DNA of 64,000 nt from an uncultured Actinomycetes bacterium (lineage in GTDB: Bacteria; Actinomycetota; Thermoleophilia; RBG-16-64-13), in NCBI GenBank assembly GCA_963706025.1, contig CAVPLM010000003.1, positions 288,001 through 352,000 of the forward strand. The letters are read 5' to 3'. The position numbers and the translations under genes are program-made. Shown piece by piece: positions 1 to 64,000 of this stretch; within the stretch, counting starts at the first letter, position 1, and the number at the start of each line of letters is the position of its first letter. The notes beneath the pieces are model-generated. The model did no database searches. It had not been told where the DNA came from and saw only the letters and a program-made list of their open reading frames with translations.

Positions 1-76
1 GCCGGCCCGGTCTTCAAAACCGGTGTTGGGCGGTAGTCCCGTCCAGGGTGGGTTCGATTCCCATGCCGCTCCGCCA
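1..76 (+). tRNA. selC: tRNA-Sec (UCA anticodon), 5' end lies outside the window
   Basis: Anticodon arm CCGGT-CTTCAAA-ACCGG, long variable arm (TGGGCGG..CCCGTCCA), T-loop GTTCGATTC, encoded 3' CCGCCA ending at 76. Confidence 0.93.
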
Positions 77-160
77 ACTCCCTGGTCATCGGCGTACCAG
101 CTTGATAATGTCGCTCACACGACCATTTCTCTTACCCGATAGCCAATAAAGGAGGACGGT

Positions 161-391
161 ATGCAGCTGACATTGGGCGACGACGAGGCCCAAGTACTTG
201 CAGAGACGGTCAAGGGTCGCATAAACGCGCTGCTCATGAGCATAGCCAGGGCGGATTCACGTTCCTACAAGGACCAGCTCATCGCGGAAGGCAGTCTTCT
301 CGAAGGCATCTACGAGAAGCTCGGATGCGCGCACGACGAGTGGAGCGAAGCCAAGAGCTGCGGCTTCGAGGCGGCGAAAAAAGCGGAATAG
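161..391 (+). CDS. Small hypothetical protein (76 aa)
   Basis: Strong RBS AAAGGAGG before the ATG; protein-like composition. Confidence 0.65.
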   Translation: MQLTLGDDEAQVLAETVKGRINALLMSIARADSRSYKDQLIAEGSLLEGIYEKLGCAHDEWSEAKSCGFEAAKKAE

Positions 392-460
392 GCTTCGCTG
401 GCTCAGTTGTCGAGCCCGCCTCCAGTGGGAGGGCGGCGTTACTCTACGAGGACGGAACGA

Positions 461-817
461 GTGCGGGCCATCACGTTTCACTACAGTATGCCGCGGTGCG
501 CATGCGCCCGGCTGGCGGGACTTGTGACGCCGCGTGCTTATGTGGGCCGCTTGGCCCCCACGCAGCTGGAGGACATCCCTCAGACCTCTCTGCCCGCCGA
601 GGACTGGGTGCTTCTGCGCGTTATCAGGTGCGGCATCTGCGGCAGCGACGTCAAGCAGGTGTTCATGGAGGCCCACTTCGACAACCCCCTCACCTCCCTC
701 ATCAGTTTCCCTCAGGTGTTGGGGCACGAGGCCGTGGGGGTGATCGAGCAAGTAGGTCCAGGCGTGAGGCGGCGGCAGGTGGCTGAGCGGGTCGTCCTCA
801 ACCCATGGCTGGCCTGC
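461..817 (+). pseudogene. N-terminal fragment of a Zn-dependent alcohol dehydrogenase (MDR)
   Basis: CGICGSD and LGHEAVG Zn motifs; similarity stops at LNPWLAC; no Rossmann domain follows. Confidence 0.8.
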
Positions 818-951
818 ACAGCGGACGGGGTGGTCGGGCGGGAATCCTCGCTCTCAGACCTCTTAGGACGGGCCGCCAGGGCTGGGTTGGCGGCCTCGCC
901 TTCTGGGTAACTTTGGCTTGATTCAGTAGCGAATCCAGCAAGGAGCGGCCC

Positions 952-3117
952 GTGGCCGGACTTGCCCGGTGGTGCTACCGGCACCGCGTCATCGTCGTTG
1001 TCGCCTGGCTGGTAGTTCTCGTGTCCGTCATCGGCATCGCACGAGCGGTCGGCAGTGCCTACACCGACTCCTTCAGCTTGCCCGGAACCGAGTCCTCGCG
1101 TGGCCTTCAGCTCCTCCGTTCCGAACTTCCCCAGCAATCGAGCGACTCCGGCACGATCGTCTGGCACACCCCGGATGCCTCCGTGAACGACCCGGCGGTC
1201 AAGGCGAGCATCCAATCTCTGCTCGAGCAAGTCGCGGCAGCGTCGTCGGTCGCCTCAGTGAATGGCCCCTACGATCCGGCGGGGGCAGGACAGATCAGCA
1301 AGGACGCCAAGACCGCCTACGCGACCGTGACGTTTGTCGGACGGGGTTCGTCGCTGCCCAAGCAGGACGTTCTTCACGTTGTAGACCTCGTTCGCGCTGC
1401 CCGTGCCCCAGGCCTGCAGGTCGAGGCGGGTGGCCACGCCATCGAGCACGCCACCGAGGGCTCTCTGTCGAGCAGCATGGCCGTCGGGCTGATCGCGGCC
1501 GCCGTGATCATTCTGGTCGCTTTCGGCTCGTTCTTCGGCATGCTGCTGCCGCTCATCACGGCCGGGGTAGCGCTCGGCATGACGATATTCGGCATCGAAC
1601 TGGTCTCCCATGCGGTCGGGATCAACTCCGTCGCTCCAACCATGGCCATCGTCATCGGGCTGGGTGTGGGCATCGACTACGCGCTCTTCATAGTCACCAG
1701 GTACCGTCACGGTCTCAAGATCGGGATGCCGCCAGAAGGGGCGGCCATGGAAGCGCTGAATACGGCCGGCCGCGCAGTGCTTGTCGCCGGCGGAACGGTC
1801 TGCATCGCACTACTAGGCCTGCTGGTGCTCCGCATGAGCTTGCTCGACGGCCTGGCCTACTCATCGGTCTTTGCTGTGGCGCTCACCATGGCTACCGCCA
1901 TCACGCTCTTGCCTGCGCTCCTGGGCTTCATGGGCCCGCGGGTGCTCAGTCGTCGCGAGCGAGCACGACTGGCCAAGACGGGACCGCAGGAAGGCCACGG
2001 GGGCGGCTTCTGGCCACGCCTGGGAGGCTTTGTCTCCCGCCGCCCCGTGATCCTCGCGGTGAGCGCATCGATCCTGATGCTCGTTCTCGCCAGCCCCTTC
2101 CTTTCGCTGCGGCTGGGCCTGTCCGACGCCGGGAACGACCCTGCCTCCTCGACCACGCGCAAGGCTTACGACCTGCTGACCCAGGGCTTCGGCCCGGGCT
2201 TCAACGGTCCGCTGCTCCTGGTGGCGCAGTTGGGTTCGTCGGCCGACGCGGCCGCGCTTGAACGATTGACCCAGGCCCTCGAGGGCGAGGACGGCGTGGC
2301 TGCCGTCGTCCCCTTTCCCACCCAGCCGGGGGCGAAGGTGGCTATCGTCCAGCTCATCCCCACGACTTCATCTCAGGACGCGCGCACCGGTGACCTGATA
2401 ACCCGTCTACGGAGCGACGTGATCCCGGCAGCCGAAAAGGGGAGCGATCTCCAGGTGCTCGTCAGTGGAGGCCCAGCGATCGCTCACGACTTCGCCGCCG
2501 CCGTCACCTCCAAACTGCCGCTCTTCGTCGGCGTCATCGTCGCGCTCGGTTTCCTTCTCCTGTTCGTCGCCTTCCGTAGCTTCGTGGTCCCCGCTACCGC
2601 CGCTCTTATGAATCTCCTCGCGGCCGCGGCCGCGTTCGGCGTCGTCATCGCCTTCTTTCAGTTCGGCTGGGGATCGGACCGACTGGGGCTGGGGCGGGCC
2701 GGGCCGCTGGAGGCGTTTCTGCCGGTGATCATGTTGGCCGTGCTTTTCGGCCTCTCCATGGACTATCAGGTGTTCCTCGTGAGCCGCATACACGAAGAGT
2801 GGGTCCATACGCACGACAACCGCCGTTCGGTCATCGCAGGGCAGGCCGCCACAGGACGCGTGATAACCGCGGCGGCCGCCATCATGATCTGTGTCTTTGT
2901 GGCTTTTGTCCTGGGCGGCCAGCGGGTCATCGCCGAGTTTGGCGTCGGACTCGCCGCCGCCGTTCTTCTCGACGCCTTCGTATTGCGGACCTTTCTCGTG
3001 CCGTCCCTGATGCATCTTTTCGGCAAAGCGAACTGGTGGCTTCCCCGCTCGGTCGATCGTCGCCTGCCCCATCTAGCAGTGGAGCCGGCCGAGGACACGA
3101 GGAAACACGAGAGATGA
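952..3117 (+). CDS. MMPL family (RND superfamily) transporter
   Basis: Two membrane repeats with GVGIDYALF and GLSMDYQVFL, plus the GPGFNGP motif. Confidence 0.93.
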   Translation: MAGLARWCYRHRVIVVVAWLVVLVSVIGIARAVGSAYTDSFSLPGTESSRGLQLLRSELPQQSSDSGTIVWHTPDASVNDPAVKASIQSLLEQVAAASSVASVNGPYDPAGAGQISKDAKTAYATVTFVGRGSSLPKQDVLHVVDLVRAARAPGLQVEAGGHAIEHATEGSLSSSMAVGLIAAAVIILVAFGSFFGMLLPLITAGVALGMTIFGIELVSHAVGINSVAPTMAIVIGLGVGIDYALFIVTRYRHGLKIGMPPEGAAMEALNTAGRAVLVAGGTVCIALLGLLVLRMSLLDGLAYSSVFAVALTMATAITLLPALLGFMGPRVLSRRERARLAKTGPQEGHGGGFWPRLGGFVSRRPVILAVSASILMLVLASPFLSLRLGLSDAGNDPASSTTRKAYDLLTQGFGPGFNGPLLLVAQLGSSADAAALERLTQALEGEDGVAAVVPFPTQPGAKVAIVQLIPTTSSQDARTGDLITRLRSDVIPAAEKGSDLQVLVSGGPAIAHDFAAAVTSKLPLFVGVIVALGFLLLFVAFRSFVVPATAALMNLLAAAAAFGVVIAFFQFGWGSDRLGLGRAGPLEAFLPVIMLAVLFGLSMDYQVFLVSRIHEEWVHTHDNRRSVIAGQAATGRVITAAAAIMICVFVAFVLGGQRVIAEFGVGLAAAVLLDAFVLRTFLVPSLMHLFGKANWWLPRSVDRRLPHLAVEPAEDTRKHER

Positions 3118-3155
3118 CGTTCGCCTCAGCTTCGGCCTGCCAAAGGGGACGATCT

Positions 3156-3199
3156 GGTAGTCCCGTCCAGGGTGGGTTCGATTCCCATGCCGCTCCGCC
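3156..3199 (+). repeat. 44-bp copy of the tRNA-Sec 3' end (att-like site)
   Basis: GGTAGTCCCGTCCAGGGTGGGTTCGATTCCCATGCCGCTCCGCC, identical to 32-75. Confidence 0.95.
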
Positions 3200-3297
3200 G
3201 GGCCATTTGCGGGGATTTCTGCTTCCGCCGCCGGGTGCCAGAAGGACAAGAGCTGACTGTATGCGGCGGATTTGTCGTCATTTTGACGTGATTGAAT

Positions 3298-3321
3298 CAC
3301 ATTCACATTCACATTCACATT
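3298..3321 (+). repeat. Tandem hexamer (CACATT)x4
   Basis: Read directly from the sequence, between the att copy and the integrase stump. Confidence 0.9.
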
Positions 3322-3331
3322 CGGAAGTCAG

Positions 3332-3448
3332 CTATTTGGCTGTCGGACCGAGCTGCGCAAACGCCTTCTTCATCACTTCATCCAGCACAGTCGCAGTAAG
3401 CCTGTCCTGGCCTTCAAGAATGTGTCCGTACAGGTCTGCAGTAATCGA
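3332..3448 (-). pseudogene. C-terminal remnant of a tyrosine recombinase/integrase
   Basis: Manual translation SITADLYGHILEGQDRLTATVLDEVMKKAFAQLGPTAK* fits the ITxDxYxH catalytic-Tyr box; too short for the ORF track. Confidence 0.78.
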
Positions 3449-3621
3449 CCCGCGAGGAGGTGACACGGTTGACTCCTTGTCTCTAAGCGAGCTCGAACAA
3501 CTCTGCTCCCTCTCCCCGCCCGGGCGAGATAGTAAGATGGAAGGAGGAGCACGCGATTCCTCCGCGAGAAAGGAGATTCCTCAAGCGCGGAAGAGGTATA
3601 GGTGGCCCGGGCCGCCGAGCG

Positions 3622-3794
3622 ATGAGGCGACGTGTCCGACGCAAAGTTCGACGGAGACGATCCTCGTCGGTGGAGCCGTGGTCCTGGCGGCCAGCGCCGG
3701 ATCCAAGGCCGTCAAACTGAGCCAGCAGGATGCCCAGAAGATCGAAGAAGCGACCGGCATGCCCCCGGAGGACGAAGCGGCGCTCGCCGAATAG
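3622..3794 (+). pseudogene. Small hypothetical membrane-anchored protein, frameshifted and probably internally deleted
   Basis: MRRRVRRKVRRR, then in another frame ILVGGAVVLAA..KLSQQDAQKIEEATGMPPED. Confidence 0.4.
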
Positions 3795-3839
3795 CGGGGC
3801 GACACCGAGGGCGATAGGCTCGATCCTGGTTGCCGATAC

Positions 3840-5363
3840 TTGGCCGAGGTTGGGCGGGGCCCTCTTCCAACGAAGCGGAGGTGCGGAGTGAACGGAAAGA
3901 AGACTCAGAACCAGCCCAAGGTTTCGATGGGAGAAATAGCAGCCGAGGTGATCCAGGCCGCGCCCCCCAAGGTCGAGCACTTCACGGCCGAGGCGCGCGC
4001 GTCGATGGGGAAGGCGGCCCGTCAGCGGGCGCCCCTTGACAGCCACGCCGGGTGGACCCCTTCGAAGTACCGGGTCGACCCTATCTCCCTGCTCGAAGAG
4101 CAGGCCGAGACTCGGTTGCCCGAGCTGGTGCCCATCCGCTACGGCCGGATGATGGTATCGCCCTTCACGTTCTACCGAGGCGCGGCCTACATCATGGCTT
4201 CCGACCTAGCTTCTACTCCCCGTTCGGGCCTTCGGGTGCAGGCCTGCGGCGACGCCCACCTCATGAACTTCGGCGTGTTCGCGTCTCCCGAACGGGAACT
4301 CATGTTCGATATGAACGACTTCGACGAGACCCTTCCCGCCGCATGGGAGTGGGACGTGAAGCGCCTGGCGGCCAGCTTCGTAGTGGCGGCAAGGGACCGC
4401 GGCTTCGACACCAAACTGCGGCGCACGATCGTGCTCGTTGCGGTCCGCAGCTACCGGGAGGCCATGCGCAGTTTCGCTGCCATGAAGAACCTCGAGGTCT
4501 GGTACTCCAAGCTGGATATGAACTCGGTAGTGACGCGCTTGCGCGAAAACGTCGACCCGAAGATGGCGGCCCGACTCGAGGCCCAGCTGGACAAGATCCG
4601 CGGCAAGAACAACCTGCGCGCCTTTGAGAAGCTGACTATCGCCACCGACGGTGAGCCCCGCATCGTAAGCGATCCCCCGCTGCTCGTCCCCCTTGCGGAG
4701 CTCATGCCCGATCTGCAGCGAGACGAATTCATTCAGCTTATCCGCGCCGTGCTCCGTTCCTACCGCCGCACACTGCAGGGGGATCGACGCCGCCTACTCG
4801 AGAGCTACCGCGTGGTGGACGCGGCGCGCAAGGTGGTCGGTGTCGGGAGCGTTGGCACCCGCGCGAACGTGGGCCTCTTGCTCGGCCGGGATGACCAAGA
4901 CCCTCTCTTCTTGCAGATGAAAGAAGCCCAGGACTCGGTCCTTGCCCCCTTCGCAGGCAAGAGCCTTCACTCAAACCAGGGTCAGCGCGTGGTCGAAGGC
5001 CAGCGTCTCATGCAGGCGACCAGCGACATCTTTCTCGGCTGGGTACGGCAGATCGGGATGGACGGGAAGCAGCACGACTACTACGTCCGCCAGTTGTGGG
5101 ACGCCAAGGGCTCGGCCGACCCGGCGGTCATGTTGCCGAAGGGCTTCGAGGTCTATGCGCGCGTGTGCGGCTGGACGCTCGCCCGAGCCCATGCCCGCTC
5201 GGGGGACAGAATCGCTATTGGGGCGTACCTAGGCAAGAAGGACACCTTCGACCAGGCCGTCGCCGACTTCTCCGAGGCTTACGCCGACCAGAACGAGGCC
5301 GACTACCAGAGCCTCGTCGAGGCCGTGCGTAGCGGTCGGATCATCGCCCAGGAAGGGGTGTAG
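3840..5363 (+). CDS. DUF2252 domain protein
   Basis: SPFTFYRG, CGDAHLMNFG, DMNDFDE, KVVGVGSVG and LARAHARSGD motifs; the true start may be slightly downstream. Confidence 0.92.
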   Translation: MAEVGRGPLPTKRRCGVNGKKTQNQPKVSMGEIAAEVIQAAPPKVEHFTAEARASMGKAARQRAPLDSHAGWTPSKYRVDPISLLEEQAETRLPELVPIRYGRMMVSPFTFYRGAAYIMASDLASTPRSGLRVQACGDAHLMNFGVFASPERELMFDMNDFDETLPAAWEWDVKRLAASFVVAARDRGFDTKLRRTIVLVAVRSYREAMRSFAAMKNLEVWYSKLDMNSVVTRLRENVDPKMAARLEAQLDKIRGKNNLRAFEKLTIATDGEPRIVSDPPLLVPLAELMPDLQRDEFIQLIRAVLRSYRRTLQGDRRRLLESYRVVDAARKVVGVGSVGTRANVGLLLGRDDQDPLFLQMKEAQDSVLAPFAGKSLHSNQGQRVVEGQRLMQATSDIFLGWVRQIGMDGKQHDYYVRQLWDAKGSADPAVMLPKGFEVYARVCGWTLARAHARSGDRIAIGAYLGKKDTFDQAVADFSEAYADQNEADYQSLVEAVRSGRIIAQEGV

Positions 5364-5560
5364 CCGACGGACCAACCGACTGCGAACCCTTGGCCAACTG
5401 TGCCCCGAGGGTCGCAGGCGTTATGCCGACAGGAGAGCGGCGGCGGCCTACGCTGAGGCCGAGCTGCCGCCACGAGGGAGCCTTTCGCGCATGGCCTGCG
5501 TCAGATAACCTGTTCGAGGGGGAGCCCTGCTAGGCAGGGCTGAGACCAGGGGGACCGGCG

Positions 5561-6205
5561 ATGAGGGGAACCAGAACTGGTAGCCCAGCACTGCTGCTCG
5601 TCATCGGCATCTCACTTCTTACGATGCTTTTTCTCTTCGGCTGCGGATCCGGCGGTTCAGAAAGGTTGGGAACTGCCTCCACCGTAACCACGTCCGGAGT
5701 GCCGTCTACCTCCTCTTCGCCCTCCCCGACCTCGACCTCACTCTCAGAGGCCCCGCCCCTACCAGATGTCATGCCGGCCGATTTCGGCTTCGTGGCCGCC
5801 TACGGAGTGACAGCCAAGAATGTGCTCGACACCTTCGCCGGGACCTTCACCAAGGACATCATCAGCCCCAAACCAAACCCGACGGCGGAACTTCGCTTGA
5901 CCCCAGAGGAGCTCGCCACCCTTTACCAGGACCTCGTCGATATGGGCATCCTCGACTACCCGTCTGTATTTCGGCCTGAGCTGGAGAACCAGTCGGGCAC
6001 CATGATGATGGTGCAGCCCTATAAGACCTACCTGCTGACGATCCGGGCGGGCGGCAACGAGAAGCACATTTCCTGGGAGGACGCCAACCAGATGAGCACC
6101 CCGAGGGCGGAAGCCCTGCGCGACTGGTTCACGAAGCTCCAGCAACTGATCGAGGCCACGCCTGAGTACCAGGCCATGCCGCCGGCGGAGGGTGGTTACC
6201 TGTAG
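5561..6205 (+). CDS. Hypothetical lipoprotein with a Ser/Thr-rich linker
   Basis: Signal peptide ending LFGC, S/T-rich tether, then a globular domain. Confidence 0.75.
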   Translation: MRGTRTGSPALLLVIGISLLTMLFLFGCGSGGSERLGTASTVTTSGVPSTSSSPSPTSTSLSEAPPLPDVMPADFGFVAAYGVTAKNVLDTFAGTFTKDIISPKPNPTAELRLTPEELATLYQDLVDMGILDYPSVFRPELENQSGTMMMVQPYKTYLLTIRAGGNEKHISWEDANQMSTPRAEALRDWFTKLQQLIEATPEYQAMPPAEGGYL

Positions 6206-6434
6206 CTGCTGGGTGCGGCGGAGTATTTCGGCGACGTGGACGGCTATCTCTACGCGTGAAGTAGGTTCAGCTCTGCCTGATTACCGGCGGAAGCTGCGGC
6301 CGTGGCAAAGGGAGGGCCTGTGGCGGTCCCGGACGATGCCCCCACCTGGCCCTCGCCTCCCGGAAGTGACACCCGCCCCGCCGGACTCGCTGGATCAGCG
6401 GCTACTTCCGCCCTCCGTTTGCAGCCGTGCAGTT

Positions 6435-6941
6435 CTACGCTGGAGGTTCTTCGCCAGCCGGCTGGAGCGTCTTCTCGATCTTGGTCAGGTCGTAGCCCTT
6501 GTCGGCGATGAGCTTGAGGAGGTCCCCGTACAGCACGTCATCCATCTGGGGCGTGCGGCTCAGTATCCAGAGATAGTTCCGGCCTGGATGTCCGACGATC
6601 GCCCATCGGTAGTCCTCATCGAGCCCGATGATCCAGTAGCTCCCCCAGAAGGGCCAGAAGAAGGTGACCTTGAGCTTGGCGTTGGTTGTCCTATCGACGA
6701 CCCGGGCCTTGCCGCTCGCCTTGCGGATCTTCCCGTCCAGCGTTCCCTCCAGGCAGGTGTTGACCACCTGGATATCCCCATCTTTGCGGAGCGAGTACTC
6801 GGCCGTCGATCCGACACACCCCTTCTGAAAGCGTTGCGGGATGGCCGCGATCTCGTACCAGGTCCCGAGGTATCTCTGCAGGTCCACATAGCGGACGGCC
6901 TCCAGCGGTTTCATCTTCTGGGCGCCCCCCGTCGACGCCAT
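6435..6941 (-). CDS. blc: Bacterial lipocalin (Blc-like)
   Basis: YLGTWYEIA, LKVTFFWPF and YLWILSRTP motifs; no signal peptide visible. Confidence 0.9.
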   Translation of the reverse strand: MASTGGAQKMKPLEAVRYVDLQRYLGTWYEIAAIPQRFQKGCVGSTAEYSLRKDGDIQVVNTCLEGTLDGKIRKASGKARVVDRTTNAKLKVTFFWPFWGSYWIIGLDEDYRWAIVGHPGRNYLWILSRTPQMDDVLYGDLLKLIADKGYDLTKIEKTLQPAGEEPPA

Positions 6942-6942
6942 C

Positions 6943-7833
6943 TCAGGCCCGAACCTCGGCCGATCCCTGGATCAACGCCACAATGGCCTCTACCATGTCT
7001 TCGGGGGTGCGCCCGACAGCGACTCCGGCCTCTTCCAAAGCCTTGATCTTCTCTGCAGCGGTGCCGTAGCCACCGGAGACGATGGCCCCGGCGTGTCCCA
7101 TCCGTTTGCCCGCAGGCGCCGTCTTGCCCGCGACGAAAGCGACCACCGGCTTCGTGAACTCTCTGGCGATGAAGCCGGCCGCTTCCTCCTCGTCCGTCCC
7201 GCCGATCTCCCCTATGAGGGCGACGACCCTGGTCTCGGGGTCTTTCTCGAACAAAGTAAGGATCTCGACGAAAGACGATCCGACGATGGGATCGCCGCCG
7301 ATACCGACGGAGGTGGACTGGCCGATCCCTCGTTTGGTGAGCTCGCTCACCAATTCGTAGGAGAGGGTGCCGCTTCTGGAGACCACACCCACCGGACCGG
7401 GGGTGTAGAAATCATACGGGGTGATCCCCACGTTTGACTGCCCAGGCGTTATCAGCCCGGGACAGTTGGGACCGAGGAGAAGGCAGCCCTTCAGTCGCGC
7501 GTAGTGATAGGCCTTGACCACGTCCAGGGCGGGTATGCCCTCCGTTATGCAGACGACCAGATGAATGCCGGCGTCGACCGCCTCCACGATGGCATCCACG
7601 GCAAACGCGGCCGGCACGAAGATGGTCGAGGTGGTAGCACCGGTGGCTGCGACAGCCTCACTGACGGAATCGAAGACCGGGATCCCTGCGACGTTCTCCC
7701 CGCCCCGAAGCGGCGTCACCCCGGCGACAACCTTGGTGCCGCACGCGAGCATCTGACGGGCCTGGAAGGCGCCTTCTCGCCCGGTGATGCCCTGGACAAG
7801 GACGCGCGTGTCGGAGTCGATCAGGATGCTCAC
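6943..7833 (-). CDS. sucD: Succinate--CoA ligase alpha subunit
   Basis: [21 protein letters not shown] and the MGHAGA phospho-His motif. Confidence 0.95.
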
Positions 7834-8981
7834 GTGGCCGCCTTCTCGAACTGGTCGGCCAAGCGGATGGCCATCTCCGCGGCCTGCGAGGTGTTCTCGG
7901 CCAACTGCACGTTCGCCTCCTCCAGGATCCTCCTGCCTTCCTTCTCGTTCGTCCCCACGAGACGGACGACGATGGGTACGGTCGGCTGGAGCTCCGCCAG
8001 ACCGGCGACTAGGCCCTGCGCGAAGACGTCACACCGCGTGATTCCACCGAAGATATTGAAGAGGATGACGCGTACGTTTCTATCTGCGAGCACGATCCGC
8101 AGGGCTGGCGTGACCTCCGCCGCTTTGATCCCACCACCGAAATCAAGGAAATTGGCCGCCGCGCCGCCGTGGGCTTGTATCACGTCCATGGTGGCCATCG
8201 CCAGACCGGCACCGTTCACTACGCAGCCAATGGTCCCGTCCAGCCTGACATAGTTCACGCCGAACTGCCTGGCCCTTGCTTCCAGAGGCTCCTCCTCCCC
8301 CGAGTCCCGCATTTTGGCCAGTATCGGATGCCGGAAGAGAGCGTTGTCATCTATGACCATCTTGGCGTCAAGCCCCACGAGGAGCCCGTCCGTGGTCAGA
8401 GCCAAGGGGTTGATCTCTACGAGCGAGCAATCATTGTCCAGAAAGGCAGCGAGCAAAGACTTGGAGATCGAGGCGAAAGAGCGGGCCTGGTCTCCTCTCA
8501 GCCCGACACCGGTGGCCAGCTGGAGCGCCTGGTAGTCGGCCAGACCCATGAACGGATCGGCTGTGACCCGGACGATGCTGTCGGGAGAGTCCCGCGCTGC
8601 CTGCTCGATGTCGATGCCGCCTTCGCAGGCGCCCATGAGGGTCACGCCCTTCTTGGGGCGATCGAGGGTGGCGCCGAGATAGAACTCCTTGGCTACGGCG
8701 ACCGTCTCGGTCAGGAGGACTTTGCGGACCTTGTGCCCGCTGATGGTCGTCCCCAAAAGAGCCTCGGCGCACTCCAACACCTGTTCGGGCGTATCGGCCA
8801 GTGTCACCCCGCCGGCTTTGCCGCGGCCACCGAGGTGCACTTGGGCCTTCACCGCGACTCTGCCCCCGAGGCGGCGGGCTATGGCTTCAGCTTCTTGGGG
8901 AGAGTAGGCGACAGTGCCCGGCGGGAAGACCAGCCCGTAGGGGGCCAAGATCTCCCGTGCCTGGTACTCGTGGAGGTTCAT
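7830..8981 (-). CDS. sucC: Succinate--CoA ligase beta subunit
   Basis: [32 protein letters not shown] and [10 protein letters not shown]. Confidence 0.95.
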
Positions 8982-9137
8982 CCTCTAGCGAGCTCCGGTT
9001 CCAGGCTCGGAGGAGCCAATATCAGCGGCGCCGTCAGCGGCGCTGGCTACCACGGGCGTCACCTCGATCGAAGGGGCCTAGCTTTGCTTGCTTGTAGTAT
9101 AAACCACCGAGTGGCCGCGGCCACTCCCTTCCGCCGA

Positions 9138-9944
9138 TCACGAGCGGTGTCCCGCGCGTCCTGCCCAGAGACGCACGTCCGGATGCCGCTTGAAGTGCTC
9201 CACCATCTCCCTGAGGTCCGTGCCGGTCACTTTGACGCGGGGGATGTGCAAGGGGCGAAAATCCGGCGAGAACGGGGAAGGACACGGTCCACCTCCTACC
9301 TCGACCACCGCGCGGTAGTCGTACGCGGCGCCCTGGTAGGCGCCTGTGAAGATACTGTCGCTTTCCGGGTAGGCGCCGTACGGGGGCGCCAGGCTTTCCA
9401 CCTCATATCCGCCGCCGATCATGTCCTCCAGCATCACCTTCGACAGCGCCAGTTGCCTACGTGCTTCTTCGGCCGTGATCTCGTTCAACCGCAGGTGCGA
9501 GATAGTGTGGCTTCCCACCTCGTAGCCCCACTCGACCAAGTTCCTCAGCTTCTCTGACTTCTGCTCGGGTTGGCCGAAGACGACACGTTCGGAAGCCTCG
9601 GTGTCCAACAGAGGGAAGAACGTCGCGCGGGAGGCCCAGTCCCCCTCAGCCACCGCGGTCTGCATGATCCCCACTGCACACTCGGGATCTAGACTGCCGT
9701 CGGACAACAGCCGGTACTGCCCCGGGGTAGAGTCGTCGAAGGTGAGGACAACAGGGGATCTCCCGGCGGGCACGTCCACACGACCGTGGGCCAGATCGCG
9801 CAGGTTGATGGGGTAGTAGCCCTTGCTCTTGAGCAGCGCGATGTCCTCGCGGAACTCCGCCGGAGTGCGCGTCCACTCCGGCCGCGTGACATCCGCGGCG
9901 ATGATGTGGTACATGAGCACCATGATCCGGCCGGTTTCGCGCAT
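9138..9944 (-). CDS. Polysaccharide deacetylase (NodB-like) family protein; start uncertain
   Basis: VLMYH, LTFDDS, HTISH and PPYG motifs. Confidence 0.8.
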   Translation of the reverse strand: MRETGRIMVLMYHIIAADVTRPEWTRTPAEFREDIALLKSKGYYPINLRDLAHGRVDVPAGRSPVVLTFDDSTPGQYRLLSDGSLDPECAVGIMQTAVAEGDWASRATFFPLLDTEASERVVFGQPEQKSEKLRNLVEWGYEVGSHTISHLRLNEITAEEARRQLALSKVMLEDMIGGGYEVESLAPPYGAYPESDSIFTGAYQGAAYDYRAVVEVGGGPCPSPFSPDFRPLHIPRVKVTGTDLREMVEHFKRHPDVRLWAGRAGHRS

Positions 9945-10152
9945 GTCCGGGTCCGTTTCCTCGCCTGTGCTCGCCGGGTAGGTGCCGGTCCACCGCGCAT
10001 GGCCCCATCGGGAGCTGCAGCGAGCGTGGCGAGACCCTGGGTTTCGCGTAGCCCACGGAATACTCTTGAAGGCATGCTTCGGGCCGAGGCAACGCCCAGA
10101 CCGTCGCGTCGCGACGCTGTCAAGGTGATTCGCGAGGGCGCAGAAGAGGAAT

Positions 10153-10482
10153 CTAGAGCGTCGACCCGGGGCGGACGTGCACGATAGGGGAGGACCGGGG
10201 TGACTCCCCCCATTCCTCCAGGATCGCTTCGTTCGGTATGGGGAGAGGCTGAGCTCCCATGATCTGGCAACTACGCTCGTACACGCAATCCACTTCATGC
10301 CTGCAATCGCCGGTGGCAACATCAAAGGGCGCATGGCAGAAGTAGCAGCAGAGGGTCCGGAGATCCCACCACTCCATCTTGGCCACGCGCTCTACCACGT
10401 TGCGCATACGGCGCCAATCCCAGGCCAGGTTCTCCACTTCCGCGGACAGCTTCTCAACATCTCGAGGGCTAGGGCGTTCCAT
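10153..10482 (-). CDS. Cys-rich hypothetical protein
   Basis: 109-aa ORF with LCCYFCH and CRHEVDC; upstream GGAG. Confidence 0.5.
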   Translation of the reverse strand: MERPSPRDVEKLSAEVENLAWDWRRMRNVVERVAKMEWWDLRTLCCYFCHAPFDVATGDCRHEVDCVYERSCQIMGAQPLPIPNEAILEEWGESPRSSPIVHVRPGSTL

Positions 10483-10710
10483 TCCCGTTCTCCGTGGCCG
10501 AGATACTTCCAGGACGACCGATGCGTCGTTCGTCCTTGCGATTCATATCGGCAGAAATGGCCGCGAGGAAAAGACGGACGCCGAAAAGAACGGCTCAAGG
10601 CGGCCAAGACTCCATTTCGAAACGAGTTCCAAGCGGTATGGGGCGAGGGGAGTGGTGCCCGGAGACCTCTTCCTCCGCCGGAATCGTCGACGTGAGGCGG
10701 CTATTCCATA

Positions 10711-11191
10711 TCAGATGAACAGGTTGACGTTCGCCTCGTCGGCTTCGCCGAGATAGGCGGCAACGCCCTCGTATTCGACGCCGTCGAGCAACTCTTCTTT
10801 TTTGAAGCCCATCATGTCCATGGTCATGGTGCATGCCACCAACTTGACGCCTTGCTCCCTGGCGCTCGCGAGCAGGTCTTCGAGCGGCATGGCGCCTTCC
10901 GCCTTCATGACTATCTTCATCATGGGGACGCCCATGCCGGCAGAAGTTCATCTTCGAAAGCTTCAACTTGCCGACGCCGCGAGGCATCATCTTGCCGAAC
11001 ATGACCTGCAGGAAGCTCTTTCCGGAGACCTTGATCTTCTCCGGCTTGCGGAGGAGGTTGAGGCCCCAGAAGGTGCAGAAGATGGTCACGTCGTCACCCA
11101 TGGCGGCGGCGCCATTGGCGATGATAAGGGCCGCCATCGCTTTGTCGAAGTCGCCGCTGAAAAGGATGATGGTCTTCTTGGTGGTGTCCAC
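10711..11191 (-). CDS. DsrE2-type (DsrE/DsrF/DrsH-like) sulfurtransferase, one frameshift
   Basis: IILFSGDFDKAMAA..FCTFWGLN joined to VACTMTMDMMG..GVAAYL. Confidence 0.88.
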
Positions 11192-11239
11192 TTCTCTTTC
11201 CTCCTCCTATACGGTTCTTCGACGTGTGATCCTGCGGAT

Positions 11240-12404
11240 CTAGGCGACCGGTTCGGTCTGGGTGTCGCCCGGCATACCCTCGGTCGCTGGCAGCGGCGCG
11301 ATCTGCTCACGCAGCACCGAGAAATACATGGCCAACGGGCGATAGGCCATGTGCGACCACTTGCTGAACGGGCACTTCCAGCCCAAGCATTGGGACCACC
11401 GCCATGAGATGCACGACATACGAGACGTTTGCGGCCACGTCGGCGCCCCACGGTGCAGCACGTGCTGTAGGATGCCCGTCGCCGCCACGATGATCAGGAG
11501 AACGAGGAACATCCAGTCGCTCTCGTGCGAGTGCCTGTAGTGCTCCTCCACCTTCTTGATCCGGCCGCGCAGCGCATAGATGGTCGCGCCCAGCAGCCCG
11601 ACGCTCGCCAGATAGCCAAACGCGTGCACACGCCAGTCGATCTCGGGACCGGACCACATGCGATCGAGGAAGAACATGATGAGCATGAGCATGGTCACGT
11701 AGCTGAGCATAAGCATCAGGTGCAGGATCCACGGCCGTTTCTGTTGCACTGCGCGTAGCGCTTCTGAGTCATGAAGTGGAGCGGGAAGAGATAGAGAGCC
11801 CTTGACGTACGCCAAGGGCGGTAGCCGCCCCGTGCGGGACCCGCCCACCGTGTCGCGCCCCAGCGTGAACCACCACATGCGGGCGCAGTTGGGAAGCAGA
11901 AAGGCAAGGAGAAAAGCCGCCAGGAGCCAGTCGAAGATGTGGATGGTGCTCGCCGGCAGGAAAGCGTCGGGCCCGTGTACTGGTGGATGTCGCCCTGGAG
12001 GAGGCCGAAAAGGTGAAACCAAGGCCGGTGAGGAGCGCCACCACCACCACGGCGATGATCTCGGTCTACGGGCGCCGGTAGAACATCCGGCCGATGCCGG
12101 TGAAGTCGTAGCGCGAGGTCAACCAGCGGCGCAGGCTCATCATGGTCTCGCCCGGTTGGGCCTCCCGCGGGCACTCCGTCGAGCACTCGCCGCAGTAGTA
12201 GCAGAGCCAGGGCTCGAGGCTGCTCTCGAGCTTCTTCTCCATGCCCATCTGGAGGGCGTGCATGCACTTGCGCGGGAAGTTGTACGACTGGTCGATGAGC
12301 GAGCAGGTCGCCGTGCAGTTACCGCAGTTGTAGCACTTCTGCACATCCTCGGCTCCGTAGAGAGCCAAGTCGTCGATGAAGCCGGGATTCACCCTGGTGG
12401 TCAT
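11240..12404 (-). CDS. HdrC/QmoC-like 2x[4Fe-4S] protein with a C-terminal membrane domain, frameshifted
   Basis: CYNCGNCTATC and CYYCGECSTECP, then hydrophobic helices ending PFSKWSHMAYRP. Confidence 0.82.
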
Positions 12405-12654
12405 GGTTCGTCTCTCTCGATCGCCTGGTATCGGAAGTAGCCCTCGTCGGTGACCTCTTTGACCTCGCGCCACGTAGCCGTATTTGCGCATGCCCATCAC
12501 CCAGAAGGTCACCTCGAAGGTGGGCCTACCTAGGCCTTCCGCGATCTCGGGGATGGTAAGGGGCTCGGTCGGCGAGCAGCCTCAGGATGCGGCCCCGCAT
12601 GAGGTGCTCGTCACGGATGACCTCGCGGACCTCGCGGTTCTGGGAGCGGCTCAT
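12401..12654 (-). CDS. Small winged-helix-like protein within the hdr operon, frameshifted
   Basis: Rebuilt sequence MSRSQNREVREVIRDEHLMRGRIL..LTIPEIAEGLGRPTFEVTFWVMGMRKYGYV. Confidence 0.6.
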
Positions 12655-12681
12655 GCCGGCGACGCCTGGCATCGGTAGCGC

Positions 12682-14515
12682 TCATGCCGGTACCTCCGCC
12701 GGCTCCTCCGTCCAGCAGGCCGTCGATCATGGCCCGGATCTGCGCGTCGGTGTAGCCCTCCAGGTCGATGGCGTCCTTGGGGCAGACCGGCACGCAGCCC
12801 CCGCAGCCCTTGCAGGCGGTCTTGTCGATGAAGGCGACGGCCTTGCCGTTCTCGTCGATCTGCCGCGGCGCTTCGTAGGGGCAGGCCTCCAGACAGAGGC
12901 CGCACCAGGTGCAGTCGTCGGTGTCGACCATGGCGACCAGCGGGTCCAGTTCCGCATAACCGCGCTTGAGGATGGAGGCGCTCTGGGTCACCGCGGCTAG
13001 GCCCGAGGCCACGGCTTCGGCGGAGTTCCTCGGGCCTGGCAGGCGCCGCAGATGTACACGCCGTCGACCACGGTCTCGACCGGGCGCAGCTTCGGATGGA
13101 TCTCGTTGAAGAAACCGCCTCTACCCACCGGCAGCTTGAGGGTCTTGATCAGCTCCGTCGTTGGCCCGCGGCACCATGCCGGTGACCAGGACCACGAGGT
13201 CGGCCGGGATCTCCACCTCTTCGCCCTCGCTCGAGAAGGTCGCGGGTGGTCACGAGCAGCTTTCCGCTCTCCGGGTCGCGCGCGCACCGCCGGCGGCTCG
13301 TCGTCGGGCACCTTGACGATAGACAGAGCCCTTGTTCAGGGACTCGTCGTAGAGCAACTCGTACTTGCCGTAGGTCCGTACGTCGCGGTGCAGGTGGTAT
13401 TGGTGCACCTTTCCCGGTTTGGCCGCCACCTGAGTGAGGCGTGCACGGCCGCGGTGCAGCAGTAGCGGGAGCAGTACTCGTTGGGCGCTCTCCACGTCGG
13501 CATCCTGCCGGCTCCCGACGCAGTAGATGTAGGCCATGGTCCCGACCGGCTTCCCGCCGATACTGAAGGGACCCTCTCTCTACGTCGACGAGCCGCTTGA
13601 ACTCGGGGAGCGTGACCACGCCATCGAGGCCGTAGCCGAACTCATCCTCGGCTACCTGGTAGGCGTCGAAGCCCGTGGCCACGATGATCGAGCCCGACCT
13701 GCACCGTGATGGTCTCGGGTCGCCGGCGTTCTCCGCCGGCTTCTCGCGGCTCACCTGTATAGGCGACCTCGTAATTGCCGAAACTGCCCGGCCTTGCCGA
13801 CCACCTCGGCATTCGTGAACACGGTGATGTCGGGGTGCTCGCGGACCTTGTCCATCAACCGGCCGATCAGCTCTCGGCCGTTCTTGCCGTGCGGGTACAT
13901 CTCTCCGAAGCCGCCCGCCCAGCCGCCGAGCTGCTCTTCCTTCTCCACGAGAAAGACGGCCAGCCCGATCTCGGCCAAACCCAGGGCGGCCCTCAGACCG
14001 GCTATGCCGCCCCCGATCACCACCGCCTTCGGGACCGTCTCGACGACGATCGGCTCGAGAGGAACGGTGAGGCGGGTGCGGCCGATGCCGGCCTTCACCA
14101 GCTGGGAGGCCTTGCGGGTGGCGCCTTGGTAGTCGTCGGTATGCGTCCAGGAGCATTGCTCCCGGACGTTCACCTGGGTGTATTGGTAGGGGCTGAGCCC
14201 GGCCCGCTTCGCGACTTCCCGGAAGGTGAAGGTGTGCAGCTTTGGCGAGCACGAAGCCACCACGATGCCATCGAGGTTCTGCTCCTTGATGTCCTTGATG
14301 ATCTCCTGCTGGCTGGCGTCGGAGCAGGTGAACATGGCCGTCTTGGCCACGACCACGTCGGGATCGGACTGGACGGAGGCCACCACTTTGTCCACGTCCA
14401 CATAGTCGGAGATGTTGCCCCCGCAGTGGCAGACGTAGACCCCGATGCGCCGCTTGCCGCCGGTCGTCGCTTGGCCTGCTGCGTCGCCGGCCATCGCGGT
14501 GTCGCTCGCGCTCAT
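12682..14515 (-). CDS. hdrA: HdrA-family FAD/[4Fe-4S] protein, several frameshifts
   Basis: IGVYVCHCGGNIS, VVASCSP, VNVREQCSW, VIGGGIAG, YCVGSR, EIHPKLRPVET, and C-terminal ferredoxin CTWCGLC/CKGCGGC. Confidence 0.88.
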
Positions 14516-14539
14516 CGCGCCGTTGGTGCTCGGCGTCGG

Positions 14540-17229
14540 TCATGGCGCCACCCTCGCCTTCTCGAGGTGAGCCGCGGCTTGAGCCACTGCGGCGCCCGCG
14601 TGAAGGATGGAGTCGGGGATGTCCTTGACCCCGGAAGCGGAGCCCGCGACGTAGACGCCGGGGATGTTAGTCGCCCCGGGGTTCAGGTCCTCCTCCGGCT
14701 CTCCCACGTAGAAGTAGTCGTCCAACTCCAGCTCGCCATCGGGGAAGAGCCGACGCAAGCCGTCGCTGGGGCGGACGCCGACCGCAAGCACGACGAGGTC
14801 GTGCTCGGCCTCGACTGAGCGCCCCGTTTTCGATGTCCTCGTAGCGCAGGACCAGGTTCCCATCCTCCTTCTCCGTGATCTCGGCCACGCGACCCTTAAC
14901 GAAGTTGGCCCCCATGGCCTTGGCCTGCTCGTAGAACTCGTTGTAGCCCTTGCCGACCGCGCGGATATCCATGTAGTACACGGTGACGTCTGCCAGCGGT
15001 AGGGCCCCCATGATCAATTGGTTCTGCTTGATCGAGTACATGCAGCAGATGCGCGAGCAGAGCGGGTTGTCCACCGTCTCGTCGCGGGAGCCGGTGCAGA
15101 GGATGTAGGCTATGCTGTCGGGCACTTTGCCGTCCCCCGGTCGCAGGACGCCGTTGTAGGGGCGGGTGGGAGCCAGGAGTCGGTCCATCTGCATCCCGGT
15201 GATGACGTTCTTGTACTTGCCATAGCCGTATTGCGGCTTCAGGTCGGCCGGGAAGAGCGTGTAGCCGGTGGCCACGATGACCGTGTCCACCTCGGCCTCC
15301 GATCTCGCTTCCCTGCATGTCCAGATGGATACACTCGGGCGGGCAGATCTTGACGCACTGCTGGCATTCGGAGCACACCCCGCAGTCCAGGCAGCGGCTC
15401 GCGCTCTGGAGCGCCTCTTCTTCGGTCATGGTCTGCTCGTCCGGGTAGAACTCGCCCGGCGACCAGTTTCCCGGTCTCGCGTTGGAGCCGGCGGCTCGAT
15501 CCGGCTGTAGGTCGATTGCCTCGCCAGAACTGTCTCCTTGTCCACGGTCGGGAGCGTGCCGTCGAACAGGGCAGGGTCGAAGAGCCTGTCCTTGGAGCCA
15601 GCGATCGAGCATGAAAGCCGCCCGGCGGCCTTGCCCCGCGGCTGATGTGATCATCGAGGGCCCCAGAACGACGTCACCTGCCGCGAACACGTAAGGCACG
15701 CTGGTTTGCAGCGTCCCTTCGTCAGCTTGAATGGTGCCGCTGCTGTTCACGGGCAGCCCGAATGCGCCGGAATCCGGCCTCATGCCGGCGGCGACGATCA
15801 CCGCGTCACAGGTCAAGCTCCCCGCGGTGCCGTCAGCGTACTTCGGGCTGAACCGTCCTTTGTCGTCGTAGACCGATACGCAACGCATGAGATCGACGCT
15901 GCGCACTGAATCCTCGCCCCCGAAGGCGCGCACTCCGCACGAGTTCTTGAAGGTGACTCCTTCGGCTCGTGCCTCTTCGACCTCTTGCGGGTGAGCAGGC
16001 ATCTCCTGGAGCGATTCGAGACTGAGCTGCTGGACAGATCGAGCGCCATGTCGTAGCGCAGTACGGGCGACGTCGATGGCGACGTTGCCGCCGCCGATCA
16101 CCACGACCCGCTTGTCCTGCACGTCGAGTTCTTCGCCGAGTTTGGCGGCCTTCAGGAAATCGGCGGCGCGCATGACGCCGGGCAGATCCTCCCCGGGGAC
16201 CCGCAGCCTGGTGGCCTGATGGGTGCCTATGGCAAGGAGCACGGCATCGTAGCCCTCAGCCTTCAGGGCCTCGAGGTCGTCCACACGGGAATCGGTCAGG
16301 ATAGTCACGCCAAGGTCGGTGACGTTGGCCACGTCTTCGTCCACGACTTCGTTCGGTAGGCGATAGGGAGGCAGAGCCAAGCGCAGCATGCCGCCGGGCT
16401 GGGATGCCGCCTCGAGTATCGTGACCTCGTACCCCTTGCGCGCCAGATGCCAAGCCGCCGTCAGACCGGCCGGTCCGGATCCCACTATCGCCACCTTCTT
16501 GCCGTTGGGAGGAGCGACCTCCACCGGAGTTCTGTCTTTGGCGTAGTGGGTGTCGGCGATGAATCGCTTCAGCCTGCGGATGGAGAGCGAGCCTTCCAAG
16601 CTGCCGCGGGTGCACTCCTCTTCACACGGCGCGTAGCAGGCTCGACCCAGGCTGCCGACCAGCGGCGTGGCCTCACATACGAGTTCGAAAGCCTTCTCAT
16701 ATTGACCGCTGCGGATAAGCGCTATGTAGCCGTGAGGTTTGATCCCTGCCGGACAGGAGGCCACGCAGGGTGACGTCCCCGCTCGTTCGATCACGGCCTT
16801 CTTCGGCACCGCTTGTGGGAAGGCGATGTAGGCCGCTCGCCGAGAGACCATATCGGCGTTGAACTCGTCCGGCACCGCCACGTTGCAGACCATCTCGCAC
16901 ATGCGGCACCCCGTGCACGCGACAATGTCGACAAACCGGGGCTTCTGACGGATCTTCGCCCGGAAACCGCCGTTCTCCCGCCGGATACCGTCGACCTCCG
17001 CGTACGTGAGGACCGTTACATTCGGATGGTGGATCGTGGCCCCCATCTTGGGAGTGGAGATGCAACTGGCGCAGTCGAGCGTGGGAAAGACCTTGCTGAG
17101 CAAGATCATCCTCCCCCCGACGCTCGCTTCCTTCTCGACGACCAGCACCTGGTAGCCCATGTCACCCAACTTCAGGGCCGACTCCATGCCACCGATGCCG
17201 CTACCGACCACCAAAGCGTCGTACTTCAT
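14540..17229 (-). CDS. HdrA-like protein with an inserted GltD/NAD(P)H-oxidoreductase module (HdrL type), frameshifted
   Basis: GSGIGG, KVFPTLDC, then CVASCPAG..GRACYAPCE, GSGPAG, VIGGGNVAID, FAAGD, returning to IVATGY..CTGSRD..CSRICCMYSIK. Confidence 0.88.
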
Positions 17230-17661
17230 GCCGCCTCCACTCCGGACGGCTTCCCTGAGGGGCCAAGTCCCGCGAGAGCAGCCGAGAACTCGCGCATGTA
17301 GTTGGTGAACGGCTCGGCGCAGACGGAGCAGATGGCCGCCATCTTCACACGCCTTGCGTCGTGACCCTGCTCCACGAGCAACGTCTGGGCGTCGGTCATG
17401 ATCTTGGCCGTCCGCTCGCTGCAGTCAGGGAGATAGGCGCACTCCTCGCCATCCGCGGCGATGAACACCCCGTCGAATCCCTGCTGGACGGCATAGAGTA
17501 TCCAGCCGGGCTTGATTCCACTCGTGCAGGGGACACTGATGACTACCACGGTAGGTGAGTAGTGCATGTGCGAGCTGCCGGCCAGGTCGATGCCCGGGTC
17601 GGAGATGTTGTTGGTCGAGAAGACCAGTATTTTCGGCGTGAAGCCCTCGCCTTCGGACCAC
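17226..17661 (-). CDS. MvhD/FlpD-like hydrogenase iron-sulfur subunit
   Basis: Read-through upstream of the listed ORF gives FTPKILVFSTNNISDPGIDLAG; also VPCTSG and GFDGVFIA. Confidence 0.82.
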
Positions 17662-17678
17662 TTCGGGGTCCCCGATGC

Positions 17679-17951
17679 CTACTTCATTTTCCTGACGAAC
17701 AGCTTCATATAGCCGGGCTCTTCAACGAAACCCAGATACTCGTGCCCCACCTTCTTGGCCCAGGCAGGCAGGTCCTTCTGGGTGCCCGAGTCGGTGGCGA
17801 GGACTTCCATGATCTCCCCTACCTTGACATCGGCCATGCCCTTTTTGGCCGCCAAGATCGGGCCGGGGCAGGAGGTGCCTCGAGCGTCCACGACCTTCTG
17901 GCCCTGAAGTGAGCTGAGGTCGGTTGCTGCGGCGCCGGGCTCTGTGGTCAT
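17679..17951 (-). CDS. tusA: TusA-family sulfur carrier protein
   Basis: VDARGTSCPGP motif and EVLATD. Confidence 0.9.
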   Translation of the reverse strand: MTTEPGAAATDLSSLQGQKVVDARGTSCPGPILAAKKGMADVKVGEIMEVLATDSGTQKDLPAWAKKVGHEYLGFVEEPGYMKLFVRKMK

Positions 17952-17991
17952 TTCTTCTCTCCTTTGCGAGACGAGTTTTGTTCTGGATGCG

Positions 17992-18420
17992 CTAGTGCTG
18001 ACTGCGATCTCCCGGGCGCTCTGAGCTGGGAGCGTCCAGCAGTTCTGCGGCGAGAAGGGATTGGCCCTCCTCGCGATGCTGCTCGAACAAGGCCTGGCGG
18101 ATGAGCGTGCACGCCTGGATGAACTTCGGGTTCGCGATCGAGTAGTAGACTGTCTGGCCATCCTTGCGCGAGCGGACAAGCTGCCGCTGCCTCAGGATGC
18201 GCAAGTGCTGGGAGGCATTGTGTACTGAGATGTCGAGGCCCACCGCGATCTCACCCACGGACCTTTCACCCTCTCTGAGCGCGTACATGATCGCCAAGCG
18301 ATGCTCGTTAGCCAGCGCTTTGCAGAGTTCGGCATGCATGGCAAAGAAGGATCGGGGATCGGGAGACGACGTCCCGCCGTTGTCACCGCCGTAGTTATTG
18401 CTGTCATCCTGTATTTGCAT
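17992..18420 (-). CDS. ArsR/SmtB-family transcriptional regulator
   Basis: CKALANEHRLAI, SQHLRILR and RKDGQTVYYS. Confidence 0.9.
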   Translation of the reverse strand: MQIQDDSNNYGGDNGGTSSPDPRSFFAMHAELCKALANEHRLAIMYALREGERSVGEIAVGLDISVHNASQHLRILRQRQLVRSRKDGQTVYYSIANPKFIQACTLIRQALFEQHREEGQSLLAAELLDAPSSERPGDRSQH

Positions 18421-18427
18421 GTTTGCT

Positions 18428-18456
18428 TATATACTTGATCAGAAGCCTGGTGTCAA
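18428..18456 (-). promoter_or_regulatory. Sigma70-type promoter of the arsR-hdr operon, probably leaderless
   Basis: Minus strand TTGACA-17 bp-TATATA, with the ATG 7 nt after the -10 box. Confidence 0.65.
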
Positions 18457-18795
18457 GTTCAGGTGTCTCTCATAGGATTCTGGTTATCGCATGAGCCCCT
18501 CGATTCGTCCCGACGACAACGGGCTCGAGGCTCGGTTGAGTCTATTGACAAGCGAGCCTCTGCGTCCTAGTGTTGGGCGCGCTGACTATGCAGCTTTCTG
18601 ATGCATGTCGGTAGGGAGCCGAGTCCTGAGGGGGCGAGGTACTTTGTGCTGCGGCTGGATGGGCCTGCTTTCGGCGAACCGCCGGATCACAGGAACAGCG
18701 AGCGAGCCGCAGCTTGAGTATCGAACGATCGTTCCGCCGCCTGACCGGCTTTCATACCTTATGCGGGCGCGCCCGAGACTGGAGAGGAGACAGGG

Positions 18796-21729
18796 ATGGG
18801 TAGTAGGACGTTACGCTTGCTGCTGATCATCAGTGTGCTGGCCGCGCTGCTGGTGCTGGTGGTCGGAGGGGCAGCCATCGCAGTGCAGAAGGCCGGTGGC
18901 GGCGGGGCGGCCCCGACGGATATCGCCCAGGCGGTCAGATCCCTCGGTATGTTCAGCGATTCAAAGTGGACCGCTCACTACCGGGCGCCGCGGGAGGAAC
19001 AGATCGAGCTGCTCCTCAAGCTTGAGGGCATCTCCCTGGCCGGTCCGGAGATGAAAGCTGCTGCCGTCCAGGTGTTCCGGCAGGAATGGGCTAAGCGCAA
19101 TCCCACGACCCCGAACCCCAAGAAACTACGGCAGTTGCTGGAAGGCGAGTGCTCGCACAAGCCCGCCCCGTGGACTGGGCCTCAGATCATGAGCCTGGCA
19201 GTACCGGTGGAGTTCCCCAACAGCGAGACATTCGATTGGTACGGGACGCCTATCACCGGCGTAGGCCCACTTCACAACCAGATCCCGGCTCCCGGCCCGC
19301 GTGACAACAACACCGTCTGGTATGACAATGCGACGCCGAAGCTGTACAACGAACTGTATTTCGGCGTAGGACCGAAAGCCGGCGTGATCATCAAGCACCC
19401 GAATCTGGGCACGGTAGACCTGCGCGGCAGCACCATGGCCAACTACTACCTCGAGCAATCCGAGGGTAGGTTCGTGCCCAAGGGCGAGGTTTATCCCAAG
19501 TGGCTGCAGGCCGCGCACCCCGAAGCCTGGTACGGCGCCGACAACGAGAGCGGGAGCAACAACAACATTCGCGCTGCGGACCTGGTGCGGGAGGCCGTGG
19601 ATGCGATAAATGCGGACGACCCGAACTTCCCGTGGCAGAACTACGATGGCAACGCTGACGGCGTCGTGGACAACTTCACCGTCATCCATGCCGGCATGGG
19701 CCAGGAGGGGGGCGGTGGCCAGCAGGGTGAGTTCGCCATCTGGTCGCACGCGTCTGCCATCGACTACCCGAGCGGCAAGCTTGCCTGCGCCGCTGGGACG
19801 CACGGCGCCACCCGCGATATCTACGTGCGCGAATACAGCATGGACCCGGAGAACCTGGACGTGGGCGTCATCGCCGAGGAGTTCGGCCATGCGGCCTTCG
19901 GCCTGCCCGACATCTACACCACCGATGCCCAGGCCTCGCCTTCCAACTGGGCGATCTTCGAGTCCGGCTCGTGGAACGGCCCGCTGGGCGGCATGCAGCC
20001 CGCGCCGTTCCCGCTTGTCTTCCGCTATCTCATCGGCTGGGCCAAACCGGTCGAGCTTGACTACACCACCAGAGCGACCACCGCCAAGGTCGGCCAGCTC
20101 TCGCTCCGTCCGAGCAACACCCAGCAGGGGATCAAGATCAACCTGCCGGACCAGGTGCTCGATACGCCCAATCCGTTGGGCACAGGACAGGCCTGGTGGT
20201 CCGACCAGGCCGACCTGGCGGACTTCTACCTGGCCCACGACTTCGACCTGACGGCAGCCACAGCGCCGGTCTTCTCCTTCGCCAGCTCCTGGAGTTTTGA
20301 GCAGGATTATGACTACGGCTATTTCGAGGTCTCTGACGATGGCGGAGCCAACTGGACCAAGCTGCCGGACATGGACGGGGTCTTTGTGGACGATGGCATG
20401 GGCAATCTGGGTGTGAATGGCGAGGGCCAGGGCACCCTGTACTTCGACCTGAGTGCCTACGCCGGCAAGACGATCACGCTGCGCCTGCATTACACCAGCG
20501 ACGTCGGCGTGCAGTGGGCCGGCTGGTTTGCGGACGACTTCTCGCTTGTAGACGGCGCAGCCACGCTGTTCTCCGACGACGTGGAGAACCCACCCAACGG
20601 CTGGACGACCAATCACTTCGTGATCGTGCCGCTGACCCGGATCTACCCGCTCTACTACATGGCGGAATGGCGGAACAGCAGTGGCTTCGACCGCGGCCTG
20701 AAGTATCCCTATACGACGATCTACAGCAACGATGCGACGACCGAGTGGCAGGTCGATCGCTGCCCGTACACGGTGCCAGGCATGCTGCTGTGGCTGAGGA
20801 ACGCGGCTCAGGGTTACGACTACACTCTCTACAACTCCTTGTACGATCCGCCCAGCTTCGGCCCGAAACACGCTCTGCTGATCGTCGACAGCCACTATTG
20901 GCCCCTGGAGTGGGAAGACATGGGCACGACCGGCGTGCACCTGCGGTTGAACTCTCGGGCCCAACCGGGCAACGCCACGTTCACCCTGCAGAACACCACA
21001 CCGTTCACCGCGCGCCGGGCAGACGCGGAAGGCAATATCTTGGAGACCAAGACGTTCTCACCTTTGCCACCCGTGTCGCAATTCCACGACTCGCTGGGCT
21101 ACTACCCCGGCCTGAGGTATCACTTCGACCCTGATCCCGACAACGAAGGCCTGTACTTCTGGGATGCCGTCGCGGGCCTCGTGGTGCCGGCCCAGGATAG
21201 CTACACGACCGGGATCACGTGGGATGACAAGACCCCGGCGACGGATTTCTACGGGATTGACCTAGGCGACACGATTCTCGGCTCGGGCAACCCCGGCGAT
21301 GATGGGGTGCAGTACGGCGTGAACATCGCGCTGCTCGACAAGGCCAACGACGGAAGCTGGGGCAAAATAGCGGTCTGGAATGCGACCAAGCTGGTTAGTC
21401 TGAATATGAAGGCGAACAAGGCCAGGGTTTCGGCCGGGCAGACGCTGACCTACCAGCTCAGGGTGTGGAACCTCGGTCCCGCCCACCAGCCCTTCAGCGT
21501 CAGCGACGTGCTCCCCAAGAACACCACCTTCGTGAGTGGGAAGTACTACAATCCGGCGACTAAGAGCATCGAATGGACGGGGACAGTCGACCCGAACAAG
21601 TCGAAGACGATCGAGTTCACGGTCAAGGTGAACGCCGGAACGCTGCGTGGAACCGTTATCAAGAACGAAGCGACACTCTACGACGACATCTCTGCATCGA
21701 CCGCCTCGGCGAAAACTACGGTGAAGTGA
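18796..21729 (+). CDS. Secreted immune inhibitor A-like (peptidase M6) protein with a C-terminal DUF11-like domain
   Basis: Signal peptide, IHAGMGQEGGGG, IWSH, EEFGH..GLPD, FEQDYDYGY and YMAEWRN. Confidence 0.87.
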   Translation: MGSRTLRLLLIISVLAALLVLVVGGAAIAVQKAGGGGAAPTDIAQAVRSLGMFSDSKWTAHYRAPREEQIELLLKLEGISLAGPEMKAAAVQVFRQEWAKRNPTTPNPKKLRQLLEGECSHKPAPWTGPQIMSLAVPVEFPNSETFDWYGTPITGVGPLHNQIPAPGPRDNNTVWYDNATPKLYNELYFGVGPKAGVIIKHPNLGTVDLRGSTMANYYLEQSEGRFVPKGEVYPKWLQAAHPEAWYGADNESGSNNNIRAADLVREAVDAINADDPNFPWQNYDGNADGVVDNFTVIHAGMGQEGGGGQQGEFAIWSHASAIDYPSGKLACAAGTHGATRDIYVREYSMDPENLDVGVIAEEFGHAAFGLPDIYTTDAQASPSNWAIFESGSWNGPLGGMQPAPFPLVFRYLIGWAKPVELDYTTRATTAKVGQLSLRPSNTQQGIKINLPDQVLDTPNPLGTGQAWWSDQADLADFYLAHDFDLTAATAPVFSFASSWSFEQDYDYGYFEVSDDGGANWTKLPDMDGVFVDDGMGNLGVNGEGQGTLYFDLSAYAGKTITLRLHYTSDVGVQWAGWFADDFSLVDGAATLFSDDVENPPNGWTTNHFVIVPLTRIYPLYYMAEWRNSSGFDRGLKYPYTTIYSNDATTEWQVDRCPYTVPGMLLWLRNAAQGYDYTLYNSLYDPPSFGPKHALLIVDSHYWPLEWEDMGTTGVHLRLNSRAQPGNATFTLQNTTPFTARRADAEGNILETKTFSPLPPVSQFHDSLGYYPGLRYHFDPDPDNEGLYFWDAVAGLVVPAQDSYTTGITWDDKTPATDFYGIDLGDTILGSGNPGDDGVQYGVNIALLDKANDGSWGKIAVWNATKLVSLNMKANKARVSAGQTLTYQLRVWNLGPAHQPFSVSDVLPKNTTFVSGKYYNPATKSIEWTGTVDPNKSKTIEFTVKVNAGTLRGTVIKNEATLYDDISASTASAKTTVK

Positions 21730-21782
21730 TGTTCCTACGTGCGGGGTGAACCGCAGTAGGTAACGAAAGCTCTGGTCTGCAT

Positions 21783-21812
21783 GAGTGGCCGGCACCTAGG
21801 TGCCGGCCACTC
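21783..21812. terminator. Perfect 30-bp palindrome between convergent genes
   Basis: GAGTGGCCGGCACCT/AGGTGCCGGCCACTC. Confidence 0.7.
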
Positions 21813-21862
21813 CCTTGTGTGCGATGAAGCGTGGCCCGGTTCCGCACCGTTGGGCTCGGGCG

Positions 21863-23108
21863 TCAGCCTAAGTTCTCCGCTCCCGACGCCGCGCGCGACT
21901 CCTCCAAGGCCACGCGTGCGGCGCAGCGCTGCTTGACCGGGTCGAGCCGCAGGGTGACGAAGAAGGTGATGATCGCGAACACGCAGGCGATGAGGAACGG
22001 GACCTGATAGCCCACGAAATTGAGGATGAAGCCTGCCGCTACCGGCACCACGATGGCGGTGGCGTGCAGGACGGTCACGCCCATGGCTAGGGTGGGGGCG
22101 ATGTCCTTGGGGACGGCGATCTTGCGCATGTAGGTCGCCGCGGCGATCGGTGAGACGGGGGTGATGAGGGCGTAGATAACGTAGAAGAAACAGGCGACCC
22201 ACACGTTCCCGGCCACGGCGTAGCCGGCCAGGGCCACCACGTAGGCGAGGTTGACGATGGTGAGGATGCGGCGCTCCCCATGCCGGTCGATCCTCCGGCC
22301 CACCCAAGAAGACACGGACCATGCTCGCGAACGTCACGACCATGAGCAGTATCGAGATCCCGGATACTCCGAGCCCGAAATGATTGACGAGCACCCACAA
22401 GCCGAAAGAGAAGAACACCTGCTGGCGGGCCCCATCGAGTAAGTTGAGCAGGTAGTAGAAGCGGTATTCCCGCCGGAACACTATCGGTTCCCTTTTGGGC
22501 GCCGCCGCCCTCAACTCCCCCTCGTGAAGGTGGGGGAAGCGGAAGATGGCGATCGCGCCTATCAAAGCGGCCACGCCCAGGATCACGAACGTGGGCTGGA
22601 ACGACAGCAGGTCGAACTGGAAGACGATGAAGATGAATGCAAAAGCGGCGAAGGTGCCGGCCTGGCCGAAGGCCGCCATGCGCCCAAGAACGGCGCCGCT
22701 CCTGTCCTCGGTCGTCAGGTCCATGCCGAGGGAGTACTGAGTCTGAAGGACGGTGTGGAAGCCGAAGCTTGTGATGAGAACCCAGGGGATGACCGTCCAA
22801 AAACCGGTCGACAGCGAGAACAAGGCGTAGCCGATACCAAGAGCCACAAGCGCCCCCGCCGTGACGTGCTGCAAGGACACCCGGTAGAGCATGGCAGTCA
22901 GGAAGATGAGGACGAAGCCGCCCACCTCGCGGATGGCCGTGATGTAGCCGAACTGGGGCCCTGAGAAGTGGAGCACTTCTTCGAAGTAGTTGGTGACGAT
23001 GCTGTTGTGCCCGTTCACGGCGAAGCCGAAGGCGGCGGACATCACCCCGAGCATGATGAAGCCCCGCCCCAAGGGGCTGCTCCACATCTCCCGGATTCGA
23101 CTTCTCAT
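21863..23108 (-). CDS. MFS transporter, one frameshift
   Basis: Multiple hydrophobic helices, IREVGG and GRRIDRHGER motifs; split over two ORFs. Confidence 0.85.
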
Positions 23109-23289
23109 GGACGGTACGCCAGCATTCGCTTTCCTCCGCGTCAACGGGCACTGTTCCCTGTGGGATAAGCAGGCCGGGGGCGACCGTCGGCCGGGTCCGC
23201 TCGGGTGGCCTCGCCGCGGCCCCGCAGTGGCCCCGCCGTATTGTACCCCCGTGTGGTTTGCCTGCGACTGCGTGGCGCTGTACCTTCAT

Positions 23290-24228
23290 ATGATGCGACC
23301 CGATCCCGACAACGCCCCGACCCCGCCCGCCTCGACGTCACCGGCGCCCCCGACCTCATCGGCCCCGCCGGCGGTTCCCGCGGCCGGGGCGCGGCGGGAC
23401 TCCGTGACCGCCGCGCTCTTGGTCGTCGCGGTCGGAGTGCTCATGCAGGCAGGATCGGCGCTGGCGGTCTTGGTCATCGACTCGGTGGGGGTGGTCCAGG
23501 CCCTCTGGCTGCGCACGGCTCTGGCCGCCATGCTACTGGCCGCGGTGAGGCCTCGTTCGGTACGTCTGCCCGCGAAGGGCGATAGGATGCTTCTGGCGGC
23601 GCTGACCCTGAGCCTGGTGGCGATGAACTTCAGCTTCTACCAGGCCATAAGCCGCGCGCCGGTTGGGATCGTGGTGGCGGTTGAGTTCCTGGGGCCTCTG
23701 GCCGTGGCAGTGGCCGGCTCTCGTCGGCTGCTGGATCTCGTCTGGGTCGTATTCGCCGGGGCTGGAGTGGCGCTGCTGGCCGGTCCCGGCGGTTCGGTCG
23801 GGCTCGCCGGTCTTCTGTTCGCGCTCCTGGCAGCCGCCTGCTGGGCCGCGTTCATCCTCCTGGCCAAGCGGGCGGTGACCCGCATGGAGCCCCTGCAGGT
23901 GAGCGTGATGATGCTGGTGGGAGCTTCTATCGTGTTGACCCCCATCTGGCTGATCACGGGGGTGAAGATCAGCGGGTACGGCCACGCCCTGCTCCTGGGT
24001 CTGGCGGTGGCCGTTCTATCATCGGCGCTGCCCTACTTCCTCGAACTGGCCGCCATCAAGCGCGTGCGTGCCTCGACCTATGGGGTGCTGCTCAGCATCG
24101 AGCCGGCGATCGCCGCGCTGATGGGGTTCATCATACTGTCGCAAGAACTGCGGGCGCGAGAGATCGTGGGCATCGTCGCCATAGTGGTGGCGGCCGCAGG
24201 AGCCAGTTACACCAGCAGTTCGGGATGA
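23290..24228 (+). CDS. EamA/RhtA-like DMT transporter
   Basis: MNFSFYQAISR, VEFLGPL, SSALPYFLE and SIEPAIAA. Confidence 0.9.
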   Translation: MMRPDPDNAPTPPASTSPAPPTSSAPPAVPAAGARRDSVTAALLVVAVGVLMQAGSALAVLVIDSVGVVQALWLRTALAAMLLAAVRPRSVRLPAKGDRMLLAALTLSLVAMNFSFYQAISRAPVGIVVAVEFLGPLAVAVAGSRRLLDLVWVVFAGAGVALLAGPGGSVGLAGLLFALLAAACWAAFILLAKRAVTRMEPLQVSVMMLVGASIVLTPIWLITGVKISGYGHALLLGLAVAVLSSALPYFLELAAIKRVRASTYGVLLSIEPAIAALMGFIILSQELRAREIVGIVAIVVAAAGASYTSSSG

Positions 24229-24276
24229 TGGGGGCACAGCATCCGGCCAAGGAGGAGCGGACAGCAGGGTGGGGAA

Positions 24277-25425
24277 GTGGGCGCTGACGCGGGCCGTGAC
24301 GCCGGTCCCCGCCACGCCCGCGACGCCGGCCGTGACGGTGCCGGCGAGGCTCCCCAAGCCGGCCCCGAAGCCGGCCGCAGCCTCCAAGCCGGCCCCGAAG
24401 CCGGCCGCAGCCCGAGGGCCACGAAACTGGCCGTAGCGGCACTTGCCGGCCAGTCGATCTTCCTCGGCTACAACTGGGTGGTCATGAAGGTGGCCCTCCA
24501 GTACTCCGATCCCTGGCCCTTCACCGCCCTTCGTACCGGACTGGGGGCCCTCTCCCTGTTCGTACTGCTGGCCGTCTTGCGCCGGGATCTACGCCCTCGG
24601 CAGCCTCTCCTCACCGTGCTGCTCGGCGTGCTCCAGACGACGCTCGGTATCGGACTCCTCATGTGGGCGCTTCAGACGGGCGCCGCCGGCCGGGTATCCG
24701 CGCTCGTCTATACCATGCCGTTCTGGGCGCTTCTGCTCGCGTGGATCTTCCTGGGTGAGCGCATTCACGGCCTGCAATGGTTGGCCGCCATCCTTTCCTT
24801 CGCCGGCCTGGTGCTGGTGCTGGACCCGGCGAATCTTGCGGCGACCCTGCAAAGCAAACTCCTGGCGATCGGAGCCGGGATCGCCTGGGCGGCGAGCACC
24901 ATAGTGGCGAAGAAGATCCGCCGGCGTGAGCCGGTGGACGTGATCAACCTCACGGCGTGGCAGATGCTGTTCGGCAGCATCCCGATAATCATCGTCGCGC
25001 TGATCATCCCTTGGAATCCGATCGTATGGTCCGACACCTTCATCGCGGCCCTGATCTACAACGTGATCCCGGCGACGGCCGTCGCCTGGGCCCTCTGGCT
25101 CTACGTTCTGCAGGTGCTGCCCGCGGGCGTGGCGGGCATCGGAACGTTGGCAACTCCTGTTATCGGGATCACCGCCGCGGCGATACAACTGGGGGAGCGG
25201 GTCACAGTCACAGAGGCTGCCGGTATGGCCGCGATCATCGCGGCTCTTCTGGTGCTGACGCTCCGAGGTCTGCTTTCAGGCCGCGCCGCTCGCAGGGCCC
25301 GCTCCGGTCCGACTGTGCCCGCGCTCGTCGGACCGGAGCCTCCGGCACCGGATCCGGTTAGCCGAGCGGGGGCTGCGACCGCCGCGCGGGACACGGTCCC
25401 TGGAGAAGAAAGGGCGCCCGATTAG
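24277..25425 (+). CDS. EamA-family DMT transporter
   Basis: GYNWVVMK, YTMPFW..LGERI and TAWQMLFG. Confidence 0.88.
   Translation: MGADAGRDAGPRHARDAGRDGAGEAPQAGPEAGRSLQAGPEAGRSPRATKLAVAALAGQSIFLGYNWVVMKVALQYSDPWPFTALRTGLGALSLFVLLAVLRRDLRPRQPLLTVLLGVLQTTLGIGLLMWALQTGAAGRVSALVYTMPFWALLLAWIFLGERIHGLQWLAAILSFAGLVLVLDPANLAATLQSKLLAIGAGIAWAASTIVAKKIRRREPVDVINLTAWQMLFGSIPIIIVALIIPWNPIVWSDTFIAALIYNVIPATAVAWALWLYVLQVLPAGVAGIGTLATPVIGITAAAIQLGERVTVTEAAGMAAIIAALLVLTLRGLLSGRAARRARSGPTVPALVGPEPPAPDPVSRAGAATAARDTVPGEERAPD
24354..24412 (+). repeat. Tandem 29-bp duplication (period 30) in the EamA N-terminal tail
   Basis: CCAAGCCGGCCCCGAAGCCGGCCGCAGCC at 24354 and at 24384. Confidence 0.85.
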
Positions 25426-25432
25426 ACCGCGA

Positions 25433-25636
25433 TCAGATCTTCCCCTTCTCCACCAGCTTCGCGAAATGGGTGAACGAGCGATCGTACGTGCGTTCCGCCT
25501 CGGGCGGGAAGGCACAGGCGGGAAGCTCCCGGCTTCTGAGGTGGTAGGCGATGCAGTCGCAGCAGACCCCCTTGCGGGAACAGCCTTGCCACGTGCAGTT
25601 GCAGCAGCCCAGATTCGCTTCCTTCTTGCACTCCAT
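25433..25636 (-). CDS. Small Cys-rich protein (DUF6485-like)
   Basis: [27 protein letters not shown]; RBS AAGGAG. Confidence 0.8.
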
Positions 25637-25796
25637 CGTCGCTCCTTGTCGAGGTATCGCGGGCCGCGCCAGGTCGGGGTGCCCGGTATCGCCTTCCTCC
25701 ATTATGCAGTGTCCAGTGGCCCCGCTGTGATTCCAGGGTATCTAGCTGTGAACGTCCCTCGATCGATGTGGACCGCGCAGTGGGTCACTATAGGAT

Positions 25797-25824
25797 TTGA
25801 CATGTAGATAACAAATAGTAAACT
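25797..25824 (+). promoter_or_regulatory. Putative sigma70 promoter of the regulator gene
   Basis: TTGACA-16 bp-TAAACT in an AT-rich patch. Confidence 0.5.
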
Positions 25825-25841
25825 AACCGTGTGACCCGCGC

Positions 25842-26778
25842 ATGCGATCTTTGACCATCACCGAACTCGAAGAAGCGACCGGCGTCCCCCGTAGCACCAT
25901 CTACTTCTACGTGCGGGAGGGTCTGCTGCCCACGGCGCAGAAAGCGGCGGCGAGCCGGGCCATCTACGCGGAGTCACACGTCGATCTGCTCAAGGAGATC
26001 GCCCGGCTGAAAGCTGAAGGGTGGCCCCTGCGGATCATCAAGGAGCGATTGGCGCCTCAAGTCGCATCGGTCCGCGCTCTCGACGTCGACTTGGTGGCCG
26101 AACAGGCCGAACAGACTCGGCAGTCGATCCTGGTGGCCGCGGCCCGCCTTTTTGCGCGCAAAGGGTACAAACGCACCCGCGTCGCCGATATCATCAAGGA
26201 GGTCGGCGTCACGCCGCCGGTCTTCTACAGCCACTTCCCCTCCAAGAGGGAACTCTTCGTGGAATCCTTCGGGGTCTTCGTGGGTTGGATGCGTGGGTTC
26301 GTCGAACCTCAACTTGACGCCGAACCCGACGCCGCCGCCCGGGACTTGCGGCGAGTACACGGTTACTTCGGCGTGCAGGCCTTGAGTCCCGATCTGATGT
26401 CCCTGGTACGTTCCGAGGCCCTCCACGAAGACGGCGATATTCGCAAGGTGGTGGAGAGGTCTTACAAGGACATGACCGAGGGCACCCTCGGCGATTTGGT
26501 CCGGCTTCGGGAAGAGCGGGGAACGATACTGCCTGCGGCGGACGAACTCGTCGCTTTCGGGTTGCTGGGTGGAGTGGAGAACATCGTGATGCGGGCCTCG
26601 TGGGACGAGCGCTACTCTAACGCGTGACGTCTTGTGGACGACTCTCTGCATGTTCCTCGCCGTCGAAGCGCTCTACACCGGTCGTTTGGATCTCGGGCAC
26701 GAGCTTGCAGGATACGCTGAGCTGGTCGACCGGTTGGCGACGGCTGCCCCGCCGGTGCCGCCCGCGGCACTCGCCTAG
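25842..26778 (+). CDS. MerR-HTH/TetR fusion regulator, with a frameshift near 26625
   Basis: N-terminal LTITELEEATGVPRSTIYFYVREGLL, then TetR AARLFARKGY..FYSHFPSKREL; an alternative frame continues to TAG at 26778. Confidence 0.85.
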
Positions 26779-26785
26779 GCTCCGA

Positions 26786-26824
26786 TTGACAATCGCCTGA
26801 TCTGACTTTAGTATTTGTAATACT
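26786..26824 (+). promoter_or_regulatory. Promoter with an overlapping palindromic operator for the EthD/Phy/CHI operon
   Basis: TTGACA (26786)-17 bp-TAGTAT; AGTATT-tgt-AATACT inverted repeat at 26810-26824. Confidence 0.65.
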
Positions 26825-26877
26825 GGGAACAAGTCCTATAGCCACAGTCCCGTAGTCACCCGCCTAGGAGGTGCTCA

Positions 26878-27669
26878 GTGCCCATCAAACTCATGGCGGC
26901 TTCCCGTCGTCGCCCCGGCCTGACTCGAGCGGAGTACTTCCGCTACCTCGAGCATTATCACGGCACCGTCGCCCGACTGGAGCGCTTCAAGATCGACCGG
27001 TACATCCAGAACCACGTGATCGACGGCGCCTTCGGAGTACTCTCCGATACCAGCCACAAGAACAAGGCCGTGGACCGCGAAGGTGTGGTCGAGCTCTACT
27101 TCAGCGAGTTCCGGGACATGCTCGACACCCTTGAGCCCCAGGGGGTGGAGCAATCGCGGGCCAACCAGGACGGCAAGTTCTTCGCCGACGAGCCGACGAA
27201 CATCATCGTCATGGCGGAAGAAGTGGAGTTGCCGGTGTCGAATCCCCGGCCCAAGTTCAACCCGGGATTGGGAGAATCCGGTTGCGGCGCGGTCAAGGTC
27301 CTGCACTACATCATGCGCAAGCCTGAGGTATTCCCCAACGACTACCACAAGCTCTGGCGCCAGGCGCACGACGAAGCCATGGCCAAGTCCCCGTACGCCC
27401 AGGAGATGTTCCGCAAGATCGTTCTGAGCAAGCGCGCCCGGGTGAACGACAACGATGCCGCCGCCCGGGCCCACTTCCGCATGGTCGATCCGCCCGTCTA
27501 TGACCTGGTGGTGTCGGTCACCCTGGACAGCATGGAGCAGGTGGGGGCCTTCAGGCAGTACCTCGAGGCCATGCAGGAAAGCCCGCTCGACTTCGCCGAT
27601 TGGTCGGAGTCGTTCTTCCTCTACGTGCGGCCGGTGCGCATCATCGACGACGCGCCGCCGAAGGACTGA
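26878..27669 (+). CDS. Tandem EthD-domain protein
   Basis: RRRPGLTRAEYFRY..HG..RYIQNHV..GVVELYF, and a second repeat RKPEV..WRQAH. Confidence 0.82.
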   Translation: MPIKLMAASRRRPGLTRAEYFRYLEHYHGTVARLERFKIDRYIQNHVIDGAFGVLSDTSHKNKAVDREGVVELYFSEFRDMLDTLEPQGVEQSRANQDGKFFADEPTNIIVMAEEVELPVSNPRPKFNPGLGESGCGAVKVLHYIMRKPEVFPNDYHKLWRQAHDEAMAKSPYAQEMFRKIVLSKRARVNDNDAAARAHFRMVDPPVYDLVVSVTLDSMEQVGAFRQYLEAMQESPLDFADWSESFFLYVRPVRIIDDAPPKD

Positions 27670-27704
27670 CCAAGCGTTCCTCTCGATCTAGTGAAGGGAT
27701 CGTC

Positions 27705-28616
27705 ATGACTCAAGACAAGAACACGCCCGAGTGGAAGGCGCAGAAGACCTACACTCAGAACCGGGCCGACAGCGAGCTCAAGGCCACTCTGCCCCCGCTC
27801 ACTCCGGAGGAAGAGGCCCGGCCTTTCGCCAAGTACTACTACGAACCCCTCAAGCAGCCGGATCCCGCCCACTACGCCGCGATGGAAGTGCCCATCGACC
27901 CGGCCAGGGCCTTCGGTCCTGAAGAGCTCGATCGGATGCTCGACCCTAAGCGTCTGGAGACCCAAGAGGTCGAGGTGGGCTGGTGCAACCTCCCCAATGG
28001 CGCCGGCTTCATCGCCAACACCATCGTCTACCCCGACGTGACCGCGGAGATGATCGACTGGTGGTTCGTCTGGCACACGCTGGAAGACCTGCGCTACCGC
28101 ATCTGGTATCCCCCGCAGCACGCCGGCATCATGCTCAGCCCCATCGACCGGGCCCGCATCCTCGATCCGGACATCCCCATGCGCGAGAAGAACTGGGGCG
28201 TTACCCACTACGTGACCGAGAACTGCGACTGCGGTATGGAGAACGTCGACATCAGCTTCCGTTCGCCGCAGGACATGGGCTTCGACATGGACCGGTTCGA
28301 CAAGGTAGCGGCCACGTTCGCAGGCGGCGGTGGCTGGGCGGTCACCGTCTGCAAGTGCGACACGTCGATCACCGCGCCGGCCATCATGTGCCACATGTTC
28401 TACGAGGTGCCCGGCGGTCTGCGGCACCGCACCCGCTTCTGGATGGGCTACCGATTCACCGAGGACGGCAAGCCGGAGCTATGCCTGCCTCCTGGAGTAG
28501 CGGTCCCCGCGGATGCGGTACAGGGCTTGGCCCGGCACAACGTCAAGGAGTTCACGCGTTTCGGCGATTTCCTGCCCCGGATCTACAAGGAGTTGGGTCC
28601 CAGCCTGTACTGCTAG
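27705..28616 (+). CDS. Phloretin hydrolase / DAPG hydrolase PhlG-family C-C hydrolase
   Basis: MIDWWFVWH..LRYRIWYPPQH, HYVTE, MCH..RTRFWMG and HNVKEF (His/Glu/His/Glu metal set). Confidence 0.9.
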   Translation: MTQDKNTPEWKAQKTYTQNRADSELKATLPPLTPEEEARPFAKYYYEPLKQPDPAHYAAMEVPIDPARAFGPEELDRMLDPKRLETQEVEVGWCNLPNGAGFIANTIVYPDVTAEMIDWWFVWHTLEDLRYRIWYPPQHAGIMLSPIDRARILDPDIPMREKNWGVTHYVTENCDCGMENVDISFRSPQDMGFDMDRFDKVAATFAGGGGWAVTVCKCDTSITAPAIMCHMFYEVPGGLRHRTRFWMGYRFTEDGKPELCLPPGVAVPADAVQGLARHNVKEFTRFGDFLPRIYKELGPSLYC

Positions 28617-28733
28617 GGAGTCCGCACGGCGGCCGCCCTGCCGATGCGGCCGCTCCGTCGGGTGCAGCTGCTCTGTCGGGCATGACCGCTCCGTCCTGCG
28701 CGCAGGACCTGTCGACGAAGGAGGAGAACGAAA

Positions 28734-29517
28734 GTGATCAAGTCGATCGTGCTGATGAGTCTCCCGATAGACGACATCGCGGAGATGGAACGGTGGTACT
28801 ACCGAGAGCACTCCTCGGAGATCTCGCGTCGCTATGGGCCTTGGCTGGAGCGGCACGAGAGCTTCGCGGCCCTCGAGCGCCCCGGCCGATGCCCGCGAAT
28901 ACGGCTTCTACGACTGGCGTTTGACCGAGTGCTTCTGGCGCGAGGTACCGCTGCCCGGCCCCCGGGGGGCCTATTGTTTCACCCCGGCGCCGGTGTGGAA
29001 CCCCATCGTAGCCTGCGCGGTGCCGGCGCAACCCAGCGAGGATTTCCTGGGCTGGGACGGCTTCGCAACCGACCGGGCCTGCATTCGCTGGTATCAGATC
29101 TTCCGCTACCCGCTGGGCGTGCGCTTGAACGACGGGGAAGACTGGTACCTGAACGTGCATGCGCCCGAGGTGATGAAACAGCCGGGCCTGCGCCGCTTCT
29201 TCAGCTACCGAGCGGTCAAGCCCCCTGTCCCCCTGCCGGGCATGTGGCATCCGGACGCGACGCCCCCCGAAGACATGCAGTTGGTGCAGTGGGACCGGGT
29301 CACCGAGCTGTGGTACGAGAGTTTCGCAGCGTGGCGGAACGCGGTCATCAGCAACCCGCCGCAGTACACCCTGCCGGATTGGGCTACCGATCCGTTCTAT
29401 CCCGAGACCACCGACAAGTTCCCGTTCTTCAAGCCGGGGGTCGACTTCGTGAGCACCTTCTTGCTCGAGCGGCCCACCGACGAATTCAAACGCGACACCC
29501 GCTACTACCTGCCGTAG
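28734..29517 (+). CDS. Bacterial chalcone isomerase-like protein, with a frameshift near 28875
   Basis: ERWYYREH, GFYDWRLTECFW, YPLGV..GEDWY, VTELWYE and FPFFKP parallel Eubacterium ramulus CHI as recalled (RWIYKVH, GYARMQLTEHHW, FPFLKP). Confidence 0.72.
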
Positions 29518-29584
29518 GTCGGAGTGCAGGTCGAGGCAGACGCAGCGGGGCGGAGCGACGTGAGCCGAATGGAGGCGATCCCTA

Positions 29585-30421
29585 ATGGCTGAGGCGAAGA
29601 TACGAGAACTGACCGCCGAGGAGAAGGCGAAACCCTACTCCAAGTACTACTACCGGCCGGTGGACGATCCCGACCCGGTGCTGCTCGAGCTGGTGCGGCC
29701 GGACCGACCCATGGATTCGGCCAAGGCCCTCTATCCCGAAGACATCAACCGCCTGCTCGACCCCGGCTACATGGAGGTCGAGACCGGCTGGTGCAGCCTG
29801 CCCAATGGAGCCGGCTACATCTGCGTCAACAACAAGATGCCCGGCGTCACCGTTGACATGCTCGATTGGTGGTTCGCCTGGCACTCGCTGGCCGGCATGC
29901 ACTATGGCATCTGGTATCCGCCGGGCCACTTCGGCATCTCCATCAGCGAGAAGGACCGCAAGAAGGTGCTCGACCCGACCGTTCCCATCAAAGAGAAGAT
30001 CTACGGCCGCACCGATCACGTCGTCGAAGACGTGGGCACGGGAGCCGAGGACATCTTCATCTTCTTCTGTCACCCCTCGGAGTTGGGATTTGACATGGAC
30101 CGGTTCCGTCCACCCGCCGTGGCCGCGGTCTACGGTGGCTATGGCTTGGATATGCCGCAAAACGCGCAGCCCTGGACCATCCGAGCCCCGGCCATCATGT
30201 GCCACTTCATCCGCGAGATCCCCGGCGGTGTCGAGTTCCGGACCCGGTTCTGGATGGGATACACGCTGATTGATGGCAAGCCGCTGTACATGCTGCCTTA
30301 CGGGGTGAAGGTGCCGGTCGAGGCCATCCAGGGGCTCGCGGAGCACAATGTGCGGGAGTATACGAACCTGCGCAATGTGCTTCCCGAGATCTACACGGAA
30401 CTCGGGGGGCGTATCCCCTGA
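29585..30421 (+). CDS. Second phloretin hydrolase / PhlG-family hydrolase
   Basis: MPGVTVDMLDWWFAWH, YPPGH, HVVEDVG, RTRFWMG and HNVREYTNL. Confidence 0.9.
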   Translation: MAEAKIRELTAEEKAKPYSKYYYRPVDDPDPVLLELVRPDRPMDSAKALYPEDINRLLDPGYMEVETGWCSLPNGAGYICVNNKMPGVTVDMLDWWFAWHSLAGMHYGIWYPPGHFGISISEKDRKKVLDPTVPIKEKIYGRTDHVVEDVGTGAEDIFIFFCHPSELGFDMDRFRPPAVAAVYGGYGLDMPQNAQPWTIRAPAIMCHFIREIPGGVEFRTRFWMGYTLIDGKPLYMLPYGVKVPVEAIQGLAEHNVREYTNLRNVLPEIYTELGGRIP

Positions 30422-30438
30422 GCCCGTCGGGGCGGGGC

Positions 30439-31338
30439 CTACTGCAGTTCGGCCTCAAAATGGCCGGCGACGCTCGCCCGGATGTGGATCATGAGCGCCC
30501 GCGCCGCGGTCGAGACAGGGTGTTCGCGGAGATGGATGAGGTCGAGCGACCGGACGGGGCGCTCCAGCAAGGAGATGGCGACGAGCCCCTCCAGGGTCTC
30601 GGGAACAATGAGCATCTTGGGGACAAGGGCGACCCCCAGCCCTTGCCTGGCGAGAGCCTTGGTGAGTTCTACGTAGTTAGCTCGATACGGGACTCGAGGC
30701 TCAAAGCCAGCCCGCCGGCAGACGTCCATCAGCAGATTGGACATGTTCATCGAATGGCCGGGAAGCAGAATGGGTTCGTCGGCCAGACAACTCAGCGAAA
30801 CCGGCAAGCCGCTTGCCAAGCGGTGGTCACTAGGGACCACCAGAAGTATCTCCTCGGTCAGGATGCGAGTGGTCGCGGCTCGGGGGGATCCCCATGCAGT
30901 CACGATGGCGCAGTCAAGCTCCCCGTTCATGACTGCTTCCTCCAGGAGTACGTCCTCTCGCTCGATGAGATCGAGATGGACCCGGGGGTATGTCTTGATG
31001 AAGGAAGCAAGGATCGGGGCCAAGAGATGAGCGAAGACCGTCCCGGTGGACCCCAGGCTGACCTTGCTGGAGAGCGTTCCCACGTGTTCCCGGATCATTC
31101 GGGAGGCGTCGTCGGCGCGCGCGATTATGTTCCTGGCCAGGGGAAGCAAGAGCCTGCCGTCGGCCGTGCACTCGACGCGGCGACCGTACCGCTCGAAGAG
31201 CTGAGCCCCCAACTCCGTCTCCAGCCGGGCGATCTGGCGGCTGATGGCCGGCTGGGAGAGATGTACGAGCGAGGCCGCTCGGGTGAAGCTGCGGGCCTCG
31301 GCCACGGCGACGAACGATCTGAGCTGATCGAGTTCCAT
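30439..31338 (-). CDS. LysR-family regulator
   Basis: FVAVAEARSFTRAA..SQPAISRQIARLE. Confidence 0.95.
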   Translation of the reverse strand: MELDQLRSFVAVAEARSFTRAASLVHLSQPAISRQIARLETELGAQLFERYGRRVECTADGRLLLPLARNIIARADDASRMIREHVGTLSSKVSLGSTGTVFAHLLAPILASFIKTYPRVHLDLIEREDVLLEEAVMNGELDCAIVTAWGSPRAATTRILTEEILLVVPSDHRLASGLPVSLSCLADEPILLPGHSMNMSNLLMDVCRRAGFEPRVPYRANYVELTKALARQGLGVALVPKMLIVPETLEGLVAISLLERPVRSLDLIHLREHPVSTAARALMIHIRASVAGHFEAELQ

Positions 31339-31536
31339 CTATGCACGATTGTAATGGCAACGGCTACCTATGCAAAGGGGACGGGGAGACCCCCCTTCTG
31401 CCGGTGCGGGACTATATTGGGACGGTGACTGTGCCACCTCTGACCCACGGTGCGGCGCAGAACCTTGAATTGGCGGCAGACGGCCTGATGGGAATGGTAC
31501 CCTCCGCCAATAGTGTGGAATCAACGTTAGAAAGAG

Positions 31537-33390
31537 GTGAGTCCTTTGCTCGGTTACATGGGAAAGCTACTGCGGGCAGACCTGACCGCCCGGACGCTCA
31601 AGGACGAACCGCTCGATCCGGAAACGGCCGGGGCCTTCATCGGCGGCTCCGGATACGCCGCCCGGATCATTAACGACGAGGTACCCGGAGACACCGATCC
31701 GTTGAGCCCAGCCAACAAGCTGGTCTTCATGACCGGTCCGGCTACCGCGACCAGCCTGCCCACCACTGCTCGCTACGAGGTCTGCACCAAGTCGCCGCTC
31801 ACCAACATGTGGCTGGACGCCAGCTCCTCCGGCTGGTGGGCACGGGATTTGAAGCTCGCGGGGTATGACGGGCTGATCGTGGAAGGCGCGGCCGATGCCC
31901 CTGTCTACCTATGGATCAAGGACGGCAAGGCAGAGATCCGGGACGCATCGGCCTTCTGGGGAATGGACTCCGACCAGACTCAAGAAGCGATCCGCGCCGA
32001 ACTCGGCGACCAGAAGATCAAGGTTGCCTGCATCGGGCCCGCCGGAGAGAAGCAGGTGCCTCTGGCGTGCGTGATGAACGACGAGCAGCGGGCCGCCGGC
32101 CGGGGCGGGGCCGGCGCGGTCATGGGTTCCAAGAACCTGAAAGCCATCGCCGTCCGCGGGAGCATGAAGGTCCCTGTGGCGGACGAGGCCCGGCTGCGCG
32201 AGATCTCCAAGGAACTGCGCGGCCGTCTGGAGCAGCACCCGGTCGTTTCCCTGTTCAAGCCCTACGGGACCGCCTGTCTCATGGAGCACGGCTGGGTCAG
32301 CGGCGACGTCCCCAACAAGAACTGGGGAAAGGGTGTGTGGCGGGAAGGCTGCGAGGTCCTCAATGGCCGCGTTATGGCCGAGACTATCCTGGTGCCGCAC
32401 GCGGCCTGCCAGGGGTGTTTCATCCGCTGCGCCCGCTGGGTGAAGATCGACGAGGGCCCGTTCGCGATGGATGGCCCGGGTCCCGAGTACGAGACTCTGG
32501 CGGCTTTCGGCACGATGCTGATGAACGACGACCTGGCGGCGGTCTGCCATGCCAACGATCTGGCCAACCGCTATGGCGTAGACACCATCTCCACCGGGTC
32601 GGCCATCGCCTTCGCCATGGAGGCCTACGAAAAGGGCGTCATCACCAAGGAAGAGGCGGGCTGCGAGCTCACGTGGGGCAATGTCGACGCCATCATGGAG
32701 ATGATCGAACAGATCGGTAACGCCCGCGGGCTCGGGGCCATCCTGGGCAAGGGCGTGAAGCGCGCGGCCGCCGAGCTGGGCCGAGGGACTGAGGACTACG
32801 CCGTCCATGTGAAAGGCATGGAGGTCCCATACCACGATCCCCGCGCTTTCTTCTCCATGGCTACGACCTATGCCACCGGACCGCGGGGGGCCTGCCACAT
32901 GCATGGGGCCTCCTTCATCATGGAGCAGGGAGCGCCCCGTCCCGATACCGGCGTTCCGCCCGAGGTCGACCGTTTCGCCAACGAAGGCAAAGGCATCCTG
33001 GCCAAGCTGGCCCAGGACAAGTATTCGGTGACCGGTTCGATGGTCATATGCGTCATGCTCTCTGATGGCATGATCTTCGCCGACCAGGCGAGCGTGCTCG
33101 AGGCTGTGACCGGCGAACCCTGGACGGTCGAGCGGGTCGCGAAGACGGGCGAACGCATCACCAACCTGCAACGCGTCTTCAGCCTGAAGTGCGGCATAAC
33201 GGGGGCAGACGACAGGCTGCCGAAGCGGCTGCTCGAGGGACCCGACGAAGGTAGTCACGCCGGGAAGGTGCCCGACATGACCGTTCTTCTGCCGGATTAC
33301 TATCGCGAGCGCGGTTGGGACGAGAACGGTCGTCCCACCCCGGCGAAACTCGAGGAGCTGGGACTGGTGGAGATAGCGGGGGAGTTCTAG
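31537..33390 (+). CDS. aor: Aldehyde:ferredoxin oxidoreductase (tungsten AOR family)
   Basis: KSPLT, AGRGGAGAVMGSKNLKA, CQGCFIRC, GPEYET, GVDTIS and RGACH. Confidence 0.93.
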   Translation: MSPLLGYMGKLLRADLTARTLKDEPLDPETAGAFIGGSGYAARIINDEVPGDTDPLSPANKLVFMTGPATATSLPTTARYEVCTKSPLTNMWLDASSSGWWARDLKLAGYDGLIVEGAADAPVYLWIKDGKAEIRDASAFWGMDSDQTQEAIRAELGDQKIKVACIGPAGEKQVPLACVMNDEQRAAGRGGAGAVMGSKNLKAIAVRGSMKVPVADEARLREISKELRGRLEQHPVVSLFKPYGTACLMEHGWVSGDVPNKNWGKGVWREGCEVLNGRVMAETILVPHAACQGCFIRCARWVKIDEGPFAMDGPGPEYETLAAFGTMLMNDDLAAVCHANDLANRYGVDTISTGSAIAFAMEAYEKGVITKEEAGCELTWGNVDAIMEMIEQIGNARGLGAILGKGVKRAAAELGRGTEDYAVHVKGMEVPYHDPRAFFSMATTYATGPRGACHMHGASFIMEQGAPRPDTGVPPEVDRFANEGKGILAKLAQDKYSVTGSMVICVMLSDGMIFADQASVLEAVTGEPWTVERVAKTGERITNLQRVFSLKCGITGADDRLPKRLLEGPDEGSHAGKVPDMTVLLPDYYRERGWDENGRPTPAKLEELGLVEIAGEF

Positions 33391-33391
33391 A

Positions 33392-33673
33392 GTGCAGGTG
33401 ACCGTGAGCTTCCTGGGGTCGCTGCGCGATCAGCTCGGGAAGCAGTCATTGGTGGTCGAGCTCCCGGCCGCGGCGACATACCGAGATCTTCTGGACAGCA
33501 TCGCCCCCACGATGCAGGAGAAGCTGGCCGCTTGGGCGTGGGATGCCGAGAGACGATCGTTCCCTGGTCAGATGATGGTCTCGCGGAACCTGTCGGTCGA
33601 CGTACGAGACGAGAGCACGATCCTGGCCGACGGCGACGAGATCATCGTCGTCCCGCCGCTGGCCGGAGGGTGA
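33392..33673 (+). CDS. MoaD/ThiS-family protein
   Basis: Ubiquitin-like size with C-terminal PPLAGG; directly after the AOR gene. Confidence 0.9.
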   Translation: MQVTVSFLGSLRDQLGKQSLVVELPAAATYRDLLDSIAPTMQEKLAAWAWDAERRSFPGQMMVSRNLSVDVRDESTILADGDEIIVVPPLAGG

Positions 33674-33696
33674 GCGCCTTAAGGCAGGAAGCGGCT

Positions 33697-34395
33697 CTAC
33701 GGAAGGAACCGGCTCGGATCCGTCAGGAAGTCGCGGTACAGGCGGAAGTGATCCGTCGCTTCGTACTCCGTTTCCCGGATGCCCGTGTCTGCGAGAAGGA
33801 AGATCTGGCTGTCGGGCAGCGCCATGAGAATCGGGGAGTGTGTCGCGATCACGAACTGAGCGTGGCTGGAAACGCGATGGGCCGCGAGGATCCTCAGGAG
33901 CTCCAGTTGGCTCGCCGGGGAGAGGGCACTCTCGGGTTCGTCCAGGAAGTACAGCCCCGGCACACTGTAGCGGCCGGCCAGGTAGGCCAGGATCCCCTCT
34001 CCATGGGACCTCGCCGTAAGGTCGGCACCGCCGTGGTATTTGGCTTGACCAGGATCGAGCCGCGTCACGTCGTCGAGGAACTCCGCCCACTCGCGGAAGG
34101 CCTCCGCGCTGAACAGCCCCCCGGTGACGCTGCCCTCGACGAGGGTGACCCGCACGTGGTGACTCAAGGCCGCCGCCGAGAGTTCGTCGCTAGCCAGATA
34201 GCGCCTGGGCTGACCCCACATGGGCAGTCCGCAAAGCTGCGCCACCGCCTGGATGAGCGTGGACTTCCCCGATCCGTTCTCCCCCACCAAGAAGCTCACC
34301 GAGCGGTTGAAGTCCAGCCTCTGGCGCCCCTGCAGGGGCGCCACGTTGAAGGGGTACCTTCCCCGATCCGGGAACTCGTCGCCCCGGATCTCCAC
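33697..34395 (-). CDS. Stand-alone ABC-type (AAA_21-like) ATPase
   Basis: GENGSGKST, SHGE, LDEPESALS and IATHSP. Confidence 0.88.
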   Translation of the reverse strand: MEIRGDEFPDRGRYPFNVAPLQGRQRLDFNRSVSFLVGENGSGKSTLIQAVAQLCGLPMWGQPRRYLASDELSAAALSHHVRVTLVEGSVTGGLFSAEAFREWAEFLDDVTRLDPGQAKYHGGADLTARSHGEGILAYLAGRYSVPGLYFLDEPESALSPASQLELLRILAAHRVSSHAQFVIATHSPILMALPDSQIFLLADTGIRETEYEATDHFRLYRDFLTDPSRFLP

Positions 34396-34411
34396 GCTTT
34401 GCAGCAGAGAC

Positions 34412-36712
34412 TCATCGAAAGTCCGGGGAGGAGTCCAGAAGTATCAGCGCGTCGGCGGCCTTGACCCCTCGCCCCTCTGCGCCCACCATCAGGGGGTTGA
34501 TGTCTATCTCCGCGAGATACGGCTCGAGGTCGAGGGCAAGTCGCGACATCTTGAGCAGCACGTCCTCGATCGCGGCGACGTCCGCCCTCGGGTGACCTCG
34601 GGCGCCGGTAAGCAGCTTGAAGCCTTTGGTCTCGCGGACCATCGCGGCCGCGTCGGTCTCCGTCAGGGGGGCCACTCTGAGAGCGACGTCTTCGAAAACT
34701 TCCACGAAGATACCGCCCAGACCGAACAGGAGCGTCGGTCCGAACTGGGGGTCCCTCTTCATGCCGACTATGCACTCGGCGACCGAATCGGCCACCATCT
34801 CCTGTATCAGCACCCCGTTGATGGTCGCCTCCGGGTAGCGCTCCGCTCCCTGCCGCAGGATGCGGTGAAACTCGGCCTCCGCTGTTTCGGCTGTGCCGCA
34901 GCCCAGCGCGACCAGGCCGGCCTCGGTCTTGTGGAGGATGTCGGGGGAGTCGATCTTCAGCACCACCGGGAACTCGAATACGGGCAGCGTTGCCGCGAGC
35001 TGGTCCGCGCTGGCCACAGGCCACTCCCGCGTTATCGGGATGCCGTAGGCCTCCAATACCTTCTTCGCCTCGTGCTCGCTCAGGCTCTTCTGCCCACGCG
35101 CCAAGGCCGTTTCTATGATCGCGCGGGCTCGGTCCACTGCCTGGTCCTGGTCGACGACTCGGCTTCGTTCCGACACTTCGCCTCCGTCCTTGCTCATGCC
35201 CCCCTCACCCCGCCGGTAGTAATCGATCACGTGGCCCAACGCCCGGAACGCCCGGTCGGGCGTCGGGTACACGGCTATTCCGTTGTCTTGATAGTAGCGG
35301 CGCAGTCTCAGTCTCTCCGCTTCCACGGCGATATCGCTGCGCGGGTCAAGGTTCTCCCTGAGCACCACGACGACCGGTATGCCCGATATCCGCTGGATGT
35401 CGATGGGGATCTCGGAGAGCCAGGGCTCGTCCTCCGTGGATGTCTGGCTCGCGTAGTGCATCAGCCGTCGGAGTTCCTTGGACAGCACTATCCTGTCCAG
35501 GATGATCGTTCCGACCTCACCTGACCCGGCCATGGCCTCGAGAACGCCCTTCACCACCGGAGGCGAGGGCATCGGGGCGAGGACGTCCACCGGGTTGGAG
35601 GCGGTGGAGCCCACCGGGGGGAGGAAAGAGGCGATCTTGTCGCGGATCGCTGGGCTCATCGGTGGCATAGTGAGGCCGGCCCGATAGCATGCGTCGCTGG
35701 CCACCACGCTGTTGCCTCCGCCGGCACACACATAGCCGATGCGTGGGTCGGCGAGCCGGGGCAGGAAATGGAAGGCGGCGAGGCAGTCCAGGAGCTCCTC
35801 GAGGCTCTCTACCCGTACCACCCCTGCCTGGCGGAGCACTGCGGCCCAGACTTCGAGGTTGCCGGCCAAGGCGCCGGTGTGGCTGCTCGCGGCCACCGCC
35901 CCTTGGGGCGTCGCCCCTCCCTTCCACAGCACTACCGGTTTCGTGGCGGCGACCCGGCGCAGTACATCGGCGAACCTCCGGCCGTCCCGCGCTCCCTCGA
36001 CGTACATCCCGATGATGCTGGTGGCCGGGTCGGCGCCCATGTATTCGAGAAGGTCGGCCTCGTTGAGATCGAGGGCGTTCCCGAAACTGATCACCTTGCT
36101 CGAGTAGAAGCCGAAGTTGGGTGTGGCGCGGGCAAAGTCCTCCGACAGCCCTCCGCTCTGGGCGACAAAGGCCACGTCGCCACTCTCACGGGGATAGCCC
36201 TCGCCAGGATGCTGGGTAACGCCGCCCGCCGGGGAATAGACACCCAGGCAGTTGGGCCCCACCATGCGGAAGCTGCCGTCGAACTGCTCGCGCAGTTCAG
36301 CCTCAAGAGCTCTGCCTTCCTCCGTACCCGTTTCGCCGAAGCCGCCGGTGAAGGCCACGATCGTCTTGACACCCTTCTCCCGACACTCCCGCACCACCGA
36401 CGGTAGAGTCTGGGCGGGCACGAAGAGGAAGGCCAGGTCGGCAGCCTCCGGCAGCGAGGCGACCGATGGGTAGACCTCCAGCCCCATCAACTGCCCCCCT
36501 CGGGCGCTGATAGGGTAGAGCCGGCCGGGGAATCCGAAGTGGAGGAGAGCCCGGAGCATGGAAGTGCCTGGTTTCCAGGTGTCCTGAGAGACGCCGACGA
36601 CCGCTACGCTACTGGGGAAGAAAAGCGGTCGCAACTCCTCGTAGATGCCCGGTTGCGCCACGTCGGTCGATTTGGCCTCGGGTCCCTCTTGTTCACTCAT
36701 GTCGCGGGTCAC
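34412..36712 (-). CDS. ADP-forming acyl-CoA synthetase (fused alpha/beta)
   Basis: GPNCLG, QSGG, SHTGALAG, HKTEAG, DPQFGP and EIDINPL. Confidence 0.92.
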   Translation of the reverse strand: MTRDMSEQEGPEAKSTDVAQPGIYEELRPLFFPSSVAVVGVSQDTWKPGTSMLRALLHFGFPGRLYPISARGGQLMGLEVYPSVASLPEAADLAFLFVPAQTLPSVVRECREKGVKTIVAFTGGFGETGTEEGRALEAELREQFDGSFRMVGPNCLGVYSPAGGVTQHPGEGYPRESGDVAFVAQSGGLSEDFARATPNFGFYSSKVISFGNALDLNEADLLEYMGADPATSIIGMYVEGARDGRRFADVLRRVAATKPVVLWKGGATPQGAVAASSHTGALAGNLEVWAAVLRQAGVVRVESLEELLDCLAAFHFLPRLADPRIGYVCAGGGNSVVASDACYRAGLTMPPMSPAIRDKIASFLPPVGSTASNPVDVLAPMPSPPVVKGVLEAMAGSGEVGTIILDRIVLSKELRRLMHYASQTSTEDEPWLSEIPIDIQRISGIPVVVVLRENLDPRSDIAVEAERLRLRRYYQDNGIAVYPTPDRAFRALGHVIDYYRRGEGGMSKDGGEVSERSRVVDQDQAVDRARAIIETALARGQKSLSEHEAKKVLEAYGIPITREWPVASADQLAATLPVFEFPVVLKIDSPDILHKTEAGLVALGCGTAETAEAEFHRILRQGAERYPEATINGVLIQEMVADSVAECIVGMKRDPQFGPTLLFGLGGIFVEVFEDVALRVAPLTETDAAAMVRETKGFKLLTGARGHPRADVAAIEDVLLKMSRLALDLEPYLAEIDINPLMVGAEGRGVKAADALILLDSSPDFR

Positions 36713-38385
36713 CCTTCTGGGGTCTCCAGTATGTAGACCACGCCGATATCGCCGTCGACCCTAACGCGCATCCCCGTCTTGAGTTTCTTCGTGCCTTCGA
36801 CGCACCCTGAAATGACCGGCAGGCCATACTCCCGGCCCAAGATGGCCGAGTGGCTCAAGATACCGCCGACGTCTGTGACGACGGCCTTGGCGACGTTGAA
36901 GAGGGGTGTCCACACTGAGGAGGTCTCGATCGTCACCAGGATGTCGCCGGGCTCGAACTTATCGAAGTCTTCCTCTGAGCGGAGCACCTTGACCACTCCC
37001 TCGGCGACGCCGGGGGTCGACACGGTGCCGTAGAGATCTGCGTTCAGTTCCGGTCTCACCCGGGGATGAGGCTGCTGTGTGCTGCGTAGCATAGGACTGC
37101 TCGCGATCACCTCTCCCAGTTTGGTGATGTCCCCGATGAACAGATCCGGTTCGGCTTTGCGGAAGCGCGCGTGCTCTGTTCTACGCTTGGCCACCAGATC
37201 TTGAGCAGGGAATCGGCCCAGAATGCGCGCGCTGATCTCTTCCGGAAGCAGGAAGTACACATCTTGGGGGTCGTCGACGATCCTTTGGACGGCGAACCTT
37301 CTCCCGATCTCCTTCGTCACCCGGCGGGCCAACGCATTGCCGTAATTCTCGGCATAGAATGGATGCTCATCGTCCACGACGCTCGACCACTGAGCCGCTC
37401 TCATCAGCTCGGCGAACGCTTCCTTCTTGTCCTCCGGTACGCGTGAAAGTACCTCTTCCTCAGCCCTCGCCCTCGCCTCGAGGAGCCTCGGTTGGGCTTC
37501 GTCCAGCGCGAACACCGGGACCATCATGAAGCGCCTGATCGACGGCAACACCTGGCTCGGCTTCTCGATCCAGGTGGGGTGGCTGGCATCCCAGTTCTCG
37601 ATGGTGCGCCAGCCGTATTCGGCCAGGAACGCGTGGAAAGCTGCGAGCCAGGCCCTTCCGGCCTCGGAGCTCTCCAGCCTGAGGAGCAGTTCTTCGTCGT
37701 TCGGCGTCTCCGCGAAGAGGGGCTCGAGTCCCGTTTCCCGGGCCTTCGCCCCCAGATAGAACATCTCCCTGTCGGTCTGCAGTATCTTGTGGTTGAAACC
37801 CGCCATGAGATCGTTGAACAGACGGTTGTTCCTGTCTATCCCGACGAGATCCTTGCACATCTCCTCGAACATCTCGTAGATCTTGCAGTAGGCAAGGAGC
37901 CACACCATATGCAGATTGCCGGCTCGCCGGTAAAGCCAGACCCATTCGTCGAAGGCGTCCGAAAGCTCGAAGTCCTCGCACCCCTCGATGTCGACGGCCT
38001 TGGCCTTCTCATAGAGGGCCATGACCTCGTCTACACCCTTGTTGTACTCCCGGCCGAAATCCTCGATCCAGGGTGCTATCCGTTTTTCGAATTTCGCCGT
38101 CCGCTCTTTGCGCTCCTCTTCAGTCGTGAAGAGGGTGCCGTCATAGACCCAGCCGTCTTTCAGCTTGCAGTCGAAGCCTCTGCATTCGGGGACGCAGAAG
38201 TACTCGTGCCCGTATTGGAGCCCGATGTTGTCGTAGTTGTACTGGAGCATCCACAGATCGAAGGGCGTGGGGGAACGCAGTGTCTCTTTCCGGTCGAGGA
38301 TCCAGACTTTGTAGCGTTCCAGGAGCGCCATATCGCGCTCCTCGTTCCAATTAACAAGCACGCCCTCGGTCGAGTAACCTGACAT
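36709..38385 (-). CDS. PEP-utilising His-domain protein, phenylphosphate synthase subunit A-like
   Basis: Large helical N-terminal domain plus C-terminal VTDVGGILSHSAILGREYGLP. Confidence 0.85.
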   Translation of the reverse strand: MSGYSTEGVLVNWNEERDMALLERYKVWILDRKETLRSPTPFDLWMLQYNYDNIGLQYGHEYFCVPECRGFDCKLKDGWVYDGTLFTTEEERKERTAKFEKRIAPWIEDFGREYNKGVDEVMALYEKAKAVDIEGCEDFELSDAFDEWVWLYRRAGNLHMVWLLAYCKIYEMFEEMCKDLVGIDRNNRLFNDLMAGFNHKILQTDREMFYLGAKARETGLEPLFAETPNDEELLLRLESSEAGRAWLAAFHAFLAEYGWRTIENWDASHPTWIEKPSQVLPSIRRFMMVPVFALDEAQPRLLEARARAEEEVLSRVPEDKKEAFAELMRAAQWSSVVDDEHPFYAENYGNALARRVTKEIGRRFAVQRIVDDPQDVYFLLPEEISARILGRFPAQDLVAKRRTEHARFRKAEPDLFIGDITKLGEVIASSPMLRSTQQPHPRVRPELNADLYGTVSTPGVAEGVVKVLRSEEDFDKFEPGDILVTIETSSVWTPLFNVAKAVVTDVGGILSHSAILGREYGLPVISGCVEGTKKLKTGMRVRVDGDIGVVYILETPEG

Positions 38386-38403
38386 GGTCTCTGGCTCCTT
38401 ACC

Positions 38404-39366
38404 CTAGAATCTGAAGCTGATCCGGAATGTCTCGGGTCTTGTCTGCAGAATGAACACGGGGTCCGAGGGGGCGCCGCGATCGATCGCCCACTCGATGTCT
38501 TGGGGCCTGCCGAAGTGTGCCTCGATGCGCTTGCCGATCCTGGCCAATTCGAGCACTTCTTCATCGAGAAGGCAGCTGCAGCTTTCGCCCGCCTCAGAGG
38601 ATAGACCATCGCCCGGCGCCCCGGGGGCGATCCTGCGATCGACTATCGTGAACTCGGTGGCGTCCACGGTCCAGTTGTCGGGAATGACCGCTCCGGCGAC
38701 CACGATCTCCCCGAGGCCCCGGCACCCCTCGATGATCATCCGAGTGGCATCGGCCGTCGTCGGTTCCGCCGTGAACATGACACCCGCCGCGTCGGCGTCG
38801 ACCATCGCGAGCACCGCCACGCCTATAGGATCTGAGTCGAGCGGGAGCCCTTTGCGGGCTCGGGCGACCAGAGAGCGGGCGTTGAAGGTGCTGGACCACA
38901 CCCTGATCACGTTCTCCGCGACGGCGGCGCTCCCGGTCACGTTGAGGAAGCTCTCGTACTGTCCGGGGTGGCTCGCCGGCCCCGCGGACCGGGTGGCGAC
39001 GGGCAGGTTCGCAATGCCGGTCCTCGCGCATAGCCCGTCGTAGTGGCCGGCCAGGGTGTCTGAGATGTTCCGCGGCATGTCCTTCGACTCGACGATCTCG
39101 CACACGATCCTGGAAGCCTCCGTGAATCTGGCCAACTGCTTGGGATCGTCGGGGTCTGCCTCGAAGGGAGCCAAGTACTTCTTGATCTCGGCTCCGGCGC
39201 CGGTGGCCCTCATGAATTCCTCGTAGGCCTCCAGACAAAGCGCAAAGCCGGGCGGGACCTGAAAACCGGCCCTGGTCAGCTCGCCGAGGTTCGCGCACTT
39301 CCTGCCGACCGATCCACCGTCTGCTTGGGTCAGGTCTTCGAGCCAGGATATCCACTCACTCGTCAT
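38404..39366 (-). CDS. PEP/pyruvate-binding ATP-grasp protein, phenylphosphate synthase subunit B-like
   Basis: VGRKCANLGEL, VPPGF, VATRSAG..PGQYES, AGVMFT, QDIEWA and LQTRP; no His domain. Confidence 0.85.
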   Translation of the reverse strand: MTSEWISWLEDLTQADGGSVGRKCANLGELTRAGFQVPPGFALCLEAYEEFMRATGAGAEIKKYLAPFEADPDDPKQLARFTEASRIVCEIVESKDMPRNISDTLAGHYDGLCARTGIANLPVATRSAGPASHPGQYESFLNVTGSAAVAENVIRVWSSTFNARSLVARARKGLPLDSDPIGVAVLAMVDADAAGVMFTAEPTTADATRMIIEGCRGLGEIVVAGAVIPDNWTVDATEFTIVDRRIAPGAPGDGLSSEAGESCSCLLDEEVLELARIGKRIEAHFGRPQDIEWAIDRGAPSDPVFILQTRPETFRISFRF

Positions 39367-40149
39367 CCGGTCGCCCCCATCCGGTTCGCCACGGGTCGGC
39401 CCCCCGCTGCTTCGCCCCCATATCTCACATTGTCTCTCAGGCCGTTGAAGCGCTCGATCACCATGATCCGCCTCGGTGGGCCCCCGGTAGATGTAGCCTG
39501 TGTAAAGGATAGTCTTGAACCCCCGCTTTTTGGCGGGGGTGATGTCCGCCCACTCCTTATCGCCCATCATGGCCGCTTCGCCGGGCAAGATCCCGCGGGC
39601 GTTCAGATCCTCGGCCAGTACGTCGTAGATCGTCCCGTCTTCCTTCGACGTCCCTTCGTACCGGGTATCCACCGCCCGGTCGGCAATGCGCATCCTCCCA
39701 CGTGGGGTCACCAGGGCCTCGAAGTATTTCAGGACGTCGTGTCTCTCCAAGAACCTGAATTCGCAGGAATCGTCCATAGGCCCAGGGCTGGTCCTGGCCG
39801 CCGTGACTACGGAAAGCTCTATACCCTCCTCGCGCAGGTAGCTCAGAGCCTCGTGCGCGCCGGGCGCCAGAGCCAGATACTCCTGCTCGACGCCGAGGAA
39901 CACCTCTCCGGCCGCGGGATCGTCATCGAACACATAGCCGAGAAGCTCGATTTTGTGACGTTCCAGGACCACCGGGAGGGAGCCGTACTTCTCGATCAGC
40001 ACGCGCCACCTATGGTATGCGCTCGCGCTCGACTCCGGTCTGCTCAAAGCCTTGGCGGTGTCGCCGGTCAGCAGATGGCCGCGTCTCGGAGTGACATCCA
40101 TCAAGCACTCACCCATGTCGATGCCCATCCACTTGACATCGAGGGTCAT
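39363..40149 (-). CDS. HAD-superfamily hydrolase (paralog 1)
   Basis: GIDMGECLMD and MMGDKEWADITPAKKRG; removing one G near 39461 gives a stop overlapping the next ATG. Confidence 0.78.
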
Positions 40150-41033
40150 GGCGCGTCTGCTTCTCCGGACTCTCGATATCCCAGGTCATAGGAAAGGGCT
40201 GCCGCCACCTGTCTGAGGGCCTGCTGATACCGCCGGTCCTCGGCCTGTCCGTAGCGCACCTCGGAAACGACCAAGGAGAGACTGGCCCGGACCTCCCCGG
40301 AGAAGTCCCTCACGGGCACGGCCAGAGCGCACACCGCCCGCTGCTGCTCCTGGATGTCGTGAGCCACCCCTTCCTGCACCACCCGGCGGAGTTCGTCGGC
40401 GTAGCGGTCGGGATCGGTGATGGTGAACGGAGTGAGGGCCACCAAAGGGCGGCTCAAGGCTTTGGTCCGTCTTTCTTCCGGTCCGAAGGCCAGCAGCACT
40501 TTGCTGTGGGCATTGGCGAGGTCGGTGAATGTCTGGCCGACGTACATGAGGAACTTGAACGGACGCGGCGACGGGGAATGAGCGACGCACAAGGGGCCGT
40601 CCCCGTTCCAGACGGTGAGCCCCACGCTTTCGTCGGTGGCATCGGCCAGTCTCTCGAGATGCGGCGCTGCGAGACGGGCCAGAGCCGCCTCGGCTATCCA
40701 TACGTATGCCAGTTGGAGCACCGCCGGTCCCAGGAAGTACTTGCCGTTCAAGGGATTCAGAGCGATGACACCTTCCGCCTCCAAGGTCTTCGTCAGCCGG
40801 AACGCGGTGGTACGTCGCAGTCCCGACCGCCGGGCCAGTTCTGAGGGGTTCCATTCGGGGTGCCCAGAGTCGAACATGCGCACGATGCGCAGGGCCCGCT
40901 GGACCGATTGGACCAGAGAACCGCTACCCGGCTCGTCCAGATCGGGTTCGTCGGGGTCGAAAGCCGGATGTTCTGGGTCTTTGCTCACATCGGACCGCTC
41001 TGGAGACTCAGCTGTTTCTGTGGAGGAAGACAA
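40146..41033 (-). CDS. IclR-family regulator
   Basis: SVQRALRI..TAFRLTKTL, TDESVGL, SKVLLAF and LAVPVRD. Confidence 0.92.
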   Translation of the reverse strand: MSSSTETAESPERSDVSKDPEHPAFDPDEPDLDEPGSGSLVQSVQRALRIVRMFDSGHPEWNPSELARRSGLRRTTAFRLTKTLEAEGVIALNPLNGKYFLGPAVLQLAYVWIAEAALARLAAPHLERLADATDESVGLTVWNGDGPLCVAHSPSPRPFKFLMYVGQTFTDLANAHSKVLLAFGPEERRTKALSRPLVALTPFTITDPDRYADELRRVVQEGVAHDIQEQQRAVCALAVPVRDFSGEVRASLSLVVSEVRYGQAEDRRYQQALRQVAAALSYDLGYRESGEADAP

Positions 41034-41053
41034 GGTCGCCGTGCAAGAGTATT

Positions 41054-41174
41054 GTTCTATAATACGTCAGTCATGTCAATATTTTGGGACTGGAGCAGCC
41101 AAAACCTTGACATCGGGCCAGGCCTAGAGCTATCGTGAGACTGATTTTTGCCTTCTATAATCCAATAATGGACA
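41054..41174. promoter_or_regulatory. Divergent promoter region with candidate IclR boxes
   Basis: TTGACA on both strands (41107 +, 41074-41079 -); TTCTATAAT occurs twice; TCCA-ATAA-TGGA inverted repeat. Confidence 0.5.
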
Positions 41175-41250
41175 GAGGAGTGCTTGCCCAGTCGTCGCTG
41201 CGCCGACGTCCATTGATTGGCTCTGGCCTTGTGGTAATCGGAGGTTCGTC

Positions 41251-42937
41251 TTGAGAATGGTCTCCTATCCACCGCAACTCCAGGCAGAACTGTTGCCCCC
41301 AGGGTGTCTTCCGGACCTGGTGCGGCCCGCGGAACTGGGCCTCGAGTTGCCCGAGGAGATCAACCTGACCGAGTGGTTCCTGGACCGGAATCTGGCGGGG
41401 GAGCAGGCCGATCGTGTCGCCTACTACTCCGGCGAGAGGGCTATCACCTACCGGGTCCTGAACGAATGGGTCAATAAGTTCGCCAACGCCCTCCGCGGCC
41501 TGGGGGTCGAGAAGGGCGACCGGGTGATGCTCCGGATCGCCAACAGCGTCGAGTACGTCGTCAGCGCTCTGGCCGTGGGTCGCATGAGCGCCGTCGTCGT
41601 GCCCGACCATGACTCTTCTGCGCGCGAAAGTCCTCGTCACGACGCCAATAGATCGGAAGCCAAGGTCATCATCTGTGGGTACGAGCTTCTGGGCGAGATC
41701 GAAGCCGGTCGAGACCAGTACAGACGGTCGAGCACATCATCTCAATCGGCGGCGAGCCGGAGGAGCTTGAAGGTCGCAAACTGCTGGGTTACGAAGGGTT
41801 GATCGCTTCGGCCGACGATCGGATCGAGAGCGTCAGGGTGCCGGCCGATCGTTGGCTGCGGTCTTCTTCACCTCGGGCACCACGGGACAGCCGAAGGGCT
41901 GCATGCATCTGATCCGGAGCATCATCGGCTCCGTGCACTCCTTTCCGCTCACCTTCGGCGGCGTCAAGCCGACCGACGTCTTCCTGGGTTCGCCCCGTTC
42001 GCTTTCGTCATCGGTACGGCTACAACATGTTGCTGCCGCTATCTGCCGGGGTCCCCAGCGTGATCCTGGAAGGCAGGATGTCCGCCGAGGCTTTCTCGAA
42101 GCCATCCCGAGGTACAAGGTGACCATGTTCAACGCCGTCCCTACGGCCTTCAATCAGATCCTCAACCACCCGAACATCGCCGACTACGACCTGAGCAGCC
42201 TACGGGTGGTGATGTCCGGCAGCGCTCCACTCCTGGCCTCTACTTTCCAGCGGTTCAAGGAACTCACCGGGCTGGAGATCGTGAACGGCATCGGCTCCAC
42301 GGAATCCATCGGGACTCAGCTTGCCTCCTACTTGCCGGGCTACAAGCCTGGTGCCACCGGTTGGCCGGTCCCCGGGGTCCAGGCCAAGATCATCGACGAT
42401 GACGGCAACGAATGTGCGCCCGGAGTGACCGGGCGGCTGGTGGTCAAGGCCTGCTATGGGACCATGTATTGGCGTGACGTCGAACGGCAGAAGAAAGCGG
42501 TGATCGACGGCTGGAGTCTCTCCGGCGACTATGCTACAAGGACGAGGATGGTCTTTTCTGGCACGTCTCCCGCATCGACGACATCATCAAGAGCCGTGGC
42601 TATCGGGTGTCGCCCGGGGAGGTGGAGGACGCCCTTCACGAGCACGGAGCAGTTTACGAATCCACGGTCATCGGCGTACCCGACCCGAGCAGGGTCAGCG
42701 GGTGAAGGCTTTCGTGATACTGAAGGACGGTTTCGTCGGGTCACCGGAGCTGGTCGAGGAGCTCAAAGCGTTCGTCAAGAGAGCGGGTGGCACCTTATAT
42801 GTCCCCCAGCGATATCGAGTTCGTCGAATCCCTGCCCAGGACGGAGACCGGAAGGTGCGCCGCCTCGAACTCCGCGAACTCGAGGCACGGCGGGCCGAGG
42901 AAGAGCGTCAGAAGTGCACGCGCAGGGAAGGACATGA
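41251..42937 (+). CDS. Benzoate/aminobenzoate-type aromatic acid--CoA ligase, several frameshifts
   Basis: INLTEWFLDR, FTSGTTGQPKGCMH, NGIGSTE, and RIDDIIKSRGYRVSPGEVE in an alternative frame. Confidence 0.83.
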
Positions 42938-42941
42938 GCCC

Positions 42942-43829
42942 GTGAACCTACCTGCCTTCGCGTACCTGGAAGCCGGAACCTGGAGGAGGCCTGGAGTCTG
43001 CTGCGGGAGCACCGGGCGACGGCAAGGTGCTTGCCGGGGGGACCGACCTCCTGGTCAAGATGAAACATAGGAGACTCATCCCCGTCTCATCTGGTCAGCA
43101 TCAAGGGCATAGCCGGGCTCGACTACGTCGAATACAAGCTCGGCGAGGGGCTGCGCGTGGGCGCCTCTCACAACCATAGAGTCGGTCAAGCGCTCCCTGG
43201 TGGTGCGCAAGATGTATCCGGTGCTACTTCCAGGCGGCTGCGTACATGGCCACGTCGCGATCCGCAACCGAGCCACCGTGGAGGCAACATCTGCAATGGC
43301 TCGCCCTCGGCGGAGACGGCGCCGGCCCTGATCGTGCTTGGTGCAAGGGTACGGATCGTGGGGCCGGGCGCGAGAGGGTCGTCGCGGTCGAGGACTTCTT
43401 CACCGGGCCGGGCTGTACGGTGCTGGAACCCGGTGAGATCGTGGCCGAGATCCAGGTGCCTGAGCCACCGCGCGGGAAGCGCCGGGGTATATGAGAAGCA
43501 CAGCCTGAGGCGGATGGACGTGGCCATGGTTGGGGTGGCCGCACTGGTGGCCCCCGCGGGAGAGACCTGTGGCGACATACGGATCGCACTCAGCGCAGTC
43601 GCGCCGACTCCCGATGAGGGCCAGGAAGGCGGAGGACATGCTCCGGGGCCTGGCTCCGACCTAGAGCCTGGTCGCCGCGGCTGCGCGCGCGGCCGCCGAA
43701 GAATCGCGGCCCATCACCGATATCCGCGGCAGCGCGGAGTCGCGCAGGCAGACCGTGGAAACGCTGACGGCTCGGGTGGTCCACCAGGCTCTGAAGGGCG
43801 GCCAAGACTGGAGGTCGACCGGCAGATGA
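42942..43829 (+). CDS. Xanthine-dehydrogenase-family FAD subunit (CoxM/HcrB-like), frameshifted
   Basis: Rebuilt motifs LAGGTDLLVKMK, IRNRAT.GGNICNGSPSAE, IALSAVAPTP and PITDIRGSAE. Confidence 0.83.
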
Positions 43830-46292
43830 AGCAGGCACCGACCGAGGCACCGAACGCGGAGACGACCGACATGATGCGGAAGATCGCGCTCACCGTCAAC
43901 GGCAAGGGGTATGAGTTCGAGGTCGAGCCCCAGGAGACGCTGGTGGAGCTTCTGCGGGAGAGGCTGCGCCTCATGCGGACCAAGGAAGGCTGCGGGGTGG
44001 GTGAGTGCGGGTCGTGCACCGTCGTCATGGACAAGAAGGCCGTGGCCTCCTGTCTCGTGCTGGCGGTGGATGCCGACGGCTCGGAGATCGTGACGACGGA
44101 GGGCATGTCCTGCGACAGCGAGTTCCAACCGATGCAGGAGTCGTTCGTCGACCATCTGGCGATGCAGGCGAGGGTCGGGGTGTCCACGCTCAGCGCACGC
44201 GAGCAGTACCTGACGTTCTGCCACCTGTGTTGCGGGCATTGCGCGGTCAAGGTGACCGTGGCGGACAACGTCATCGTCGACATGGCCCCGGACCTGGAGA
44301 GCGGCCTGTCCAACGAGCAATGCGTGTACAAGAAGGGGCGGCTCTCGATCCCCGAGATCCACGGCCATCCCGACCGGCTCCTCTACCCGATGAAGCGGGT
44401 GGGAGCCCGAGGGGAGGGCAAGTGGGAACGTATCTCCTGGGACGAGGCGCTGGACACCGTGGCGGACAAGTTCCGGACCATCAAGGAGGAATCCGGGCCC
44501 GAGTACGTGATGTTCGGCCTGGGTGAACCGCATGGGCTGGAGTTCGCCTTCGCCCAGCGCTTCGCCTCGGTCTTCGGTACGCCCAACGTCACCACTCCCG
44601 GCTGGTTCTGCGGGGTGCCCTTCCAGACGGCCAACGCCTTCACCTTCGGCCAGGGCGCGATACCGGACGAGGAAGGCACACCCCGGAGCTACTGGTGATC
44701 TGGGGCACCAACCCCAACCACACCTCCGGGGGCATCCGCAGGCAGACGGTCATCAAGATCGTGGAGAGCGGAGCCAAGATCGTCGTCATCGACCCGCGCA
44801 AGATCGACTTGGCCGGCCTCGCCGACCTGTGGATCAAGCCTCGCCCGGGCACCGACGGGGCCCTGGCGATGGGACTGCTCAAAGTCGTGGTCGAAGAGGG
44901 GCTCTACGACAAGGAGTTCGTGCGCGACTGGACCGTCGGCTTCGATGAGCTCAAGAGCCGAGCTGGGCAGCCTTCTCGCTGGCCGACGTGGCAGCAGCCA
45001 CCTGGGTGCCGGAGGAGCAGATCCTCAAGCTCGCCCGGATGATCGGCGAGAACCACCCCACCTGCCTGCACTGGGGCAACGGCATCGACCAGGGGGTCCA
45101 ACCCTTCCAGACCCACCGGGCCATCTCCATCCTCGCGGCGATCAGCGGCAACCTCAACGTCCCCGGAGGGCATCGTCCTACCCGACTCAGAGACCAATTT
45201 CGTCCGCCCGGGCAGGTTCTACAGGCTGAGCAAGCGGCTCCCCGTCGCGGACAAGACCATCGGCAAAGAGTTCCCGATGACCCTCAAGTCGACCTCCGTT
45301 CCCTCGTGGAGCCTGGTGAAAGCCATCCTCGAGGAGAAGCCATATCTGCCACGCGCAGCCTTCTTCATGCTCACGAACCCAATGACCAGCTTCATCAACA
45401 CGGCGGGAGACCCGGGAGGCGCTCATGAAGATCGAGTTCACCGTGGTGCTCGACCTGTTCATGACACCGACCGCGGCGTTGGCCGACATCGTCCTCCCGG
45501 TCGCGTTCGGGATGGAGCACGATGAGGTGGGCTACTGGCCGGGATGGTACAACGAGGTGAGGGCTCATCCCAAGGTCGTAGACCCGCCGGGGGAGGCTGG
45601 CCCGACACCAGGATCATCAACGAGCTGGCGAAGCGCCTCGGGCTGAGCGACTTCTGGGAGGAGGACCATGAGGCGCTCGACGTGTGGCTGGCTCCAAGCG
45701 GTCTCACCTTCGAGGACCTCAAGCACCAACGGACTCTGCTGCCCAAGAAGAACTACAGCAACGCCAACCTGCGCACGCCCTCGGGCAAGGTGGAGATCGT
45801 AGCCGAGCCGCTCGCCGAACTGGGTCTGGCGGTGCTGCCGACCTGGCGGGAGCTCTCCGCCATCCCGGAGATACCGGAGGAGTATCCGCTGCTCTTCACC
45901 AACTCGAAATCCGAGATCTTCATCGGCACGAGCTACAAGGGGGTGCCGGCCCTGCGCGGGATGCGGCCCGAGCCGGTGGTCCAGATGAACCCGGCCACCG
46001 CTCGTGGAGCTCGGGTTGAAGGACGGCGACGAGGTCTACATCGAGACCAAGATGGGGAGGGTCAAGCAGCGACTGGTTTTCGATCGGGACATCGACCCTC
46101 GGGTGGTTTTCGCTGATTTCGGCTGGTGGTTCCCTGAGGACCCCTCGGGCGACCTGGGTTGGGACTGGGGGAACATCAACATGCTCACCAGTGCCGAGGG
46201 GCCGGTCGACCCGGCGGTCGGTGTGATGGTGCTCAGAGGCGTTCCCCTGCAAGGTGTACGCTGCGGAGCCTACTGGAGGCTCAGCGTGCTGA
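43826..46292 (+). CDS. Fusion of a CoxS-type [2Fe-2S] domain and a bis-MGD molybdopterin oxidoreductase (acetylene-hydratase-like); frameshifted in the C-terminal two-thirds
   Basis: TKEGCGVGECGSCTV is in frame with FCHLCCGHC..HPDRLLYPMKRVG..ISWDEALD; then WGTNP, PGTDGALA, TAALADIVLP and TPSGKVE. Confidence 0.85.
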
Positions 46293-46350
46293 GCCTGTGT
46301 CACGGGTCGGGGACCTTCGGCGACAACCCTCGACAAGGGAGGTAGGCCGC

Positions 46351-47099
46351 ATGGTGATTACGCCAAGATGGGTCGGCATCGACTTCGGCCAGACCCTAAT
46401 GGACTCGTCCCCGGAACGCACCTATTGGATGATCGGAGACACCAGCAAGGAACTGGGTGAGCCAGAGCTGGTCGAGGAACGCTGTCATCGTTGGCGGACG
46501 ATGAAGGAGAAGTACGGCTCCTATCCGGTGATAAAGGAGCGGGCCCGGCCGGAGATAATGACCTACGTCTTCGATGACCGTCCCGGCGTCGACCGAGGTG
46601 TTCAGCCGCATCGAGCAGAAGTACCTGAAGATCGCCGACGGAGCGCATCGACGCGATCAAGTACCTCAGCGACCAGGGCATCGAGGTGTCGATCGTCGCG
46701 GAGCTCAAGAGGACCCTGGGGCCCATCGGCACCGACATGGTGAGCGCGTTCCTGGTGAGACAGGGCGTGATCGAGTACTTCGACGAGCTCATCAGCCCCC
46801 AGGGCAAGATCGATCTGCGCACGGGCGAGACCGATCTGCGCTACAAGGGCACTTCCAAGGAAGTGGGCGATCTCTACGACGTGCTCGCCGACGACCTCCG
46901 CTCGCGCGGGATCGAGCCCCGGGACGCGGTCATGGTGGGCGACAAAGAATGGTCCGATATCACGCCTGCGCAGAAGCGCGGTTTCCAGGCCATCCACTAC
47001 TCCGGGCTACATCTTTCATGCCCCCTCGAACGCCACCTACGAGATCACGGCATCTTCCGAGCTAAAGAACATCATCAGACCGGTGGAGTGAAAAGATGA
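46351..47099 (+). CDS. HAD-superfamily hydrolase (paralog 2), frameshifted
   Basis: GIDFGQTLMD, YKGTSKE.G.LYDVLA and MVGDKEWSDITPAQKRG; clearly paralogous to 39363-40149. Confidence 0.8.
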
Positions 47100-47803
47100 A
47101 TCAGCCGAAGCGAAGTTGATCGTCGAATACGATGACGGCTCCACGAGGGAGGCGGACTACGCGGCAAGGTGGACGGCGCAGACCCGGCTACCGCTTGGCT
47201 CGGCTCTGGGACTCTTCCCGGCCGGCGCGCACGTGGGTCGTGTCCAAGCACTACCTGCTGGTGCGGTGGCAAGGACGGCTGGCAGGAGGTCTTCGGGATC
47301 GACGACGGACTCTGCCGAATCTGCTCCGTTACTACGTCATCGAGAGGATCGAAGATAGGGGTCAGACTCTCTCTGGAGACCGGGTGGCGACTATCCCGAA
47401 CTGCACGTCATCGAGCGCACTCCCCGCGATGTGGTCGGCGCCGTGATCGTCGGCGAGGGCGGTGTCAAGTCCTACGCTCTCGACAAGTCAGGTCGAGCGG
47501 TGGGAGGGGATATACGAGGCCGGGGGCAAGAGGGAGCATGTCAGGTTCGACAAGACGAGCGACAAGTATCCGCACGAGGCCGGCGACGACGGGAACGCCT
47601 TGGAGCCTGTCTTGGACGCGCTGAGGCGCGAACTCGACACTAGGGGCGTCGATCCCCGGACGCTGCTGGCCATGGACGAGTCAGAGCGCGTGAGCGAGTA
47701 CAAGACTCTGGCCTCCGGCGCGAACATCCGAGGGAGTTACAGACAAGAAGACGTCTATGGGTTCGTGGAGTCGATGATAACCAGACTGGCGGGAGCGGTG
47801 TGA
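47096..47803 (+). CDS. Uncharacterised protein translationally coupled to UbiD, several frameshifts
   Basis: Fragments LIVEYDDGS, LLRYYVIERIEDRG and VERWEGIYEAGGK..VYGFVESMI; start and stop overlap both neighbours. Confidence 0.6.
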
Positions 47804-49262
47804 TGAAAGACCTTAGAGACTGGATCGCGGCTTGCGAGAACGAAGGCGAGCTCAAGCGGATCACCAAGGAGGTCGACTGGGAGCTGGAGCTCGGCCACGT
47901 GGCCACCCTTAACGAACGGGCGGGGGGACCGGCTCTCCTCTTCGAGAAGGTCAAGGACTACGGCATCCCGGTACTCAGCAGCACGGTGACCACGGCCAAG
48001 AAGATGGCCATCACCTGCGGGAAGCCCGCGCACTACACGCTCTGCGACGTCTCTCGGGAATGGAAGAACGTTATCCAGCAGGGCAGGCTGGTGGAGCCGG
48101 TGGAGGTCAAGGACGACATCCCGGTGATGTACGAGGTCCTGGAAGGTGACGACGTCAACGTCTTCGACCTTCCCTCCCGCGCCTCTACCCGCAGGACGGC
48201 GGCCGCTACCTTGGCCTCGCCTGCAACTACATCACCCAGGACCCGGAGACCGGCTGGACCAACCTGGGGACCTACCGCGGCATGGTCATGGACGAGAAGA
48301 CCATCGGCGCGAACATGATGGGCAAGGCCAAGCACGGACGGATCCACGTCGACAAATACTCCAAGCTGGGGACCAGGATGCCGGCGGCCGTCTATTGCGG
48401 CTGCGATATGTTCCATCTTGTGGTCGGCTCGACCATGGTGCCGGCGCAGCAAGACGAGTACGGTGTCATCGGCGCAGTCATGGGTCGGCCGGTCGAGGTC
48501 TTCACCAGCGACCTGACCGGGCTGAAGCTTCCGGCTCATGCCGAGATCATTCTCGAGGGCGAAGTGGAGCTCGATCCCGACAAGTTCCGGCCCGAGGGCC
48601 CCCTGGGTGAGTACGTGGGCTTCTACGCTGCCAGCGGTGAGGGCCCGAAACCCTGGCTTGAGATCAAGCGGATCTACAAGCGGAAGGATCCCATCTTCGT
48701 CATCAGCACCGTCGGCCGGCCGGTGGGCGACGCGCACATGATCAACGCCGTCGGTCGTATGGCCTATCTGTGGGCCGACCTGGAGATGATGAAAGTGCCG
48801 GGTGTCCGGTCGGTCTACTGCCCGCCCGAAGCCGCGGGCCGATTCTGGGCCATAGTGTCGGCGAAGATCACCCATCCCGCCGGTGCCGAGAGGGTCGCCG
48901 AGGCGGTGTCTTGCAGTCCCACAGGGCACTTCGGCATCAAGGGGATCATCGTCGTCGACGAGGATGTCCCGGCCGACGATATGGCAGGCGTCTGGTGGTC
49001 TCTGGCCTGCCGCTACGATCCAGGTAAGGACACCCAGATCATCAACAAGATGCGCCCCACCCCGTTCGACCCCGCCCTCCCTGCTGGGGCGAAGGCCATA
49101 GGCTCCAAGATCCTGATCGATGCCACCACGCCGGTGGAATGGGAGAAGAAACCTCGCCTGGTCGAACTGGACGAGGCCACTTCGAGGGCGGTGTTGGACA
49201 AGTGGCAGGAATACGGGTTCGAACAGCCGTACAAGCTGTCAGGAGATGCTCTGCCGAGGTAG
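47803..49262 (+). CDS. UbiD-family (de)carboxylase, phenylphosphate carboxylase beta subunit-like; one frameshift
   Basis: DLRDWI..ELKRITKEVDWELEL..GPALLFEKVKDY, TNLGTYRG, PEGPLGEYVG, IVVDEDV and KILIDAT. Confidence 0.88.
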
Positions 49263-49486
49263 CCGTCAGCGGGGCAGAGGTGCCGAACGAAAGCACGACA
49301 CGAGGAGGAAAAGGGCGTAGTGTGATAAGTGGCGGTGGGAGCTACTCAGGGAGACCCGGCCCGCGTGTGTGGCGGCGCAGGGCAGGCGGTCGGGGGAGGT
49401 GTGGTTGAGAGAAGATGCTGGGTTACGAGGTAGGGGTTTTGTCGGTTGACGGAAGAGATAGTAGTGCATGAAAACGGGGGTTACAC

Positions 49487-50965
49487 ATGTCAGCTCAAGA
49501 CAAGAATCACTGCGAAGACCCGGATCTCATCGACGGCCGGACCGTCAGCCGTCGGGAGTTCCTGAAGCTGGCCGGCATCGCCGGGGCGACGATCGGGGTG
49601 GGCGCCGGCCTGGGCGGGCTCCTGACGGCCTGCGGCGAGGAAGAGACCACCACTACCACGGCTGCAGCTACCACCACCACGGCCGGAGCTACCAGCACCA
49701 CGGCGGGCGCCACGACCACGGTGAGCACCGGTGCCGAGGCCGGGCGGGAGATCAAGGTGGGCTTTGTCGACCCGATCACGGGCGCTATCGCCGGATTCGG
49801 GATCCCCGGCAAGTGGTGCGTGGAGCGCTGGAGTGAAGCGGTGAAAGACGGGCTGGTGTGCGGCGACGGCTTGAACCACCCCGTCAAGATCGAGCTCCAG
49901 GATAGCCAGTCCGATAGCAACCGGGCCGCGCAGGTGGCCGGTGACCTCATTACCAATGGTAAGGCCGACTTCATGATGGCGGCTGCCTCCCCGGACACCG
50001 TGAACCCGGTAGCCGACCAGAGCGAGGCCTTGGGATGTCCCTGTCTCACCGTCGACGCTCCCATGGAGCCCTACTTCTATGGCCGGCAGGGAGCCAACCC
50101 GGATCCGAACTACGTCTTCAAGTGGACCTACCACCTGTTCTGGGGCTTCACCGAGATGGAGAAGGTCTACTGGGACACCTGGAACGGAACGGCGACCAAC
50201 AAGAAGGTCGCGATCATGTTCCCCAACGACGTCGACGGGAACGCCTATCGGCAATACTTCACCCAGGAGAAGTGCGCCGCGAACGGCTTCACCACCGTCG
50301 ACCCGGGGCCCTTCCAGCCCATGACCGACGACTTCACCACTCAGATCTCGCTCTTCAAGAAAGAGGGATGCGAGATCGTTTCGGCCTGGTTCATCCCGCC
50401 GGAGATGGCCACCTTCTGGACACAGTCCCTACAACAGGGCTTCAACCCGATAATCTTCCAGGCCGTGAAAGCCTCGCTGTTCCCCACTGCCATAGAAGCC
50501 ATAGGAGGGACCTCGGGCGACGGCATAGTTGGTCCCTGCTGGTTCCATCCGACCTACACCTACGTGTCTTCACTCACGGGTGAGACCTGCCAGCAGTTGT
50601 GCGACGACTTTGAGACTCGGACCAACCAGCAGTGGACGCAGCCGATCATGCACTATGCGGCCTTCGAGTGGGTCGTCGACGTTCTCACGCGCACCACGAA
50701 CGTGGACGACAAGGAAGAGATCATGAAGCGGGTGACCGAGACCAAGGCGGACTTCGTCTGCGGTCCGGTCGACTTCACGGTCCCGATCTCTGCCGACTTC
50801 GGCGCCAAGCGGCACGTCGCCAACGTCTACGTGACCCCGTTGTGGGCCGGTCAGTGGCAGCTTGACCCGGGTGGCAAATGGCAGTACAAGCTCGTGGTGG
50901 TCACCAACTCGGCCGCTCCGGACCTCAAGGTTGAGGGCCCGCTCCAGCCGATCAAGTACTCTTAG
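49487..50965 (+). CDS. Tat-exported lipoprotein ABC substrate-binding protein (branched-chain amino acid/aromatic type)
   Basis: SRREFLK Tat motif, LTAC lipobox, Thr-rich linker, IKVGFVDPITG and DSQSDSNRAAQVA. Confidence 0.9.
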   Translation: MSAQDKNHCEDPDLIDGRTVSRREFLKLAGIAGATIGVGAGLGGLLTACGEEETTTTTAAATTTTAGATSTTAGATTTVSTGAEAGREIKVGFVDPITGAIAGFGIPGKWCVERWSEAVKDGLVCGDGLNHPVKIELQDSQSDSNRAAQVAGDLITNGKADFMMAAASPDTVNPVADQSEALGCPCLTVDAPMEPYFYGRQGANPDPNYVFKWTYHLFWGFTEMEKVYWDTWNGTATNKKVAIMFPNDVDGNAYRQYFTQEKCAANGFTTVDPGPFQPMTDDFTTQISLFKKEGCEIVSAWFIPPEMATFWTQSLQQGFNPIIFQAVKASLFPTAIEAIGGTSGDGIVGPCWFHPTYTYVSSLTGETCQQLCDDFETRTNQQWTQPIMHYAAFEWVVDVLTRTTNVDDKEEIMKRVTETKADFVCGPVDFTVPISADFGAKRHVANVYVTPLWAGQWQLDPGGKWQYKLVVVTNSAAPDLKVEGPLQPIKYS

Positions 50966-51145
50966 ACCAACTCGTGCCTCTGGAACCTGCCCACCCGCGA
51001 AAACAGGCAGCAGGCTCAGGATGAAGTGAGACCGTGGCGCGTGCCCAGCACGCGCCACGGTCTCATTCCGGTGGATCGCGGTCCGCGACAAAACAGATGG
51101 CGCCGCACACGGCGACCGGTGAACCCGAAGAGCGAGCCCGAGAAA

Positions 51146-52046
51146 ATGACCCCAGCTTATGACCTCGTTTTCGTGGGCAATGCGTCCATCGACCAGATCC
51201 ATACCTTTGAAGGACCGATCCAGACCCTCTTCGGCGGGGGTGTGGTCTTCAGCTCCATGGCGGCGGTGTGGTCCGGCAAACGGATCGCAGTGGTCACAAG
51301 GATGGCGGAACGCGAGGCCCACTTGCTCGACCCCTTGCGTGAGGCCGGGATCGACGTATACGTCACCTATGCTCCGCAGACTACGCGCCACAGGGCGTTC
51401 CACCTCAGCGGAGATGTCGACCAGCGGCAAGTCGTCCTGGAGGAGAGCGCCGGAGCCTTCACGGGTGGAAGACCTGCCCCCAATGCGGCCTACTTTCTTG
51501 CACCTGGCCGGTCTTACCGACCAGGAGTTCTCCCTTGCTTTCATGAAGAGCGTGAACGAGCTGGGCCATACCTTCTCCGTGGACTTCCAGGGGCTGGTCC
51601 GTCAGGCAGACCTGCACACGGGTGAGGTGTCATACGCCAACGTTCCCGACAAGGTGGAGATCACCAACCTAGCCGACAAACTGAAGCTCGATGCGCTGGA
51701 GGCCAAGTTTCTGACCGGTACGGCCAACCCCGAACTGGCAGCCGCGCGGATAGAAGAATGGGGCGCCTCAGAAATAATGGTGACGAGGACGGAGGGAGCT
51801 TTGGTTCGCTGTCGCGGCGAGTCGTATTTTGAGCCCTTTTCGAACAGAAGCGTCGAAGGTAGAACGGGACGGGGTGACACCACGTTTGGTGCCTACCTTG
51901 CGAGCCGCCTGGACAGCAGTGTCGGCTACTCGCTGCGACTCGCCGCATCTGTGGCCTCGATCAAGATGGAGACTCAGGGTCCGTTCAGAGGTACCTTCGA
52001 AGAGATAGCGGCGAGGATGAGCACCATTCATGGGCGAGGCCGATGA
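51146..52046 (+). CDS. PfkB-family carbohydrate kinase, one frameshift
   Basis: GGGVVFS near the N-terminus and the C-terminal RTGRGDT motif. Confidence 0.82.
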
Positions 52047-52170
52047 CTACGTCCAGATCACGACCATCCGATTGACTCACATGTTCGGTATCGTATGATG
52101 GAGCGAAGGAGTGTTGCCTGGGTCATCGTCCAGGTGCTGTGCTGAGGACCAACAGGACAAGGAGTGAGAA

Positions 52171-53262
52171 ATGAGCAGGATGTCAGTCGCTGCCGTCGTG
52201 CGCGAGCCTTGCGCTCCGTACACTCTCGAGTCGGTCGAACTGGACGATCTACGGCCAGATGAGGTCTACGTCCGTATCGAGGCGGCGGGGGTCTGCCATA
52301 CCGACGCGAACATGCAGGTGATGGTCCCGATGCCGGCCGTCGTCGGTCACGAGGGAGTCGGGAGTCGTGGAGGAAGTCGGCTCGGGCGTGTACGATGTGA
52401 AGCCCGGCGACAGGGTCATCATCTCCTGGCCGGCCTGCGGTGTGTGTTTCAATTGCCTCACGGGCAAGCGATACATCTGCGAGAATGCGTTTCCGCTGCT
52501 GTTCAGCGGGCGCCGTTTGGACGGCTCACCAACGATCAAGCTAGGTGGCGAGTGGATCTCGGGCGCCTGGTTCCAGCAGTCTTCCTTTGCCACCTACGCC
52601 ATAGCCTCCGCCGACTCGCTGGTCCGGGTGGAGGACGATGTGCCGCCGGAGATCCTTGCCGCTCTGCCCTGCGGGGCGATGACCGGCGCCGGCGGGATAC
52701 TCAGTGCCCTGCGGGTCGGCCCCCGGGACGAGGTGCTCATCCTCGGCGCCGGCGGGGTCGGGCAGGCCGCGGTGATGGCCGCACACATGGCCGGAGCTTA
52801 TCCGATCATTGCGGTGGCGCGGAATCCCAAGCGCCTGGAGCTCGCCCTCGAACTTGGGGCGACCCATGTGGTGAACGCGGCCTGCGAAGACATCGCTGCG
52901 CGGGTGCAGGAGATAAGCCCCGGCGGGGTGCGCTTCGCCTTCGACAGCTCCGGGGCGGTCACCTGTTGGAAAGCGGCCGCACTGAGTCTCCGTGCCGGTG
53001 GTACGTTCGGGGTCTGCGCTGCCGCCGAGGAGGAGACCCTTGGCGGGAGTCCTCACTTCTTCTTGTCGAAGGGGGCCCGTATTCAGTTCATCATGGGCGG
53101 TTCCGTGGTTCCTCGGGTCTTCTTGCCGAAGCTCATCCAATGGTACAAGCAGGGACGCTTTCCCGTTGACAAGTTGGTCCAGACCTTCCCCTTCTCGGAG
53201 ATAAACGAGGCCTTCGCGGCCTCACACGAGGGCCGGGCGGTCAAACCGGTGCTGCTGATGCC
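52171..53262 (+). CDS. Zn-dependent (aryl-)alcohol dehydrogenase; one frameshift, C-terminus abuts the IS
   Basis: GVCHTD, VVGHEG, CGVCFNC, QSSFATY, LPCG..TGAG, GAGGVG and GRFPVDKL..KPVL. Confidence 0.88.
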
Positions 53263-54247
53263 ATTCCACGCCACTACGCGTAGTAGTCGACCAAGGCCCG
53301 GCTGGGACGACCCAGTTGGTAGTTGAGGCTGATGCAGGCGGCCAGGCACAAGAAAGCGCTGCAAGATGCGCTCTTTGAGGCCCGCAAGGGTGCGGGCGCC
53401 GTGGCGTTCCAGGGTGAGGATGTCCTTGCAGGTGCCGAAGATGGATTCGATCCGTTGGCGAAGCGGAGCAAGGTGAGGGCCTTCTCCCGGCTCGTCTTTG
53501 CGCTTGGGCCGGACCAGCGGTGGCCTCGAAGCTCTTTGACGGCTGAGGCGAACTCCTCGCCCGCATAGCCCTTGTCGGCAAAGGAGGATCTCCCCTCCCT
53601 CGCGCCGGCAGCTCCCAAGGAGTTCGAGGCCCACCTCCCGTTCATCCCGCTTGGGCGAGGCGAACGATAGCGCCCGGGGAGTGCCGTCCGAGGCGAAGAT
53701 GGCGTGCAGGCGCACCCCCCAGAAGTAGCGGGAGTGACTGCGGCGCAGTAGCCGTAGTCGCAGAGGTCGGAAAGAGCGGAGCGAAGCACCGTCTCCCGGC
53801 TTCTGGCGCACTCGACCGGGGTGGAGTCGATAAGCAGGAGATCATCGTAGAAACCCGGGCTTTGCTCGGCAAAAGATGAGAAGGAGCCACTCAAGGAGCG
53901 GGGAGCAAGACGGCGCCGGCGCTTGAAGTAGCCGGCCTGGCCGGGGACGACAGGGAAACAGGTGGCCAAGAGACTTTCCGGGCCCGCTCGAAGGAAGCGC
54001 CGGTCAGAGGGGATGCCCATGATGGCCTGCGCGACGGCAGAGGGTGACGATCTCGGCATCGGTGGTGCGCCGGCGGGCATTGCCGCGTCTTCTCTGGCAA
54101 AAGATCATCGGCTGTGCAATAAACGAAGGTGCAGAGGGTGTCGAGGTCGGCGTGCATCGTGGCCTCCTGGTCAGACGGTGATGCTGACACCGTCGGACTT
54201 CGGCTTCTCTGCCTCGAATCCCTTCTGCACCGGCATTTTCGTGGAAT
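53263..54247 (-). mobile_element. IS982-family insertion sequence; transposase at about 53274-54157 is frameshifted
   Basis: MHADLDTLC..DDLL, IDSTPVEC, YGYC..YFWG..LH, ADKGY, RQRIES and ERHGART; 8-bp inverted ends ATTCCACG/CGTGGAAT. Confidence 0.85.
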
Positions 54248-54694
54248 CAATCACTAGGGGTCGGCCCTGCGCCGAACGCCTGGTGACGCGCCAATGCTCT
54301 TGTGGTCGCCGGAGCTCTCTCTGGCTCCCCTTCCTCGAAAGCTTCGCAGAGGATGTCGATCAGGTGATCGATCTCCTCCTCAGTCATCAACGCGGCTCCA
54401 GCCCGCTCTCGCTCACTCGACAGGCCCCAGCGCATCGGCGCGTTCTGGCGCTGGGCCGCGACCTCCATTATTGGTATACTCGTTTCATTTGACAGACAGC
54501 GCCAGGTCCCTCGCCGGCACCCGGGCGATGGTCGCCGTGTGAAGAAGCGGCGTGACGCGCCCTAGAAACGGGAGAGGTCCAGTTTTGAAGAGCAACAAGG
54601 AGGGAATTCACAGTCCTAGTCGAGTTGGACCGCACGGCTTTGCATCGGAAGCTGATCTGGCACGAGATGCCGATCTTAGTAAGGAGAGTCGATC

Positions 54695-55501
54695 ATGACA
54701 GATGTCGTCACTGATCCCTATTCGGGGCTGCAGATGGTGGAGCTGAGCCATTTGTGGGGCCATGGCGTGCCGTCCTACCCCGGAGATGCCGACGTACGCA
54801 TGGTGCGGGCGGTCAAGTTCGCCCAGCACGGCGTTATGGCGCACCGGATCACCACCGTGATGCACACCGGGACCCACATGAACGCCCCTCTGCACCTGAT
54901 CCAGAAGGGCGCCGATCTGGCGGCGATCCCCGTCGATCGCTATTTCGGCAACGGCGTGGTGCTGGACATCCCCAAGAAGAACTGGGAAGTGATCACGGCT
55001 GACGACCTCAAAGCAGCCAAGCCCGGGATCCAGTCCGGCGACATCGTTGTCATCGTTACGGGTTGGTATCACAAGTACTCCGACGGACTGGAGTACTTCG
55101 GCGAGGCGCCGGGGCTCTCGAAAGACGCGGCCGAGTATCTGGTGGAGATGGACGCCAAGATGGTCGCCATCGACACCCCCCACGTCGATCATCCTTTGGC
55201 CACCTCCATGGGCCCCCATCGCGGCGGGCCGCAGATGAAACGTCTGGCCGGCGAGTACACCAAGGCCACCGGTCTCGATCCCAAGAAAGAGCACGGCGAG
55301 TGGTACGCCGCGCACAAGACGCTCCTCGCGGCCGGGATCCCCACCATCGAGCAGGTGGGCGGGGACGCCGATCTGGTCAAAGGCAGGCGCGCGACTCTGG
55401 CTGCCACGCCCTGGAAGTTCGAACACGGCGACGCCTGCCCGGTCAGATTGATCGCGATGTTCGATCCCACCGGTAAGGCCCGGATCGAGCCTGGCAACTG
55501 A
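54695..55501 (+). CDS. Cyclase-family (kynurenine formamidase-like) metallohydrolase 1
   Basis: ELSH, HTGTHMNAPLH, DTPHVDHP, AHKTLL and IEQVGGD. Confidence 0.88.
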   Translation: MTDVVTDPYSGLQMVELSHLWGHGVPSYPGDADVRMVRAVKFAQHGVMAHRITTVMHTGTHMNAPLHLIQKGADLAAIPVDRYFGNGVVLDIPKKNWEVITADDLKAAKPGIQSGDIVVIVTGWYHKYSDGLEYFGEAPGLSKDAAEYLVEMDAKMVAIDTPHVDHPLATSMGPHRGGPQMKRLAGEYTKATGLDPKKEHGEWYAAHKTLLAAGIPTIEQVGGDADLVKGRRATLAATPWKFEHGDACPVRLIAMFDPTGKARIEPGN

Positions 55502-55530
55502 CTATCCGCCGAGCCGAAAGGACGAACCAT

Positions 55531-56314
55531 ATGAGTCTCAAGATCTACAACCTCAGCCATACCTTCACGCAGTTCATGCCCGAGTGGCCCTCGACTCCGA
55601 GCGTGGACGTAGACGTGGTGAAGTTCCATGCCAAAGACGGCGTATACCAGACGCAGTGGGAAGGCATCATGCACCGCTGCACCCACATGGACGCCCCCAT
55701 CCACGTGACCGAATGTACCCCCAGCATCAACGACTACCCGTTGTGGCGCATGTTCGGCACCGGCGTCGCGGTCTCCATCCCCAAAGAGAAGTGGGGGATC
55801 ATCACCCCCGAGGATCTCGAGAATGCCCGCCCGAAGATCCAAGAGGGCGACATCGTCATGATCAACACCGGCTTCCATCGCAAGTGGGGCGATACCGACG
55901 AGTACTTCGCCTACGGTTGTGGGATCTACCAAGAGGGCGCCCAGTGGCTGGTGGACAAGAAAGTCAAGCTGGTCGGCTACGGCTGCCAGGCGAACGACCA
56001 CCCCATCGCCACCAAGCTCGTCAATCACGGCCTTGGCCCCACGCATCCCCACCTGATCGAAGAGTGGAAAGAGGAGTTCGGGCAGGACCCCATCGAGGAC
56101 TTCCCCAGGCTGGGAATCGGCGCACAAGACCCTGATGGTCAAGGGCGGGATTCCCGGGATCGAGAACGTCGGCGGCGACTTGGACGAGGTGACGGGCAAG
56201 CGCTGCACCTTCTTGGTCCTGCCTTGGCGCTGGCCCGGCGGGGACGGCTGCATCGTGCGCGTCCTTGCCATCATCGACCCGGACCAGGAGTTCCGCTTCG
56301 AAGCTGGGCTGTAA
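55531..56314 (+). CDS. Cyclase-family metallohydrolase 2, with a frameshift near 56110
   Basis: NLSH, HRCTHMDAPIH and NDHP; IENVGGDL..GDGCIVRV in an alternative frame. Confidence 0.85.
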
Positions 56315-56389
56315 GAACGGCGCCTAACCTGGCGCAGTCGGGCCGCCCGGCGGGTGAAGGGTCCCGCCGCCCGCTGACGGGGTCGCCCG

Positions 56390-58520
56390 TTACCGGGAGG
56401 TGACGTCCTCCAGAGCCTGCTGGTATTCCTCCACGCCGCTCTTGAGGCGCTCGTGCCAGGAGACCTTCTGCCAGGGATCCCAACCGTACCCGTTCGTCGA
56501 GTAGAGCTCGGAACCGAGGGCCACGCTGATGCCCACGCGATCCACCGTCTCGGTGACAAGGCTGCCGTCGGGGTTCCAGCGGAGCGCCTGCAGTGAAGAT
56601 GGGTCGGAGAACCCGATCGCCTGGTAGGGCAGGCGGACCTCGATACAGTCACCTGCCGCCCAGGTGACTCGCGAGTCGTAGTCGCCGCTTGACGGGTCGG
56701 TGGTCCCATAGCGCATTTGCCCAGCGTCGAACCACTCGAGGGGCAGCTTCTGCCCGCTGCCTGGCATCGTCTGAGGTTTGTTCGTGATGAGCTGCTCCGG
56801 GTTCCAGACACCACTTCCTTCGGCGAGTCGCCGCGGCGTCGAATGGTATGTACCCCTTCACCTTGCCCCAGAAGATGGTGAACTGGTCGTTCGAGGCCCG
56901 CACATAGACCTGACCCTGTTTGCCCGGACCGAGCACCACGGCATAGTCTGCTTCCGGGTCCTCGCCGGGCAGGCCGGGCAGGCCACCGTTGCCTCCCGGG
57001 ATGACATCGATACCCAGGGTGAGCGGAACCTCTTTCCACACCTTGCGATTGTCGAGCAACAGGCGCAGGTAGAGATATCCCTCGTCTTTGACGGCACGTA
57101 CCTCGCGTAGCCCGGTAGCGTTTTCGTAGATCACCTGCGAGTCGTTGTCCTCCCACTCGGAACCGTCACCATCCACGGTGACCGCCTGGTCGGAGCCGGG
57201 GTCCATGGCAAGGAGCCCAAAGTGCTCCTCGTTGGTCCAGGGATTGGTCCAGAGCGCCCGGCGGTCGCGCGGGAGCTCGTAGTCGATGGTGTTCCACGTG
57301 AACTTGAACCACTCGTCGGCCCATTCAAAGAGCATGCCGCCCGAAAGCCCCATGCCGTGGATCACGCGCAGCAGCTCCGCATCGATGGCCATCTGCTGCT
57401 GCTCGGAGTGGTTTCCCTGATCGCGGCCGAGTGGGCCGGTGTGCGCCATGCTCATCGAAGACGGCACGCCGAACTCGGTGATCATGACCGGCATGGTGGC
57501 ATGGTGATCCTTCAGGGCGCTCAAGTAGCCGGCGTACGGATCGTTCCGCTCCCCGTATACGAACGATTGAAGAGAGGGCTCATACCTCTGGAAATCGGGG
57601 TAGTACGGATAGGCGTGGTAGCTCGCGAAGTAACCCCCGGGCCACGCGGACGAGACCGCGATGTGGTTCGCGTCCACCGATACCAGATCCTCGTTCTCCA
57701 TGGGTTCCTCCGGATGCCGCAATGGGTCTGTGGTAGGCCAGTTGGTGAAGGTGAGGGGCACGGCGATCCCACGGGCCGCCTCTTCGCTCGCCACGTGATC
57801 GAGCATCTCGGCGAGCCAGGTTTCCGTGGGGGTCGCCTGCTCTGTGGAGGCGAAGTACTCGCCTTCGTACATGGCCCTACCGGCGTTCTTCTTATCCGAG
57901 ACCGAAGTAGCCAAGGGATCCCACTCCACCCCCAATGAGTAGGAGTAGAGCCAGGGGCTGGCATCGGCCGTCCACCTTCCCCACGCCTTGCCCCGCTGTT
58001 GGTCTCTCTGCAGATCCCCGTGCACCGCCGCGACAGCGTCGGTGATCTCGCGCTTGAAGCCGTCGTGCACCGTCGGGTCGAAGAGGTCCTCCGTGCCCAG
58101 AAACTCCTCTTCCGGTATCCACACCCCCTGGATCAGGTAGAGCGGATGGTCCGGGTTGGCCTGATTGAAGGCGGTCAACTCCTGGTAGAACACGGGCGGA
58201 AGGATGGTATACACGCGCACCGCGCGCAGACCCATCGAAGTCATCATCGAGAACCAGCGGGCGTACTCCTCGCCGGTGACGGCCAGCTCGCCGGGCTGGG
58301 TACCGGGAACGGTCGAGCCAAGATTCACGCCCGGCAAGAAGTCGATCACGCCTCCCTGCGTGGAGAGGAGGAGCTTCTGGCCCTCGGTGTGGGCGATGCG
58401 GGTGAGGCCCCCCACAGTCTCCGGCCGCGGCGCCCAGTCTGTCGAGACCGGGGATCCACAGCCAAACAGGAAGCCCATCAGGGCGACCACCATGAAAACC
58501 ACGGCCACGACCGGCGTCAT
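56390..58520 (-). CDS. Lipoprotein with a glycoside-hydrolase-like TIM barrel, frameshifted near the C-terminus
   Basis: Lipobox LFGC, GVNLG, VRVYT, GVEW, HAYPYYP, ITEFGVPS and FEWADEWFK. Confidence 0.8.
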
Positions 58521-58770
58521 ACGGCGGTTCGACCCAAACCGGATTCTCCTGTCGCGTCTTGCAGCGAGATGCCCGCAGTTCCCACTTCTCTCCCGCCCCA
58601 TCTGTTGATCACCTGGCATTTGAGCTCTGGTCTCACCGGTCCTTATCGGCACCGCAGCGTCACCTTCTGAGCGGCGGACGCTGGACGCGCACAGGAGAGC
58701 GGGGACGGGCCGACCAGGCGTCGAGAACATGGTGCAGGTCGGTGGGGGCTAGAGAGCCTCCGATAACAGA

Positions 58771-58948
58771 ATGGGCACAGAAGAGGATCCGTGGCGTCTC
58801 AAGACTCCCAGCGGGCAATCGGACCTGGAGGTGTATCGCTCTCTCACGGATCTCCACGCCATGATCAAAGCGCGCGGTGACTGGATGCCGCTGGGAATGG
58901 CCGAGGTCGAGCACAACCCCAGGAACAGGCGCATTAGGCGCCCCGTAA
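58771..58948 (+). pseudogene. Internally deleted remnant of a DUF6855-like protein
   Basis: GTEEDPWRLKTP, DLHAMIK..GDWMPLG and AEVEHNPRN are directly adjacent, without the segments that normally separate them. Confidence 0.55.
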
Positions 58949-59001
58949 GTCCCTGCTCGACCTGCGCCCCATGCTTGCCGAGCGCGGGGCTTACTCCGTG
59001 C

Positions 59002-59502
59002 TCAGACGAAGATGATCTGCGCGCCCTCCGTCATGTCGAGGAAGTCGCTCACCGTGACGATGTCGAGCACCCCGTCGATGAAGTCTTCCTTCTTCAGCCC
59101 CATCATATCCACGGTCATCTTGCACGCGTAGAGCTTTGCTCCCCCATCCACCAGCATCTCCATGTACTCGCGTATGGGCGGCGCCTCGACCTGTTTGATC
59201 TTCTTCCTCATGATCCACGTGGCGAACCTCGTCATGCCGGGCAGGACGCCCATGAGGTTGGGGATCCCCAGATTGCCGGGCACGCCCATCATGCTCATCT
59301 TCATGCTGGTATTTGCCACTGGAGCCAGTTGAAGGTGGTCGATGCGCTTCTTGGTGATCATGTCCATGCCCCAGAAGGTGAAGAACAGGGTCACGTCGAT
59401 GCCGTTGCCCAACGCCCCCCAGGCCATGATCGGCGCGGGATAGGCCATGTCCAGATCGCCTTTGGAGCAGATGAACGCCATGTGGCGGTTCTCATCAGCC
59501 AT
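59002..59502 (-). CDS. DsrE2-type sulfurtransferase
   Basis: SKGDLDMAYP, FFTFWGMD and YACKMTVDMM. Confidence 0.9.
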   Translation of the reverse strand: MADENRHMAFICSKGDLDMAYPAPIMAWGALGNGIDVTLFFTFWGMDMITKKRIDHLQLAPVANTSMKMSMMGVPGNLGIPNLMGVLPGMTRFATWIMRKKIKQVEAPPIREYMEMLVDGGAKLYACKMTVDMMGLKKEDFIDGVLDIVTVSDFLDMTEGAQIIFV

Positions 59503-59562
59503 GTGCTACTCCTCTCGTCAGTGCTTCGCTGTACGCGCGGCGCAGTTCTTTCGGCCGATCGA

Positions 59563-59883
59563 TCACACGCATCCTTCTGGTTTGCCCAAGCCGGAGATGC
59601 GAGCTACCTTCTTGGCCGGGCCTTTCGGGAACAGGGCGAACAGCTCTTTGGTCGAGACCCCGGTCCCGGTGGTGATCTGCCGAAGGGTGGGCGATTTCCC
59701 GTTCAAGCCTTTGGCCGTCTCCCGGCTCCAATCGATCACCTTCCAGTGAGCCTCGGTCAGCTCGGTGAGTCCCTCTTCCTGGGCGATCTCCGCCGCGATG
59801 ACCTTGTCCCACTCGTTGGGATCGGTCATGAAGCCCTCATCGTTGACCTGCACTACCTTGCCTGCGATCGTCTTGGTCGGCAT
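59563..59883 (-). CDS. TusE/DsrC/DsvC-family sulfur relay protein (single C-terminal Cys)
   Basis: DEGFM..W, LTEAHWKVI and LFPKGPAK..GLGKPEGCV. Confidence 0.9.
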   Translation of the reverse strand: MPTKTIAGKVVQVNDEGFMTDPNEWDKVIAAEIAQEEGLTELTEAHWKVIDWSRETAKGLNGKSPTLRQITTGTGVSTKELFALFPKGPAKKVARISGLGKPEGCV

Positions 59884-59929
59884 ACGCTTCTCCTTCTGAT
59901 GGTCGAGTATTTGTTGGATGACGGTTCGG

Positions 59930-60634
59930 CTATTTGCCGGCCGCCTGCCCGGCAGCTTGCGCGCCTATGACGCGAAGCACGCGCATGGTGAGCACAAGTC
60001 CGCGGCGTGTATCCGGATCTCGCATCTGGCCCAGCAGTGAGCGTAGAGAGGTGTCGATCGGCTGCGCGAGCTCCACCTCGCTCTTCGAGATCACTTCGTG
60101 GACCAGGTTGAGGACCTGGGGCTGCGTCACGTCTCTCATCACGTTCACGAGCGGGACGACGTTATCGCCAAGTTGTTCTATCTCTTCGGGACTGAAGGAG
60201 GTGACGACGTTGTCTGCGGCCCGGGCGCCTCCTCGGGCCAGTGCGAAGTAACCTCTTCGCTCGGCCGACTGCAGCAGGTCGGTCGCCTTCTCGAAGGCGC
60301 TGTCGGTTAGGGGACCGACGGTCTGCGCGAGATCCATCAGGCTCTCGAGCTGGTCGAGCATCTTGTCGATGTTGCGCCCGTTGCGCAGCAGGCGTTTGAC
60401 CAAGCGGAGCACGTCACATAGGTCGACGTACTCCTGGACCTCCTCCAATTGCACGGTCACGAGCTGGAGGGCCTCGTCTGCGATCGGGATCACGTCCTGC
60501 AAGAGCTCGTCGCGCTCCGCCTGCCGGCGCGAGGCGGATCGGGCCTGGTCGGTCAGGATCTGGACCTGGCCGGCGAGGAGATCGAGCTTCTCATGTAGAG
60601 CGGCAAGATCCGAGGCCGCTAATGCCTGTTCCAT
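59930..60634 (-). CDS. DUF1641-domain helical protein
   Basis: Helical protein ending SLRSLLGQMRDPDTRRGL; adjacent to sqr. Confidence 0.82.
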   Translation of the reverse strand: MEQALAASDLAALHEKLDLLAGQVQILTDQARSASRRQAERDELLQDVIPIADEALQLVTVQLEEVQEYVDLCDVLRLVKRLLRNGRNIDKMLDQLESLMDLAQTVGPLTDSAFEKATDLLQSAERRGYFALARGGARAADNVVTSFSPEEIEQLGDNVVPLVNVMRDVTQPQVLNLVHEVISKSEVELAQPIDTSLRSLLGQMRDPDTRRGLVLTMRVLRVIGAQAAGQAAGK

Positions 60635-60644
60635 GCCGGCCTCC

Positions 60645-61877
60645 TCACTTGTGCCACTTGCCCGACATGCTCATGCGCGCGGGCAGCGGCAACTCCTGGC
60701 CCTTCAACAGGATGTTCCAATACATCCAACGGAACATCATCTTGCCCCAGTGGTTCAGCTCCGACTCCTGCAGCAAGGCGAAAGGTCCCATCCCGGGCAA
60801 TGGATAGCGGCCGGGAAGTGGCTCCACGTCGTAGTTGAAATCGATCAGCAGACCTTTGCCGAAGCCGGACTCGATGAAGCAGTTCGTGTGCCCGTCGTAG
60901 GGGACCAGCATATCCAGGCCGTCAACGTGGCGTAAGAAGTTCTCGGTGAAACAGTCCACCGCGAAGTGGGCCCCTGAACCGCTTTTCGAGGTGGGCAAGG
61001 CCGCGGTGTCGCCAAGGGCGAAGATGTTCGGGTGCTCCTTCGAAAGGAAGGTGTGGATGTCGACCGGGACGTAGTTCAATTCGTCGCCCAGCCCCGAGCG
61101 TGCCACGAACTCGTCACCCTTGTTGAGCGGGACGGTCACCAGCAGATCGTATTCCAGTTCAGTCTCGTCGTAATGCACGAGTCTCTTGGCGTCCGGGTCG
61201 ACGTGCTCGACCAGGAACTCGGGCACCACCTGGATGCCCTTTTCTTCGAGGATGTCGCCCAGGTACTTGGAGGCGATAGGCTTGGTGAACGCGCCCGGAA
61301 GCGGGGTGGCATAGATCAATTCGACTCTATCGCGGATACCCTGCTCATGGAAGAACCAGTCCGCCAACATGATGAATTCGAGCGGAGCCACCGGGCACTT
61401 GATGGGATTCTCGACCACGTTGAGCACCAGCCGACCGCCCTGCCAGGTGCGCAGGTGTTTCGCCAGAGCCACCGCACCCTCGATGGTGTAGAAGTCGTAG
61501 ATGGACCGGTGCCACTCGGGCCCCTCGAGGCCGGGAGTCTCCCCGGGCCGGGTCCGCGTGCCGGTTGCGATCACCAAGAAGTCATAATTGAGGATGCGAC
61601 CGTTCGTCAGCTTCACGCGGTTCTGATCGGGTTCGATGACGTCTGCCTCGGCCTTGATCATCTCCACCCCGGCTGGGATGAAGTCAGGCTTGGGCTTCAT
61701 CACGTCGTTCTTGCTGTACATGCCGAAGGGGATGAATAGATAGCCCGGTTGGTAGTAATGGGTCTCGATCGGGTCGACGATGGTAATCTTCCACTCATCG
61801 GTGCCGAGTAACCGACGAAGGCGATTGACGACCATAGTCCCCGCGGTCCCGGCGCCGATGACCAGCAGTCGCTTCAT
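60645..61877 (-). CDS. sqr: Sulfide:quinone oxidoreductase (type III-like)
   Basis: GAGTAG, HYYQPG, IKCPVAPLE, FALGD, SKSGS and YDGHTNCFIE. Confidence 0.88.
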   Translation of the reverse strand: MKRLLVIGAGTAGTMVVNRLRRLLGTDEWKITIVDPIETHYYQPGYLFIPFGMYSKNDVMKPKPDFIPAGVEMIKAEADVIEPDQNRVKLTNGRILNYDFLVIATGTRTRPGETPGLEGPEWHRSIYDFYTIEGAVALAKHLRTWQGGRLVLNVVENPIKCPVAPLEFIMLADWFFHEQGIRDRVELIYATPLPGAFTKPIASKYLGDILEEKGIQVVPEFLVEHVDPDAKRLVHYDETELEYDLLVTVPLNKGDEFVARSGLGDELNYVPVDIHTFLSKEHPNIFALGDTAALPTSKSGSGAHFAVDCFTENFLRHVDGLDMLVPYDGHTNCFIESGFGKGLLIDFNYDVEPLPGRYPLPGMGPFALLQESELNHWGKMMFRWMYWNILLKGQELPLPARMSMSGKWHK

Positions 61878-62086
61878 GAATCAGAACCCCCTTCCACGTG
61901 ATTAGCCACTCCCAATTCGCGCATCACCGCTGCATCACCACTATATCTCCAAAAGGCCTCATCCCCAGAAGGCTTCGATCCCAGCCGACGCACCGTGCGT
62001 CATTATACCCTAGTGGGTATGTTCGTAAGTGGGTATCGCGGTTCTGAAGGGGGCCACCAAGTGCGGGCGTGATAGTATGCGCGCCA

Positions 62087-63310
62087 ATGGAGACGCCCGA
62101 TCTGATAACCGTCTCTGAGTACGCGCAGCGCCGCGAAGCGGTCTTGCAGGCGCTAGATGGTGCTGCTGCCCTGGTGTTGGCCGGCCACGAGACGCCATCT
62201 TCGTCACCTGTCGATCGCTGGAAGACCGACCGGCTCTTCTGGTACCTGACCGGCCTCGACTACGAAAGCGGCGCCGCGGTGGTGTTCGACCCGGCCGAGG
62301 AGGACCCCGAGCGCCGGATAACCCTCCTTCTGCGTCCCCGTGACCCAGAGATGGAGCGCTGGGATGGCTTTCGCGACCCCTTAGGCCTGGCGCTCAAGGA
62401 GAAGACAGGCTTCACCAGCATAGCGCGGATCCCGTCACTCTCTTCCAGAATGGGCGATGCCGCCCGGCGCACCAAGCGCCTGGCCTGTATGCATCCTTTC
62501 GCCCCCTATGACGCCGCGGTCTCACCGGACCTCGATATCTTCCGGAAGATCTGCGAGCGGATCCCGGGCGTGGCTATCGAGGACCGTACCGAACTGCTGC
62601 CGTCGATGCGTGCCGTCAAGTCCCCGGCAGAGCTCGCCTTGATGGAACGGGCTATCGCCGCCTCGGTCGCTGGGTATGAGGCGGTTCTGCGCTTCATCCA
62701 CCCCGGCGTGACGGAGGCACAGGTAGCCGAGGTACTGACCACTGGGTTTCGCGAGCGGGGCGCGGAGCCGGCCTACGCTCCCGTCGTCGGCTCGGGGCTG
62801 AACGGAACGGTGCTCCACTACCTCGACAATGACCAGGTCGTCAGAGACGGAGACCTGATCGTCATCGACTATGCCGCGGCCTACGGCGGATACGCATCGG
62901 ATGTCACCCGCACGTTTCCGGCCGACGGAACGTTCACTTCCGAGCAACGAGGGATCTACGAGGTGGTGCTGGAGGCCAACCTCGCCGGTATCGACGCGGC
63001 CCGCCCCGGCGCCACCATCACCGACATGCAGAATGCCGCGCGAGCAGTGATCGCCGAGGCCGGCTACGAAGACTACTTCATCCACGGCATCGGTCATCAG
63101 CTTGGCATCGAGGTCCACGACCCGACTCCCGACGGGCCGCTCGTGCCGGGGATGGTGCTGACCATCGAGCCGGGCGTCTATCTGCCGCAACGCCGGCTGG
63201 GGGTACGCATCGAGGACGACATCCTTCTCACCGAGACCGGCAGCGTGAACCTCACCGCTGCTATTCCCAAGACCGTGGCCGCTATCGAGGCCGCAATGGC
63301 GGGGCGCTAG
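62087..63310 (+). CDS. pepP: Xaa-Pro aminopeptidase (M24B)
   Basis: LHY, IDYAA..YASDVTRT, HGIGH..VHD, TIEPG and GVRIEDD. Confidence 0.92.
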   Translation: METPDLITVSEYAQRREAVLQALDGAAALVLAGHETPSSSPVDRWKTDRLFWYLTGLDYESGAAVVFDPAEEDPERRITLLLRPRDPEMERWDGFRDPLGLALKEKTGFTSIARIPSLSSRMGDAARRTKRLACMHPFAPYDAAVSPDLDIFRKICERIPGVAIEDRTELLPSMRAVKSPAELALMERAIAASVAGYEAVLRFIHPGVTEAQVAEVLTTGFRERGAEPAYAPVVGSGLNGTVLHYLDNDQVVRDGDLIVIDYAAAYGGYASDVTRTFPADGTFTSEQRGIYEVVLEANLAGIDAARPGATITDMQNAARAVIAEAGYEDYFIHGIGHQLGIEVHDPTPDGPLVPGMVLTIEPGVYLPQRRLGVRIEDDILLTETGSVNLTAAIPKTVAAIEAAMAGR

Positions 63311-63318
63311 CCGGGAGA

Positions 63319-63358
63319 GAAAAGGGGCGGGGCCGGGGAGTTTCCCCGGCCCCGCCCC
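63319..63358 (-). terminator. Rho-independent terminator between convergent pepP and the foldase gene
   Basis: 16-bp stem GGGGCGGGGCCGGGGA/TCCCCGGCCCCGCCCC, 3-nt loop, T-tract on the minus strand. Confidence 0.85.
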
Positions 63359-63415
63359 AGTGCCAAAGCTGGCCTGTCTGCCCGCGCGGGAGTCGAGCCC
63401 TGCGCTACTCTTCGG

Positions 63416-64000
63416 TCACGGCTTCGCCGTGGTGGTCGTCGAAGGCGCCGCCGTGGTTATGGTCTGCCCCGCCGAGGTCGCGGTCGAAGAGGCCGCTGTC
63501 GTGGTAGTCGTGTCTCCCGAGCCCGAGGTGGTGGCAGTGGTCGACGCGGTGGTCGTGGTGGTCGGTGCCATACCCTCCTTGTAGATCACTCCCAGTTCGG
63601 CCTTGGTGTCGATGAGCCACTGCTCAAAGACATCGCCTTTCTTGGCGTTCAGGAGGGTGGTGGTGATCTCTTCCTTCTTCTCTTCCAGGGTGTACTGCTT
63701 GGCTTCGGTGATGCCGGTGACCTGGATCACGTGATAGCCGAACACCGTTTTGACGGGGTCCGAGATCTCATTCAGGGCTAGGGAGAACACCGAGTCCTCA
63801 AACTCCTTGACCATGGCGCCTTTTGCGACGAGTCCCAGATCCCCACCAGCGTCTTTGGTCCCGGTGTCGTCCGAGTAATCGGCCGCCTACTTGGTCCAGT
63901 CGCGCACCGCCGACCAGATCAGCCCGGACCTTCTGCGCCGTCGCCTAGAGCCTCATCCCAGTCGGCCTGGGTGGGCGCGGACGTACTGGTCGTGGTCGAC
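63416..64000 (-). CDS. PpiC/PrsA-type peptidyl-prolyl isomerase (C-terminal part; runs off the window)
   Basis: [33 protein letters not shown] and a Thr-rich tail. Confidence 0.85.

Follow-up and report, generated by a model that had tools for sequence, protein, structure and literature searches.

Do the genes at 25842-56314 of the window, a 64,000-nucleotide stretch of DNA from an uncultured actinobacterium, form one pathway for aromatic compounds? An initial annotation had read these about 30 kb as a funnel that takes flavonoid-derived phenolics through phosphorylation, carboxylation, CoA activation and dehydroxylation. All gene families that it listed were recovered with Pfam and NCBIfam; a conserved gene for 231 aa had been overlooked, and an IS-like repeat at 53263-54260 was added. 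We found that the region is a real, conserved and probably catabolic gene island of a soil or sediment organism, proposed here to be an anaerobe of the Gaiellales/Thermoleophilia type. It is made up of two modules, which form a collinear block in sister genomes. Module A spans 25.8-33.7 kb plus an alcohol dehydrogenase (ADH) at 52.2-53.3 kb, perhaps with the cyclases, and module B spans 33.7-52 kb. We slightly favour the reading that A would open flavonoid-type acylphloroglucinols while B would activate phenolics by phenol/aniline logic. The features are (A and B mark module members):

25842-26736, plus strand, A: MerR-HTH and TetR_N regulator (Pfam TetR_N 72.8 bits, MerR_1 49.9 bits; frame change near 26620; G003 ortholog in two frames by tblastn)
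26878-27669, plus strand, A: EthD-domain protein, 263 aa, intact (Pfam EthD 45 bits; G003 ortholog 94% identical)
27780-28616, plus strand, A: phloretin-hydrolase/PhlG-like C-C hydrolase 1 (PF18089, DAPG_hydrolase, 228.7 bits)
28734-29517, plus strand, A: bacterial chalcone-isomerase (CHI)-like protein between both hydrolases (frame change near 28870 in the window, tblastn)
29585-30421, plus strand, A: phloretin-hydrolase/PhlG-like C-C hydrolase 2 (PF18089 247.2 bits; solved phloretin hydrolase 5xe5, E 1.1e-35)
30439-31338, minus strand, A: LysR regulator (Pfam)
31537-33390, plus strand, A: tungsten-type aldehyde:ferredoxin oxidoreductase, AOR (Pfam; best PDB matches are AORs, E 7e-139)
33392-33673, plus strand, A: MoaD/ThiS-like small protein coupled to AOR (Pfam, NCBIfam)
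33697-34395, minus strand: AAA_21/ABC-like ATPase that ends the minus-strand operon (Pfam)
34412-36712, minus strand, B: acyl-CoA synthetase of the ADP-forming (NDP-forming) class, 766 aa, with alpha and beta parts fused (Pfam ATP-grasp_5, Succ_CoA_lig, CoA_binding_2; NCBIfam)
36709-38385, minus strand, B: PpsA-like PEP-utilizer, unknown N-terminal part and C-terminal phospho-histidine swivel domain (PF00391 at residues 477-548)
38404-40149, minus strand, B: PpsB-like protein, N-terminal HAD domain fused to an ATP-binding PPDK_N domain (Pfam)
40146-41033, minus strand, B: IclR (PcaR/PobR-type) regulator (Pfam; TIGR02431 E 7e-39, below its cut-off)
41251-42937, plus strand, B: AMP-forming aryl-CoA ligase (569 aa in G002, split over 3-4 frames in the window; TIGR02262 326.6 bits, cut-off 375)
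42942-43800, plus strand, B: CoxM/XdhB-like FAD subunit (disrupted frame; the G002 protein has 293 aa)
43823-46273, plus strand, B: 'FerMo', a Mo/W enzyme of the fusion type [2Fe-2S]-[4Fe-4S]-bis-MGD (disrupted frame; relatives have 802-854 aa)
46351-47088, plus strand, B: stand-alone HAD-like protein (disrupted frame; relatives have 245 aa)
47113-47800, plus strand, B: conserved unknown, about 231 aa, flanked by HAD and UbiD (disrupted frame)
47800-49262, plus strand, B: PpcB-like UbiD (de)carboxylase (a single frame change, near 48177)
49487-50965, plus strand: Peripla_BP_6 solute-binding protein, intact (Pfam, tblastn)
51146-52028, plus strand: PfkB-like kinase (frame change at 51463)
52171-53263, plus strand, A: Zn-dependent ADH (one frame change)
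53263-54260, minus strand: IS-like repeat between ADH and cyclases (weak IS982 match, NCBIfam 33 bits, cut-off 130)
54695-55501, plus strand: cyclase-family (PF04199) metal hydrolase 1 (Pfam)
55531-56314, plus strand: cyclase-family protein 2 (Pfam; frame change near 56090)

We then compared the genome of the window (G000, a MAG with 7.3% contamination) with 24 other genomes of the family. Module B occurred in seven of these (G001, G002, G003, G011, G015, G019 and G024), and all seven, which are kin and not independent, also carried module A. Thus the modules co-occur in 8 genomes from 5 genera, in support of the initial annotation, and gene order is kept across the genera. Collinearity extends over the whole block in G001 and G003, of the same genus (75-87% DNA identity), and over most of it in G019, G015, G011 and G024, so that the arrangement is more than chance. 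The earlier caveat that the sub-operons could be independent holds in part: module A was found without B in G004, G007, G009 and G020. G007 is 100% complete and belongs to the same genus as the B-carrying G024. Only parts of A were present in G016 (EthD and the first PhlG-like gene) and G013 (AOR and ADH).

By tblastn, 11 of about 25 genes in the window are split over at least two reading frames (TetR, CHI-like, CoA ligase, FAD subunit, Mo enzyme, HAD, 231-aa unknown, UbiD, PfkB-like, ADH and cyclase 2), all of them intact in relatives. Such a number, together with a nearby IS-like element and an 8.3 kb DNA alignment with G002 that holds 100 gaps, many of a single base and outside homopolymers, might suggest a true pseudogene graveyard at 41-53 kb, with module B decaying and the pathway non-functional in this strain. 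This is very unlikely. Contigs of four other runs from two studies differ from the window by indels at 42534, 42686, 42783, 43166, 43226, 43254, 43285, 44674 and 51463, among the matches listed (12 of 68), and one short-read contig agrees with the window along 643 bases but for a single base at 51463, the frame change of the PfkB-like gene. Moreover, the pieces share 80-94% protein identity with relatives, the level of intact neighbouring genes; long ORFs are equally lacking in 60 of 686 ten-kb windows genome-wide; and scattered breaks hit other genes in relatives. The broken look of the genes is due only to sequencing errors, and short-read contigs of other runs carry the corrected indels.

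The flavonoid ring-opening homologues noted earlier held up. The CHI-like ortholog of G003 (260 aa) scored 31.6 bits on PF18232 (cut-off 25), the family profile matched E. ramulus CHI (E 1.8e-15) in an alignment that pairs the catalytic His, and the top 14 Foldseek matches were all E. ramulus CHI (TM 0.6), with polyketide cyclases at weak ranks. The two Phy-like hydrolases are present as well; hydrolase 1 reached 91 bits on the NCBIfam PhlG equivalog, against a cut-off of 600. The EthD protein has EthD clusters as Atlas neighbours, and hhalign detected no relationship between it and the CHI-like family (probability 0.2). AOR was also considered as a BamB-like protein, and this was rejected: BamB 4z3w matched only at E 6.6e-60, compared with E 7e-139 for AORs, which makes it a classical AOR. 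Its pairing with MoaD recurs at two other places. ADH adjoins AOR in G004, G020, G013 and G011 and belongs with module A in other genera. The IS-like repeat has further copies in G000 (C23:23350, C3:8420, C1:6186) and is absent from this spot in G003. No enoate reductase lies within the island, which tells against the favoured reading; about 11 OYE genes are found elsewhere in the genome. Taken together, module A probably cleaves flavonoids or acylphloroglucinols and feeds phloroglucinol.

Where would the ring be cleaved? An end in benzoyl-CoA ring reduction, whose genes the initial annotation had named as a check, is not supported: neither BcrB (25.9 bits, cut-off 486) nor BamA/Oah (73.9 bits, cut-off 464) was found in this genome, and a search of the 13 genomes with module A or B, one of them G000, found no BamA. 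A downstream route does exist on contig C17, where 20.9-28.9 kb unites BKACE, SDR, 3HCDH, Cyclase, AthL-like and BthL-like genes, a predicted complete phloroglucinol pathway that includes a pair resembling pyrogallol transhydroxylase. The gene set agrees with the characterised pathway in excerpts of PMC10470551. Cyclase 1 of the island is 29% identical to the DPGC candidate of C17. All 12 module-A relatives have the phloroglucinol cluster (G001-G004, G007, G009, G011, G015, G016 with partial A, G019, G020 and G024), and AthL-like genes, of which G000 holds at least 8 paralogs, adjoin module A in G004 (C9) and G020 (C25). Against the favoured reading, the cluster sits on a contig other than that of the island, and the lack of a benzoyl-CoA pathway leaves the fate of a dehydroxylated product without explanation.

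In module B, the five minus-strand genes, and likewise the HAD, 231-aa and UbiD genes, overlap by 4 bases or abut. The Pps-like pair of the initial annotation was confirmed, and the PpsA-like translation contains the phospho-His motif GGILSHSAI. The two CoA ligases are both present, though of different classes, one ADP-forming and one AMP-forming. As had been proposed, the UbiD is PpcB-like: over its full length it scored 457.6 bits on TIGR02724 (cut-off 468.95), and it is closest to carboxylating PpcB. UbiX, named earlier as a gene to look for, is encoded in the genome, which has 5 UbiD paralogs. The 231-aa protein matched nothing in Pfam or NCBIfam and has 100 representative clusters among 1.84 billion proteins. 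Several points weigh against the favoured reading. The stand-alone HAD and the HAD part of the PpsB-like protein, 49% identical, both carry D-x-G in place of the phosphatase D-x-D, and neither matched the curated Ppc-delta model at E <= 0.001. Thauera Ppc has two UbiDs, whereas the cluster has one. The closest analogue is the ani cluster of D. anilini, in which, according to parts of PMC7500099, a kinase pair is accompanied by just one Ppc-beta, by an acyl-CoA synthetase and by a reductase similar to Hcr. By analogy, module B appears to resemble phenol/aniline-type activation with a differing gene set, and we give Pps/Ppc-type logic an even chance.

The chimeric Mo enzyme had been described from a 513-aa ORF (43157-44698), an artefact that crosses from the FAD-subunit gene to the one after it. 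However, the true gene in relatives is still a chimera, joining a [2Fe-2S] domain of XDH type to a catalytic part of DMSO-reductase type. It was rejected as Hcr, of which it is not a homologue. The FerMo family is widespread, and our literature search found no characterisation of it. Among 30 metagenome loci of at least 9 kb, a FAD subunit was adjacent in 28, a CoA ligase nearby in 23 and a UbiD in 10, while EthD, PhlG or CHI-like genes occurred in none. Pfam annotation of 11 loci revealed CoA ligases and UbiDs along with carboxylate transporters. In 5 of these 11, a classical XDH-type Mo enzyme was present as well, so FerMo is not simply an Hcr replacement, a point against the favoured reading. 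Locus L104 counts on both sides: that another lineage has the array HAD-unk227-UbiD-ligase-FAD-FerMo speaks for this reading, and that its carboxylase, ligase and Mo genes come with no kinase within 22 kb speaks against it. The FAD subunit scored 235.9 bits on XdhB and 140 bits on HcrB (cut-off 404), and its alignment lacks the HcrB insertion, which binds an extra [4Fe-4S]. FerMo fairly likely acts on an aryl- or acyl-CoA; that its step is a dehydroxylation is a tentative and rather doubtful proposal.

These data bear on other readings of the island. The modules may be mere neighbours on unrelated substrates, A on flavonoids or acylphloroglucinols and B on an independent phenolic or aromatic acid, with no flow of metabolites. 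The genomes with A alone or in part, the separate regulators (MerR/TetR, LysR, IclR) and the FerMo/ligase/UbiD core of other phyla, which lacks module A genes in all 30 loci, agree with this. Furthermore, ADH lies beside AOR in genomes with A but not B, so that in the genus of the window B seems to have been inserted between AOR-MoaD and ADH. The constant company of A wherever B occurs, albeit among kin, and the order conserved across 5 genera speak for a link, and we consider unrelated neighbours possible though doubtful. Less likely still, module B could run towards trihydroxybenzenes: FerMo would use water to hydroxylate an aryl-CoA, and the electrons would travel through [4Fe-4S], [2Fe-2S] and FAD to NAD(P)+; the acid would be freed by the ADP-forming synthetase and decarboxylated by a UbiD, and the many transhydroxylase paralogs would isomerise the product to phloroglucinol. 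Phloroglucinol is the only ring-cleavage route found, the AthL-like and UbiD paralogs are numerous, and the XDH-like wiring, with a FAD subunit far nearer XdhB than HcrB, suits an oxidative hydroxylase. However, the UbiD is nearest to carboxylating PpcB, an ATP-spending kinase pair makes little sense in a decarboxylative route, and our literature search found no precedent for bis-MGD ring hydroxylation of aryl-CoA. That the island instead makes an acylphloroglucinol or polyketide-like compound is hardly plausible. PhlG, EthD-like folds and the cyclase family, which includes DpsY in excerpts of PMC10470551, are known from polyketide pathways too, and polyketide cyclases appeared in Foldseek; yet no PKS, ACP or PhlD-type gene was present among the ORFs scanned at 18.8-64 kb, the island co-occurs with phloroglucinol degradation, and it has a solute-binding protein and catabolic-type regulators.

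For the favoured two-module catabolic island, we infer all substrates, the direction of every step and the Mo-enzyme chemistry as follows. In module B, the split PEP-synthase-like kinase (His-swivel and ATP-binding proteins) would phosphorylate a phenolic compound, the prFMN-dependent PpcB-like UbiD would carboxylate it with HAD and the 231-aa protein, and the AMP-forming ligase would yield an aryl-CoA. The FAD and [2Fe-2S]-[4Fe-4S]-bis-MGD subunits would carry out a redox step on the thioester, most likely removal of a ring substituent, and the ADP-forming synthetase would free the acid and regain ATP, the product staying outside the benzoyl-CoA pathway. Known flavonoid B-ring products are phenylpropionates or phenylacetates with no obvious need for phosphorylation and carboxylation, so A and B lack a chemical connection; this and the four genomes with A alone count against the scheme. 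In module A, the CHI-like enzyme would open the C ring, the two phloretin-hydrolase-like enzymes would cut the acyl-phloroglucinol C-C bond, and AOR and ADH would convert a side product between its acid, aldehyde and alcohol forms. The released phloroglucinol would be degraded by the canonical PGR/DPGC/HOHD/TAL cluster on C17. Thus, the complete pathway there and the absence of BcrB and BamA indicate that ring cleavage in this organism would proceed via phloroglucinol, not benzoyl-CoA.

Comparison of the ORFs at 18.8–64 kb of the window with Pfam and NCBIfam recovered all gene families named by the initial annotation. The island (window 25842–56314) starts on the plus strand with a MerR+TetR regulator, an EthD protein, a DAPG_hydrolase, a gene that has no Pfam match and a second DAPG_hydrolase, and then continues with a divergent LysR gene, a tungsten-type AOR and a MoaD-like gene. 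A minus-strand operon, whose genes overlap or almost abut, encodes an AAA-type ATPase, an ADP-forming acyl-CoA synthetase, a PEP-utilizer protein, a HAD+PPDK_N protein and an IclR regulator. From 41.2 kb onwards, the plus strand carries pieces of an AMP-forming CoA ligase, an FAD subunit, a Mo enzyme, a HAD, a UbiD, a solute-binding protein, a PfkB-like protein and a Zn-ADH. Downstream of the latter lie an IS-like repeat and two cyclase-family genes. We refer to the genes from the MerR+TetR regulator to AOR/MoaD, together with the ADH, as module A, and to those from the ATPase to the PfkB-like gene as module B. In the source genome G000, the window occupies C3:288001–352000. The IS-like repeat (window 53263–54260, weak IS982 match) has copies elsewhere in G000 (C23:23350–24328, C3:8420–9061 and C1:6186–7143) and in other genomes, and none lies between ADH and cyclase in G003, a relative of the same genus.

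In the window, 11 of about 25 genes are split across at least two frames, as judged by tblastn with orthologs of relatives as queries, and the rest are intact. The split genes encode the TetR regulator, the CHI-like protein, CoA ligase, FAD subunit, Mo enzyme, HAD, unk231 (a 231-aa protein between HAD and UbiD), UbiD, PfkB-like protein, ADH and cyclase 2. Their counterparts are open in G002, another genome of the genus:

Lengths of module B proteins in G002 whose genes are split in the window
CoA ligase: 569 aa
FAD subunit: 293 aa
Mo enzyme: 820 aa
HAD: 245 aa
UbiD: 486 aa
PfkB-like: 293 aa

An 8.3-kb DNA alignment between the window and G002 contains 100 gaps, many of them single-base, outside homopolymers and in coding as well as non-coding sequence. 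Contigs of four other public runs (two studies), aligned to window 41200–53400, carry indels relative to the window exactly at the frame changes, at 42534, 42686, 42783, 43166, 43226, 43254, 43285, 44674 and 51463; twelve such indels were listed individually and 56 more were found beyond these. One 643-base public contig equals the window apart from a single base at 51463. Within the assembly of G000 (3.66 Mb, 30 contigs, 92.3% complete, 7.3% contaminated, G+C about 64%), 60 of the 686 ten-kb windows are less than 45% covered by long high-GC3 ORFs, and in relatives breaks are scattered through other genes. Because public contigs differ at the same sites, the G002 genes are open, ORF-poor windows occur genome-wide and the relatives' breaks are scattered, we conclude from these alignments that the frameshifts most probably are consensus errors; real decay of the split genes is very improbable. 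The 'chimeric Mo enzyme' of the initial annotation accordingly has two sides: its ORF (43157–44698) is an artefact in which the FAD-subunit gene is read into the next gene, but a fusion does exist in the intact gene of the relatives. Apparently chimeric or split genes of this assembly should be compared with relatives before they are interpreted.

Patches such as C4:35001–50000, C13:15001–30000 and C3:450001–460000 contain almost no long high-GC3 ORFs and are probably further stretches of poor consensus, in which genes would also look broken. Just upstream of the island, at window 21735–25425, we found a 150-aa MFS fragment and a 412-aa ORF with an EamA domain only at its C-terminus, which suggest more frame errors; in G003, the corresponding position holds an SDR and an MFS gene that is intact. 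When public sequencing runs were searched with words from the window, no run reached half of them; the best DNA run reached 0.30 and all RNA runs zero. Shares under 0.2, from runs whose contigs were not aligned to the window, were left out as evidence on habitat.

The modules that the initial annotation had placed in one region do co-occur elsewhere. In a DNA search of 40 relatives, the whole block was collinear at 75–87% identity in G003 (C1:527.5–558.2 kb) and G001 (C15:127–161 kb), and largely retained in G019, G015, G011 and G024, which represent other genera. The flanks of the island are conserved as well, with an M6 peptidase on one side and a 693–759-aa unknown protein plus an M24 peptidase on the other. 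Module A occurs alone in G004, G007, G009 and G020, in agreement with the initial caveat that the sub-operons could be independent, and as fragments only in G016 and G013. All genomes that contain module B from the ATPase through the PfkB-like gene (G001, G002, G003, G011, G015, G019 and G024) also have module A, although such counts are not independent because the genomes are kin. In these genomes without module B, the ADH adjoins the AOR. Since the two genes sit side by side where module B is lacking, module B looks like an insertion between AOR–MoaD and ADH in the window's genus. On the evidence of sequence and gene order, the island is real and conserved.

Further gene groups were observed on the minus strand around it. 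A 693-aa protein without Pfam match is encoded at window 56649–58730, and a 759-aa ORF occupies the same flank in G003. DsrE-like, DsrC-like, DUF1641 and Pyr_redox_2 genes stand in a row at 59002–61877 and may form a sulfur-relay or sulfide:quinone-reductase-like module. At 12069–17567, an HdrA-like flavoprotein (777 aa, Fer4_20 and Pyr_redox_2) is encoded together with an MvhD/FlpD-like protein and two ferredoxin-like genes, a set that resembles an electron-bifurcation-type module; frame breaks are likely at 13754–14863.

Flavonoid ring-opening homologs had been proposed for the region, and we indeed found a CHI-like protein and two Phy-like hydrolases (PF18232, 5xe5 and an aligned catalytic His). 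Both hydrolases carry the DAPG_hydrolase domain PF18089 (228.7 and 247.2 bits), and hydrolase 2 matched the solved phloretin hydrolase 5xe5 with an E value of 1.1e-35. On the PhlG equivalog model NF047887 they scored 91 and 107 bits versus a cut-off of 600. The frame-broken gene between them has no Pfam match in the window because of the frameshift, and its link to CHI became visible only via the Atlas, an intact ortholog and the family profile. The Atlas points to Chalcone_N clusters (score 0.93, 197 shared features), PF18232 (Chalcone_N) is present in sequence homologs, and the intact G003 ortholog scored 31.6 bits on this model, above the cut-off of 25. The family profile matched the E. ramulus chalcone isomerase (E 1.8e-15), and in the profile alignment the family-invariant His26 pairs with the His at chain position 34 of 4d06, i.e. 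the catalytic His33 of CHI, for which an H33A mutant entry exists. Although the AlphaFold model is weak (pLDDT 54, pTM 0.60), it displays the full-length two-domain ferredoxin-like fold of the 3zph/4c9s type, and Foldseek ranks 1–14 were all E. ramulus CHI (E ~1e-11, TM 0.58–0.60). From these several lines, we identify the gene between the hydrolases as encoding a bacterial chalcone-isomerase-like protein. Sequence searches of the PDB with the EthD protein and a wrong-frame 283-aa ORF gave nothing useful, and a relationship of EthD to the CHI-like family was rejected (hhalign probability 0.2).

In comparison with flavanone cleavage in E. ramulus and Flavonifractor plautii (CHI, enoate reductase, Phy), the island shares the two-domain CHI fold with its catalytic His aligned and hydrolases of the Phy/PhlG family, whose product phloroglucinol has a degradation cluster in G000. 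It differs in that its CHI-like protein is only about 21% identical to that of E. ramulus, in its two hydrolase paralogs, in its additional EthD protein, AOR/MoaD and Zn-ADH, and in its host, an uncultured Gaiellales-type actinobacterium rather than a gut Firmicute. No enoate reductase is encoded in the island. G000 contains about 11 OYE-family genes (15 matches). Two of them, OYE/enoate-reductase-type genes of 661 and 483 aa at C11:31739–37309, are less than 5 kb away from a third phloretin-hydrolase-like gene and may provide the missing reductase step of flavanone cleavage.

The initial annotation had proposed that the region funnels flavonoid-derived phenolics, and had suggested a check of the genome for benzoyl-CoA reductase (bcr/bam). 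In G000, BcrB of the class I reductase reached only 25.9 bits (cut-off 486) and BamA/Oah 73.9 bits (cut-off 464), and no benzoyl-CoA pathway was found. Among the 40 relatives, BamA scored above the cut-off in seven (G005, G006, G008, G012, G018, G022 and G023) and in G010 and G021 its gene is split. The island was missing from all nine genomes; G008 and G021 gave only scattered non-collinear matches. Conversely, BamA had no match at E <= 1e-30 in the 13 genomes with module A or B (G000 included), a result that we read as 'not found' rather than 'absent' because their completeness ranges from 65 to 100%. Of the about 17 AOR-family genes in G000 (19 matches), several are paired with a MoaD-like gene; the one in the window is a classical AOR, and NCBIfam does not separate the other paralogs from BamB (class II).

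A phloroglucinol route is the alternative. On contig C17 of G000 (locus L135:6900–14900), six genes are adjacent:

Genes of the phloroglucinol-type cluster of G000
C17, 20900–28900: BKACE, SDR, 3-hydroxyacyl-CoA dehydrogenase, cyclase, pyrogallol-hydroxytransferase-large-subunit-like protein, FeS partner

Four of them (L135 ORFs 8–11; SDR, cyclase-family, 3HCDH and BKACE) correspond, at family level only, to PGR, DPGC, HOHD and TAL. According to the available text of one study, this pathway was characterised in Clostridium scatologenes, with chalcone isomerase, enoate reductase and phloretin hydrolase placed upstream of phloroglucinol, and Mycobacterium phloroglucinol clusters also hold phloretin hydrolase (PMC10470551). 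The same four families are adjacent on C17 of G000, not in the island. The two cyclases of the island are only 29% identical to that of C17. In comparison with the pyrogallol-phloroglucinol transhydroxylase of Pelobacter acidigallici, C17 encodes an AthL/BthL-like pair, and AthL-like paralogs are expanded to at least eight in G000. A C17-type cluster is found in 12 of 12 relatives with module A, and transhydroxylase-like genes adjoin module A in G004 and G020. Because of this distribution and of the transhydroxylase and AOR expansions, the lineage appears to be specialised in polyphenols, which it would degrade via phloroglucinol. At the level of families and distribution, module A is well supported as flavonoid-type C-ring chemistry that probably feeds the phloroglucinol pathway.

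The C17 cluster is kept in G001 and G003 at 84–86% DNA identity. Within the one family, genomes with BamA and genomes with island plus phloroglucinol cluster form near-exclusive sets; BamA and a phloroglucinol-like cluster occur together only in G008 and G023. Other paralog expansions in G000 comprise five UbiD and many Peripla_BP_6 binding-protein copies.

The known B-ring products have no obvious need for the chemistry of module B, and module A is also found without it. The kinase pair of module B has the PpsAB layout according to Pfam, with the PPDK_N protein separate from the His-swivel protein. The PpsA-like protein (558 aa) has a C-terminal PEP-utilizer swivel domain with the motif GGILSHSAI, and the PpsB-like protein (581 aa) combines a HAD domain with a PPDK_N ATP-binding domain. 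Curated Pps models did not match the pair; its best NCBIfam hits were generic PEP-synthase, Rph and PigC, all far below the cut-offs. The HAD domain of the PpsB-like protein is 49% identical to the stand-alone HAD. HAD phosphatases have a D-x-D motif, in place of which both proteins have D-x-G. The UbiD scored 457.6 bits on the PpcB model TIGR02724 (cut-off 468.95), aligned over positions 2–471 of 472. As the only UbiD of the cluster it has no second (alpha) subunit there, and neither the HAD nor small ORFs matched the curated Ppc gamma and delta models at E <= 0.001. UbiX, for which the initial annotation had suggested a check, is present in the genome (G000:C3:46494–47036; TIGR00421, 243 bits). 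The ligase is closest to the benzoate-CoA ligase family (326.6 bits versus a cut-off of 375). For unk231, which is conserved, no family could be assigned and no clear fold match was obtained: with a model of pLDDT 75.7, Foldseek found nothing in the PDB at E <= 0.001, and the best Z of 5.0 in a wide VIA-align search falls inside the stated noise range of the tool and does not prove a new fold. Among 1.84 billion proteins, no more than 100 representative clusters match unk231.

The phenol pathway of Thauera aromatica and Geobacter consists of PpsABC, PpcABCD, 4-hydroxybenzoate-CoA ligase and HcrABC. Several elements of module B recur in this pathway and in the Desulfatiglans anilini ani cluster: the PEP-synthase-like kinase is split and bears a phospho-His domain, a HAD-type partner is present alongside an aryl-CoA ligase and a Mo enzyme that has FAD and FeS modules, and UbiX is encoded elsewhere in the genome. 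In contrast to both, its PpsB is fused to a HAD domain, motif I of its HAD has no second Asp, unk231 is additional, the catalytic Mo part is of the bis-MGD (acetylene-hydratase-like) and not of the XDH type, an ADP-forming acyl-CoA synthetase lies within the kinase operon, and the host genome yielded no benzoyl-CoA route. As far as the available text of its description goes, the closest described analogue of module B is the ani cluster, in which a kinase pair is accompanied by a single Ppc-beta, by an acyl-CoA synthetase and by a reductase of the Hcr-like type, the sole UbiD being PpcB-like in both (PMC7500099). By this analogy, we give about even chances that module B phosphorylates and carboxylates its substrate, activates it with CoA and then carries out a Mo-dependent redox step. 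The ADP-forming synthetase suggests that the thioester would be a transient handle whose energy is recovered, in keeping with a genome in which no benzoyl-CoA pathway was found.

The Mo enzyme of module B is a [2Fe-2S]–[4Fe-4S]–bis-MGD Mo/W fusion protein that we call FerMo. Its residues ~20–116 resemble XDH-family small subunits and cover only their first [2Fe-2S] motif (small-subunit positions ~5–105); in the alignment, the stretch corresponding to the second motif contains no Cys pair. The catalytic part is of the DMSO-reductase type (Molybdopterin and Molydop_binding) and has no XDH-type molybdopterin subunit (Ald_Xan_dh_C/MoCoBD). The partner FAD subunit is XdhB-like rather than HcrB-like (TIGR03195, 140 bits versus a cut-off of 404). 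An Hcr homolog, as expected from the phenol pathway, was rejected for these three reasons. Among solved structures, the catalytic part is closest to the acetylene hydratase 2e7z (residues 133–810, E 2.6e-84), with which it shares the [4Fe-4S] cysteines and the metal-ligand Cys. However, the catalytic Asp13 of the hydratase, adjacent to the second [4Fe-4S] cysteine, is replaced by Cys137 in G002 and by Cys, Pro or Ala across the family, and an acetylene hydratase was therefore rejected as well. Compared with the enzyme of Pelobacter acetylenicus, FerMo adds the N-terminal XDH-type [2Fe-2S] domain and the partner FAD subunit, which imply redox chemistry and not hydration. Gut actinobacterial catechol dehydroxylases act on free catechols and are not known to carry a [2Fe-2S] fusion or to pair with an FAD subunit and a CoA ligase. 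In the available parts of their sources, these bis-MGD enzymes of the DMSO-reductase family strip phenolic hydroxyls in anaerobic polyphenol metabolism of Actinomycetota (PMC7028382; 10.1101/2025.01.17.632430).

The 120 best database matches to FerMo all have about 800 aa and are 52–90% identical to it. Most combine Fer2, Molybdopterin and Molydop_binding (15 lack a Fer2 entry), bear only generic product names, and come from sources that include Chloroflexi, Thermincola, Burkholderiales, Xanthobacteraceae and Desulfobacterales MAGs. A scan of genome contigs with two peptide patterns returned eight close relatives and does not inform on the wider range of the family. In metagenomes we found 76 FerMo loci, 30 of them at least 9 kb long:

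Genes near FerMo in the 30 metagenomic loci of at least 9 kb
FAD-subunit homolog: 28 of 30
AMP-forming CoA ligase: 23 of 30
UbiD: 10 of 30
HAD: 3 of 30
Kinase parts: 2–3 of 30
Any module A gene (EthD, PhlG, CHI-like): 0 of 30

Eleven long loci analysed with Pfam contain carboxylate transporters, one to four CoA ligases and UbiDs, and five of these eleven also encode a classical XDH-type enzyme. L104, a metagenomic locus of a distant lineage, combines HAD, an unknown protein, UbiD, ligase, FAD subunit and fusion enzyme without the kinase. Judged from these neighbourhoods, the conserved core is ligase, FAD subunit and fusion enzyme, from which we infer a CoA-thioester substrate. Within the paper library and terms covered, literature searches found no characterisation or description of the fusion enzyme, nothing that ties Gaiellales to phenylphosphate or anoxic polyphenols, and nothing relevant on phenylphosphate carboxylase with molybdopterin or acetylene hydratase; acetylene hydratase-like genes were mentioned only for Chloroflexi scaffolds, and on aryl-CoA only the D. 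anilini paper was relevant.

A bolder reading, which we regard as rather unlikely, is that FAD subunit and FerMo constitute a new hybrid Mo/W class that catalyses orphan reactions in which aryl-CoA esters reductively lose ring substituents. An electron module of the XDH type would serve an active site of the DMSO-reductase type, with 3-hydroxybenzoyl-, gentisyl-, protocatechuyl-, salicylyl- or aminobenzoyl-CoA as candidate substrates. To our knowledge, such activities on these aryl-CoAs have been known for decades without genes. With the ADP-forming synthetase, the system would act as a thioester-coupled electron sink that returns ATP in actinobacteria lacking BamA.

Overall, we found a conserved island, but not the benzoyl-CoA funnel that had been proposed, since BcrB and BamA were not found. 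For carbon storage in wetlands and sediments, the persistence of polyphenols in the absence of oxygen (the 'enzyme latch') is a topical question. The more general lead is the FerMo family, which is widespread, almost always accompanied by the FAD subunit and usually by an aryl-CoA ligase. If FerMo acts on aryl-CoAs, several orphan anaerobic aromatic reactions would become directly testable, and if the hybrid-class reading is true, it would account for the disposal of B-ring phenolics by polyphenol fermenters. The island suggests that an uncultured family of actinobacteria specialises in polyphenols: one genome combines a CHI/Phy-type island, a full phloroglucinol pathway and at least eight transhydroxylase-like, about 17 AOR and about 11 OYE genes.
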